From: Carpediemonas membranifera BICM
Taxonomy: Eukaryota; Protista; Fornicata
Direction: 5' to 3'
Length of the DNA stretch: 64,000 bases
Assembly (NCBI GenBank): GCA_019828565.1
Contig: JAHDYR010000041.1
Location: 101,616 to 165,615, forward strand
In this document: positions 1 through 64,000 of the stretch, piece after piece
Numbering within the stretch: the first letter of the stretch is position 1
How the letters are laid out: each line of letters opens with the position of its first letter
Translations under genes and position numbers: made by a program
The notes under the pieces: model-generated
Database searches by the model: none
What the model was told of the DNA's origin: nothing
Seen by the model: the letters and a program-made list of their open reading frames with translations, nothing else

Positions 1-867
1 GACATCATCCCCAGTGTCCGTACGTTTTTTAAGCAGGACGTTGCCACGAGAGGAGTTGATGACATCGATCATCGCTTCTTCATGTTTGTTCACCCAGTGT
101 TGCCCAGGTATTTACCCAGATTGGTTGCGATTCGTGACTGCAAGACTGATTCCATCATTTCGGCCTTGTTGCTCACGAAGGAGTCATACAACACCGAAGC
201 TACTGATGAAACCCCTTCCGAGCTGCGCCAGGACTTATATGTTGTGGTTATTCGCACGGCATTCTATGCCAGGGGCAATGGTCTCGCCACGATTCTTCTT
301 TCGGTTGCCTCTGCCGGACAGAGGATCCGCCTGCAGTGTGTAAGTTCTCTTGTGCCAGCCTACCAGCGTATGGGGATGTCCATCTCCAAGCAAAAGTCCA
401 CGATGGAGTACCTGGATGATGCGAAACTGGTGACCATGGAGGCAACATACGGCCCGAACAAGTGGACGAAGCTCGGTGAGAGTCTCGTTGCTTGCCATGG
501 ATATGCCATGAAGTCCTGGAGGGCTCCCCCGTCCGTCGACTACGGTACGGCTTTTCACTTCTGTGGACCAGGTCCAGCCTCCCCAAAGAGAACCCAAGCC
601 ACCCAACCCACCCTGCCCACCAAGCCCTCGGACAAGCTCAACCGCTACATTAAGCGTCTGAGGAAGAGTGTTACCCCGCACCCGACGCGCAAGAAGCAAC
701 GTGAGATAATCATCGCCCTTTACGACAGCAACCGAAGGGATTTGGTCCAAAAGATCGTGGATAAGAGATCAAAGATGCGTAAGGATTACCAGAAAGAGAA
801 CTATTTCGAGGAAGAGTGGTACCATCTGCTGTCTGAGAAGGAAGATGAGGAAGAGAATGAAGATTAA
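1..867 (+). CDS. GNAT-fold acetyltransferase (5' truncated), probable 36-nt intron 84-119
   Basis: Motif A-like YVVVIRTAFYARGNGLATILL and LQC..LVPAYQRMGM; homolog of 16440-17366 and 53342-54109; frame open from nt 1. Confidence 0.75.
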   Translation, partial: DIIPSVRTFFKQDVATRGVDDIDHRFFMFVHPVLPRYLPRLVAIRDCKTDSIISALLLTKESYNTEATDETPSELRQDLYVVVIRTAFYARGNGLATILLSVASAGQRIRLQCVSSLVPAYQRMGMSISKQKSTMEYLDDAKLVTMEATYGPNKWTKLGESLVACHGYAMKSWRAPPSVDYGTAFHFCGPGPASPKRTQATQPTLPTKPSDKLNRYIKRLRKSVTPHPTRKKQREIIIALYDSNRRDLVQKIVDKRSKMRKDYQKENYFEEEWYHLLSEKEDEEENED

Positions 868-889
868 ATGAAGAAGCAGTCGATTTTAT

Positions 890-1577
890 TACTCATTTGA
901 GTTGACGTTAGCTGCGTGGAAGAGCAGGAGGCTCGCGTAAACGGGTATACGCAGAACATCACGAGCCTCTGCAGCGGCACGGGCAGCGTTCCTCTTCAAT
1001 CACAGCGGCGAGGTCCTTGAAGGTCTTCGAGTGCTTCTTGAGGACAAGCTGCGGACGCTCGAAGATGAGCTTAGAGTCCTTGCGGCACACACTCTCCAGA
1101 AGGACCTCTCTGACCTTGTCGACAGAGATACCAAGCCTCTGGGCGACGAAGGCGTAAGCGCGGGGGCGGACCGACTGAGGGATGCCGTGGAACAGCTCGC
1201 GGTACTCACGGACAGTTGCCAAGAGAGGGCTGCCATGGTCGACCCTCATCTCCTTCGGCGTCCAGGCTGATGAGGGCCCCTGAAGCGCTTCTCCTTGGCC
1301 TCAGAAGACTCGCCCTTGTACTGCGCCATGATCTGCTCAATGCTATCGAGAGAACGGAACTCCGCTTCATCCCTAAGATCCTCCGGAACGAATGTGGGGA
1401 GGTCATTGGGGCGTCTGTCAACCACCCTCATTGCAAAATGCGGTTTCCGGTGGCGACATCGGCAGCGGAGATGCTTCCAGCAGCGTGCTCCTTCTCTAAG
1501 TAAGTAGAAATCATTTCCACAGCGTTTAGACGCTTTCTGCCCTTGCTCTTAGCAGTATTACTCCGTTTCGGAGGCAT
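890..1577 (-). CDS. Basic hypothetical protein, homolog of 15717-16415 (frameshifted; 3' end approximate)
   Basis: FHGIPQSVRPRAYAFVAQRLGISVDKVREVL...LIFERP aligns with FHRIPIAYRAKVHAFAASSCGVTVDDVKLVL...LIFARP. Confidence 0.6.
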
Positions 1578-2110
1578 AACGTTTCTTCAAGGTGCACTTT
1601 ATGCTCGCAAACGAAATTAGAAAACCAAACGAAGAAAGGAGAAGAGTATCGATCCTCAAACGCTGGCAAGCATGTGCATATCACTAAAACAACATCATGA
1701 GAGCTCTGTGGCCTCGAATGGCCTGTAATAGAACCTAAACAACATCAACAATTGTAACTCGTCGAGGAAGCGTTGAGATGAACTATAAACGCGGGAATGG
1801 ATCAAACAATGGATTTAAGAGTGGCATACAAGGCCAGAATACCGCAATTATCGTCCGTTGATCCACGTGACCTCCATCTTGGTCGGTATCCAGAGAAAGC
1901 CCTTCAGACGCTCGCAACACAACATTTAGAAGACTTATCGTGAATGGCTCCTTCCATGATGGACCTTCACCTGGACATGCCATCTCTGACATGTCCAATG
2001 GTCTCCATTGAGCTCGCATTCATCCCTCTGAGCATCCGCCCCATGGTCCAATCAGATGCCCAATCAAAATTCTGCACCGAAGTGCCCTGAGGACCTCTCC
2101 TCTGAGTTCA

Positions 2111-2276
2111 TAGGCTCTCAGAGCCTTATACACCAATTCGAAATCGTGTATAAGGCTCTCAGAGCCTAATGAATCTCCCGCGCCGTTGCCTACTGATACT
2201 GGTCATTTTTCCGCATGAGTTTATTAGGCTCTCAGAGCCTTATGAATTTTTTTCATTAGGTCCTGAGAGCCTTATA
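2111..2276. repeat. Cluster of palindromic AGGCTCTCAGAGCCT motifs forming a hairpin upstream of the OTU gene
   Basis: Copies near 2112, 2153, 2226 and a variant at 2258; 23-bp inverted repeat 2111-2133/2146-2168 with 1 mismatch. Confidence 0.7.
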
Positions 2277-2279
2277 ATC

Positions 2280-3653
2280 ATGCAATCGGTTTTCGACTTC
2301 TACATGCTCTTGAAGCGTTCGAAAACGTTTGGTAAGCAGTTCTTTATCTTCTATGACAGCGCTGAGATCAGTCAGGCCTCATCAAACGCGCAGGAGATGA
2401 TCAAGTGCTCACTTCTTCGTAAGTTCCTTCTGCCCGATGACAAGATCCTCACCGCCCTTCTTCGTGATCGTAAGTACTTTCCCCATACCTTTTTACACAG
2501 ATATTGGCTGGAAAACGCTTCGCAAGCTCTTCAGGTCGCCTCACCTTATCCTGCACCTAAGAGAAACTGCCGAGGCTCAGCTTGAGCTGATCACGACATC
2601 GGCTGAGCTGAAGAAGGTCATGGGAGATCATGCCTACGACAGCCTTGTCCAGAAGGTCCGCCGAGAAGTGTCTTCGGATCACGAGCACGACGTTGGAGGT
2701 AAGTACTCCAAATAACTCCTGCTTATTCAGTCCTTTCGCTGCTCCGTGAGCGCATAATGCGCAAGGTGAAGCCAGGAAGGTCGGGGGTCGTCCGTTCGTT
2801 CAAGAACAACGCCGAGCCTGAGTTGTCGGACCCGGTCGACGTGCAGTTCGACCGGATAAGGCACCTGGACGCGCTTCTGATGGACTCTCCCGTCCACAGA
2901 AGTACCCTGAGTGGCACATCGCGCCTCTTGCGCCGCCATCTTGCCGTGGAACACAACGGTGCGATCCGTGATTTGAAGAGGGAGCTTTGGCGAGCCCGGG
3001 CCAAGATTGAAAAGCTCGAGACGGAGAAGCTTGTGCCCTTGAAGAAGGAGGCTGAGGTCATAGACCTGGATCGGGAGGCTTTGGTGGCCGCAGACCCCAA
3101 AGATGACGTCCAGACCATCATGGAGAAGACCGCTAAGAAGTTTAAGAACGATACAAGCTCTCTGAAGCGGTCTGAGGTGCCTGGGGATGGCTCATGCATT
3201 CTCAGCGCCATGCATCTCATCAGGACTGGGTCCCAGCCTACTGTTGGTGAGAAGCTTCAGCTGTACGAGGACATCCGATCCTTCTGTGAGGGCAAGGGGT
3301 TCGAGGGCGACCCGTTCTCTGAGATGCCTGGCTCCCCTTTCCCCTGGGCAGACCATGAGGCCATCCAGGCCAGTGTAGAGCTGAGTCACACTCCGGTAAT
3401 CATCACCCAGATCGACGAGGACCTTACCTGCCTCTGGGTCCACAAAGGTTGGGAAGATTCAGAGTTCTTGCCCATCCAGGATGCGACGCTGGACAAGATC
3501 TTAGGTCTTTGTGAGAGCATGAAGCTCACTCAGTTCATCGTCATCGAGAATCGTCATGCCTGTGTCTACAGTCTTCCGGACCGCAAGCGCAAGGCAGCTG
3601 CCGCAGAGCCCGAGAAGCGTGCTACTCGTCCGGAGGATGTCACCCGCTCATAA
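2280..3653 (+). CDS. OTU-like cysteine protease (deubiquitinase) with coiled-coil N-terminus; introns 2470-2500 and 2699-2730
   Basis: VPGDGSCILSA (OTU DGxC) and ENRHACVY (His). Removing the two GTAAGT...AG introns joins three ORFs in frame. Confidence 0.75.
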
Positions 3654-3726
3654 ATGATTGATTGAATTGATATCTCTTCAAGTTTATTCACTCTTGCCTT
3701 GAGTCATGCGCGCAGTGTGGAAGCGC

Positions 3727-4688
3727 TTACGGGCGGGGTTGGACTTGGTCTTCCGCTTGCGGGGCTGCGGCTTGACCTGCAGTATTTTTGAACTGCTCCA
3801 CCTTTCGAGCGAGGTAGTGAGGGTCATCTATGGCGAGACTCTTGAAGCGAGCAATCGGGTGCTCCTCTTCATCGGCCTCAAAGTAGGTCTCGCCATAATC
3901 GATGCGCAAGAACTCGCCGCGAACGATGTTGGCAGTGGCCCTGACCGATATCACTGGCAGGCCATCCACCAAGACGTCCACGAACTCACAGTTGACATCG
4001 TCAGGGCTGTGGTTAATCAGGTGGACACCCGCTGCGGCCGACATGGCATCGACGGCGACCTGACTGTCAGCGAATGACATGCTGTGTAATGGTAATGGAA
4101 TATGCGAAACAAACACCATCTGGCCGTTGTTGCTGGCCGTCTCAGCATCGGGAATCAGCTTCCCGAGGTATATGCCGAGACATGTGCCAGCTGAGATATC
4201 CTCAGTGGCAATCATGCCTCGGCCGACGCTCTGCGTCCGATTGAGGGCCGGATGGTCGGGCTCCTGGGTCAGACGGGGGTCGCAACGGGTCTCGGATGAG
4301 ATCCAGGCCGGAGCAGGAATGGCCTGAAGGCTTATCTCATCCGAAATCAGCCGCTTGACGTCCTGCAGGTCTGAACCCGGGTAACATGCGTCCACCTAGG
4401 GTGGACGTGCATGACGGACCCCTCGACGGAGTCCTCCTCGGCTTCAGACGAGCTGGATGAATGGGAAGGCGACTCGGGAGGCGGAGGAGGAGGAGAATCT
4501 TGCTCCTTACCATCCCTCGGGCGACTCGGGAGGCGGAGGAGGAGGTGATGCTGCCGTTACAGTCGTTTCCGCAGGACGTTGATCCTGCGGAGAAGCAGAT
4601 GACTCAAAAAGTCTTGTTGGGTGGATTTTTGAGTCCTTCTCTTACCTACCGGTTGCTGCTTCCTTGCGGGCATCTTTCTTCTCGCCAT
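3727..4688 (-). CDS. SET-domain lysine methyltransferase
   Basis: GRGMIATEDI..G..LGIYLG, HLINHS, EFLRIDYGETYF; probable in-frame 33-nt intron GTTTGT...ACACAG at the same position as in the B copy. Confidence 0.85.
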
Positions 4689-4882
4689 ATCTTCGTTCTC
4701 TTTTTTTCTCGCAACTCCCGATCCGAAGAACAGGCGCATCGCTGATCAGATCCGAACAATACTGCAGTAGCATGCATAAATAGTGTAGCAATGAAGGTAT
4801 ACCTCTTTACTTGGATCAAAAAGCTTGTCCTTTGCTTCAAATCAAAATGTGCCATTCATGAAAAAAAAATGGCACATTGCAA

Positions 4883-5888
4883 ATGGACGAGAAATACGGA
4901 GAATTCGGCACGCGACGCATCAGTAAGGACCAAGAAGTCTTTGAATGTGTCTGTGGTAAGGTTCAGCTCAGGCGTGGACATCGCGGGATCGGTTTCAAGT
5001 CTTCTTCCTCTCACGAGTGTCCTTTTACAACAGAGAAGTTGATTAACCGACGGGTGCTAATCACCATCGAGCCGCTGCATGGTTTCGAGACCCCGACTCA
5101 GCCCTACCCCCGTCTTCCGCGTGGAAAGTCTTGCCAACTCATCTGGCTATCATTTCAAGCTCAAGACGGCTCTAGAGCTCGTTGATGATGAGTGGCTGAC
5201 TGCCGTTGCCCGCACCTTTAAGTCTACGTCCCATCTGGCCGAGGTACTTGAGGAGTTGGCGTCGCAGTACTCTAACTTCGACACTTACTGGGTGATATCG
5301 GGTCATTCTGATACAGAAACGTCGCGTATGATCATTGATACGTCTACGAACGAGTTTCTGTATCACCATGATCTGGTCCAGCTCATCCTCAGGTCATTCG
5401 AGAGCCCTTCCTTGGTGAGATCGACGCGTGTGCGTCTGATTTACTTTGCCACCTGCTCCGGACTCGACAGATCTGAGGAGTCTCAGCTGTGCAGTGCTAT
5501 TTCGACAGCCAAGTACAAGAACACATGCATTATCCTCACTCCTGAGAAGGTTCTGGCGCATGAGCTTGTTCTCCAGGACGCCTATTGGCTCTACCGCGTG
5601 ACATGCCTCGACAATCCTCTTTTCTTTCTGACGAAGTACTTCTCTGGCTATCGTTTCGCGCCTGGCTCAGCAGGAAGACGGATTATAGCCAATGGTTCCT
5701 TGTCATTTCCCAACGAGGCCAGGGTCATCATGTCTGAGACTAGCTATGCCCGGCCCATTCCTCTTCCTGAAATGCAAGACATCGTTTCTGATGTCAACGA
5801 GTATGACCCGTTAAGAACCGACCAGAGAAGACTTATGAATGATCGATACATAAGCATGATGACCCGTGCGCTTGAGAGAGACGTGTAG
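4883..5888 (+). CDS. Caspase/CHAT-like His-Cys protease with small N-terminal Cys/His motif (one frameshift near 5110)
   Basis: WVISGHS ... LIYFATCSG resembles the clan CD His-Cys dyad; N-terminal ECVCG...HECPF; homolog of 10733-11758. Confidence 0.6.
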
Positions 5889-5931
5889 TAAACAGATATA
5901 TATACAATTTATGATCATCTCTCACTAAACA

Positions 5932-7155
5932 CTAAACAATCGGTCTCATGCCCTCTACTCGCTTATAGACAACCTTACATTTGCTGCAGAGGGGAACGAT
6001 GTACAACTTGCCATCAATGGTGTACTGCACTTCCTCAGAGCAATGCTCACAGTACCACCAGTGACAGCCTCGGCAGCAAAGAAGAGTAGAAGCCTGTTCT
6101 TCTGCTTTCTTCGTGTTCTTGGATCTTAGGCCCTTTTTGCACGCCTGGCACTTGTTGCTAGAGCCGGTAATATAGCACGCGGGACAGTAGTCCTTCTTGC
6201 CCTTCGTCCTGACACATTGCTCGTGCAGGAAACCTTTGCAAGCACAGCATCTCCTGAACGTAGTGCCGTCTGGATTGAAGAACCACTCGGGGGTACCACA
6301 CACAAGACATCCAAATAGCATTTTGCGCTGATGAAGGCTAAGGAAAGTCGTCTTACATGTCTCGGGTTCGGTAGGCGGGTCTCTCACACGGGTCTCTGAG
6401 ACAACGTCGTTGATCAGGACCTTAATACGGTCAACAACAGCATCGGACACGTTGTTAGACACCTGCTGCAGATCGTCGTCACCAAGCCTGGGTCGCTTGG
6501 CTTCCTCGTCGTCAAAGACGATCTTCTTCCGAACCGGCACCGATCGATCTGTCGTTGACTGAGGTGTGTCTGCTTCATCACCAACACCAAGTGAAGACAG
6601 TTGCGTAGTCGACCGTATCGGTGGGATCTCTGCCTTGATCATCGTAGTCGGGGTCGATTTGACCGTTGCCTTTTGCTTGACAGGCTTATATCTCACCCGG
6701 TTGATCACAGGCAAGTTCTCAAGGCTGATTGAGTCGGAAACATCGTTCAGTCCAGCATCTGAGAGAACTTCTGAGAGCATCTGGCGGAACTCGGCATGGC
6801 AGGGCTGACTACGGACAGCAATGTGCTGCATGACAGAGCCATTGTACTCCGCAGAGGGTCTAACTGCTGTTATAAACGTAGTAACGCCGACAACAGTCGT
6901 CCGCCTGACCTGTTCCCGGAGTTCAATTGACTTGAACCCAGGGCATTCGGCGGCGACCCTGCGCTGGACCTCCAGAAGTACCTTATGGATGTCGCGTGCA
7001 CTCAAGCCGAGGTCAGTTGCCTCGTCGTCCTCAAATACTGAAGAAACAACGGCTGTAACAAATGAACGACGGAGATTTGCGAGCTTACTGTTGCCATACT
7101 GTCTGATGGGGGGCGTAGCAGCAATAGGTTCTGGTACAGACACTTCTGAATTCAT
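5932..7155 (-). CDS. PHD-finger protein with additional C-terminal Cys-rich finger
   Basis: CLVC...CCACKGFLHEQC...YCPAC (C4HC3), followed by CxxC...CxxCxxWYCxxC...CxxC. Confidence 0.8.
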   Translation of the reverse strand: MNSEVSVPEPIAATPPIRQYGNSKLANLRRSFVTAVVSSVFEDDEATDLGLSARDIHKVLLEVQRRVAAECPGFKSIELREQVRRTTVVGVTTFITAVRPSAEYNGSVMQHIAVRSQPCHAEFRQMLSEVLSDAGLNDVSDSISLENLPVINRVRYKPVKQKATVKSTPTTMIKAEIPPIRSTTQLSSLGVGDEADTPQSTTDRSVPVRKKIVFDDEEAKRPRLGDDDLQQVSNNVSDAVVDRIKVLINDVVSETRVRDPPTEPETCKTTFLSLHQRKMLFGCLVCGTPEWFFNPDGTTFRRCCACKGFLHEQCVRTKGKKDYCPACYITGSSNKCQACKKGLRSKNTKKAEEQASTLLCCRGCHWWYCEHCSEEVQYTIDGKLYIVPLCSKCKVVYKRVEGMRPIV

Positions 7156-7249
7156 GAGAATTTCTATCCAAGCTGTTTACGTTGTTACATTTGTCTATTT
7201 ACGTAGACTCCTGGCATTGACAATACCTAAAACTGCGACATTTGTCGAT

Positions 7250-7466
7250 CATGATTCGAGCAACTAGCCACCAAAAGGTAGAAACGGTAACGTCAGGGCT
7301 CGTGGAAGTTGCCAAAGTACAAGATTCTTACAAAATAATCCGAAAAACTGCTCAGGGCTTGCGAAAGGAAGAAGAAATCAACAAAAGGGTGAATGACACA
7401 GAGTTTCTGCTGCAAGAGATACGCGATTTGTTTATAGATGCCATACAGACGATGAGGGACAAGTAA
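7250..7466 (+). CDS. Conserved ~70-aa helical microprotein
   Basis: Aligns without gaps to 9239-9466 (EVAKVQDS/EVGKIQDS; VNDTEFLLQEIRDLFIDAIQ/LNDTQHVLEEIGDMFIDVIQ). Confidence 0.65.
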
Positions 7467-7618
7467 AAATGACATTCACTAGCTTTGCTTCTCATTTCAC
7501 ATATTCTTGTGAAATATGTGAAATGTGAAACAGATTCTAGTGAATCTCATTTTTTCTTGCACTTTTTGGAGTATCTCCAGGGTATCTCCCGGGAGACTCT
7601 AGCCATTCTTACAGTATG

Positions 7619-8966
7619 GCATCCCGTCCAATTCCTGATGCACCGAATGGACTCGCGAATCCGTATAGACACAGAGGGCCGTGACCATACGCTATCCCTA
7701 GGCCGCCGCAGGGCTCTACTAGAGCAACTACGGGCGGCGGGATGCCCACGGCTCTCCACCATCGATGAGATTGACAACGGACCCGTTGCGTCAGCCCACC
7801 AAACATCAGGAACGCAAATCGAGAGGGAGGAGATGATGATCGCGGAGCTTATACCCCCGATAAGTCCACCTCTCGGCTCAGGACCACCCACCCCCGCCCA
7901 GTCACAGGAGACAGGCATCGTGCCTAGACCTAACGACAGCGAGGAGACCAGTCGGCCCACGAATGTCCAGCCTAGACATAACGGGGCACCCGCTCCCATG
8001 CCTGGCGGCCAAAGCGTGGCTGACACCAACCATCGGGGGATGGACGTACCAACGGTCCGAGTGAACCAGGCTATCGCAGCCTTCGCTCGTGACCTACGGG
8101 ACGCCATCCACCCGGACCTGCGGGAAGAGCTCTGGCGTGATGCCGACACAGTCCGCCAGACGCTTCTCTCGCCCCCCGCGCTCGAGCGAGCCATGGGGAC
8201 GGAGCGCAGGAGGCACCTCACGAAGGCGCAAGCCATCGAGATTGAGACGTGTCTCCTGCGTGCCGCAGGCGGCCTAACCCTGCCCCCCACTTCTCGCGCC
8301 GGTTCCCGTCGAACGGGATTGTGGCCAAACATGGCTCACGCCGTGTTGCGGCCGCAGCGCACATCGCTCTGGGGCTGCCGCTCCCTGCTATATTGGCGCA
8401 CCCTGCAACACAGGCCACCAACAATAGGCAGACCCGAGCGCCTACAAGACCTCTTGGGTTCCTTCCAGACCCCGCCGACGTGGCTCGCATCGGCCGCAGC
8501 CGACCGACGCGGAGGGGAACCAAGGGTTATGTCCGTGCCCTCATCGGAAAGGTCACCGCCTGCGCGGCAGCCAGAGATGAGGACAAGCGCGATCGTCTCA
8601 TCGACGTGATGCTGCACCCACAAACAGCACTTCGCCCCCGGAGGACCCGCCATAATCAGGTGGGAAGCACGTCGAGAAGCCGACTCGCCTACCAGCACGC
8701 CAGACGAGGGTACTACAGCAAGTCCATGAGTGCCCTGGTCTCGGAAGAACTGCAGATGACCCCAGCCGAAGCAGAGGAGAAGATGGTTCGGATGCAAGCT
8801 GACCCCTTCCAAGGCAGTCTTGATGACCTCCCAATCCGCCATCCCCTCGCCCCGCTCACCTCGGTAGAGTTCGAAACTCGGGACATCATCGATGTCCTGA
8901 GCAGTCTTCCGGCCGACTCGGCTCCCGGTCCGTCGGGCATGAGCTTCCTCCACTTGAAGCTCGCCG
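7619..8966 (+). mobile_element. CRE-clade non-LTR retrotransposon copy 1, 5' ORF fragment between elements A and B
   Basis: Near-identical to 48182-49530; ends in SAPGPSGMSFLHLK (RT domain 0-1); continues at 45553. Confidence 0.9.
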
Positions 8967-9014
8967 CATACTGTTAGAATGGCCAGTTAATCCGGGGATA
9001 TACGGAGGATAAAC
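8967..9014 (+). repeat. Left TIR of B (48 bp)
   Basis: CATACTGTTAGAATGGCCAGTTAATCCGGGGATATACGGAGGATAAAC; identical at 49595-49642, inverted at 45505-45552. Confidence 0.95.
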
Positions 9015-9238
9015 ACCCTTTTGCACAAGAAACTGCAAGAAAAAATGAGATTCACCCGTATCTTTTTCACTATTTCACACGTTTCACCAACGTTTGTGAA
9101 ACGTAGAGAAACGTGCGGAAGGTACGGGTAAGTCTCATTTTTGCTTGCATACGACGTGCTAGGGGCATTCTTGTGATTCGTAGGTAGGTGCTGATGTTGC
9201 ATAACCATTCATTGCTTATTCAAAGTGATAATAACGTG

Positions 9239-9466
9239 CTAGTGGTCTTTAAGTTGCTGTATTACATCTATAAACATATCTCCTATCTCTTCCAGAACGT
9301 GTTGTGTGTCATTCAGCCTCTCATTCACCAACCCCTCGCAATTCAGCCCAGTGATGTGATTTCGTATTTCTCGAACAGAATCTTGTATCTTGCCGACTTC
9401 ATGGAGGCAACTGGTCATATGATTAAGCCTTTCGTTCGTGGATAACCGTAACATTGTCGTCAACAC
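9239..9466 (-). CDS. Conserved ~70-aa helical microprotein
   Basis: Homolog of 7250-7466 in the syntenic subterminal position. Confidence 0.65.
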   Translation of the reverse strand: MLTTMLRLSTNERLNHMTSCLHEVGKIQDSVREIRNHITGLNCEGLVNERLNDTQHVLEEIGDMFIDVIQQLKDH

Positions 9467-9488
9467 CTGCGCAGTTTAAGATGAGAAT

Positions 9489-10709
9489 ATGACGACCAGT
9501 GAAACTGCGAAGAAAGCTGAGATTTCGCAGGGCACGTCTTGCGGATCGGATAAGAGAACAGAGTACCGCCGGCTGTTCGTGACTAGCTTCCTGGAATGCT
9601 TTTTCGACGTCGCGGACATCCCAACTATCGGTCTGACGACCTCTGACGTTCATCGCGCTCTCCTTGGCATGCAGGATGTGATATCGGGCCTCTGCAACGG
9701 CTTTCGCAAGATTGCTATTGCAAACTCCGTCAGGCGCACGACTACTGAGCCCATTCAGGCATTTGTGGCAAGTAGAAAGGGTGGCACAGAGCTCATTGGC
9801 ACAAAGATACCCTACCTGGTTGTCAGAGACAGAGCAAATGCAGCTGAACACTTGCAGGAGTTTAGAAACAGGATGTCTGTGCTGTTTCGGGGACTTGGAC
9901 TCCACGATGTCTCCAGTCTGATCACTTGCACCGGCATTCAATGGCCTCCAGCCGTTGTAATCAGGATCAAGCATCGCAAGCTCCAGCCTGAGCCACGTAC
10001 CCCAGCAGAAACACCCGCAGAGACACCCACAAAGACTCCAGTGACAACATTGGTACCAAAGCTCAGAAAAAGAGCTGACTTGGCTACCATCAAGCCTGAT
10101 TCCCCCGTCAAGAAGCTTAATTTTGATGCGCAGATGCATGAGCCTGCTCAGAAGCGATCGAGGCTCGAAGAGGCTGACTTGAAGGAGGTTGCCGCGATGG
10201 TGACGGCTTCACTCTCCACAACTGTCACTGATCTCCTCAAGCAGTCACCCAAGGCCGTTGAAATGAACGATAAGGTCCCCGCCCTCAAGCAAGCGACGTT
10301 TCTGAAGCTATATCAGCGTAAGTTACTGTTCGCATGCGCTGTTTGTGCCTCACCTGAATGGTACTTCAACCCAAACATGAAAAGAAACGAGTATGAAACG
10401 TGCTATCTCTGCCATCAGTTCATGCATCTTCAGTGTGTCAGAGAGAAGAGGATTGATGGTAAGAACAGAAAGGTTTGCGCAGCTTGCAGTCTGGCAGGAA
10501 GGTCTAACAGATGTCACGCGTGTATCAAGGACGGAGACAAGTCGACAAAGGACACTGGCGTCTGCCGGGCGTGCCTAAACTGGTTCTGCGAAGAGAAACA
10601 CTTCAGCTATGCTGAGTTCCATCTCGACGGCCAGGACTATCGTGTCAGGTTCTGCGACCAGTGTATGACTGTCTACCAGAAGGTGGCGGATATGAAGCCA
10701 ATTGAGTAA
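9489..10709 (+). CDS. PHD-finger protein
   Basis: CAVC...CYLCHQFMHLQC...VCAAC plus second Cys cluster; homolog of 5932-7155. Confidence 0.8.
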   Translation: MTTSETAKKAEISQGTSCGSDKRTEYRRLFVTSFLECFFDVADIPTIGLTTSDVHRALLGMQDVISGLCNGFRKIAIANSVRRTTTEPIQAFVASRKGGTELIGTKIPYLVVRDRANAAEHLQEFRNRMSVLFRGLGLHDVSSLITCTGIQWPPAVVIRIKHRKLQPEPRTPAETPAETPTKTPVTTLVPKLRKRADLATIKPDSPVKKLNFDAQMHEPAQKRSRLEEADLKEVAAMVTASLSTTVTDLLKQSPKAVEMNDKVPALKQATFLKLYQRKLLFACAVCASPEWYFNPNMKRNEYETCYLCHQFMHLQCVREKRIDGKNRKVCAACSLAGRSNRCHACIKDGDKSTKDTGVCRACLNWFCEEKHFSYAEFHLDGQDYRVRFCDQCMTVYQKVADMKPIE

Positions 10710-10732
10710 GTTAAATAGGGAGATTTTGAACT

Positions 10733-23045: not shown

Positions 23046-23213
23046 GATGAACTTGAGGCAGTGGTGGAGGAGGAACTCGCGGTCCGTGTGGGGCAGGGTC
23101 TCGCCGACGATGAAGGCCATGGAAGAGGCGGCCTGGGTCATCGAAGGGACCTTGACGGGGTCAGCCCAGTTGTAGTAGAGGTGGGAGGCGTTGTACGCGA
23201 ATGAGGCGACGTC
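23046..23213 (-). pseudogene. Captured PIWI-clade Argonaute C-terminal fragment
   Basis: Translates DVASFAYNASHLYYNWADPVKVPSMTQAASSMAFIVGETLPHTDREFLLHHCLKFI; cf. Piwi [33 protein letters not shown]...LYYL. Confidence 0.85.
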
Positions 23214-24399
23214 ACCACTCCCTACAACGGCGCCAGGATGTGGTCAAGGGGGAATTTGCACTGAGTCACGTCGAACTGGTTGCGGGCGACGTTGTTATCG
23301 TGACGGTGAAAGAGTGAGGGGATCGGTCTGCCCCCGCCGCTCTCTCCATGGCACTCTCCCCCGTGCGCCACCCCTGATCACTACGTCTGGACCACTATTC
23401 TTCCACGGCGTTCTCTCCCTGGCGTTCTCATAGGCAATCTTCTTCTTGCCTTCCTGATGTTGATATTAATTGTTTCTGTGTACACAAGCTTGCTAATGTC
23501 ATTATAAGCTTCACGTAGTACTAAATCGTCTTGTATTCCCGGTATTATCGTCCATATGGCTGAGCATGAATAATGATGTTGATTACAAAGGAGGGAGAAG
23601 CTGGTAGTGGCTCTAGAGCAGACAACGTTCAATGTGCAGCACGCATAGAACAACAGTCCCCTGAATATTACTGTAACTGATCATTCCACGGATTTCGTTT
23701 GCGACAGCGATCGCAAAATTGTGCACTTTACGGCTGACAACAGAGAATCGTCTGCATGCACGAAAACGTCGCGTATTCACTTGCTGCTATGCATGCAACG
23801 ACTGGCCGTGAAGAGATGGAGGCTGTCGTTGACAATGTGCTCGGTTTATAAACGCTCCTTGTTGTACGCGAATGAGGCGACGTCACCACTCCCTACAACG
23901 GCGCCAGGATGTGGTCAAGGGGGAATTTGCACTGAGTCACGTCGAACTGGTTGCGGGCGACGTTGTTATCGTGACGGTGAAAGAGTGAGGGGATCGGTCT
24001 GCCCCCGCCGCTCTCTCCATGGCACTCTCCCCCGTGCGCCACCCCTGATCACTACGTCTGGACCACTATTCTTCCACGGCGTTCTCTCCCTGGCGTTCTC
24101 ATAGGCAATCTTCTTCTTGCCTTCCTGATGTTGATATTAATTGTTTCTGTGTACACAAGCTTGCTAATGTCATTATAAGCTTCACGTAGTACTAAATCGT
24201 CTTGTATTCCCGGTATTATCGTCCATATGGCTGAGCATGAATAATGATGTTGATTACAAAGGAGGGAGAAGCTGGTAGTGGCTCTAGAGCAGACAACGTT
24301 CAATGTGCAGCACGCATAGAACAACAATCCCCTGAATATTACTGTAACTGATCATTCCACGGATTTCGTTTGCGACAGCGATCGCAAAATTGTGCACTT
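23190..24399 (+). repeat. Tandem copies of the 671-bp SET-chromo spacer unit
   Basis: Period 671 (23381 vs 24052); other copies near 27720-28400, 29907-30510, 31893-32295 and inverted at 37506-39557. Confidence 0.9.
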
Positions 24400-24463
24400 T
24401 ATGGCACGTCGAGAGACGGCAGAAACATACCCTACAGCTCAGGTTGGCTCAACTGTTAATGTG

Positions 24464-24528
24464 CTCGTGGTCCGTGTGGGACACAGGGTCTTGCAGACCA
24501 TAAAGTCCAGGGATGATGCGGGCTGTGG
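24464..24528 (-). pseudogene. Diverged second copy of part of the PIWI C-terminal fragment
   Basis: ctcgtggtccgtgtggg..cagggtcttgcagaccataaagtccagggatgatgcgggctg aligns with 23075-23136 with ~11 substitutions and a 2-nt insertion. Confidence 0.65.
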
Positions 24529-24549
24529 GTTCAGTTTTATTCATTCCGT

Positions 24550-25908
24550 CTACAGCATATTCAGCAATGTAAGCTTGTCCTTCTGTTGCACACGTATCTC
24601 ACCACACCGCTTACACTCAGTGAACACTCCACCAGGACCAGGGAGGCGACTCGGTATGTGTATCTCCGTCGCGCAACAGGTGCTGCAATACCAGTGTCTG
24701 CATGCGTCACAGAAGGCTGCATTCGCGACGTCTTGAGGCGGCTCCTCGACATTGGCTGACAGTGTAGTGGCACAGCCCCAGCATCGCCAGACACCGTCAT
24801 TGTCATAACGGCGATCGCAGTCTGAACAGACAAAGTTGATGTGGTCGAAGGTGGATCGCTTATGGTAAGGACACACGCAACTTATGTGAAAGCATGTCTT
24901 ACAGATGGTACACTGCGCAAAAGCTTCGTCCGAATCAGCATCTGCCCAGTCCAACGAATGACACACACCGCAACCGTGAATGATGGCAATGTCTCTCGCC
25001 ACGATAGGGTCGGCACGAGCAATCTCCTTGGCTGCCTGAATTTGGGCTATCTTGTCCGCAACAGCAGCATTGACAATCTCGCGAACCTCAGTCGTCTCGA
25101 AATGTATGGCGGCACCCGATACAGTTCGTTTGGGCGTTGCGCGTCTGTACGTTGTGCTTCCCGGCGACATGGCATCTTCCGGAGCGTCGCTCTGGGAAGC
25201 GATCTTACTCGAGTCATCTGGCAGCTCCTCTAACTTCTCTCGCTTGACCGGTAGGTCTGACTGGCTCACAGAGGAGCGTGGATCGGTGAACATCTCTGTC
25301 TTCGGGGCAGCTGCGGATAATGCAACAGGCTGGACGTCAGCCGCACGGATTATGCTTGTCGACCGATGGGCAGGCACGTTCACGTCGAACCGCACTGCAA
25401 CTCCTTTGTCCTCCATCACCCATGAAGAGACGAGGTCATAGATGGCGTTCATGGCTGAAGTCCGGGCGCTATAGCGGACGAAAACGCCGGAAACATCATT
25501 GTCACCATTAAATCTGCTTGAAATGGCGACTTTGTATCTTACGCCCTTGTGTATGGTCTTGTCTAGGCCGAAGTCGATGAGTGCCTCCCTAAGTGCGCTA
25601 CCTGATACATAAGATTTTGCAAAACCTTCCTCGTCGCCACTGCTGTTCTTCCCTGGGAGGCGTTGCTTCAGCTGGAGTTGAACGATCTTTGGGTGACATT
25701 CAAACACCACTGACAGGTTCTGTAGGAAGTTGCCAAAGGAATTCCATATGGCTCGGAGTTTCGTCCCTTCCTGCTTCCCTGTGAGGAATTCCTCGTTCGC
25801 AACGTAGCAGAATGCGTTCAGATAGAGCCGAAGAAGCTTCTTTCGGCGCCCAGAAACCGTATTCTTCGTTCCCATCAGCAGCGCTTGATCGTCATAAAGT
25901 GCACGCAC
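24550..25908 (-). CDS. PHD-finger protein
   Basis: CGVC...QCTICKTCFHISC...FVCSDC plus CxxC..CDACRHWYCSTC..CKRC. Confidence 0.8.
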   Translation of the reverse strand: MRALYDDQALLMGTKNTVSGRRKKLLRLYLNAFCYVANEEFLTGKQEGTKLRAIWNSFGNFLQNLSVVFECHPKIVQLQLKQRLPGKNSSGDEEGFAKSYVSGSALREALIDFGLDKTIHKGVRYKVAISSRFNGDNDVSGVFVRYSARTSAMNAIYDLVSSWVMEDKGVAVRFDVNVPAHRSTSIIRAADVQPVALSAAAPKTEMFTDPRSSVSQSDLPVKREKLEELPDDSSKIASQSDAPEDAMSPGSTTYRRATPKRTVSGAAIHFETTEVREIVNAAVADKIAQIQAAKEIARADPIVARDIAIIHGCGVCHSLDWADADSDEAFAQCTICKTCFHISCVCPYHKRSTFDHINFVCSDCDRRYDNDGVWRCWGCATTLSANVEEPPQDVANAAFCDACRHWYCSTCCATEIHIPSRLPGPGGVFTECKRCGEIRVQQKDKLTLLNML

Positions 25909-25977
25909 AATATCTCAGGGGGATCTTCCTGCTGGGCTGGCTAAGACCGGGTAGCACATCTTCACGACAGATCGACT

Positions 25978-27084
25978 TTATTCATTGTCCTCGTCAGCAG
26001 CCAGACGCTTCTCGCCCTCCGTAATCAATGCCTTTCTTATGACCGGATCCTTATCATCGGGACGTTCGGGTAAGCCGAACACGCGGCGAAGGAGGTTGCG
26101 ATTATCAGCTGTCTGCAAGCTGGTGATAAACTTGTTGACTGTCGGGAGCATATCCTGCCTCTCTGGTGCATCCTCATCAAGCTTCCGGAATGTCAGGGCG
26201 AAAGAGATGCATTTCTGCGCGTGAGTGATTTTCAGCGGCACAGCCTCATGAGAGAGCATCTGGCAGAACTCGGTTGGGTACAGAATGATATACTCAAATA
26301 TATCACGCTGTTTGTCCAGCGACCGCTCTTTCTTTCCTGACATCTCCGCCATACGTGTCATCATGTGCTTGATTCCACCGCTAGGTCGAGAGCTGAGGGC
26401 ACCAGGCTTCTTCAGTTCCACTCGCAGTGCGTCTGCCTGATGCTCAAGCTGAGCGGCGGAACAATCACTGCCTGCCATCTTGTAAATCGCCAGATGATAC
26501 GCGATATACACTTGCCACATGGTCTGTGGACCCGAGTTAACAGTCAAAATGGACTGGAGTGCATGAAGCTGCTCCACCGTCGGGTGCTCAGCTGCGTCCA
26601 GGGAGACGATGGTCCAATCATCAGACTGTTCGTTCGACCTGTCAATCGAACCACTCCAGGTCTTGGACAAGATCGTGTCAACATCATAGCACGACAAGTC
26701 ATTCTTCCGCTTGTGATGCTTTGCGGCGGCGTCTTGGTCAGCGGGAAGGACAGTCTGGCCAGCGGGTGAGCCATCGCCTTGGACAGCGGTTGAGCCATCG
26801 CCTTGGACAGCGGGTGAGCCATCGCCTTGGACAGCGGGAGGGCCATCGCCTTGGACAGCGGGAGGGCCATCGCCTTGGCCAGCGGGAGGGCCATCGCCTT
26901 GGCCAGCGGGACGCTGATCAGTGGCGAAATGAAGACGAGCGTCATCGTCAGAGGCGTTCAAAGCGCGTGAAGCGCTGATGGCGTCCATGAGAACTATTTT
27001 GAACTCCTTCTTGAACGTCTGCGTCCGCTTGTTCTTAGGAATGGCGTAAAGCATTGCCATAAGCTCTGAAGTGTCGAAATCCAT
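25978..27084 (-). CDS. Hypothetical protein with internal 8-aa repeats; homolog of 59021-60223
   Basis: YIILYPTEF..MLSHEAVPLKITHA vs YAILWPKEF..LASHQAVPLTLAHS. Confidence 0.7.
   Translation of the reverse strand: MDFDTSELMAMLYAIPKNKRTQTFKKEFKIVLMDAISASRALNASDDDARLHFATDQRPAGQGDGPPAGQGDGPPAVQGDGPPAVQGDGSPAVQGDGSTAVQGDGSPAGQTVLPADQDAAAKHHKRKNDLSCYDVDTILSKTWSGSIDRSNEQSDDWTIVSLDAAEHPTVEQLHALQSILTVNSGPQTMWQVYIAYHLAIYKMAGSDCSAAQLEHQADALRVELKKPGALSSRPSGGIKHMMTRMAEMSGKKERSLDKQRDIFEYIILYPTEFCQMLSHEAVPLKITHAQKCISFALTFRKLDEDAPERQDMLPTVNKFITSLQTADNRNLLRRVFGLPERPDDKDPVIRKALITEGEKRLAADEDNE
26757..26911. repeat. 24-bp coding minisatellite, ~6 units ((G/V)QGDG(P/S)PA)
   Basis: Repeated ccatcgccttgg(a/c)cagcgg. 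Confidence 0.9.
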
Positions 27085-27113
27085 CGAAATGTTCTCGTGC
27101 AGATTTTGTCAGA

Positions 27114-27782
27114 ATGCGACTGACCACGAAGGAGACGTATACGATGCCAAGTGATGACTATTGTCGTCTCTACAGCAGCAAGATCTTTACTGAGTTCAGT
27201 ACCGATTGTTCTGCGTTTGGCTTTTCGAGATCGATGCTTGCTAACAAGTGTGACATCAACGTGGACGAGAACGGCTTCAGTACTGCAGTTTCCGTCACTC
27301 AAGAAGAGCAATACTCCCTTATGGGAACTTCCGTTGGCAATGGGGTCATGGTGATGTCCCCAATCGAGAAAGGCACCATCATCGGAGCGTACCGTGGTGA
27401 GATCGTCTCGACGCCGGGCCCCACAGCGGATTCGACCTATGTCATGTCCTTCTCGCAGAAGCTTGAGTATCACGTCGACTCCAGCGGTCTTCAGTATGGC
27501 TGTCACCTTATCAACGACGGCATGGGCTTCTACAACTGTGATGCCCACACGTATCTCGTCTCCGTCATGGTGGATGACAAAGCCGTGAAACTGCCAATCC
27601 TCGTCATTGCGGCTACAGCCGATATCAAGCCGATGGAGTTCCTCTCCATTGAATACGGCGATGACTACTGGCGCGGTAAGAAGCGTGTTACTCTCTTCCC
27701 CTTCTCCATGGGTCGTATGTGCTCTGCAACGACTAGCCGTGAAGAGATGGAGGCTGTCGTTGACAATGTGCTCGGTTTATAA
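27114..27782 (+). CDS. SET-domain protein (NDG variant)
   Basis: VGNGV...IEKGTIIGAYRGEI, CHLINDG, EFLSIEYGDDYW. Confidence 0.85.
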   Translation: MRLTTKETYTMPSDDYCRLYSSKIFTEFSTDCSAFGFSRSMLANKCDINVDENGFSTAVSVTQEEQYSLMGTSVGNGVMVMSPIEKGTIIGAYRGEIVSTPGPTADSTYVMSFSQKLEYHVDSSGLQYGCHLINDGMGFYNCDAHTYLVSVMVDDKAVKLPILVIAATADIKPMEFLSIEYGDDYWRGKKRVTLFPFSMGRMCSATTSREEMEAVVDNVLGL

Positions 27783-28357
27783 ACGCTCCTTGTTGTACGC
27801 GAATGAGGCGACGTCACCACTCCCTACAACGGCGCCAGGATGTGGTCAAGGGGGAATTTGCACTGAGTCACGTCGAACTGGTTGCGGGCGACGTTGTTAT
27901 CGTGACGGTGAAAGAGTGAGGGGATCGGTCTGCCCCCGCCGCTCTCTCCATGGCACTCTCCCCCGTGCGCCACCCCTGATCACTACGTCTGGACCACTAT
28001 TCTTCCACGGCGTTCTCTCCCTGGCGTTCTCATAGGCAATCTTCTTCTTGCCTTCCTGATGTTGATATTAATTGTTTCTGTGTACACAAGCTTGCTAATG
28101 TCATTATAAGCTTCACGTAGTACTAAATCGTCTTGTATTCCCGGTATTATCGTCCATATGGCTGAGCATGAATAATGATGTTGATTACAAAGGAGGGAGA
28201 AGCTGGTAGTGGCTCTAGAGCAGACAACGTTCAATGTGCAGCACGCATAGAACAACAATCCCCTGAATATTACTGTAACTGATCATTCCACGGATTTCGT
28301 TTGCGACAGCGATCGCAAAATTGTGCACTTTACGGCTGACAACAGAGAATCGTCTGC

Positions 28358-29146
28358 ATGTACGAAAAAGTCGCGTATTCACTTGCTGCTATGCATGCCA
28401 TGACAAGATATAAGATTGCACCTGAGGAGGTGAAGAATTCTCATCGCCAATGCGTCAAGGACGCTGTTCTCGAAGCCTGGCTCTCATCTTCGGCTGGTTT
28501 CAAGTGGGCAACAACTCTGATTGACGAATTGAACGCTGCATACAAAGGCTCAATCACATACAACCTCCAGAGCCTTCTCTTCAGCGTTTTCCCCGAGGAA
28601 ATGACGGACCCGCGTGCAACGAACGACATACTGCGTGTGCATAAGCTGCTTGGCCCAATCATAGGGCAGACCGTCTTCTTGGCCTCCATCTGCAAGACTG
28701 ATAGCATCTCCATCACGCGCGATCACTTCATGTCTGTGTCCTCACCCGTGCCTTTGTCATTGGATGATCGCAGAGCCGCATACGTGGCTCATACCTTCCC
28801 GAGTGTCTGGTCGACACTGGTCGAGGCCCTGATGATCGGCAGCATCGACCAGGCGATCTTTGCTGATATCTGCCTCGCCATTTTCGAGGCTCCCGATCCG
28901 CAGTTCGCCGACACGAAGAAATATGCGCAGCTGACTGATACCTGTCTCTCGTACGCAGTGGAGAGTGTTACTGACAGGGATACTGAGCATAACAGCTGTA
29001 AGGTGAAGTGGTTCGGTTACCCCATCCCGACCTCTGCTCCGCTGTCCGAGTACAAGCAGTTTACGAATGAGACTCATGTGTCGAAGCGTGGCAGAGGTGT
29101 AGACAGTGGTTTTGTTGGGAAGGGACGCAGACTGAACCAGAAATAA
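28358..29146 (+). CDS. Protein with C-terminal chromodomain-like motif
   Basis: YAVESVTDRD...CKVKWFGYP resembles chromo YxVExIxD...YLVKWxGY; homolog of 61124-61969. Confidence 0.7.
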   Translation: MYEKVAYSLAAMHAMTRYKIAPEEVKNSHRQCVKDAVLEAWLSSSAGFKWATTLIDELNAAYKGSITYNLQSLLFSVFPEEMTDPRATNDILRVHKLLGPIIGQTVFLASICKTDSISITRDHFMSVSSPVPLSLDDRRAAYVAHTFPSVWSTLVEALMIGSIDQAIFADICLAIFEAPDPQFADTKKYAQLTDTCLSYAVESVTDRDTEHNSCKVKWFGYPIPTSAPLSEYKQFTNETHVSKRGRGVDSGFVGKGRRLNQK

Positions 29147-29762
29147 ACCATTTTGGGTGTGATACCGGCTTTGCTTCGCTTTGGCCGCCAGCGCCATCGT
29201 GAGTCATGACCTCCTGGCGGATGGCAGTCTCGACGGGAGCTTGAATGCCTCGAGGTAGCCCCTGATCCCCAACCTAATGCGAAGACGTGCAACCCGGCGG
29301 TAGCCAGCCGGAGCTGAGCCGAAAGTCGCCATCTAGATGCCCCGACGGAGTGTACGGTGGTTCGTGAGGCGACTGTTCCCCTCATGCCGTCCATATAGGC
29401 ATCCGCGCTGGCGTATCCTGCTGAATCCTTCGCCCCAGAGCTCATATCGGTTTCTTCAGAACGAAATTCTAAAGAAATGTTCGCGGGTATGCCTGATCAT
29501 CGCGCGTCGAAAGACAGCAGGAACGTACCCTACAGCTCAGGTTGAAGTAGGCTTGGCTTTGGTTCAACTGATAAATGCGCCATTGCTCCGTTTATATCAT
29601 CCAATGTTAGGATGCCTTGCTATGATGATATACCGGTCACTACGCTTCTGGGCGACGGTGGAGGCTGATGGTATGGCAGCGCAGGGGCATGAAGCGGGTC
29701 AGAGGGGTGGGTAGTCAAGGGATACTGACCGATCTTGGAACTTGGATGATCGTTGAGAACCA

Positions 29763-29930
29763 GATGAACTTGAGGCAGTGGTGGAGGAGGAACTCGCGGT
29801 CCGTGTGGGGCAGGGTCTCGCCGACGATGAAGGCCATGGAAGAGGCGGCCTGGGTCATCGAAGGGACCTTGACGGGGTCAGCCCAGTTGTAGTAGAGGTG
29901 GGAGGCGTTGTACGCGAATGAGGCGACGTC
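29763..29930 (-). pseudogene. Duplicate of the captured PIWI C-terminal fragment
   Basis: Identical to 23046-23213. Confidence 0.85.
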
Positions 29931-30471
29931 ACCACTCCCTACAACGGCGCCAGGATGTGGTCAAGGGGGAATTTGCACTGAGTCACGTCGAACTGGTTGC
30001 GGGCGACGTTGTTATCGTGACGGTGAAAGAGTGAGGGGATCGGTCTGCCCCCGCCGCTCTCTCCATGGCACTCTCCCCGTGCGCCACCCCTGATCACTAC
30101 GTCTGGACCACTATTCTTCCACGGCGTTCTCTCCCTGGCGTTCTCATAGGCAATCTTCTTCTTGCCTTCCTGATGTTGATATTAATTGTTTCTGTGTACA
30201 CAAGCTTGCTAATGTCATTATAAGCTTCACGTAGTACTAAATCGTCTTGTATTCCCGGTATTATCGTCCATATGGCTGAGCATGAATAATGATGTTGATT
30301 ACAAAGGAGGGAGAAGCTGGTAGTGGCTCTAGAGCAGACAACGTTCAATGTGCAGCACGCATAGAACAACAATCCCCTGAATATTACTGTAACTGATCAT
30401 TCCACGGATTTCGTTTGCGACAGCGATCGCAAAATTGTGCACTTTACGGCTGACAACAGAGAATCGTCTGC

Positions 30472-31258
30472 ATGTACGAAAAAGTCGCGTATTCACTTGC
30501 TGCTATGCATGCCATGACAAGATATAAGATTGCACCTGAGGAGGTGAAGAATTCTCATCGCCAATGCGTCAAGGACGCTGTTCTCGAAGCCTGGCTCTCA
30601 TCTTCGGCTGGTTTCAAGTGGGCAACAACTCTGATTGACGAATTGAACGCTGCATACAAAGGCTCAATCACATACAACCTCCAGAGCCTTCTCTTCAGCG
30701 TTTTCCCCGAGGAAATGACGGACCCGCGTGCAACGAACGACATACTGCGTGTGCATAAGCTGCTTGGCCCAATCATAGGGCAGACCGTCTTCTTGGCCTC
30801 CATCTGCAAGACTGATAGCATCTCCATCACGCGCGATCACTTCATGTCTGTGTCCTCACCCGTGCCTTTGTCATTGGATGATCGCAGAGCCGCATACGTG
30901 GCTCATACCTTCCCGAGTGTCTGGTCGACACTGGTCGAGGCCCTGATGATCGGCAGCATCGACCAGGCGATCTTTGCTGATATCTGCCTCGCCATTTTCG
31001 AGGCTCCCGATCCGCAGTTCGCCGACACGAAGAAATATGCGCAGCTGACTGATACCTGTCTCGTACGCAGTGGAGAGTGTTACTGACAGGGATACTGAGC
31101 ATAACAGCTGTAAGGTGAAGTGGTTCGGTTACCCCATCCCGACCTCTGCTCCGCTGTCCGAGTACAAGCAGTTTACGAATGAGACTCATGTGTCGAAGCG
31201 TGGCAGAGGTGTAGACAGTGGTTTTGTTGGGAAGGGACGCAGACTGAACCAGAAATAA
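30472..31258 (+). pseudogene. Duplicate chromodomain gene with 2-nt deletion near 31060
   Basis: Copy of 28358-29146; may be an assembly indel. Confidence 0.65.
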
Positions 31259-32469
31259 ACCATTTTGGGTGTGATACCGGCTTTGCTTCGCTTTGGCCGC
31301 CAGCGCCATCGTGAGTCATGACCTCCTGGCGGATGGCAGTCTCGACGGGAGCTTGAATGCCTCGAGGTAGCCCTGATCCCCAACCTAATGCGAAGACGTG
31401 CAACCCGGCGGTAGCCAGCCGGAGCTGAGCCGAAAGTCGCCATCTAGATGCCCCGACGGAGTGTACGGTGGTTCGTGAGGCGACTGTTCCCCTCATGCCG
31501 TCCATATAGGCATCCGCGCTGGCGTATCCTGCTGAATCCTTCGCCCCAGAGCTCATATCGGTTTCTTCAGAACGAAATTCTAAAGAAATGTTCGCGGGTA
31601 TGCCTGATCATCGCGCGTCGAAAGACAGCAGGAACGTACCCTACAGCTCAGGTTGAAGTAGGCTTGGCTTTGGTTCAACTGATAAATGCGCCATTGCTCC
31701 GTTTATATCATCCAATGTTAGGATGCCTTGCTATGATGATATACCGGTCACTACGCTTCTGGGCGACGGTGGAGGCTGATGGTATGGCAGCGCAGGGGCA
31801 TGAAGCGGGTCAGAGGGGTGGGTAGTCAAGGGATACTGACCGATCTTGGAACTTGGATGATCGTTGAGAACCAGATGAACTTGAGGCAGTGGTCCCCGCC
31901 GCTCTCTCCATGGCACTCTCCCCCGTGCGCCACCCCTGATCACTACGTCTGGACCACTATTCTTCCACGGCGTTCTCTCCCTGGCGTTCTCATAGGCAAT
32001 CTTCTTCTTGCCTTCCTGATGTTGATATTAATTGTTTCTGTGTACACAAGCTTGCTAATGTCATTATAAGCTTCACGTAGTACTAAATCGTCTTGTATTC
32101 CCGGTATTATCGTCCATATGGCTGAGCATGAATAATGATGTTGATTACAAAGGAGGGAGAAGCTGGTAGTGGCTCTAGAGCAGACAACGTTCAATGTGCA
32201 GCACGCATAGAACAACAATCCCCTGAATATTACTGTAACTGATCATTCCACGGATTTCGTTTGCGACAGCGATCGCAAAATTGTGCACTTTACGGCCGAC
32301 TGCCTGGGAAGGTATCGACTCGAAAGGATAGGGGCGTCTCTGTCTACCTCACAGATGAATAAATGAATGTATATATGCCTGTCTGGGCATCAGCGCTGTC
32401 GTTCAGGCCAATCTCGCTCGCAACCGAGCTTGAAGCAACGTCGACTCCTTTTGTCAATTTACTCATTAC

Positions 32470-34322
32470 TCACTCGCTCGCCGTCTCCAGTTTGCTCACA
32501 CCGGAGTATACTGCGGCGTGCTCACCCTCAATCAGAATAACGCCATCGAAGTCCGACTCATGACAGGCCTTGACGACAGCAGCGCGGCTTCTCAGTGTCA
32601 TCTTCTTGATGCGGCCACTCGCCATGTGTAGAACCGCATCGCTTATCCAATGGCCTTGCTTTTTTGCGTTGTCAATGACGAGCACGGTCTTCTTGTTGGC
32701 GTGTGCCCATGTCCGTATGGCTTCTGTCGTGAGGTACAGGCTCTTCTTATCGAAAAGCTCGTCGGGCTCGAACCAAGTGCCGTGGAATACGACTGACTTC
32801 TTCGCCCACGCGGTCAGTCTCGCTCTGAAACCGGCAATGGCGTTATCGTCCAAGTCCGTGTTGTGAACAAGGTAGTGAAGGGCGTGTGCGATGCAACTCC
32901 CATCTGGAGGCACGTTGTGTACATCACAGAAGCGCTTGATGTCTGCCATTGCACGAAGGTTGTCATAGCCTCTCTCAGGCTCAGGCTCAGCTGGCTCGCT
33001 GACGCTAAGATCTATGATATCAGCACACGGCACACACTCTTTGTTGTTGGCCTTCTCGGGCTCCGTCTGGGTGTTGGCTTCGCATGTCTTCACTGTCTTC
33101 ACCTCCGACTCGCCCTTCTTCTCATTTGCCTCACCCTCGTCCTCCTTCTCCTCAGGCTCATCATGCACCTCTGTCACCTCCTCTACCTCGCCCTCCTCCT
33201 CCTCGTCTGACTCCTCTGAGTTGCTATCGACATCAGCGATCTTCTGAGGGATTGTCATGAGGGCCTTGCGCTTCATGTGGATTGTGTCGCTCTTCCCCGT
33301 ACGGCGGGGGGTACTCGTTCGTGCTTGGTGTGTGCCCGACTGGGGTAGGTCGCGGCGAAACGGCGCGGGTGTCGGGCTGGCACCGATGGAGATGTCAGCT
33401 GCGTATCCCACGTCTTGCAGCAGCCTCGTGACGGTCTCCTCCAGCTCGAGTACTCTCTTCTGCGCCTTGTGATGGAGCACTCGTGCCTCCATCGGAAGAG
33501 ATGGGAGGTCTTTGTGAATCCAGTCCTTCATTTCGAGCAGCTTGGATACGCGAAGGTATCTGTCGAACTGGACGTCGACGTGGTTGTCCCCAGCAACCGC
33601 AGCTGACTCTCGAGAGGCGCGAATGCGAAGCTCGCCGTGCACCTCCTTCTGGACTCTATGCCACAGGACGTAGTTGCGAGCGTTATTGTCCTCCCACTCC
33701 TTGAGCTTCTGGGCGATCTTTCTCTCGCGCCGGCGCTTGATCGCGCGTTCTCTAATCTCATCGTCGGACTCGTTGTCAAAGTCCACCTCACTCTCACTGT
33801 CGCACAACTCAGAATCGTCGACGCCGCTCTCTTCACCACTGTCCACGCCACTCTCATCGTCGACGGGTTCTTTCTTAGCGCTCTCGGCCTTGCCCTTGCC
33901 CTTGTCCTTCTCCTCGGCGTCAATGGCCTCAATAATGGCCTTACGCGCCTTGCGCTTCTCCCTGGCTATACACGATATCAGCCTGGTTGTCGTCAACCCA
34001 CTTCGCCAGCGCGCCGAGCTTCTTGGAACTTCTTGGTCCGGCGAGTGCCATAAACTGCTTCTTCAACTTATCCTGGAGCTCTTCCTTCTCGTCCTTCGTG
34101 AGGCGGAATTTCGTAGTGATATGGTTCAGGTTGATTCCTATATAAGCATTGCTATGACTACAAACGCTTCCTGATCACTAGATCGAGCAGTTTCCGTTCA
34201 TCCAGCAAAACCGCGCGAAGGACAGCACATTTGGCATGATTGGTGGTTGCCTTGGTGTATGCAGCCAATATCGCATCGTACTGTTCCTTGCTAGCGCTCT
34301 CAATCCACTTTAGCAAGTCCAT
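32470..34322 (-). CDS. Acidic/coiled-coil protein with C-terminal OTU-like protease
   Basis: NVPPDGSCIAHAL and EGEHAAVY; VDVQFDR motif shared with the A OTU; 5' exons inferred (GTTTGT...AG intron near 34138-34165). Confidence 0.75.
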
Positions 34323-35513
34323 TTTCGGCACTATCAGCAAGAGAGCATAAAAAAATGGACATAGAGTGCCAAAAGTAATAAACTGAAACCATCCACACGG
34401 CAACTATGTACCTAGGCGGCCTCAGTACCTCCAATACCTTCCGTATGTGCTTTTTTGTCCGTCCCTACTTCGTCCCACGAACCAGAAAAAAGCGCAAAGA
34501 GAGGGCCCTTTGAATAATTCTATAACGGCAGCAGAGCATAAAACACGGTTCGAAAGGGCTGATTTTATGCTCTCTTGCCGTTAGTTCAAGCCGAGGCACG
34601 CTTCGGGCGAGCTCCGGCCAAGGGGTCCAGGAGTCAGCTTTTGGGGGAAGGTCTGTGGTGCTATAACGTACCTCGGGACGCACTGTGGAGGCCCCTAGAG
34701 TACTCGGTCATGACATGTCAGATCAAGGGTCCCTCAAATCTGGCCCCATTCAGGATGCACCCCCTAAATGTTCCGTTGCAAGCGTCTGACGGGCGTTCTC
34801 TGGATACCGACCAAGATGGAGGTCACATGGATCAACGGACGAGTATTGCGGTATTCTGGCCATGCCTGGTACTCTCAAATCATCTATACTGCTCAGTGCT
34901 CCATTTATAGTTCATATCGTTTCGTCCTGATGGACTTATGGTACTTGATGTTGTTTAGGGATTATTGTTGCTTTAATGATGCTCTGCGCCCGAATACTGA
35001 TGTTTCTTAGTGTTGCGTACATGCCTACTACGTTAAAGCCGCCAGTATTCTTCCTATTCGTCAGTTCGTAATTTCAGTCTCGTTGCGAGCATAAAATGCA
35101 CATTGTGAAAGGAAAGTGGGTGGTTATCTAATGGATACAGGGCAGGACAAGGTACACGAATGCCGTCCTGAGGTTTGGCATGGGATACTGATCTCATACG
35201 TCAAAAATGGGCGGTGGTATTCGAATTTCAGAATTTCGGCATGTCCGAATTCCGAGGCAAGCGGGTAGGGTGTACAAAACCTGGCCTGGGTACCTATTAG
35301 AGCGAATAGAGAATGGCAGCACCATGGATTCGGTTTTCAGAATAATAATTGCATTTGGATCGCCATTTCAGAATTACTTCCAGCACCGGAGATTATCATT
35401 AAATCTGGGAGTGTAACAACACTTTTAAAAAATGAAAGGTCCCCATTCACCCACTCAGGCCCTAGATCACGTATCTGAGCTCAGTTTGGGTCAATTCCCA
35501 ATACTTTAGAGTT

Positions 35514-36932
35514 TTGTATGGTCGAAATTCTGAAATAGCAATCCAAACTGAAGCAGCAAAAACTCATCCCATGGAGGCTGTAGCGGCAATAGACGAAGAT
35601 ATCATGAAGCGTTGGTTGAAGAATGTTCCAACCAAATCGCGTACGAACTACAACAAGCTTCTGAAAGACGTTTTGGCCAGAATTTGTCAGGAAACCGCCA
35701 CAGATATCCAGAAGGGCATCGAGATTGTCCGTAGTGACGAGCTGGTAACCCATTTGCGCCGGTACCTCGCTGAGAAGCCTCTGGGGACGCAGAAGAAGAT
35801 CGTTTCGGCTGTTCAGTCTTTCCGGAACTTCGACTTGCCACACCCCGCGAAGCCGTTGTCCTGGAAAGAGGAGAAAGAGGTGTCGCCTGCATCAGTTGAG
35901 AGTCTCCCCAGCCCGTATGGCGCCATTGCCATTCTGCTCAACCAGACGGGCTGGGAGTATTCGTATCTCCAAGGTAATCTCCCCGATGCGATAGACCTTA
36001 CCTCGTGCCCGAGCTGGATGGGCTTTGGCACGCTCAAATCGGGATTCCCGCAGGCCAGTGCTGTATCGGAGGCGCTCAAGGTTCAGGGGTTGACGGTTCG
36101 CATGCTTCGCTTTGCGCAGCGGATCGACGTGTCCACCGATAGGATGCAGTCTATCGGCACGCTAGAGCGCCGCGGCAGACCGCAGGAGAAGCCTCAGAAG
36201 GTCATTAAGGACAAGCGCATCAGCCTGACCGATGAGCAGTTCAGGCACCAGTTGGCGTCCAGTCACTTAACGACCACGCGGCGCCCAACGATCCTCGATC
36301 TCAACCCGGAGATCCGAAGCTCTGCCGACCTGGTGCCGCCGACGCTCGATGACTGGCTTTACAAAAAGCTCAGGATGAGGATGGTCCAGCTCCACGACCA
36401 GCGTAAGCCCGAGGGGGGCGACACGGGAGAGGGCGAGTCTGACGATGAGGCGCTGTTTGACGAGACAGCTGGCGAGGCAGAGATGCCGGAGACCGTGGTG
36501 GAGGGCGAGTTTGACGAGACAGCCGGGTTGGAGATGCTGGAAGGAGAGTGGGAGGATGAGGAGAGTTCAGACAGCGATGCCGAGGATAGCCTCGTCGATA
36601 ACCTGTCATTTGTTCTGTCACAACAGGTTGAGTGTGACATGTCTGAGAGAGATACCGATGAGGGTGTCCGTAGCGGGGCCAATGGAAGTGGGCTCGCTCC
36701 GCTCTATGACTCTATGAAGACCAGGGTGCCCAGCAGACGCATTCGCCTTCGCCGCTATCACGAGAGCGAGTCAGACTTGGGTAGCAGCAGCGACAGCGAG
36801 GACGGGATGCCGAAGCTGCCCGATGAGGCCTTTCAGCACATCCGTGATGCCGGAATGACAACTGTGAGGCTGACGAGGGCCGAGTATGACGACGTGATGG
36901 AGAAGAGAGAGCAGGAAAAGCATCAGAAGTAA
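35514..36932 (+). CDS. Degenerate tyrosine-recombinase-like protein with acidic C-terminus
   Basis: SRTNYNKLLK...TQKKIVSAVQSF (core-binding-like); AILLNQTGWEYSYL at the LLxxTGxRxxE box; TVRMLR at the HxLR box. Confidence 0.4.
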   Translation: MYGRNSEIAIQTEAAKTHPMEAVAAIDEDIMKRWLKNVPTKSRTNYNKLLKDVLARICQETATDIQKGIEIVRSDELVTHLRRYLAEKPLGTQKKIVSAVQSFRNFDLPHPAKPLSWKEEKEVSPASVESLPSPYGAIAILLNQTGWEYSYLQGNLPDAIDLTSCPSWMGFGTLKSGFPQASAVSEALKVQGLTVRMLRFAQRIDVSTDRMQSIGTLERRGRPQEKPQKVIKDKRISLTDEQFRHQLASSHLTTTRRPTILDLNPEIRSSADLVPPTLDDWLYKKLRMRMVQLHDQRKPEGGDTGEGESDDEALFDETAGEAEMPETVVEGEFDETAGLEMLEGEWEDEESSDSDAEDSLVDNLSFVLSQQVECDMSERDTDEGVRSGANGSGLAPLYDSMKTRVPSRRIRLRRYHESESDLGSSSDSEDGMPKLPDEAFQHIRDAGMTTVRLTRAEYDDVMEKREQEKHQK

Positions 36933-37159
36933 ATGAACGAAGTAAATAGGTCGTGGGAATGACTCAAACACTGACTAAGCCATCGAATTGGCGCAGCTGA
37001 CCCCATATTGTTGTTAAATGACCACAAAGCATTCGCTTATGCACAATTAGCTGCCAGAAAGAACACTACCGTTACTTTGGATCATTCCAGTTCGCCGGAG
37101 ATGACGCAGGTCCAGAACGCTGCCTTGGAGGGCTGGTGAAGCGGTAGTGTAGCGCTTAC

Positions 37160-37345
37160 TCACCAAGCGGGCGATGGTCTCGACGGGACGGTTGACGGTC
37201 TCAAGGTGGCCCTGCTCTTCGACGTACCAGGCGGACATGCCGATGACGGAGCGGCGCTGACCCTGGCGGACGTTATCCTCGCCCTGGGTGAAGCTGTTCT
37301 TGCCGAAGTACACGTGGATACCGATGGTGAGGCAGGGCTGTAGCA
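37160..37345 (-). pseudogene. Probable captured fragment of the start of a PIWI domain
   Basis: PCLTIGIHVYF...QRRSVIGMSAW; cf. Piwi MIVGIDVYH...RRSIAGFVAS. Confidence 0.6.
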
Positions 37346-37387
37346 TGGAGGCCGAGAAACCATAAACTGCACGGATCCACAAACGTG

Positions 37388-39557
37388 GATTGGCCTGAAC
37401 GACAGCGCTGATGCCCAGACAGGCATATATACATTCATTTATTCATCTGTGAGGTAGACAGAGACGCCCCTATCCTTTCGAGTCGATACCTTCCCAGGCA
37501 GTCGGCCGTAAAGTGCACAATTTTGCGATCGCTGTCGCAAACGAAATCCGTGGAATGATCAGTTACAGTAATATTCAGGGGATTGTTGTTCTATGCGTGC
37601 TGCACATTTAACGTTGTCTGCTCTAGAGCCACTACCAGCTTCTCCCTCCTTTGTAATCAACATCATTATTCATGCTCAGCCATATGGACGATAATACCGG
37701 GAATACAAGACGATTTAGTACTACGTGAAGCTTATAATGACATTAGCAAGCTTGTGTACACAGAAACAATTAATATCAACATCAGGAAGGCAAGAAGAAG
37801 ATTGCCTATGAGAACGCCAGGGAGAGAACGCCGTGGAAGAATAGTGGTCCAGACGTAGTGATCAGGGGTGGCGCACGGGGGAGAGTGCCATGGAGAGAGC
37901 GGCGGGGGCAGACCGATCCCCTCACTCTTTCACCGTCACGATAACAACGTCGCCCGCAACCAGTTCGACGTGACTCAGTGCAAATTCCCCCTTGACCACA
38001 TCCTGGCGCCGTTGTAGGGAGTGGTGACGTCGCCTCATTCGCGTACAACAAGGAGCGTTTATAAACCGAGCACATTGTCAACGACATCCTCCATCTCTTC
38101 ACGGCCAGTCGTTGCATGCATAGCAGCAAGTGAATACGCGACGTTTTCGTGCATGCAGACGATTCTCTGTTGTCAGCCGTAAAGTGCACAATTTTGCGAT
38201 CGCTGTCGCAAACGAAATCCGTGGAATGATCAGTTACAGTAATATTCAGGGGATTGTTGTTCTATGCGTGCTGCACATTGAACGTTGTCTGCTCTAGAGC
38301 CACTACCAGCTTCTCCCTCCTTTGTAATCAACATCATTATTCATGCTCAGCCATATGGACGATAATACCGGGAATACAAGACGATTTAGTACTACGTGAA
38401 GCTTATAATGACATTAGCAAGCTTGTGTACACAGAAACAATTAATATCAACATCAGGAAGGCAAGAAGAAGATTGCCTATGAGAACGCCAGGGAGAGAAC
38501 GCCGTGGAAGAATAGTGGTCCAGACGTAGTGATCAGGGGTGGCGCACGGGGGAGAGTGCCATGGAGAGAGCGGCGGGGGCAGACCGATCCCCTCACTCTT
38601 TCACCGTCACGATAACAACGTCGCCCGCAACCAGTTCGACGTGACTCAGTGCAAATTCCCCCTTGACCACATCCTGGCGCCGTTGTAGGGAGTGGTGACG
38701 TCGCCTCATTCGCGTACAACAAGGAGCGTTTATAAACCGAGCACATTGTCAACGACAGCCTCCATCTCTTCACGGCCAGTCGTTGCATGCATAGCAGCAA
38801 GTGAATACGCGACGTTTTCGTGCATGCAGACGATTCTCTGTTGTCAGCCGTAAAGTGCACAATTTTGCGATCGCTGTCGCAAACGAAATCCGTGGAATGA
38901 TCAGTTACAGTAATATTCAGGGGATTGTTGTTCTATGCGTGCTGCACATTGAACGTTGTCTGCTCTAGAGCCACTACCAGCTTCTCCCTCCTTTGTAATC
39001 AACATCATTATTCATGCTCAGCCATATGGACGATAATACCGGGAATACAAGACGATTTAGTACTACGTGAAGCTTATAATGACATTAGCAAGCTTGTGTA
39101 CACAGAAACAATTAATATCAACATCAGGAAGGCAAGAAGAAGATTGCCTATGAGAACGCCAGGGAGAGAACGCCGTGGAAGAATAGTGGTCCACACGTAG
39201 TGATCAGGGGTGGCGCACGGGGAGAGTGCCATGGAGAGAGCGGCGGGGGCAGACCGATCCCCTCACTCTTTCACCGTCACGATAACAACGTCGCCCGCAA
39301 CCAGTTCGACGTGACTCAGTGCAAATTCCCCCTTGACCACATCCTGGCGCCGTTGTAGGGAGTGGTGACGTCGCCTCATTCGCGTACAACAAGGAGCGTT
39401 TATAAACCGAGCACATTGTCAACGACAGCCTCCATCTCTTCACGGCCAGTCGTTGCATGCATAGCAGCAAGTGAATACGCGACGTTTTCGTGCATGCAGA
39501 CGATTCTCTGTTGTCAGCCGTAAAGTGCACAATTTTGCGATCGCTGTCGCAAACGAA
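37388..39557 (-). repeat. Three tandem 671-bp units in inverted orientation
   Basis: ORF echoes at 37583, 38254, 38925; 37388-37910 is the inverse of 31893-32412. Confidence 0.9.
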
Positions 39558-41153
39558 ATGAGCAGCGCTAGTTCATATGAGTACACCAAGGACCTATTTA
39601 TAGCGTCTTTCCGGCTCTGTTTCCATAGAACACTGACAATCCCCGGGGATATACCCTCAATCCTCAAACTCGCCTTTTTCAACCACTTCGACGAAGAAAT
39701 GCCCTCGAGTGTGGCTTTTGAGATCCCCAACAGAGCAAGTGTTGATGTTGTCCAAATTAGCTTTGCAGAGCGCCAAATGATGGAAGCCATACTGTCAATG
39801 ATTCCCCCTCTCAAACCATCCGCGCAAGCCCTCCTCGACTGCGCCCGCTCCATCCTCACAGACGGCCCCCCGCTTTCCATGAACATCCCATTGGCTCCAG
39901 GTCAGGAGCTCCCCGTTGCCCTTCACACGCTCAACCAGGGCACGTTGTGGGCGTGTCTGATGGGTGCTGGGGCCAACCCAGACCTCGAGGACATGGTTCT
40001 GAGGCGGTGTCAGAGCCAAGGCCCAGGCGAAATCGAGATGCACAGCAAGATCCGCCGCATTTTCACTCCAGACGACAAGTGCCTCTGGTTCCTCTGCCGC
40101 AAGTTCCACTTCTCGCTGAACGTCGCCGAGAAGGACGGTGAGAGCTTTCAGTGCAATGCGTACGATAGATGCTACCACCACCGCATGTACATGGGCCGAC
40201 TCTTCATGCTCGACACTGAGCACCACGCCGCCCTCACCAGGGCCAGAATGCCCAGGGCCCTCAAGGTTTTCAGCGATGATTCCACCCAGATCGCCAAGAC
40301 GCCCAAGGGCCTGTGGGCCTGGGGCAAATGCCATCGGAATGACAAATCCAGGTTCTCTGCCCCGTTCCGCCTCACCTTCCCCGAATGCCCCAGAGTATCC
40401 CACCTCGAGGCCAGCCTGCCCCCCTGGGAGAAGCACAGGATGGTGGTCGATGTATCACTATGGGCAATAGAGGCCTTTATACTCACCCCTGTCGGCACTA
40501 TCGAATCAAGAGGGCCTGGGAACGTCTTCAAAGAGGTCGCTTTGCCGACAGGATTTGTTCCTGATCACATCCTACATGGATTTAAGACAACTATCCTCTC
40601 CATGGGCGATCGTCAAATGATAAGCGGTTGGAACGGCTGTGGACGGTTGGGTCTTGGGCACAAGAAGAAGCTTTCTGGCTTCATTGACCTTCCCCATCCG
40701 GTGGAACAGATCATATTTTGCGATTATAACAACTTTAGCATCTTCGAGAGTGACAACCGATTGCTATTTGCTGGCAGAGTTCCTGAATACCTTGAATCGT
40801 TTGTTGATTTGTATGAGGGCGAGAAATGCGTCACACCAACCCATATAGAGCTGCCATATCTGCGGACGAAAGGATTCTTCGCCGGGGAGGCGTGGGTCAT
40901 CTGGGTCACTGAAGGCAAGAGTTATGTCTCGTGCAATTTTGGTGGCTTAGACAAGTTTTATGTCCCCTTTGAGGCCAGATATGCTTCCATAGATGGCGAT
41001 CTAGTCGAGAAACCTGCTGATGGCTGCAAATTCTGCAATTCAGCCGGTCAATGGCTCGAAGTAGTGCGCGTGGCTTCCTTCGTGGCCGAGATGCGTGAGT
41101 GTGAGTCGCCCAGAGGTGTTGAAGTTGACACGATCGATAATGTAAAGACGTAA
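39558..41153 (+). CDS. Divergent RCC1-like beta-propeller protein
   Basis: KGLWAWG, GWNGCGRLGLG; homolog of 56786-58319. Confidence 0.6.
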   Translation: MSSASSYEYTKDLFIASFRLCFHRTLTIPGDIPSILKLAFFNHFDEEMPSSVAFEIPNRASVDVVQISFAERQMMEAILSMIPPLKPSAQALLDCARSILTDGPPLSMNIPLAPGQELPVALHTLNQGTLWACLMGAGANPDLEDMVLRRCQSQGPGEIEMHSKIRRIFTPDDKCLWFLCRKFHFSLNVAEKDGESFQCNAYDRCYHHRMYMGRLFMLDTEHHAALTRARMPRALKVFSDDSTQIAKTPKGLWAWGKCHRNDKSRFSAPFRLTFPECPRVSHLEASLPPWEKHRMVVDVSLWAIEAFILTPVGTIESRGPGNVFKEVALPTGFVPDHILHGFKTTILSMGDRQMISGWNGCGRLGLGHKKKLSGFIDLPHPVEQIIFCDYNNFSIFESDNRLLFAGRVPEYLESFVDLYEGEKCVTPTHIELPYLRTKGFFAGEAWVIWVTEGKSYVSCNFGGLDKFYVPFEARYASIDGDLVEKPADGCKFCNSAGQWLEVVRVASFVAEMRECESPRGVEVDTIDNVKT

Positions 41154-41167
41154 AGCTAAGTATTTCT

Positions 41168-43909
41168 GTGATGACGAATTCTCTGATAACGTGGGTTCTC
41201 GGGAATCTTGTCGTCTCATTCCCGCCTGATACGACCGGTGACCACATATGTTGCGCCATATACTCGCATCTCTTCTCCTCTCGTCTCCCAGGCTTCAATA
41301 AGAGAAAGATACACGAAGAAAACGTATTCCAGCACGCCATCCGGGAATTGGGCAGCATGAGGAACGATATAAGCCAATGTTTCACCAGCAACGTGAAGAA
41401 CGATTGGAAGCGTGCAGTCCAAAGGATGACTTCTTCCAACCTTGTCACAGTTCATCCAGTCAACGACGAAGTTGAACGTTTGCGTGCCCGCGTTCAGGAG
41501 CTAGAGAAGCAATTGCGTGACACGACCTGCTTGCTGGACATGATGAGCTCGCTGAACGCCATTCTGTCCGGCAAGAACAACGACACGGCATTCCACTCGA
41601 TGTTCAACAGCTTTGCGAGTCGGCTGGGACTAGACACGATAGGAAGGACTCAGAAGCGCCGGGAGCCGATTGCCGGGCTGGACATGAGCATACTCAATAT
41701 CCCAGGCCTTCGCGAGGCACTGTCGGAGGAGGAGGTGGCCGATCTGTCTTGCTTCATTCCCGTGGAGTATGCCATCCAAGAGGCTGGCGTCACAGTCACA
41801 GCTGACAGCTCCAGGCTGACTGTCCCTATCGGTCAGACCGTCAATTTCATTGGTTCGCAGGAGCTCATTGACGCAACCGTGGAACGTCTGCAGCTCACCC
41901 CGACTGACGCTGTCCGCTTTGGCCAGACAACCAAGCTACTATATGCAGACGCGATAGATGCGAAACAGGCACGTGATACTGTCCGGGCCGACAGGATTCA
42001 TAGACGGCAGGGACTTCGCTCTACAATTATTTCCCCCAACCCCTGGGATTTTGTTAGTTCGGTTTTCTTTGACTGTGAGGCCATATGCACCTCGGTCCTT
42101 CTTCGTCCGATGGCATTTGTTGCCGATAAGCCTGCTCGGAAGACATGTCTGGAGGTATGCGCAAAGGACGACGAAGTTGAGGCTGGCAGGGTCTTCAACC
42201 TTGAGTTGTGCCTGTGGGTTGACGGCTGGAAGCATGGAACTACTGCAGTTAAGTTCAGGCTTGGTGACAAGGAGGGCATTGCCATTCCTGGGAAGTTGAC
42301 CCGGGTCTTCACACTCTTGGAGTTCATCGGCCACGAGGACCAAATTCCATCTTTGTACCCCCGTATTGCTGCGGAGATCAGTAACTTGGTTAACCTCCAC
42401 TTCTGTGTCCGGCAGACTGGCGCTATTGCCCAAATTTGCCGCGTCCATACCCTGGCCGACAACAAGGCTCTCCAAGTTCTGCTCGGAACCATGCGCGGCG
42501 GCAAGAACAGGTGTGTGTTTTCTGTTCTCAGTGATTCAGAGTTCATTTCCAACCCGTATGGATTCAGTACCATACGCGATCGTATCGCCGCTGCCAACCC
42601 ACAGTACAAGGTCATCTCTGTGCAGTTATCCGACCTACTCCTCCGCCGACAGATGTACTACGCGGCACAAAAGCAAGAGATTGATCATCTGAGCAGTACA
42701 CTGGGCCCAGGCAGACGAGTGAGGATCAAAGAGAAGGATCGGATCACCTTGGATCTTCAACACCGGTACGGTAAGTACAAGTGGGATGAGAATCAGTTCA
42801 TCCCTCTGTTCCAGGACAGCCCTGCTCTTGCCGAGTTGACAACAGTCGCCCCGCCGCTGATGCACACCAGCCATGAGCTCCTTGAGCAAGTCGCGTGTCT
42901 GGTTAAGATGTTTCCACAACCACCACGCAACCCAGAACTCTCTTTCTGGCGTCAGCAGAGCGGCAATACTGAGTTCGTCAGAACAGTTGGCTGCAACGAG
43001 CAAGAGAGAGCTCGTGCAAGACTGGCAGTCCTGGCTACCTCACATATCACGTGTGTGCCAGAGTGTGTGAGAGAGCTTTTCCGTGTCATCGCTCACCTCC
43101 AGCATCTTTACTACTCGATGGAGGACCCGACCCCTGAGCTGATCCGCTGGCATTGGGTCGCCGCCGCAGTCATACACGCGTTCCACACCGCAATGAGCAT
43201 CTGCCCTGATGGCTCATACCGCACCAAGACCAAGAGTGCGGAAATGAAGAAGCCTTGTGTCATAACCCTTAAGATGCACGCTGCCGTTGCAGTCATTCCG
43301 TTGATCCATCAGGAGACTATGCTCCCTCTGACGTTCATGCTGGAGGAACATTTTGAGCGATCATTCCTGCCCAACATGGAGATGAAGCAACGCGCTCAGA
43401 GAGCTCGAATTCTGCATCTCGTCAGTCTGATGTCCCAGGCGAAGTACATCAAGCGTGCGTTGCTGAGGACTGAGTCCGCTGGCAGGAGACAGCACAGCAT
43501 TCCGGCGCTGGGAACACTTGTTGCCATGCATGTACATGAGTGCGTGAAGAGTGCCCAGATGTGGAAGAAGGTGCGCGGAATGAGTGTGGATCCATTGGAG
43601 AACGCAGGTCTAGACCAGCTGAAACGTGATCTCACCACGTTCTGGCGAACATTCGACTCGAGAATGGCACAGGATGTGATGACATGCCAGGTAGTCTGGG
43701 ACGATGGTATGCTGCACTGCCAGTTACCAAAGCGCACGGAACCGCGTAATCCCGTGGAAATCACGGTATGTATATGCGAACATTTGGGAGCTGGTCACGA
43801 TTCGTCTGATGACGAGGCTTATCGCCCAGGGAAGTCGAGGAAGAGTGCCAAGAAACGGAAACAGCCTACTATTCCGTCATTTGGTGGGTTCCAGCCAGAC
43901 AATGAGTAA
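41168..43909 (+). CDS. Chapaev/Transib/RAG1-like DDE transposase of C (913 aa, intact)
   Basis: LWVDGW (D at 42221), TLADNKAL..LLG...RC (D at 42458), PPLMH, TLKMH...LPLTFMLEEHFE (E at ~43355); cf. Transib HKxLxH...LPIGxLSEEAxE. Confidence 0.8.
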   Translation: MMTNSLITWVLGNLVVSFPPDTTGDHICCAIYSHLFSSRLPGFNKRKIHEENVFQHAIRELGSMRNDISQCFTSNVKNDWKRAVQRMTSSNLVTVHPVNDEVERLRARVQELEKQLRDTTCLLDMMSSLNAILSGKNNDTAFHSMFNSFASRLGLDTIGRTQKRREPIAGLDMSILNIPGLREALSEEEVADLSCFIPVEYAIQEAGVTVTADSSRLTVPIGQTVNFIGSQELIDATVERLQLTPTDAVRFGQTTKLLYADAIDAKQARDTVRADRIHRRQGLRSTIISPNPWDFVSSVFFDCEAICTSVLLRPMAFVADKPARKTCLEVCAKDDEVEAGRVFNLELCLWVDGWKHGTTAVKFRLGDKEGIAIPGKLTRVFTLLEFIGHEDQIPSLYPRIAAEISNLVNLHFCVRQTGAIAQICRVHTLADNKALQVLLGTMRGGKNRCVFSVLSDSEFISNPYGFSTIRDRIAAANPQYKVISVQLSDLLLRRQMYYAAQKQEIDHLSSTLGPGRRVRIKEKDRITLDLQHRYGKYKWDENQFIPLFQDSPALAELTTVAPPLMHTSHELLEQVACLVKMFPQPPRNPELSFWRQQSGNTEFVRTVGCNEQERARARLAVLATSHITCVPECVRELFRVIAHLQHLYYSMEDPTPELIRWHWVAAAVIHAFHTAMSICPDGSYRTKTKSAEMKKPCVITLKMHAAVAVIPLIHQETMLPLTFMLEEHFERSFLPNMEMKQRAQRARILHLVSLMSQAKYIKRALLRTESAGRRQHSIPALGTLVAMHVHECVKSAQMWKKVRGMSVDPLENAGLDQLKRDLTTFWRTFDSRMAQDVMTCQVVWDDGMLHCQLPKRTEPRNPVEITVCICEHLGAGHDSSDDEAYRPGKSRKSAKKRKQPTIPSFGGFQPDNE

Positions 43910-44339
43910 GTTTGAAGAATATAAAGAAGGATTTATGGCGAGACACCCGTTTATGAATTTACTCGATTGTATGTAATATGATACAGTTCCACGCTTCAGC
44001 CGACGGAAGGCTCCTTTATCGGGACCTTTCGTAAATCCGAAGAAAGAAGTGCGCAATTCGGACAAGATGGATCAATATGAAGAAAGAAGTGATAGCTCAA
44101 AGCTGATCAGCCACAAACTGGCGTTTAACGTTTGTGATCGCGAGATTTCGGCCTGCATGCGCGTTGTTTCCAAGTGTTTGTCCATTCAAGATGTCGCTGC
44201 CGAGGTTAACCACATTAATGAGAATCTTTACCTCGATTCACGCATACCGAAAGAGCTGAACGCAATTGTGCGTTCTTCTCGCATCATTGAAGAAGCTGTG
44301 ATTGCATTCGCCACAAACAGCATAGTTCGCGGTCAGTAA
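43902..44339 (+). CDS. Possible small spliced hypothetical gene downstream of the transposase
   Basis: ORF 44049-44339 extends upstream if a short GT-AG intron ending at 43999 is removed; no homolog seen. Confidence 0.3.
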
Positions 44340-44942
44340 CCACTGATGGCGCGAATCTTGATGCACATTGGCTTCTTAGTGCCTGCGTGGATGTTTGATG
44401 TTGTTTTCGTTTCTTTTCGCGAGGTTCGAAGACTCTTTGTATTCATTTTCATCGTCTTTGGAAATAAATCGACTGAATCTTTCTCGAGTCATTCATTGAA
44501 TTGCTTGGAATAGGTTTAATTTAAATGGAAATGGATGTGCTAGTCCTCCTCTACGCCTGAATGCGGACACGGCGCATACTGTCTTTTTCGAAATATCCAA
44601 AGTGAGTGCAAATAAAAATAAATAAAGTTGTACCCTCAGGATACTTCTATAGTTAGGTACTACTCATGGGAGAAGTTTCCTCTCTTTCTGAACTTCCTAC
44701 AGAGCAGCAGCCTCAATTCTCGCAAAAACCAGTGAATCTTTTTAATATCTCGCGATTGTACGTTGGAATATTCCCATAGATCTAGCTCGTGTCCTTATTT
44801 GCCTTGAACTAACCTTTACTAGATCTATAGAAATATTCCTACGCTCAATCTTGAGATTGGAAGAAGATTTGGTCGAAAAATGGGCAAAAATGGGTACCAT
44901 ACCCACCTCTTGACCGAATTTTAATGAATTTTTTAAAGATAC

Positions 44943-45010
44943 TGGGTACCTTACCCATGGGTAAGGTACCCATTCGAGGTGGGTACCTCACCCCCCCCGG
45001 AGACAGTATG
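44943..45010 (-). repeat. Right TIR of C
   Basis: Reverse complement of 20571-20639, with the G-run one base shorter. Confidence 0.95.
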
Positions 45011-45504
45011 GGATCATGCCAATTGCCGATCTCAGCTCTATGGAGCTAAGTGCACTTGAGCTCTGAGCCAAGTCTTCTGATTCCATCTTATCGCCGATAA
45101 AAAATTGCAAATTTTGAGATACAGAAGATTGAATCTGTCCCCCAGAAAACCGAACATACTCCGATGATGTATACTGACTATATACCGTAGTATGGCCTGC
45201 TTTCTGGGGGACAGCTTCATTCTTTTGATTGGTTGATTCAGTCATTAGTTCCCGGCGACTGAGAAGGAGTTGACGCATAAAAACAACAGAGGATACTCTT
45301 TAGAACACACAGACTTTGCTGACAAGGCCACTTGGTCGTACGACCACTTTTGCCTTCGACCTTAAAATGCGAGAGGCAATTTGCTCGACCACCAATCTCG
45401 CACATGTTACATCAAGCATGGATATGTCATTAATGCACTCGCATCTATCATTTCAGCTGCTTCTTAGGACTTCGAACGCCCTGAAGCACGAATAAGGAAT
45501 TTGC

Positions 45505-45552
45505 GTTTATCCTCCGTATATCCCCGGATTAACTGGCCATTCTAACAGTATG
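45505..45552 (-). repeat. Right TIR of B
   Basis: Perfect reverse complement of 8967-9014. Confidence 0.95.
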
Positions 45553-47606
45553 CGCGAGACACAAGCCAGAAGCCTTCGCCCTTGCCCTGAAGCCACTACT
45601 TGTCGATGTGGCCGAAGGCGTCCCGTACACAAACGTTCTGGCCCACTCCCGCCTCGTCCCACTGCCCAAGCCTGGCAAACCCGACGAGGTCCGGCCCATC
45701 GCCATGGGAGAGGCCCTTCGTCGAGTAGCAGCCAAGCTACTAGCCAAGGCGGTTACCGCGTCCCTCGCGGATGACCCTCTCCTCGATGACCAGTACGGGC
45801 GGGGTGAGTCGTGCGGCACAGAAGTTATGGGTCTGCGCCTGCAAGAAGCGTATTCCCGTGGCCAAAGCATCTGCGCCGTTGATCTCAGCAATGCGTACGG
45901 CACCATGCCCCGCAAATTGTTGAGGTCCACAGCCGCCGCGGCCTGCCCTGTTGCGATCCCGTACTTTGACGCCGTATATGGCAATGGAAGGCTGGTTCTG
46001 CCGTCCGGCCGCGTCGTCGAGTCCCTAGAGGGCATCGCTCAAGGAGACCCACTGTCCCCCATTCTGTTCACGCTGGCCATGCGGCCAATCATCGACACGC
46101 TGAAGACGAAATGGGGCGGCGAGTGGGTTGCCTACCAGGACGACGTCACATGGATTGCCCCCCGGGGACGACTAGCGGCGCCATCCAGGGCTTTTTCGAT
46201 GGAGCTTGTGAAGCTTTCCGACAAATTGGCGTAACAATGAAACCGGCTAAATGCCAGTGGATTTGTGCATCCGCGCCGCAGAATGCACGTACTGTTCGCG
46301 TTACGTGCTCGCCAACTGGAGTAATCGTGGGAATTCCCATTGGCGGCATCGAAGCGGAACGGATGCAGCTCATGACGAAGCTAGACGAGCAGAAACAGAT
46401 GTTGCTTAGTGTGGTGTCGATGGTTGAAGACATTGGAACGGATGGGACGTCCGTTGCTCTGAATCTTATCCGTTCGTGTATTCTGCCGAAGCTTTCATTT
46501 TTGATGAGATCTGTCGATCCAGCCCAACACCGTGAGACCATACGAAACTTCGAGTCCAACGTCCTGACGCCGGCGATTGCGAGAATTCTTCTCCTAGACC
46601 CTGAGAAGTACAACTCACTCCGGCTCGGCCTCGATTTCTCCGATAACGGCCTCCGCCTGCCCACCCCGAGCATGACCTGGGACGCAGCTTACCTAGCCGC
46701 AACCGCCCAACTGCACGATGTGGGCTGGGACAGAACCCCCGACGAATCAACCTTCGCCGCCAACGACACCTCCATCGACTGGCCTCGTGGGATGGACCAG
46801 CTCTACGGCAAGCCAGTGACTGGCCTTCAGCGCACCCTAACAAAAATCTCTCGCGCCCATGCAGCAGCCGTCGCCCCGATCGTGGAGTCGACCCCGGTGA
46901 CCCCGATTCTCGCGGCCGAAGCCGCCCTGTCCCCCTCTCCTATGCGACGCCGATCCGTGGCGACCTTTTCACCACCATGGTGAGGTCACACCTCGGCGCA
47001 CCACCGTTCGAGACGGACTCAACCGTCCGCTGCCCGCTCTGCGGTAACTCGAATGTGTCGTGGCAGCACACGTTGTCCTGTCCTAAGCTCCTGGAGGGTG
47101 CCAGGACCATGCGTCATGACCTAGTTCGTGACTGCGTGCGCTCCTTCCTGTGGAGTAACGACGTGCTTGCCCGCAAGGAGTTCGCCTTGAACAGTCGCAC
47201 CCGCGGCTACTCGGCCGACCCAGCCTACCAGAGTAACGCTCGCGCCGACGTCTATGTCCCGCTGCGTCGCTCTCCCACGGGCAGGGTCGCCAACGAGCCC
47301 ATCATCATCGACGTGGTGATCTCGAAGGATCAGGCCAACGCCGAGTCAGACAAGTCCGCGCAGTACCACAACTGGTCAGCCGAGCTACTGACGGCCGCCT
47401 GCGAGATCACTGGCGAAGCGTGCAGTGATGACCAGGGCGAGTCCTGGTGTGTGAGATTGTGTAAGATGGTCGGCCTGAGTGTGGGGGCCGGCCGCTTCCT
47501 GGAGCAGGAAGTGATGCGCTGCATCTGGAACGGCAACGTCCAGATCTACTCGGATTACGTCACGCAGTTCGAGCGGGCCACAGCGCAGGACTGGCTGCGG
47601 GAATAA
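45553..47606 (+). mobile_element. CRE-clade non-LTR retrotransposon copy 1, RT + zinc knuckle + RLE endonuclease (2 frameshifts)
   Basis: RPIAMGEALRRVAAK, QYGRG, DLSNAY, GIAQGDPLSP, AYQDD, CPLC..H..SCP..RHD, RADV..IIDV..K. Confidence 0.92.
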
Positions 47607-47795
47607 TTTGTGCTGGAATCTCATCTCGCGTGTGGAAAGGCCGAGGGGGCCGGCGACGAGGCTGCGGGAGCAGCCGGAGGAGCCGAACAAGGGATGCCCA
47701 CAGGTGACACATCTAAGTCGACACAGGCGCGGGAATACAGGCGCGAACGTCTCTGGACGCAGCGTGAAAGGAGGTTTTCGACCTATTAAACGGCG

Positions 47796-49594
47796 ATGGT
47801 AGTCTCAGTCTTTGTCAGCAAAGAAGTCGTGGAGCGGCTTCTGAGCGGGACTGAAGGAACTATCCAGCTCGAAGATCCTGTTTCCCAGATCTTCGACGCC
47901 GTGCGCATTCTGTTTGGTAAGCATGTACCAAAATCTCTCTTTGCCGAACACTGGTCCTCGTACCAGAAAGTCCGCCGCCTCTTTAACGATGTAGAGCTTG
48001 TGAAAAAGCTGTTCATTCAAGATAGAGGACGTCCCGAGCGCTTCACCAAGAGAGTCTCCGAAGAACTCATTGCCACTGTGAGTCCGCTCTTCCCAGTGAT
48101 CCAGAGGCCCTCAAACCGAGACTTCAAGCAGAGATTACACCAAGTACTAAGCTCAATCCAGTTGATCAGGAACCTACCGCCGCATCCCGTCCAATTCCTG
48201 ATGCACCGAATGGACTCGCGAATCCGTATAGACACAGAGGGCCGTGACCATACGCTATCCCTAGGCCGCCGCAGGGCTCTACTAGAGCAACTACGGGCGG
48301 CGGGATGCCCACGGCTCTCCACCATCGATGAGATTGACAACGGACCCGTTGCGTCAGCCCACCAAACATCAGGAACGCAAATCGAGAGGGAGGAGATGAT
48401 GATCGCGGAGCTTATACCCCCGATAAGTCCACCTCTCGGCTCAGGACCACCCACCCCCGCCCAGTCACAGGAGACAGGCATCGTGCCTAGACCTAACGAC
48501 AGCGAGGAGACCAGTCGGCCCACGAATGTCCAGCCTAGACATAACGGGGCACCCGCTCCCATGCCTGGCGGCCAAAGCGTGGCTGACACCAACCACCGGG
48601 GGATGGACGTACCAACGGTCCGAGTGAACCAGGCTATCGCAGCCTTCGCTCGTGACCTACGGGACGCCATCCACCCGGACCTGCGGGAAGAGCTCTGGCG
48701 TGATGCCGACACAGTCCGCCAGACGCTTCTCTCGCCCCCCGCGCTCGAGCGAGCCATGGGGACGGAGCGCAGGAGGCACCTCACGAAGGCGCAAGCCATC
48801 GAGATTGAGACGTGTCTCCTGCGTGCCGCAGGCGGCCTAACCCTGCCCCCCCACTTCTCGCGCCGGTTCCCGTCGAACGGGATTGTGGCCAAACATGGCT
48901 CACGCCGTGTTGCGGCCGCAGCGCACATCGCTCTGGGGCTGCCGCTCCCTGCTATATTGGCGCACCCTGCAACACAGGCCACCAACAATAGGCAGACCCG
49001 AGCGCCTACAAGACCTCTTGGGTTCCTTCCAGACCCCGCCGACGTGGCTCGCATCGGCCGCAGCCGACCGACGCGGAGGGGAACCAAGGGTTATGTCCGT
49101 GCCCTCATCGGAAAGGTCACCGCCTGCGCGGCAGCCAGAGATGAGGACAAGCGCGATCGTCTCATCGACGTGATGCTGCACCCACAAACAGCACTTCGCC
49201 CCCGGAGGACCCGCCATAATCAGGTGGGAAGCACGTCGAGAAGCCGACTCGCCTACCAGCACGCCAGACGAGGGTACTACAGCAAGTCCATGAGTGCCCT
49301 GGTCTCGGAAGAACTGCAGATGACCCCAGCCGAAGCAGAGGAGAAGATGGTTCGGATGCAAGCTGACCCCTTCCAAGGCAGTCTTGATGACCTCCCAATC
49401 CGCCATCCCCTCGCCCCGCTCACCTCGGTAGAGTTCGAAACTCGGGACATCATCGATGTCCTGAGCAGTCTTCCGGCCGACTCGGCTCCCGGTCCGTCGG
49501 GCATGAGCTTCCTCCACTTGAAGCTCGCCGCGAGACACAAGCCAGAAGCCTTCGCCCTTGCCCTGAAGCCACTACTTGTCGATGTGGCCGAAGG
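47796..49594 (+). mobile_element. CRE-clade retrotransposon copy 2, 5' part of ORF, interrupted by D
   Basis: Follows copy 1 head-to-tail; 49529-49594 repeats 45553-45618, giving a unit of 3976 bp. Confidence 0.9.
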
Positions 49595-50511
49595 CATACT
49601 GTTAGAATGGCCAGTTAATCCGGGGATATACGGAGGATAAACGCAAATTCCTTATTCGTGCTTCAGGGCGTTCGAAGTCCTAAGAAGCAGCTGAAATGAT
49701 AGATGCGAGTGCATTAATGACATATCCATGCTTGATGTAACATGTGCGAGATTGGTGGTCGAGCAAATTGCCTCTCGCATTTTAAGGTCGAAGGCAAAAG
49801 TGGTCGTACGACCAAGTGGCCTTGTCAGCAAAGTCTGTGTGTTCTAAAGAGTATCCTCTGTTGTTTTTATGCGTCAACTCCTTCTCAGTCGCCGGGAACT
49901 AATGACTGAATCAACCAATCAAAAGAATGAAGCTGTCCCCCAGAAAGCAGGCCATACTACGGTGGTATATAGTCAGTATACATCATCGGAGTATGTTCGG
50001 TTTTCTGGGGGACAGATTCAATCTTCTGTATCTCAAAATTTGCATTTTTTTATCGGCGATAAGATGGAATCAGAAGACTTGGCTCAGAGCTCAAGTGCAC
50101 TTAGCTCCATAGAGCTGAGATCGGCAATTGGCATGATCCACCGCCGCAGAAGGTGCCCAAAGAGGCGCTGACGTTGAGCGGTCGATCATGGCCGTTTAAC
50201 ACATCAACGGGGGCCTCATCCCATGCAGTATCCATAACTTTTTACCATTTTCTTCTAGCTGCACTGGTTGGCAAATGAGCATTTTGTGTCGCCTTCATCA
50301 TGGCAATATTCGAGATCAAATCCAGATTTGCTTTTTTTGTGCACAAGGAGCACAACAGCAAATTCGCAAGTAATGCAGATGAAAATCAGATGAATCTTAA
50401 TCAGGCACTCTCATACACACACTGCTTTAGTTTCGGAGCCAACGTCCATAAACTGAAGGAGTTCTGAACATTGTTTCACCAATTGTGTGAAACTGGTGAA
50501 ATTGTGAAATA

Positions 50512-53220
50512 GTGTTGAAACGGCCAGAGAAGAAGAAGGAACCCCGGCAGCGCAGTTGTAGCTGCTCTTATAGAGCTATAGCAACAGCCAAATTGTCTGA
50601 TTTATCTCACAGACCGTTGCGCATGTACCTGCCTAGTTTTTGTACAAAAATCTTGCTTTTTTTAAACTCTACAGAAATCATGGTTGCTCATATTGTGTTC
50701 GAGAGCCACATCGGTACAATATATGATGACCAGCCACGCTCAGTTGAGCGCATGAATTACCTTCTTGGCTGTACCTACTTCGCCATGGTCGGAATTGGCC
50801 TCAACTCCGCCAGAACAAGACCTCAGCGCGAGCAATTCTGCCAGCTCGTCCGCGAGATGGAGGAGGCGGACCTGATCTCCCAGCGCATTCACGACGCAAG
50901 GTTCTTCCGCCCTCCAGCAGACTCCCGTCCCTTCCAACGTGCCGCAACCGCACACGGAAATCAACACCCTCCTCACCCTGTCTTCGTACGGGACGATTAC
51001 CGCACCCACGCCATCCAGGAGCGTGCTGTGCAGGACTACAACGACTCAGAGGAGCGCTCCGCCAACTTTTCTGAGATCATGGAGCTCACATCGATCCTGA
51101 TGTACGTCCGCAATGGCTTCAACTCGACCCAAGAGCTCTTTAAGCTCATCAACAACATCTCCCGCCGGCTTGGAAAGCCGATCTCGAAGAACAAGACCGC
51201 GGAGGTGCTCATTAAGGACCTTGGCATTGACATGACCAGAATATCTGGTGTCTCAGAGGCCCTCACTGAGGAGGAGCGCGCCTTCGTCAAGCATCTCGTG
51301 CCGTGCAGGTCGGTCTCAGGCAATACAACATGGCGGCGTACCATGTCCGGCACGCAGTCGCGACTTGAGCTCACGAACCGTTTGACTGTAGCCGACGGAG
51401 CCGAGCCGACTCCGTTTTTCGACCACGACCTCGTCGCCGACCACACTTGGGAGCGACCGACGCTCACCCTCCACTATGACAGCGAATCCGACGCTGTCCA
51501 GCACTACCAGTCCCTCAAAGGCAGTGTAGGTATCGCCCATCTGGGCAAGCGACTGAACAGCTCGACCTGGGACAAGGTGGAAACGGTGTGGTTTGATGGC
51601 GTGTACTATCTGCAGCAGGCAGTGCTTCACCCGGAGTGGCTCGAGTCTGACCAGACGAACTTCGAGCGTTGCTCTCGTGCCCTTCAGGACCCAGGCCATG
51701 TCGAGTTCCAACCACTAAAACTACTCCTGTGGCTCGACGCATGGAAGGGACATACCGCAACGTTCAAGATCCGCATCTACGACCCGTCAGGCTTCACGTT
51801 CCCTAACCGCATCACTCCCCCCTTCCGACCCGTTGAGTGTCTTGCCGGTGAGAAGGAGCTGACGGAGGAGGGAAACCTTCAACTCGTTGAGGAAGAAGTC
51901 GAGCGGATCTATCAAGCCCTCATACCGATCAGAGGAACTGACCAGGTCACCACCTTCGACCAAGTCATCGTCATGGGCGATCACGCGGCCATCAGGAAGC
52001 TGTCATCCGGCATCGAGGGTAATGGAGGGCACTATCCCCAGCCCTTCAACAGCATCCGTCGAGACCACAAGGCGCTGCACCCCATTCCGGCGCACTCTCG
52101 GGTCACCTTGCATGATTTGCTCGAGCAGAAGGCAGCGTTCCACGCCGTGCAGGCCGACCCCGACCGTGTGCAGGACCCGAAAGAGGAGTATGGCAACTTC
52201 TCCGACAAGAGGGCCATCTTCGAGAACCGGCCAGAGCCCCGAGTCATCCACACGGAGCGAGTTGTCTTTTGTCCTCCGATCATGCACAACTCGCACCGCC
52301 TGCTCGAGCAAGTGGCACGGCTATGCGCCAGCTTCCCCGCTGATCGGAACGCAACTGCCGTAGACAAGCGCAAGCTCCAGCGCATGTCATCCAACCGCAG
52401 TATTGACCGCACTGTCGGGTGCAACGAGCAGTCTGCTGCCAGAGTTCGCATGGCGAACACCACGAACGAGGATTACGAGGCTCTTCCTGAGTCCGTCCAA
52501 GATATTGTGCGACTCATTGGCTATCTCCAGGCTCTTTACTACTCAACCGAGCCTGTCACCGACAGCAAAGTCGCATTCCACTTCTTGGCCGCGTCCATGT
52601 GCCACCTGTTCCACGTCATGCTCAGTCTGCAGGCACACCAGACAAAGCTGGCGTTGCTCCCTCCTGGGCAAGCAGACAAGGCGGAGAAGCCATGTGCCCA
52701 GACACTCTATGTCAACAGCAGGCTCACTGCCCAGCCTCTTCTTCACGATCATCTCCGAATTCCTCTTTTTTACCTCCTCGAGGAGTTCTTTGAGAGAGAG
52801 TTCATCAAGAACCAGGAGGTCCGAGCCGAGTTGCACAGGTCGGCCATGATCGAGAAGCTGTGTTTGACCGAGCAGACCACCCTCATCTGCACGTTCTTAA
52901 CGGGTATTCGCTCGTTCGGTCGCCAGGACTACTCAGTCCCCCCGCTGAACAGGCTTCGTCGTGTCCGAGTCCACCAATGCTGCAGACAAGCTCGCTCATG
53001 GTTCGCCATTCGCAGCCACATGGAGGCAAGGCACCAATTCCATGCCACGGCGGCGGTGGTGCGCCTCTTCCAGGAGCTCGTTGACGAGATGTGGCAGTAC
53101 GTCAACGATTATACGGCTTTGGCATGGGACGAAGAGTCTGGGGTGATGGTTTGCGAGTTGGCAGACATGGGTGAGGAGCTTGTTTGCTGCATTTGCGGTC
53201 ATGCACGCGCTGAGCAGTGA
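50512..53220 (+). CDS. Chapaev/Transib/RAG1-like DDE transposase of D (intact ORF; true start uncertain)
   Basis: LWLDAWK, VMGDHAAI, PPIMHNSH, RTVGCNEQ, IPLFYLLEEFFE; collinear motifs with 41168-43909. Confidence 0.8.
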   Translation: MLKRPEKKKEPRQRSCSCSYRAIATAKLSDLSHRPLRMYLPSFCTKILLFLNSTEIMVAHIVFESHIGTIYDDQPRSVERMNYLLGCTYFAMVGIGLNSARTRPQREQFCQLVREMEEADLISQRIHDARFFRPPADSRPFQRAATAHGNQHPPHPVFVRDDYRTHAIQERAVQDYNDSEERSANFSEIMELTSILMYVRNGFNSTQELFKLINNISRRLGKPISKNKTAEVLIKDLGIDMTRISGVSEALTEEERAFVKHLVPCRSVSGNTTWRRTMSGTQSRLELTNRLTVADGAEPTPFFDHDLVADHTWERPTLTLHYDSESDAVQHYQSLKGSVGIAHLGKRLNSSTWDKVETVWFDGVYYLQQAVLHPEWLESDQTNFERCSRALQDPGHVEFQPLKLLLWLDAWKGHTATFKIRIYDPSGFTFPNRITPPFRPVECLAGEKELTEEGNLQLVEEEVERIYQALIPIRGTDQVTTFDQVIVMGDHAAIRKLSSGIEGNGGHYPQPFNSIRRDHKALHPIPAHSRVTLHDLLEQKAAFHAVQADPDRVQDPKEEYGNFSDKRAIFENRPEPRVIHTERVVFCPPIMHNSHRLLEQVARLCASFPADRNATAVDKRKLQRMSSNRSIDRTVGCNEQSAARVRMANTTNEDYEALPESVQDIVRLIGYLQALYYSTEPVTDSKVAFHFLAASMCHLFHVMLSLQAHQTKLALLPPGQADKAEKPCAQTLYVNSRLTAQPLLHDHLRIPLFYLLEEFFEREFIKNQEVRAELHRSAMIEKLCLTEQTTLICTFLTGIRSFGRQDYSVPPLNRLRRVRVHQCCRQARSWFAIRSHMEARHQFHATAAVVRLFQELVDEMWQYVNDYTALAWDEESGVMVCELADMGEELVCCICGHARAEQ

Positions 53221-53341
53221 GTAAAGGAGTTTTATTGGTCAGTACATCCCATTTGGTGTGTTTCCCCCAACTACCAATTTTTTTTTTCAACATTGGTAGT
53301 TTCACAATTTTCACATTACGTCACTTGTTTGGTGAAAAACA

Positions 53342-54109
53342 ATGGAAACGCCACTTCCGACATGGCTGACGATGAATTTATCGCAACACAAGGCCTATAT
53401 TCAATATGTCAAGCTTTCAGACAAGTCTGAGCTCTTGCCGTCTGTCAGGGCCTTCTTCAACAGAGATCTGGCGACTTCGAACCTCGACTGTCTGAACTAC
53501 TCATTCGTCATGTATGTCAGACCCACTACACTTCTTGTTAACACAGTCTCATCGCAATTCGTGGGGTTGAGATGGACAACATCAAGGCTGCATGCCTTCT
53601 CTTCCGCGAGTCGTACAGGGAGGGGCAGACCATGAGCGGACAACTGCACCAGGAGCGGTTTGTCATCGGCTTACGGACAGCCGTCTCCTGCAGAGGTCTT
53701 GGGTTCGCGAGGGTGCTTCTTAGCATAGCATCTGCCGAAGAACTCGTCCGACTGCAGTGCGACAAGCGACTCCAGGACATGTATGCGTCCTTTGGCCTCA
53801 AGGAGTCATCGGACCCGTCGCAGGTCGAGCAGCTGGTGGACACGGGGGGCAACCCACTTGCCATTGTCACGATGGAGGGCACGATGGGTCCCAACAAGTG
53901 GACCAACCTCGGCAAGAGCCTGACAGAGTGCTGTGGGATGATAATGCAAGGCTCTACGTTGATCCGCGTGACCAACCATGGTAATAGACTTGATCAGCAC
54001 GCTCATGGGATGCCTGCTTCCGACAAGAGGAGTGTTGACTCGTTCGTGGAACGCACCCGTGTGTCCGTGCGCCGTGAACGTGCGGCAAAACGGCCTAACG
54101 TCACCCGAA
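53342..54109 (+). pseudogene. GNAT acetyltransferase truncated by insertion of E; intron 53512-53546
   Basis: Copy of the B GNAT; switches to CATACTGT at 54110. Confidence 0.8.
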
Positions 54110-54818
54110 CATACTGTCAACATCCCTAGATTATCTTTGCTAAACCCTAGATTATCTTCGACCTCAAAAAGCTAGATAATCTACGGTTGCAAGAAAAAAT
54201 GAACTCGACGATGAGCCGGAGCTGGATCTTCAAAGTGGTATGGTAGTACTTGGCTATACCTAAGCAATACGCATGCGCAGTATCAAACTTTAAATCCTGC
54301 TAGAAAAAAGTAACATAGGGACAAATTGGAATTGAGAGTTGAGACTCAAAAAACGGGCAGGGGGGAGGAAATGGTCCATAAGTACGCCTTATGGGTCGCT
54401 TCCTCCCCTCTGCCCCTTTTTTTATCGCAAAATCGATTTGCCGGATTTGACACATGTTTGATGTGATCAAAATGGATTTGATAGACATGAGTCCAGATCA
54501 TGCAGTTGGCCATCCTGAAGCGCTAGGGCGGTCTGCAGACCGCAGCAATGCCTCTGCTGAATGCCCTTCGCCTGACGGACAGGACGCGCGTTGACTCTAA
54601 AGGACTGCATGTTTCGGCATTAAAAGAAGGTGTGGAATACAACGGAGTCATCGCCGAACCGCTCCGACCAAGTCGGTTATTAGGACATCGCGTTCAGACG
54701 CCCTCTGCAATTACCAAGTCAATAGATGGGAGTCGACCTGATCAGCACGTCATTCGGGGTCTCAGGTGACCCTATAGCTGAGCTTGGCTGGGCTCTGCTG
54801 CGGCCATGGGCCGCTAGT

Positions 54819-56740
54819 ATATGTCTCTTATCAGCGTGGTGAAGATCAGGAACACGATGTAGGATCGCTTGCAAAAGCATAGCCGGATCCATCTCGCCAC
54901 CGTCACCACGGTACCTCGCGATGTACTCCTGCAGCTTCGGAATCATCCTCAGTAGCGCTTCAAACATCATGCTGGCGTATCCTGCTGAATCCTTCACCCC
55001 AGAGCTCATATCGGTTTCTTCAGAACGAAATTCTAAAGAAATGTTCGGTGGTAAGTGAGATCACTGCGCATCTAGAGACAGCAGAAACGTAACCTACAGC
55101 CCATATTGATGTGGGCTGGTCTTATCCGGATGTCCAAGGACCTTGATTCGCTCTGGGGTAGTCCCCCCATGACCGTCAGGCACGCGAACCGCATCCTGCA
55201 CGAAGCGGGGATGCAGAGTCTGAAAAGACCCATCTCTCTGTCCGATCTGGATACCCCTGACGATAGATGGAATGAATGAAGCTGTAAACATATCCATTGA
55301 CTCTGAATCTTTTATTTCTCCATCTGCGAGTTAAGCCAGGCCACTGCCTTTCCCGTCAGATATACCTTACGTGTGTCGTGCACCTTCTTTGTTGCTCTTG
55401 CGGCTGAAGCATCAACAGTGGCCTGCTTCAACAAATCTCGGCAGCTAGACTTCGGCGTCTTGGTGCCACGCCGCGTGCAGGCCCACTCTCTATCGTCCAC
55501 GGACTCACCACACACAACGCATGACCCTGCGAATACGGTCGGTGGCTTTCTCCTTCAGCTTCTGTCGAAGCAGATCGCACATCGCGGTCTTGACGACGCG
55601 TCGAGACAATTCATGCGTGCGCAGGGTACTAACAGGCTCAACCAACAGCTCTGTCTGAGTAGACGCCTCCTCTAGGTCTCGCACAGTCTGAGTCTCTGCA
55701 TGCTCACCCTGTGGCGAAAACTGCTGGCATTTTCCCACCATCCTCGGCTTATCAGGATCAGGACCCAGCGCAGTCATGTAAACAGGTACCTCAACCCGCT
55801 TCTCGACTATCCTGACAGGCTGGGAGTCCCTGCGGGAAGGGGCTTGCGGGTGAACTCGCGTCCTGGTCGGCCCCCCGTTCGCCTCGTTGTGCAGAGCCTC
55901 CATGAAGGCATTGAAGCCGTCATCACGGCCCACCTTCTGCGTCACAAACGACATGACGCATGTGACCGACATCTCAAAGGATGCAAAATCGTCAGCACTG
56001 GAAACATCGCGATTGTGGCAGATTGAGTTTCGAGCTGCCAACAGCTCGCGTATATGTCTCTTATCAGCGTGGTGAAGATCAGGAACACGATGTAGGATCG
56101 CTTGCAAAAGCATAGCCGGATCCATCTCGCCACCGTCACCACGGTACCTCGCGATGTACTCCTGCAGCTTCGGAATCATCCTCAGTAGCGCTTCAAACAT
56201 CATGCTGGCGTATCCTGCTGAATCCTTCACCCCAGAGCTCATATCGGTTTCTTCAGAACGAAATTCTAAAGAAATGTTCGGTGGTAAGTGAGATCACTGC
56301 GCATCTAGAGACAGCAGAAACGTAACCTACAGCCCATATTGATGTGGGCTGGTCTTATCCGGATGTCCAAGGACCTTGATTCGCTCTGGGGTAGTCCCCC
56401 CATGACCGTCAGGCACGCGAACCGCATCCTGCACGAAGCGGGGATGCAGAGTCTGAAAAGACCCATCTCTCTGTCCGATCTGGATACCCCTGACGATAGA
56501 TGGAATGAATGAAGCTGTAAACATATCCATTGACTCTGAATCTTTTATTTCTCCATCTGCGAGTTAAGCCAGGCCACTGCCTTTCCCGTCAGATATACCT
56601 TACGTGTGTCGTGCACCTTCTTTGTTGCTCTTGCGGCTGAAGCATCAACAGTGGCCTGCTTCAACAAATCTCGGCAGCTAGACTTCGGCGTCTTGGTGCC
56701 ACGCCGCGTGCAGGCCCACTCTCTATCGTCCACGGACCCA
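54819..56740. repeat. 1233-bp tandem duplication around the HEPN gene
   Basis: 55094 vs 56327 and 55312 vs 56545. Confidence 0.9.
55312..56242 (-). CDS. Swt1-like HEPN-domain protein (one frameshift near 55548)
   Basis: RNSICH motif; near-identical to 21799-22728. Confidence 0.6.
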
Positions 56741-56785
56741 CCGCACACGGCATTCATGATTCCAAGGTCTAATTATTTACTCGAT

Positions 56786-58319
56786 TTATTCCGGCACCTC
56801 GTTGAGCAGGAAATAGTGCACTTTCAGGCGAGCATATCTCACTCTAGACACGCTGCACTTGACCACCTTAGCCACGCCATCGCAGTCACCCACAACATCA
56901 TACCACTGCCCTTCTGTGTCGCATAATGCGTACACACGCTCATATGTCTGATAGACAGCTGTTGCCTCAAAGGGCATATCTAGCGTACAATCGTCCTCGC
57001 AAATATGGGTGCAACCAGGAGACACCCAAATCAGCCGCCAGGGGAGAAAAAACAACACCGCCTTTACATTCAAAGGGAATGCAATCGGCGTTGCTGTGAG
57101 GCATTTCTCGCGCTGCTGGTATTCAGGCAGTAGGCCAGACTGGGCGATATGTTGGGGAACCACACCGGCGAACAGGAGTTGACTGCCGCTGAGGAAGACG
57201 TTGCAGCGACAGTCTGCCATGAGCTGGTCGACCCTGAACGGCAGCTTTTCGAAGCCCCGTATACATCTATCGCGTCCAAGTCCCAGCTTATAGTGGCGGT
57301 TGAAATCGCTGATTACCTGCTGATCGCCCGCGGAGAGGATAACTGTCCCCCCTCCATACATGATCCGATCAGGGATGAAGCCAGTGGGCACAGCGACTGG
57401 GTGGAAGACGTATCTTCTCAGATCGTCATGAACTGTGAAGCATGCACCGTTTCCAGCCATGACAGTACCGACTGGGGTGAGGATGAACCTGCGACAAGCC
57501 TGCTCCGACACATCGATCACCATCCTGTTCTTCTCCCAGGGGGGCAGACTGGCCTCGAGCTCGGCGATATTAGGGCAGCTGGTGAAGGTGAGGCGGGTCG
57601 CATTCCAGTGCCAGTCCAAGCTCCATGCCCACAGACCCTTAGGTGTCCTGGTAAGATGGCTGAAATTGCAACTGTAGACCTCGAGGGCCCTGGGCATCCT
57701 GGCTCTAATGAAGATGGCGAGGTTGTCTGGACGAAGCATGAATAGACGGCCCATGTACATGCGGTGATGGTAGTGTGTGTTGCCATTTGAGAATTGGTAG
57801 TACTCGCCGTCCTTCTCGGCGACGTTCAGTGTGAAGAAGAACTTGCGGCAGAGGAACCAGAGACACTTGCCCTCGGGGGGCGAGAGCATTTCGGATGAGG
57901 TCCTGGAGGTCTGGGTTGGCCCCTCCACCCATAAGACACGCCCACACCGCGCCCTGGTTCAGTGTGTGCATGGCTGCCGGGAGCTCATCGCCAGGCGAGA
58001 GCTCGACGTTCATGGACAGCGGGGGTCCGTCTGCGAGGATCGAGCGGGCGTGATCTAGGAGGACTTGTGCGGTTGGTTCAAGCGGGGGGATCTTGGAGAG
58101 CGTGGCGAGGAGGGATTCGAGAGAAGGGGCGCTCGCTGGTGCAGTAGTGCTCTCTGCGTTGTGGAACGAGGGCATCTCCTCGCCAAAATGCCTGGTGTAG
58201 GCGCATTGGAGCAAGGATGGTACGTCCCCGGAGATACGGGCTGCTACAACTAGCGAGGCGCGGAATACGGAGATAAGGGCTTCTTTGATGGCTGATGGGG
58301 AGGAACTAGCACTGCTCAT
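56786..58319 (-). CDS. Divergent RCC1-like protein (frameshifted)
   Basis: Homolog of 39558-41153 (KCLWFLCRKF, YHHRMYMGRLF, LEASLPPWEK, KLGLG). Confidence 0.6.
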
Positions 58320-58389
58320 CGATTCCAGCGCTCAGTTCGGTGGCGACTTGTTCTCGTTCTTAAACTGCTCAATGAGAAAGGATGACAGC

Positions 58390-58488
58390 AGAAACGACGT
58401 CCTGGAGGACGTCCTGGTGTTGGGAGGGGGTGTTCTTGAGCACGTGATAGTGGACGGCCTTGTTGGTGGGCGCGGCCCATGAGAAGCA
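58390..58488 (-). pseudogene. Captured PIWI-domain fragment (HYHVL segment)
   Basis: CFSWAAPTNKAVHYHVLKNTPSQHQDVLQDVVS; cf. Ago PSHYHVL...DELQ; its end DVVS overlaps the DVAS start of 23046-23213. Confidence 0.7.
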
Positions 58489-58699
58489 CCAGCGCAAGTA
58501 AAGCATTTTGCAATATATTACTTGCGTTTGCGCTGTCGTTCTCCGGGCGCACTTCCCCGGCCGCTCTTTGACACGGACATTGCCGTGGGGCCTCCTCCTC
58601 GTAGCTGTTTCCTCCCCGGGTTCTGTAAATGGTGTGTTTTGATTCATCTGTCCCTTTGTTTGTCTCGGCGTTGAACTTTGAAAGCAATAAATGGCTACG

Positions 58700-58940
58700 A
58701 TCAAGATATTATTGTCCAATGAGGCTCTTTACATCGCCTTCTAGCTCGATATTGATGTTGTTAGTGATTTTCTAGAGTACAGCACCAGTTTCGGTAATAG
58801 GGGGACAGACGAGCGCAAACAACTACATGGCTCCGAACTACACGCGTCTTGGCGTTGATATTGGTTATTAAATGGACTGTTCGTAACATATTGAGGGATT
58901 TCGTCACTGTACTCGAATGCACAAGTGTGCAGTTTATGCA
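58700..58940. repeat. ~240-bp non-coding segment duplicated at 61970-62209
   Basis: attgtccaatgaggctc...gtgcagtttatgc present twice with few substitutions. Confidence 0.85.
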
Positions 58941-59020
58941 TCTGCCGGAATCTCATTTAAGGGAGATAACAGCGTCCTAAACAACAGGGATCTGTCAGTC
59001 ATTATCAAACTTTACTTCTC

Positions 59021-60223
59021 TCACTCAGCCTCGTTGTCCCGCTTCTCCGGAGTAACCAATTGAGCCTTCCTTGTGCCGGGACGGGTGACACCAAAGACTC
59101 GGAAGAGTAAGTCGCTCGTCTGCTCCAAACCCTGGCTTTCCTCAAGCCTCAGAATGTTGTGCCGGATCTTATCTCGGTCCTGGTCTTGAAGATGCCCGAG
59201 CTCAGCGTTCAGCCTGTTATCAAAGGCTTGGCTGAAGATGAGCACGGAATGGGCCAGGGTTAGGGGCACAGCTTGGTGACTGGCGAGCTCGCGGAACTCC
59301 TTTGGCCAGAGAATGGCGTACTTGATCATTTTGGCGTACTTACGCCGCACATTGTGGGTCTTGATGGAACTCATCTCGTGGATGCGCTTGTAGATGCCAT
59401 CACAGTAGGTGTTCTTGCCAACGCGCCCAGCCAGTACATCGGCACGTAAACGTTCGGCTGCGGCGTCAAGACGGGCGACCCTACCCTCATCGTCGACGGG
59501 CATCGCTCCACGCTTCCCTGCGATCGTGTACAGCTCCAGCTGCCAAGCAATCATGATCCGCAGCATCATCTCGCGTGTTGCACCAGACGTCATTGTCTCT
59601 AGCATGAGTTCCAGGCGGTGTTCATCCATGTAGCCAGACTGAATGACAGTAAGCGTCGTCATAGCACTGGATACTGGCGCGATAATGCCGCCATACCAAG
59701 GCTCCTCCTTGAGCACCGCGGTAACATCGAATGTCTCAAGGGTGAGATCAATCTTGGGCTTCTTCTTCTTGTCCTTCTTGCTCGCCGAAGGCTGCCCCTC
59801 ACCCTCACCTGATGCTTCTTCGCCAGCCTTGCCCACACCCTCGGCCGATGCCTGTCCCTCCCTGGTGATAGAACCATCTACTTGGCAGCTCCGACGTGCG
59901 AAGCGCCTCGTAGACGGGATTGCTGCTTCTTGTACGTTCTCTGCAGCCACCACAACATCGCTTGTGCTCTCAAGAGGCTTTTGCTTGCGCTCTGTCAGCA
60001 TCTCGACGACGTTCTCGTGAACACGGTGCTTCAGAACATCAACAACGCCTTCAGTGCGATACTTAGGCTCAATGCTGAAGTAACAAATCAATGCATGCAC
60101 GATCTGGCGCTTTGATCCTTCCATCTCTTCGTCTCTTTCGTTCATTCGGAAACCGTTAAATAAACCATGGAATGGGTGGAACATGCGAGTGATCCAGACC
60201 TCAAGCGTGTCTACACACGGCAT
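59021..60223 (-). CDS. Hypothetical protein, homolog of 25978-27084
   Basis: Shared motifs; same divergent arrangement with the SET gene. Confidence 0.7.
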   Translation of the reverse strand: MPCVDTLEVWITRMFHPFHGLFNGFRMNERDEEMEGSKRQIVHALICYFSIEPKYRTEGVVDVLKHRVHENVVEMLTERKQKPLESTSDVVVAAENVQEAAIPSTRRFARRSCQVDGSITREGQASAEGVGKAGEEASGEGEGQPSASKKDKKKKPKIDLTLETFDVTAVLKEEPWYGGIIAPVSSAMTTLTVIQSGYMDEHRLELMLETMTSGATREMMLRIMIAWQLELYTIAGKRGAMPVDDEGRVARLDAAAERLRADVLAGRVGKNTYCDGIYKRIHEMSSIKTHNVRRKYAKMIKYAILWPKEFRELASHQAVPLTLAHSVLIFSQAFDNRLNAELGHLQDQDRDKIRHNILRLEESQGLEQTSDLLFRVFGVTRPGTRKAQLVTPEKRDNEAE

Positions 60224-60257
60224 CTTGCTTCATAAATGACTGTTTATTGCCCAAATT

Positions 60258-60950
60258 TTGTGTTGCGGCGTGACCGAATCGAACGAGAACATGAAGCTCA
60301 CCAACAAGGCAGATACTGTGATTACGGCGGAGGAATACCAGCAATACTACTCCTCTGATGACTTTGAGTCATTTGTTGCGGCCTGTGATGAAGCAGGCAT
60401 TCGTTCTGCCCACAGCACCACGTTCTCCGTCACAGTGGACAAGAATGGCTTCAACAGCGAGCTAGATCTGGCCATGGTGCCTCAGCATGCGCTTATGGGG
60501 CCGACAGTGGGCGATGGTATCCTTACCAACAAGAGCATCCCCAACGACGCAGTCATTGGCATATACTGCGGCAAGATCATCCCCGAGCCCGAACCTGGTG
60601 CAGTCACGACCTACGTGACGAGGCTCAAGAAGCCTAACAACTTTGCTGTTGACTCGGCCGGCCTCACGTTCGGCTGTCACAAGATCAACGATGGTGCCGC
60701 TTTCTACAACGTCGTACCGGGGACGGCCTACGTTAATGTGCAGGTGGGGGACCAGAAGAAGCGTCTTCCCGTCATTCTTTACTTGGCGGATCGCGCTATT
60801 GCCAAGTTCGAGTACCTCTCGATCGAGTATGGCGAGCAGTACTGGCGTGGACGCAAGCCCATGGCCCTCTACCCCTTCTGTCTGGAGAAGATGCTTGCTG
60901 AGGCTGAGTATGAGGAGATCAACGATGTCTTAGACGCCGTTCTCTCCTAA
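60258..60950 (+). CDS. SET-domain protein (NDG variant; probable start 60291)
   Basis: VGDGI...IGIYCGKI, CHKINDG, EYLSIEYGEQYW. Confidence 0.85.
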   Translation: MCCGVTESNENMKLTNKADTVITAEEYQQYYSSDDFESFVAACDEAGIRSAHSTTFSVTVDKNGFNSELDLAMVPQHALMGPTVGDGILTNKSIPNDAVIGIYCGKIIPEPEPGAVTTYVTRLKKPNNFAVDSAGLTFGCHKINDGAAFYNVVPGTAYVNVQVGDQKKRLPVILYLADRAIAKFEYLSIEYGEQYWRGRKPMALYPFCLEKMLAEAEYEEINDVLDAVLS

Positions 60951-61123
60951 CCTAAATTGAGATCCCAACAATTCATTGCTTTCAAAAGTTCAAGGGTCCT
61001 TCTACCTGGCCCATCATCACTGGGATCCTCGTGCTTGGCGCCCACATCCCCGATGTCACCCAAAAAGATCTAGAATTTTCCGAAAATCGGCTTCCGACAA
61101 TTTTCATTGATCCCTGACGCTCG

Positions 61124-61969
61124 ATGGAACTGGATATTGCGTATCAACTGGTTGCTCTGAAGGAGATGAAGTCTATTGAGTCTCTTAAGATCAATTCCAT
61201 CACGATTCAGAAGGAAAAGGTCCGGAAAGCTGTCATTCTTGCTTTCGCGCAGTCTCCCGCGGGTAAGAAGTGGGTAACGAGCACACTGAGGCTCTGTGCT
61301 GACCGCTACAGCGCTTCGATCCAGTACAACGTGCAGAGCATGTTGTTTGGCATGAACTCCAACGCCACATTCAACGAGGAGGCAGCAATAGCGACTCTGC
61401 GCGTTCATGAGAGGCTCGTGACCCCGCTACACCAGTCAGTCTTCGCTAACATGGTCAGGGCCAAGCACAAGACACCGACTCTAGACGATTTCCTCGATAC
61501 CGCGTGTGTCTTCCCGACTTTTACTGAGTTGGATCGCCTTGCCGCATGGGTGGGTGAGCGCAACCCCAGTGTCTGGGTCATCATGACGGAGGCTCGTATT
61601 ACTGGCGTTTTAGATGGTGAGATCTATGAGCCGCTGCTTCGGGCCGTTGCTGACGACGTTGATAGATTCACGTTCGGCAGCCCTGAAAAGTTCCTCCAGT
61701 TAACCGACACGAGCCTTGACTATGCCGTCGAGAGTGTCCAGATCAAGGACTATGCCAATCGTCGCTGCCTTGTCAAGTGGATCGGGTATCCTGTGCCTGT
61801 CACCGTTCCGCTGACCGATACGTTGCGTGAGCTGGAGGCTGGGGAAACCTCGGGGTTTGTGGGCGTGCGACGGGAGATAACCTTCTCTGGGCGGGGTCGT
61901 ACAACCGGGGAAATTCAGAACAATCTTTTCAGGCGTCGGGAACCCGAGCGTGACGTTTCTGAGGAGTAA
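61124..61969 (+). CDS. Protein with C-terminal chromodomain-like motif
   Basis: QLTDTSLDYAVESV...CLVKWIGYP. Confidence 0.7.
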   Translation: MELDIAYQLVALKEMKSIESLKINSITIQKEKVRKAVILAFAQSPAGKKWVTSTLRLCADRYSASIQYNVQSMLFGMNSNATFNEEAAIATLRVHERLVTPLHQSVFANMVRAKHKTPTLDDFLDTACVFPTFTELDRLAAWVGERNPSVWVIMTEARITGVLDGEIYEPLLRAVADDVDRFTFGSPEKFLQLTDTSLDYAVESVQIKDYANRRCLVKWIGYPVPVTVPLTDTLRELEAGETSGFVGVRREITFSGRGRTTGEIQNNLFRRREPERDVSEE

Positions 61970-62379
61970 ATCAAGATAATATTGTCCAATGAGGCTCTTT
62001 ACATCGCCTTCTAGCTCGATATTGATGTTGTTAGTGATTTTCTAGAGTACAGCACCAGTTTCGGTAATAGGGGGACAGACGAGCGCAAACAACTACATGG
62101 CTCCGAACTACACGCGTCTCGGCGTTGATATTGGTTATTAAATGCACTGCTGGTAGCATATTGAGGGATTTCGTCATTGTACTCGAATGCACAAGTGTGC
62201 AGTTTATGCTTTCTCGGCCAGCCGACGATATTTACCACCACAGACAGCTGCATACAGGCTGTAGACTAGACATATACAGCAGGCTGAGTAATATAGCACC
62301 ATACCCCCCTACAAACCGCGAATCAACCTCAAAGTCACATAAACATAAGCGATACGGTCGGTATATCAATCCTTTACTC

Positions 62380-64000
62380 TTACTTCTTCACTGACCATCT
62401 CCTCCTCTTCAGCCCGGGAGGAACCTTGCGCAGAGTGGCGTGTCCCCTTGTCACTTCGACCGCATACTCGATTTCCCACTCGCGACACTGTTGGGCAAAA
62501 CACGCCAGGGCGCTCTGGCCGTTTTCGTTGGGCTTAAACGCGACATGTGTCACCTTGCCCTCCTCAGACTTGCTAAAAACGTACATGCCGACGACTGGAT
62601 CGATCTTTGGGTCAAAAATCCCGGACAACATGGAGGTATGCAACGGACTTTCCAGTCATTGAGCACCAGGCTTCAACAGCCCACTGAGTTAACCACTTCT
62701 CCTGCATGATTGGCTTACCGATGTTGCTCCTCCTCCGTGACAGTGTGTACACTGCACACTTCATGGAAAAGTTCGTCCCGGAGACCCTCCTCGGGCCGCC
62801 TGTACCCCGGAGTGGCCCGCCGGTTCATCTCTATCGCTTCCTTGTATATCTGCTCGCGGTAGTTGTCCGCCTTCGTCTCCGCTGCACACTGCTCTTCATT
62901 CGTCATCGTCTCCCAGCTCTTGAACGCATGAGGCTCCGTGACGCCCTCGATCATCATGAGGCAGTGTGTTATACAGTTGCCGTGGGGCAGGGTTTTGTAT
63001 CTGACCCACTGCTTGCTCTTCTCCAGCTGATTGGCGACGTCAACTCTAAACTTGACTTCCCTGCTCCTCATCTGCTCGGAAGCTGGGTCGACGTGGTCGA
63101 CCTGGACATATTCAACGTCCGACTCAGCCTCGAATGCCACCTCGTTGTCTGCCTCTTGCTCCTTATCTGCCTCACGCTTCTCCTCTGACTCTGCATTCAC
63201 CTCTGACTCAGCCATCTCGTCCTCCTGCTCCTCCTCCTCTGCCTCACCCTCCTCCACTGGCTCCTCTTCCTCCTCTGACTCCTCCTCCGAGTCCTCTGGC
63301 CTGGCCTTCTCGGGCTCAGCCTGGATGCAGGCGTCGCATTTGGTCACGTCCTCCTCATGTGACTCACCCTTCCTCTCCTCTGTCACCAGCTCCTCGTGTG
63401 CCTCGCGCTTCTTCTCCTCTGTCACCATCTCCTCCTCGTCTGACTCCTCTGAGTTGTTATCGACATCAGCGATCTTCTGAGGGATTGTCATGAGGGCCTT
63501 GCGCTTCATGTGGATTGTGTCGCTCTTCCCCGTACGGCGGGGGGTACTCGTTCGTGCTTGGTGTGTGCCCGACTGGGGTAGGTCGCGGCGAAACGGCGCG
63601 GGTGTCGGGCTGGCACCCATGGAGATGTCAGCTGCGTACCCCACGTCTTGCAGCAGCCTCGTGACGGTCTCCTCCAGCTCGAGTACTCTCTTCTGCGCCT
63701 TGTGATGGAGCACTCGTGCCTCCATCGGAAGAGATGGGAGGTCTTTGTGAATCCAGTCCTTCATTTCGAGCAGCTTGGATACGCGAAGGTATCTGTCGAA
63801 CTGGACGTCGACGTGGTTGTCCCCAGCAACCGCAGCTGACTCTCGAGAGGCGCGAATGCGAAGCTCGCCGTGCACCTCCTTCTGGACTCTATGCCACAGG
63901 ACGTAGTTGCGAGCGTTATTGTCCTCCCACTCCTTGAGCTTCTGGGCGATCTTTTCTCTCGCGCCGGCGCTTGATCGCGCGTTCTCTAATCTCATCGTCG
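62380..64000 (-). CDS. OTU-like protein (5' outside window; frameshift near 62720)
   Basis: N-terminal half near-identical to the C OTU gene; TLPHGNCITHCL and, in 62380-62643, VTRGHATL. Confidence 0.65.

Follow-up and report, generated by a model that had tools for sequence, protein, structure and literature searches.

Organization and nesting of the elements

The window, a 64,000-nt stretch of Carpediemonas membranifera DNA from the Nanopore-based assembly GCA_019828565.1, contained five nested copies of one transposon family, which were designated A to E. The motif CATACTGT was present in 10 copies, versus 1.42 expected, and none of the shuffled sequences reached 10. Seven of these copies formed element ends, located at nt 7618 (minus strand) in A, 8967 (plus) and 45552 (minus) in B, 20571 (plus) and 45010 (minus) in C, 49595 (plus) in D, and 54110 (plus) in E, in agreement with the five elements with common termini described in an earlier sequence-only reading. 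The other three (nt 7095, 39788, and 44575) were internal, a number compatible with chance; the copy at 39788 was considered as an old inner terminus and rejected, since it sits within conserved RCC1-like coding sequence. All family termini began with CATACTG, giving elements the form CATACTG...CAGTATG.

Elements A and B were inserted in copy 1 of a retroelement, a fragment of which (nt 7619–8966, plus strand) shared 99.85% identity with nt 48182–49531. Copy 1 resumes at nt 45553, and the plus-strand segment 45553–49594, comprising the rest of copy 1 and the start of copy 2, contained the empty counterparts of the A, B, and D insertion sites. Copy 1 encoded an RVT_1 domain (E 8e-12) at nt 45533–46231, and copy 2 had a 614-aa ORF at nt 47796–49640.

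Element A (nt 1–7618, minus strand; B-type subfamily) was truncated by the window start. Its terminus (nt 7611–7618) resembled the TIR of B, and the site corresponding to its right end was empty at 48181/48182 in the other flank copy. It encoded GNAT-like (nt 1–864, plus), OTU (2703–3650, plus), SET (3730–4395, minus), caspase-like (5061–5885, plus), and PHD (5935–7176, minus) proteins. Element B (nt 8967–45552, minus strand), in which C was nested, measured 12,146 bp without C (nt 8967–20570 plus 45011–45552) and had perfect 48-bp TIRs (nt 8967–9014 and 45505–45552) and a CG TSD; its empty site was at 49530/49531 in the second flank copy, which was 99.85% identical. Element D (nt 49595–54107, plus strand) was an inverted copy, 99.7% identical, of the transposase end of B; it was interrupted by E, and its left end also abutted a site that was empty in the other flank copy.

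Element C (nt 20571–45010, plus strand), 24,440 bp in length, had TIRs of 69 bp (nt 20571–20639) and 68 bp (nt 44943–45010) differing by one indel in a run of G, a GG TSD, and an empty site at 50138/50139 inside D. The full TIR pairs and 2-bp TSDs claimed earlier for B and C were thus borne out by empty sites in the window. Three tandem 671-bp units were located at nt 37501–39559 of C, with inverted copies at nt 23190–24405, 27725–28404, 29907–30518, and 31894–32413, so that its size was inflated by internal duplications. The "giant" size attributed to the family is a relative term; the basic unit was about 12 kb, and C was partly enlarged to 24 kb by these repeats. Element E (nt 54110–64000, plus strand; C-type subfamily), homologous to C, reached the window end; the point of its junction with D was uninterrupted in B, and the presumed 2-bp TSD had one mismatch. 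B and D differed at 17 alignment positions over 4.5 kb and C was present in B only; movement was therefore very recent, C having inserted in B once the two copies had diverged by only ~0.3%.

A related 11.6-kb element was observed at nt 2171–13799 of L003, a short-read contig of assembly GCA_002919055.1, with TIRs of ~45 bp starting CATACTGC. In-silico excision of this element plus exactly 2 bp restored a 939-codon Ty3/gypsy ORF, as checked by reading-frame continuity. TSDs in the three fully bounded elements, B, C, and that of L003, were CG, GG, and GC, respectively, all of 2 bp. The L003 element encoded a transposase, a double OTU protein, and caspase-like, SET, and PHD proteins, and the same genes adjoined transposases in contigs L002 and L006 and in metagenome contig L009. 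Clean element ends were sought in L001, L004, and L005 and were not found, and matches in the metagenome scan were all contigs of the PPCM01 assembly.

It is highly improbable that the repeats are segmental duplications or artefacts of Nanopore assembly. The sequencing platform and the near identity of B and D, with differences including single-base indels mostly beside homopolymer runs, would fit such an origin; however, the breakpoints coincided precisely with TIR ends, a 2-bp duplication and an uninterrupted counterpart site accompanying each, and the independent short-read contig of the other assembly showed the same architecture, with a reading frame restored on removal of the element. 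A to E are very likely transposons.

Transposase and its predicted fold

The two window transposases, each of ~900 aa, were homologous and shared 26% identity. That of C (nt 41168–43909, plus strand) had 913 aa and the proposed catalytic residues D352, D431, and E726, which are conserved in the family. The gene of B (nt 17488–20196, minus strand) was disrupted by four single-base indels relative to D, three of which adjoined runs of at least six identical bases in the B/D alignment, and the ORF of D (nt 50512–53220) was intact, encoding 902 aa. The frameshifts in the transposase gene and SET gene of B may be Nanopore homopolymer errors.

Relatives of the transposase, 25 at no more than 50% mutual identity among 1.8 billion representatives, were mostly hypothetical proteins of C. 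membranifera, and outside Carpediemonas the family was limited to little more than a few metagenome contigs. Conserved motifs included W-x-D, (A/G)-D-H-K-A, PP-x-M-H, and L-L-E-E-x-F-E-R. Word-indexed protein searches returned the query itself or few matches. Pfam scans of both transposases and 23 family members, at E up to 10, yielded no transposase family, and profiles of 2 and 23 sequences searched against PDB sequences gave nothing relevant, leaving RAG1, Transib, and CACTA unmatched by sequence.

An AlphaFold2 model built on a 23-sequence alignment (pLDDT 78.7, pTM 0.73) located D352 within beta-1 and D431 immediately beyond beta-4, with E726 in a helix that follows a helical insertion of ~290 aa; strands and helices were in the order expected of a DDE transposase. 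In a Foldseek search against the PDB, ranks 1 to 48 were all RAG1, BbRAGL, or HzTransib, with E from 1e-9 to 2e-2 over ~500–800 columns and moderate TM-scores (0.33–0.54); matches beyond rank 48 had probabilities of at most 0.11, and a search of a viral fold library with the model gave only noise. The RAG1/Transib-type fold that had been anticipated for the ~900-aa proteins was accordingly recovered, with an RNase H-like core and a D..D..E arrangement in the predicted structure, on which the proposed link to RAG1/Transib rests. No solved structure is known for CMC transposases; the fold search is therefore silent on whether the family lies nearer to Transib or to CACTA, Mirage, and Chapaev. 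In a distant member, P0024, C-x2-C (CSFC) was located ~22 residues after the second D and H-x3-H (HSMLH) ~20 residues before the E; these C(2)C/H(3-4)H zinc ligands were degenerate or lost in both window transposases and in most Carpediemonas copies.

Accessory genes and their conservation

Each element had a conserved PHD-finger protein at its far end. That of B (nt 9480–10706, plus strand) matched Pfam PHD_4 (E 0.013), its PDB profile matches being PHD fingers at E ~0.01, and that of C (nt 24553–25914, minus strand) matched Pfam PHD (E 0.0099). In the C4HC3 alignment, which included the C protein and comprised five sequences from two assemblies, all eight ligands were invariant with canonical spacing; database matches were weak. 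The caspase-like protein of B (nt 10736–12043, minus strand) had invariant G-H and C and an A/B dN/dS of 0.18. A low-confidence model of its L003 orthologue (pLDDT 53) gave a Foldseek top 50 consisting entirely of caspases, CHAT, or MALT1 (E down to 9e-8), and protein searches revealed almost no members of this family outside the element contexts.

SET was represented in B by a remnant (nt 12260–12732, plus strand) split across two frames, to which the SET protein of A aligned by tblastn in frames 3 and 2 with 43–51% identity, and in C by a methyltransferase gene (nt 27063–27779, plus strand; E copy at 60240–60947) whose product matched Pfam SET at E 2e-5, above the cut-off. A seven-member SET profile matched EHMT2/G9a at 3e-12, and motifs of the N-H-S type and E-L-x-x-D/Y-G were visible in the cargo SET proteins. 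The OTU-like cysteine protease of B (nt 12788–13891, minus strand) had invariant G-x-C and H; profile matches were OTUD3 (best E 0.0036), A20, and viral OTUs. In C, an OTU domain was C-terminal in the protein encoded at nt 32473–34062 (minus strand; E copy at 62718–63998). The GNAT-like protein of B (nt 16480–17166, minus strand) had copies in A (nt 1–864) and D (nt 53542–54126). The window GNAT-like proteins had no direct Pfam match, and the only PDB match of the B protein was a GNAT, at E 1.2; the assignment was transitive, through hhalign (93%, E 3e-7) to the transposase-adjacent GNAT genes of L009 and L006, which matched Pfam Acetyltransf.

Further genes were common to C and E. The HEPN-like protein (nt 22168–22779, minus strand; E copy at 55508–56293) matched Pfam HEPN_Swt1 at E 0.0026, under the curated cut-off, with R-x4-H visible. 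Protein X (nt 28340–29143, plus strand; duplicate at 30454–31083, E copy at 61118–61966) had a chromo-like C-terminal motif, YAVE..C.VKW.G.P, which is the basis of the call, database searches for a chromodomain having given no significant match. An RCC1-like propeller protein was encoded directly upstream of the C transposase (nt 39465–41150, plus strand), its E copy (nt 56789–58331) occurring as two ORFs; it was linked by BLAST to an L002 gene with Pfam WD40_RLD/RCC1, and its profile matches were HERC1, RCC1, RPGR, and UVR8 at E 0.009 or weaker. A RAG2-like propeller was considered for this protein and rejected, as these matches included neither kelch proteins nor RAG2.

BLASTP supported syntenic cargo in both subfamilies. 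Between A and B, identities were 31% for PHD, 59% for caspase-like, and 35% for GNAT-like proteins, with OTU and SET also matched; between C and E they were 97% for HEPN, 45% for RCC1-like, 26% for unknown Y, 38% for SET, 33% for chromo-like X, and 85% for the OTU protein. Among the cargo genes named in the sequence-only reading, SET, PHD, OTU, caspase-like, GNAT-like, and RCC1-like were retained, HEPN and chromo were weak, and the YR-like gene found no support: the ORF at nt 35466–36929 of C and its paralogue had no recombinase match, so that the tyrosine recombinase characteristic of Crypton or Starship elements was not found there. The chance that the family belongs to another class of giant element, using a tyrosine recombinase or replicating itself (Starship/Crypton-like or Maverick-like), is therefore extremely remote. 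Sizes of 12–24 kb with many genes, together with the YR-like call, had pointed that way, but the ORFs scanned included no polymerase, capsid, or integrase gene, and TIRs with a short TSD are the signature of DDE cut-and-paste transposition.

Values of dN/dS for the cargo were 0.18–0.68, with synonymous sites saturated in most pairs and the two closest pairs at 0.5–0.7. The selection on cargo proposed earlier was supported by stronger evidence than before, namely that the cargo has stayed beside the transposase both in a further assembly and in a metagenome. PHD, caspase-like, SET, OTU, and GNAT genes form an accessory set that has remained with the transposase in different lineages and assemblies, joined by RCC1-like and HEPN-like genes in some. 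Because this gene set, the CATACTG terminus, and the 2-bp TSD recur in the 11.6-kb element elsewhere, the cargo is part of the element. Chance capture of host genes (transduplication) with no role for the element is very unlikely. Capture of host fragments by DNA transposons occurs, the SET gene of B was frameshifted, and C and E were mosaics with duplicated segments; against this, the same five gene families adjoined transposases of just 25–30% identity in both assemblies and in a metagenome, catalytic residues or zinc ligands were invariant, dN/dS was below 1, and the caspase-like family was nearly absent elsewhere.

By the mechanism proposed, the transposase would bind the conserved terminal 7–8 bp and nick the DNA, excising the element through a hairpin on the flank as in RAG and Transib, and the 3'-OH ends would be joined to target phosphates at a 2-bp stagger. 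The accessory proteins of the element would act on nucleosomes or ubiquitin signalling near it: PHD, and perhaps chromo, proteins would read histone tails, SET and GNAT proteins would write marks, OTU would remove ubiquitin, and the caspase-like protein would process partner proteins. Such functions might serve in picking TE-rich insertion sites or in tuning silencing of the element. A role of the cargo directed at chromatin is tentatively suggested.

Classification and relation to known systems

The family likely represents autonomous cut-and-paste DNA transposons of an unnamed lineage within the broad CMCT clade, with a DDE transposase of RAG1/Transib architecture. This clade unites CACTA/EnSpm, Mirage, Chapaev, and Transib, including RAG1, with TSDs of 2–5 bp; its fungal members carry the epigenetic enzyme TET/JBP, and its ESTA transposases match RAG1 by sensitive methods only (PMC12730594). 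The placement is based on the termini, the length of the TSD, the arrangement of the D-D-E residues, and the relict C(2)C/H(3)H motifs seen in P0024: the predicted RNase H-like fold bears a DDE triad whose E is separated from the second D by a long insertion, the termini were 5'-CA..TG-3', and the TSD was within 2–5 bp. No recognizable sequence similarity to a named CMCT lineage was observed in Pfam or the PDB. Since Transib/RAG1 had been united with CACTA, Mirage, and Chapaev in the published clade, which has TET/JBP carriers (PMC12730594), the kind of element is known; the lineage and its cargo are new as judged against Pfam and the literature, in which no description of such cargo on these transposons was found.

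That the family is an ordinary member of a catalogued CMC superfamily, Mirage or CACTA/EnSpm, which has merely escaped annotation, is rather unlikely. Mirage has a 2-bp TSD, and CACTA/EnSpm elements are often multi-gene and commonly at least 10 kb. Such membership would suit the CACTA-like length, catalogued CMC elements often being long and multi-gene, and the 5'-CA..TG-3' termini and 2-bp TSD fit the CMCT range (PMC12730594); however, it is opposed by the 23 members devoid of Pfam transposase matches even at E up to 10, by the near-restriction to Carpediemonas among 1.8 billion representatives, and by a literature in which this cargo was not met. Features of Transib and ESTA differed: the TSD was 2 bp and not the 5 bp of Transib in all three insertions, the terminus was CAT and not CAC, and the TSDs CG, GG, and GC were not the TA of ESTA. 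Transib TIRs start with 5'-CAC, in the form CACWATG, which resembles the RSS heptamer.

Through the unnamed CMCT lineage, the known range of the RAG1/Transib architecture would come to include a free-living metamonad, in which terminus and target stagger are different, and an outgroup may become available for reconstructing how ancestors of the RAG recombinase worked. One or two proteins are the usual coding content of cut-and-paste transposons. That one lineage retains, across species, a predicted histone methyltransferase and acetyltransferase alongside a PHD reader, a deubiquitinase, and a protease of caspase fold suggests that the element reads or manipulates host chromatin. RAG2 fuses two modules, a propeller and a PHD finger, and the PHD protein together with the RCC1-type propeller upstream of the C-type transposase would jointly represent these two. 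A position of the family as deep sister group to Transib/RAG1, with a transposase long partnered with element-encoded chromatin readers, is unlikely. Should the PHD and propeller proteins guide or license cleavage, a RAG1-like nuclease would have been coupled to histone reading before animals arose, and these elements would offer a tractable system for studying the origin of RAG2-type control. The copies appear to have been active recently, and the host can be grown in culture and already has genome and RNA-seq data.

Among known systems, Transib, RAG1, and RAG1-like transposases (HzTransib and amphioxus ProtoRAG) have the only solved structures resembling the model. Shared with them are a DDE triad on an RNase H core, a long insertion before the E, and a short CA...TG terminal motif; the RSS heptamer CACAGTG matches the family CATACTG at five of seven positions. 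The family differs in its 2-bp TSD, CAT terminus, lack of detectable sequence similarity, and window copies without zinc ligands, and, instead of the kelch gene of RAG2, which is absent, it has separate PHD and RCC1-type propeller proteins. With short-TSD CMCT lineages (Mirage with 2 bp, ESTA with TA, CACTA/EnSpm with 3 bp, Chapaev with 3–4 bp, Plavaka, and Lanisha; PMC12730594), it shares CA..TG termini and a 2–5 bp TSD, and in one distant member, P0024, C(2)C and H(3)H motifs occupied the positions expected of the clade. Agreement with Mirage was in the 2-bp TSD only, the named lineages being compared by their described features. CMCT lineages with TET/JBP carry one such gene, whereas this family, in a metamonad host, carries a conserved set of five or more of histone or ubiquitin type. 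Passenger genes occur singly in other DNA transposons, as in MULEs and CACTA with a Ulp1 protease and Helitrons with OTU. KDZ (TET/JBP) elements, MULEs, CACTA, and Helitrons thus share with the family a stable protease or chromatin-enzyme passenger, but each carries one accessory enzyme, whereas writer, reader, deubiquitinase, and caspase-fold genes are present here in syntenic arrangement.

Element termini, empty sites and insertion surroundings

CATACTGT, which the sequence-only reading had taken as the common terminus of five elements (A, B and D of the B-type subfamily, C and E of the C-type subfamily), was found 10 times in the window versus 1.42 expected, and no shuffle reached 10. Self-comparison of the window together with inspection of the ends showed that seven of the 10 occurrences were termini of A to E, upholding that proposal; the other three (nt 7095, 39788, and 44575) were located inside elements or in coding sequence, and chance could account for them. 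Element B (nt 8967–45552) possessed perfect terminal inverted repeats (TIRs) of 48 bp, and element C, nested in B at nt 20571–45010, possessed TIRs of 69 and 68 bp differing by one G in a G-run. The left flank of B (nt 7619–8966) was repeated at nt 48182–49531 with 99.85% identity, the second copy being uninterrupted with a single CG, whereas CG was present on either side of the filled site. Similarly, element D (nt 49595–54107), an inverted copy of the transposase end of B (99.7% identity), was uninterrupted at the position occupied by C, with one GG versus two in B. The full TIR pairs and 2-bp target site duplications (TSDs) claimed for B and C were thus confirmed by empty sites within the window. 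The right end of A (nt 7618) and the left end of D (nt 49595) abutted positions unbroken in the other flank copy. Element E started at nt 54110, the point where the match of D to B stopped, and its far end was beyond the window; the two bases preceding it were AA versus CA in B, which fits a 2-bp TSD with one substitution.

A reverse transcriptase (RVT_1, E = 8e-12) was encoded at nt 45533–46231; the flanking sequence is thus not a host gene. The retroelement (nt 7619–8966 and 45553–49594) consisted of two tandem, nearly identical copies (99.85%), and the insertions of A, B, and D all fell within about 1.4 kb of its sequence. The region is a transposon nest, and the clustering of A, B, and D possibly reflects either target preference or survival bias. 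Every bounded insertion seen, in the window and in L003 (a contig of assembly GCA_002919055.1, see below), was situated in another transposon; this fits reader-guided targeting of repeat chromatin and, equally well, survival bias.

Transposases and their predicted fold

The C-type transposase (nt 41168–43909, 913 aa) had an intact reading frame, as did the B/D-type enzyme (902 aa) in the D copy (nt 50512–53220); the two shared 26% identity across 800 residues. Neither had a match in Pfam or in a sequence search of the PDB, and when 1.84 billion representatives were searched exhaustively with an HMM, only 25 relatives were returned. Most of these, including the closest, were hypothetical proteins of C. 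membranifera (KAG93... accessions), the remainder being from GCA_002919055.1 and a few metagenomes. In addition, one ORF of the window was 100% identical to a C. membranifera contig across 157 residues, in agreement with an origin of the window from this free-living metamonad. The alignment contained the motifs W-x-D-x-W (D352), (A/G)-D-H-K-A (D431), R-T-x-G-C-N-E-Q, and L-L-E-E-x-F-E-R (E726/727), as well as P-P-x-M-H, which was invariant in all aligned transposases.

In an AlphaFold2 model built from the family alignment (mean pLDDT 78.7, pTM 0.73), D352 was on strand 1 of three consecutive strands, D431 directly followed strand 4, and E726 was on a helix preceded by a helical insertion of about 290 residues; this predicted arrangement is an RNase H-like DDE layout plus an insertion domain. 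Foldseek comparison with the PDB gave at ranks 1 to 48 solely mouse and zebrafish RAG1, amphioxus RAG1-like (6b40), and HzTransib (6pqx, 6pqr, and 6pqn), with E values of 1e-9 to 2e-2; the alignments spanned as many as about 800 columns, and the TM scores, normalised to the target, were 0.45 to 0.54. Hits below this set were unrelated (probability 0.11 or less), and a fold search of a viral structure library gave noise only. Since the model has a DDE layout and its matches were solely of the RAG1/Transib type, the earlier suggestion of a Transib/RAG1-like enzyme with an RNase H/DDE fold holds at the level of predicted fold.

B and D differed at 17 alignment positions, four of which were single-base indels in the transposase (nt 50656, 50975, 51816, and 52765 in D coordinates) that broke the reading frame in B; three adjoined runs of at least six identical bases and the fourth was in a C-rich stretch. 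The SET gene of B was likewise spread over two frames, with a frameshift near nt 12430. As the published C. membranifera assembly was obtained from Nanopore plus Illumina data (PMC8516963), these frameshifts may be errors of the Nanopore consensus rather than real decay. Elsewhere in C. membranifera, locus L001 had two divergent transposase genes (nt 2302–4857 and 10001–12574) within 8 kb, and locus L004 had a repeated unit with CATACTGT in identical 10-bp context at nt 17, 1113, 6882, and 7978; no element ends were delimited at either locus.

Cargo genes and their association with the element

Most of the cargo domains called from sequence were substantiated. SET was confirmed: the protein of C matched Pfam above the curated cut-off, and a seven-member SET profile matched EHMT2/G9a and EHMT1 at 3e-12 to 1e-11, followed by LegAS4, KMT5A, SUV39H2, EZH2, and MLL. 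The PHD protein was confirmed by C4HC3 ligands that were all invariant and canonically spaced, with another zinc finger after them; its database matches were weak but PHD-dominated. OTU was confirmed by an invariant G-x-C and His, with profile matches to OTUD3 (0.0036), A20, and nairovirus OTUs. The caspase-like protein, with invariant S-G-H and Cys, was confirmed by fold: its AlphaFold2 model was poor (pLDDT 53, pTM 0.61), yet each of the top 50 PDB matches was to a caspase, SAVED-CHAT, or MALT1 (best E = 9e-8). The GNAT call (nt 1–864, 16480–17166, and 53542–54126) was supported transitively, the window family aligning by hhalign (probability 93%, E = 3e-7) with transposase-adjacent genes of L009 (a metagenome contig) and L006 (from GCA_002919055.1) that matched Pfam Acetyltransf. 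The RCC1-like protein was supported by a BLAST link to a gene of L002, another contig of that assembly, with Pfam WD40_RLD/RCC1, and its profile matched RCC1-type propellers only. HEPN (a sub-threshold Pfam match and an R-x4-H motif) and chromo (a persuasive motif without significant match) remain weak calls, and the YR-like protein, having no match, was unsupported. Protein Y of C (nt 25981–27108) contained an 8-residue repeat, G-D-G-x-P-A-x-Q, encoded by six 24-bp tandem repeats (nt 26732–26923).

In L003, an element of 11,629 bp (nt 2171–13799) with TIRs of about 45 bp starting CATACTGC and GC on both flanks interrupted a Ty3/gypsy pol gene, and its excision in silico with exactly 2 bp restored a frame of 939 codons. 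Between the TIRs were genes for a transposase, a double-OTU protein, a caspase-like protein, an unknown protein, SET, and PHD. The pol halves (nt 677–2206 and 13748–15128) encoded a chromodomain integrase; therefore, chromoviruses are also present in this genome, the GC content of which is about 48%. In other GCA_002919055.1 contigs and one metagenome contig, PHD, RCC1, OTU, SET, caspase-like, and GNAT genes adjoined transposases only 25% to 31% identical to those in the window; PPCM01 contigs turn up among the NCBI genomes as well as in the metagenome collection. In an index of 5.8 billion proteins, the caspase-like family was nearly confined to these contexts. Within the window, gene order was common to A and B, and the block Y-SET-X-OTU to C and E, in agreement with the syntenic cargo noted for the two subfamilies. 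Conservation of the cargo was likewise borne out by the recurrence of these families beside divergent transposases and by pairwise dN/dS of 0.18 to 0.68, the latter being the weaker support because synonymous sites were saturated in most pairs. On present evidence, the cargo is part of the element.

C contained a 2.1-kb tandem duplication (nt 27792–29782 and 29907–31893, 99.8% identity) with the chromo-like gene X in both halves, truncated in the second. A 671-bp unit, about 99% identical among its copies and with a 151-codon ORF in each, lay between cargo genes of C, in tandem at nt 37501–39559 and inverted at nt 23190–24405, 27725–28404, 29907–30518, and 31894–32413; it could be a repeated promoter/intergenic module or a small nested repeat. 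Owing to this duplication and the several 671-bp copies, about a quarter of the 24.4 kb of C was repetitive. C and E were mosaic: the left arm and HEPN gene (nt 20571–22842 versus 54110–56748) were 93% to 97% identical in DNA, whereas other shared genes had 26% to 45% protein identity, and the RCC1-like gene was inverted and differently placed. This suggests recombination between divergent lineages.

Possible mechanism and relation to CMCT elements

These elements are TIR-bounded units that duplicate 2 bp, have moved recently, and combine a RAG1-like DDE enzyme with conserved accessory genes. By analogy with RAG, Transib, and hAT enzymes, nicking would occur at the conserved terminal CATACTG, a hairpin would form on the flank, and the 3'-OH would attack target phosphates 2 bp apart. 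The accessory proteins, judging from domain content, may recognise and alter nucleosomes or ubiquitin marks in the vicinity of the element.

The CMCT clade described in 2025 joins EnSpm/CACTA, Mirage, Chapaev, Transib, Plavaka, ESTA, Lanisha, and RAG1; its ESTA lineage matches RAG1 by HHpred only, and several fungal CMCT lineages carry a TET/JBP gene (PMC12730594). The zinc ligands C(2)C and H(3)H, typical of CMCT/RAG1 enzymes, were missing in most Carpediemonas transposases, including both window copies, and were retained in P0024, a distant metagenomic relative, where, in the transposase alignment, C-S-F-C follows D2 by about 22 residues and H-S-M-L-H precedes E by about 20. Based on these P0024 motifs, the CA..TG termini, and the 2-bp TSDs, the family is assigned to CMCT. 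Termini and TSDs agree with CMCT in general, whereas neither the 5-bp TSD and CAC terminus that define Transib proper nor the TA TSD of ESTA was found. The proposal of an undescribed lineage stands in part: no Pfam family exists for it and no paper on it was found in a literature search, but the kind itself is known, CMCT/RAG1-like cut-and-paste elements, some with an epigenetic enzyme, having been described. What appears to be new is the lineage, the combination of terminus and TSD, the metamonad host, and chiefly the conserved multi-gene cargo of chromatin and protease functions.

Follow-up and report, generated by a model that had tools for sequence, protein, structure and literature searches.

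In the metamonad Carpediemonas membranifera, several families of large cut-and-paste DNA transposons with a predicted RAG1 fold carry captured pieces of a single host gene, piwiA, all taken from its PIWI domain and probably in repeated captures. The pieces are kept in intergenic cassettes, have been duplicated and have been swapped between families. The window in which they came to attention, i.e., the whole stretch of 64,000 nucleotides that was analysed (contig JAHDYR010000041.1, positions 101,616 to 165,615), had been described in a first-pass annotation as harbouring a transposon with a captured C-terminal PIWI fragment. The reading that we prefer, with a probability of about 0.55, is that the pieces benefit the elements by anti-silencing in trans: small RNAs made from the transposons would also target the mRNA of piwiA.

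The fragment first noticed lies on the minus strand of 23046–23213. It does translate into the C terminus that had been read from it (DVASF...HLYYNW...LKFI), and the Pfam Piwi profile matches this translation, if weakly (E = 0.0012, profile positions 265–300 of 302). The host donor was found as well: piwiA, an intact, single-copy Piwi-clade gene on contig C7. The fragment, hereafter piece II, corresponds to the last 169 coding nucleotides, or the last 56 codons, of this gene. The alignment is ungapped, with 153 of 169 nucleotides identical, and ends at the stop codon of the donor; its score is 274, while 60 codon shuffles of piwiA reached 47 at most. To the paralog piwiB on contig C65, piece II is only 80% identical over 115 nt. 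The fragment is genuine, and its match is well beyond chance. Searching the own genome with the stretch yielded, apart from 7 full copies, two long reading frames, one with 823 and one with 796 codons, both of which are PIWI-domain genes annotated in C. membranifera.

The duplicate that had been reported at 29763–29930 is borne out, and a third copy of piece II is shortened to 21 nt. The stub of about 24 bp, said to persist in the 671-bp repeats, was found as a 24-nt sequence at 23861, 27792, 38026, 38697 and 39367; it has 3 mismatches to piwiA. An older piece, VI, is directly fused to piece II. Hairpins were looked for at the piwiA pieces and none was found. The peptide VARNQFDV (~23250–23290, within the 671-bp unit) was considered as an extra PIWI remnant and rejected: 327 of 500 shuffles reach its alignment score.

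In total, the carrier element, E1, contains 15 piwiA-derived pieces of five segment types, amounting to 1,187 nt. A sixth type, piece V, resides in a neighbouring element just upstream of an RCC1-like gene (Table 1). The pieces measure 60–223 bp and are 77–91% identical to piwiA. Piece IIb lies inside an old, deleted internal duplicate (24401–24534) of the block upstream of the HEPN-like gene. Piece I rides in a cassette of about 640 bp, which is partly deleted in E1 (37015–37444).

Table 1. Pieces of piwiA, carrier transposon E1 and host small-RNA genes (positions refer to the window unless a contig is given; nt, nucleotides of the piwiA coding sequence; percentages after nt, identity to piwiA)
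Feature	Positions	Strand	Remarks
Piece II	23045–23213	-	nt 2302–2470, 90.5%, no indel; 7 full copies genome-wide
Piece VI	22941–23041	-	nt 1625–1722, 77%; core 22950–23020, 79%; after piece II, out of gene order
Piece II, second copy	29762–29930	-	
Piece VI, second copy	29658–29758	-	
Piece VI, third copy, with 21-nt remnant of piece II	31769–31893	-	remnant at 31873–31893
Piece IIb	24464–24525	-	nt 2380–2439, 77–80%; decayed sister of II
Piece VII	29186–29261	-	nt 1824–1900, 78%; 40 nt past the stop of gene 28358–29146
Piece VII, second copy	31298–31378	-	nt 1819–1900
Piece I	37167–37352	-	nt 1684–1869, 89.8%, no indel; at least 39 copies genome-wide
Piece V	58395–58486	-	nt 2217–2308, small deletions; in another nested element; 17 copies genome-wide
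Carrier transposon E1	20571–45010		24.4 kb, terminal inverted repeats, 2-bp target duplication
Left terminal inverted repeat	20571–20647	+	~77 bp, begins CATACTGT
Right terminal inverted repeat	44937–45010	-	96% identical to left repeat
Transposase	41168–43909	+	intact, 913 aa, DDE-like motifs, predicted RAG1/Transib fold
HEPN-like cargo gene	22165–22728	-	weak HEPN-like match; pieces II and VI 210–490 nt upstream, sense
PHD-like cargo gene	24550–25908	-	weak PHD-finger match
SET-domain cargo gene	27114–27782	+	3' end within 671-bp unit, then antisense piwiA stub
RCC1-like (propeller) cargo gene	39471–41153	+	multi-copy family; label from repeat motifs, not from an own Pfam match
671-bp unit, tandem copies	23190–24405		24-nt piwiA stub at 23861–23884
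671-bp unit, further copies	27725–28404, 29907–30518, 31894–32300		
671-bp unit, inverted copies	37501–39559		
piwiA	C7:87055–89523	-	823 aa, intron-free; Piwi domain E = 7e-38
piwiB	2731–5118 of the C65 stretch analysed	-	796-codon frame, PIWI domain
RdRP gene	C6:761656–764958		single gene in the genome

That the carrier is a transposon, as had been proposed, holds: the stretch sits between inverted repeats flanked by a target duplication, and near-identical copies occur elsewhere. The duplicated dinucleotide reads GG at this insertion, as confirmed by the matching empty site at about 50138; at the copy on C13 it reads CT. The copies of E1 on C13, C45 and C67 are mostly 98–100% identical; E1 is recently active. 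The 671-bp repeat is neither the element itself nor its terminus; it is an internal intergenic unit that has been duplicated within E1 in both orientations. Throughout the window, large transposons of this kind are nested: other CATACTGT ends lie at 7618, 8967, 45553, 49595 and 54110, and a second transposase of 902 aa (50512–53220) is 26% identical to the first. Beside ends of this type, open reading frames between 45608 and 47606 resemble, by eye, a reverse transcriptase of non-LTR retroelements and a restriction-like endonuclease. The HEPN-like cargo module (21689–22842) has more than 40 copies genome-wide, at about 97% identity and often in tandem. On C45 (9987–10883, plus strand), a frame of 299 codons resembles a geminivirus-type Rep with HUH motif; the Carpediemonas genome paper already lists four such genes (PMC8516963).

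The transposase of E1 matched no Pfam or PDB sequence profile, and Pfam was also blank for 18 members of its family. Sixteen distant relatives were found, which include further proteins of Carpediemonas as well as proteins encoded on contigs of GCA_002919055.1 and in a metagenome. An alignment-based model reached a pLDDT of 76.6 (35 for the model from the single sequence), and all 45 Foldseek matches of this model at E ≤ 0.001 were RAG1, Transib or RAGL proteins, the best being RAG1 (E = 3.7e-9). Identity in these structural matches is 10–14%, the TM-score below 0.4. Like Transib and RAG-like elements, E1 thus combines a predicted fold matching RAG1, HzTransib and BbRAGL with terminal inverted repeats. 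Unlike in Transib, however, its ends begin with CATACTGT instead of CAC, the target duplication comprises 2 bp (two insertions) instead of 5, and the 24-kb element carries SET, PHD-like and other cargo. CACTA/EnSpm (CMC) elements are characterized by a 2-bp target duplication, ends starting with CA, large size and a tendency to capture genes. E1 shares these traits, but lacks the CACTA/CACTG end motif and any Pfam match to CACTA transposase families. Because the combination of ends and target duplication does not fully agree with either Transib or CACTA, we leave E1 unclassified, as an element with a predicted RAG1 fold. The related transposases of GCA_002919055.1 and of the metagenome contig are accompanied by similar cargo (GNAT, RCC1 and kinase by Pfam, and SET-like by similarity to a gene of the window). 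In these elements, 58 kb in total, neither CATACTGT ends nor PIWI pieces were seen; pieces from a diverged donor would be hard to see.

The donor deserves some attention. The assignment of the fragment to the Piwi clade is corroborated by the ranking of the matches of piwiA beyond Carpediemonas: the best are Piwi, Aub and Ago3 proteins, with E-values as low as 5e-18, and plant Argonautes follow at 4e-8 or higher. The HLYYNW motif is common to piwiA and the Piwi rows of the alignment. An ortholog of piwiA was not found in the protein similarity search, and no Pfam PAZ domain was scored in piwiA or piwiB. In piwiA the catalytic positions read D574-E625-D660-S797, i.e., serine replaces the last catalytic histidine, while piwiB keeps the full DEDH tetrad; judged from these residues, piwiB is the more probable slicer of the two. 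Two Pfam models for RNase III found no match in the genome. The small-RNA pathway may be Dicer-independent, or Dicer may be very divergent. Two genes of the RCC1-like family (C7:80654–84828), 65–75% identical to the copies in the elements, lie 2–6 kb downstream of piwiA.

A signal of host escape was not detected in piwiA: preferred codons make up 0.81 of the captured and 0.79 of the uncaptured parts (P = 0.67). GC3 of the captured region is raised in piwiB (P = 0.005) and not in piwiA, which is only suggestive. The excess of changes at third codon positions of the pieces (33/176, against 17/354 at positions 1 and 2) fits ordinary post-capture drift under protein constraint.

Genome-wide, at least 75 piwiA pieces were counted on 25 contigs, a number that leaves out old pieces and stubs. 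They comprise eight segment types, all derived from the PIWI-domain part of piwiA (nt 1625–2471). The most abundant one, nt 1684–1869, has at least 39 copies (best 40 of 83 candidates scored); the genome-wide DNA search found 17 copies of nt 2217–2308, 7 each of nt 2302–2470 and of nt 2249–2471, the latter with an additional partial one, and 4 of nt 2129–2305. The first 1,640 nt of piwiA with its upstream DNA, in contrast, matched only themselves in the genome, as did the RdRP gene. A 9-kb stretch comprising piwiB, PFO and other genes returned PFO paralogs, cross-matches to piwiA pieces and one small repeat; captured pieces of its own were not found. This dispersed repeat of 140–200 bp, at positions 8347–8543 of the piwiB stretch, has at least 5 other copies at 92–98% identity. 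Of 21 matches to the tubulin family, 20 were full domains and one was a short piece. The latter (C2:438055–438198, minus strand) is isolated, covers 55 positions within a frame of 56 codons and could be a captured piece or an exon. A scan for host codon usage, covering the window and the element DNA sampled, picked up pieces I and II; whatever else it flagged was element genes, and no other host-like intergenic coding piece appeared.

Silencing genes are thus over-represented among captured genes, with at least 75 pieces of piwiA versus none in about 15 kb of control host coding DNA and a single tubulin piece. The captured pieces are non-random within the controls run, and the expectation of a random sample of host genes can be dismissed to this extent. 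The suspected enrichment of RNAi genes, in turn, stands for one PIWI paralog, piwiA, and falls for RNAi genes in general: neither RdRP nor piwiB has contributed a piece.

The pieces fall into two identity classes, a young one near 90% and an old one at 77–80%. At codon positions 1 and 2, 17 of 354 sites have diverged in the young and 29 of 157 in the old class (P = 2e-6), although the classes had themselves been defined by the identities under test. In stretches covered by pieces of both classes, 5 private changes are found in the young and 27 in the old ones (P = 1e-4). IIb sits in an old internal duplicate of the block of II, yet II has acquired 1 private change and IIb 9; piece II is therefore either conserved or renewed.

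The slots are not constant either. Upstream of the HEPN-like gene, E1 has II and VI, while the elements on C62 and C50 have III, joined to a flank that is about 90% identical. Upstream of the RCC1-like gene, related elements carry IV, V or the stub. Cassette I differs by less than 1% among 29 loci with many different flanks; six of its copies lie 529 nt behind a transposase that is only 25% identical to that of E1, and no terminal motif intervenes. Other element modules are also common to several families, at 97%. Because modules in general are swapped between families, the spread of the cassette is not special by itself and is not proof of selection.

How could the elements profit? Transcripts of the elements would run across the pieces, which often lie between convergent genes or within inverted repeats, and would give rise to small RNAs; alternatively, the host RdRP would copy element transcripts to this end. 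Small RNAs antisense to piwiA would guide an Argonaute, with piwiB as the candidate slicer, to the piwiA mRNA, and the level of the piwiA protein, the putative silencer of the elements, would be lowered. Host gene and pieces would drift apart with time, the old pieces matching poorly and being replaced by fresher ones. That the pieces are transcribed, yield small RNAs and repress piwiA is our inference. The layout is mixed. Cassette I has open reading frames on both sides at 11 of 29 loci, convergent in 7 of the 11, and at 17 of the 29 the downstream gene reads the piece antisense; pieces II, VI, III, IV and V each have the sense orientation relative to the gene that follows. About 60–67% of the 21-nt windows of pieces I and II have no more than 2 mismatches to piwiA, the longest perfect match being only 20 nt. 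In Drosophila, piRNAs on the host gene arise from pieces of about 90% identity and almost vanish at 79–82% (PMC13534243). By this yardstick, pieces I–III may still act, and VI, VII and IIb would have lost their effect.

The benefit might also be one in cis, the pieces acting as camouflage or hostage; a decoy or camouflage had been named as the alternative in the first-pass annotation. Copies carrying piwiA would be silenced less, either since strong silencing of these copies would cost a host lineage its own effector, or since the matching small RNAs are depleted; the gain would go to the carrier copy, not to all elements. Such a model has been proposed for gene capture in plants (10.1101/777037). 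It accounts for several families each having their own pieces without free-riding, an argument also made for Drosophila (PMC13534243), and is compatible with age classes and slot turnover. For camouflage, however, any essential host gene would do, yet within the limits of the controls only piwiA was found. The idea overlaps with action in trans and still requires small RNAs. Taking both routes together, we consider it unlikely, but worth keeping in mind.

Alternatively, an ancestral element could have captured the 3' third of piwiA once and by chance, with neutral fragmentation, duplication and module swapping to follow and no function at all. All pieces stem from one stretch of 850 nt, the stop codon marks the end of both II and IV, and the elements freely reshuffle modules. 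The alignments lend some plausibility to a single capture, in that some deviations from piwiA are common to III, IV and V and the ends of III and II abut (nt 2305 and 2302). A single event predicts, however, a like decay in all pieces. Divergence at positions 1 and 2 is instead 0.035–0.06 for I, II and III, 0.09 for IV and V, which also carry deletions, and 0.15–0.22 for VI, VII and IIb; this heterogeneity is significant (P = 3e-4). Moreover, overlapping pieces share few differences (II and IV have 3 in common and 10 and 15, respectively, of their own), and that PIWI should be the one gene captured among about 8,300 is a priori improbable. Against the two age classes and the slot turnover, a single neutral capture appears rather improbable.

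The pieces might also be regulatory filler, i.e., promoters, untranslated regions or terminators, or host-like, G+C-rich aids to expression, the choice of donor reflecting a capture bias of obscure cause. Their location 70–490 nt upstream of cargo genes or just past stop codons would suit such a role, as would the reuse of cassettes before or behind many different genes. There is, however, no reason why six parts of one coding sequence should all be regulatory, and the highly expressed PFO and tubulins have not been captured likewise. We regard this explanation as quite improbable.

Feedback on silencing genes is familiar from plants, where miR168 acts on AGO1 and ROS1 serves as methylation sensor. 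A rheostat that couples the PIWI level to transposon activity and is maintained by host selection is nevertheless very hard to believe, since the pieces travel in mobile elements that have been amplified recently and the feedback would have the wrong sign, with silencing falling as element RNA rises.

Equally far-fetched are two more readings, co-capture of the piwiA 3' end with the RCC1-like gene 2.2 kb downstream on the same strand and translation of the pieces into short dominant-negative peptides. IV, V and the stub do precede RCC1-like cargo genes, but those on C7 are overall just 65–75% identical to the element copies, and the DNA between piwiA and its neighbour was not found in the elements (best 40 of 84 candidates). 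As for peptides, I and II keep the reading frame and lack indels, and I lies within an ORF of 135 aa in some copies; the start of this ORF is, however, absent from other copies, no ATG precedes piece II, and III–VI are frameshifted, so that the pieces are not gene-like.

Anti-silencing in trans, the preferred reading, has its closest precedent in the telomeric retrotransposons of Drosophila. These non-LTR elements made at least 9 captures, eight of them from genes of the piRNA pathway; cases are TART-A with nxf2, piwi in D. auraria and D. triauraria, and aub in Zaprionus and D. sucinea (PMC13534243). The captured pieces of piwi or aub comprise 140–235 bp, have a median identity of about 90% (range 76–95%) and were amplified up to 8 times (PMC13534243). 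In Carpediemonas, too, pieces of similar size and identity come from several regions of one Piwi-clade effector, were amplified within the element and replaced one another in related lineages. The differences are just as evident. Carpediemonas is a metamonad protist without a known piRNA pathway and without an RNase III match, the carriers are cut-and-paste DNA transposons with terminal inverted repeats, and one cassette is common to deeply diverged families; any small RNAs are putative, and host escape was not seen. That deeply diverged RAG1-fold DNA transposons of a metamonad share PIWI-domain cassettes of one host Argonaute, renew them from time to time and so direct a small-RNA pathway, possibly one without Dicer, against its own effector, a strategy of fly telomeric retrotransposons that would have evolved independently, is a tentative view to which we would give slightly less than an even chance.

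Capture of host exons by DNA elements is also known from plants, where cross-talk may lead to silencing of the donor gene (10.1101/777037). Like Pack-MULE, Pack-CACTA and Helitron elements, those of Carpediemonas carry host coding fragments. But capture in plants is broad and unselective, with 1,629 donors in maize (10.1101/777037), whereas the pieces detected here derive from one silencing gene and their carrier encodes an intact transposase.

Capturing fragments of silencing genes as counter-defence is thus already known; in the literature found it is confined to the telomeric retrotransposons of Drosophila, on which the host depends. New are the other supergroup, the other class of transposons, the restriction to one paralog and one domain, and the sharing across families. 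Reports on transposons or Argonautes of Carpediemonas, or on the capture of an Argonaute by DNA transposons, were not found in a literature search of incomplete coverage. C. membranifera is in culture, the donor is a single-copy gene, and diagnostic mismatches tell element-derived from gene-derived reads. If the preferred reading is true, piwiA would be the Argonaute that silences transposons in a lineage about whose small RNAs very little is known and in which no Dicer was found. Met with again in a free-living metamonad, and there in ordinary DNA transposons, the pattern would then stand as a general solution in the arms race between transposons and their hosts.
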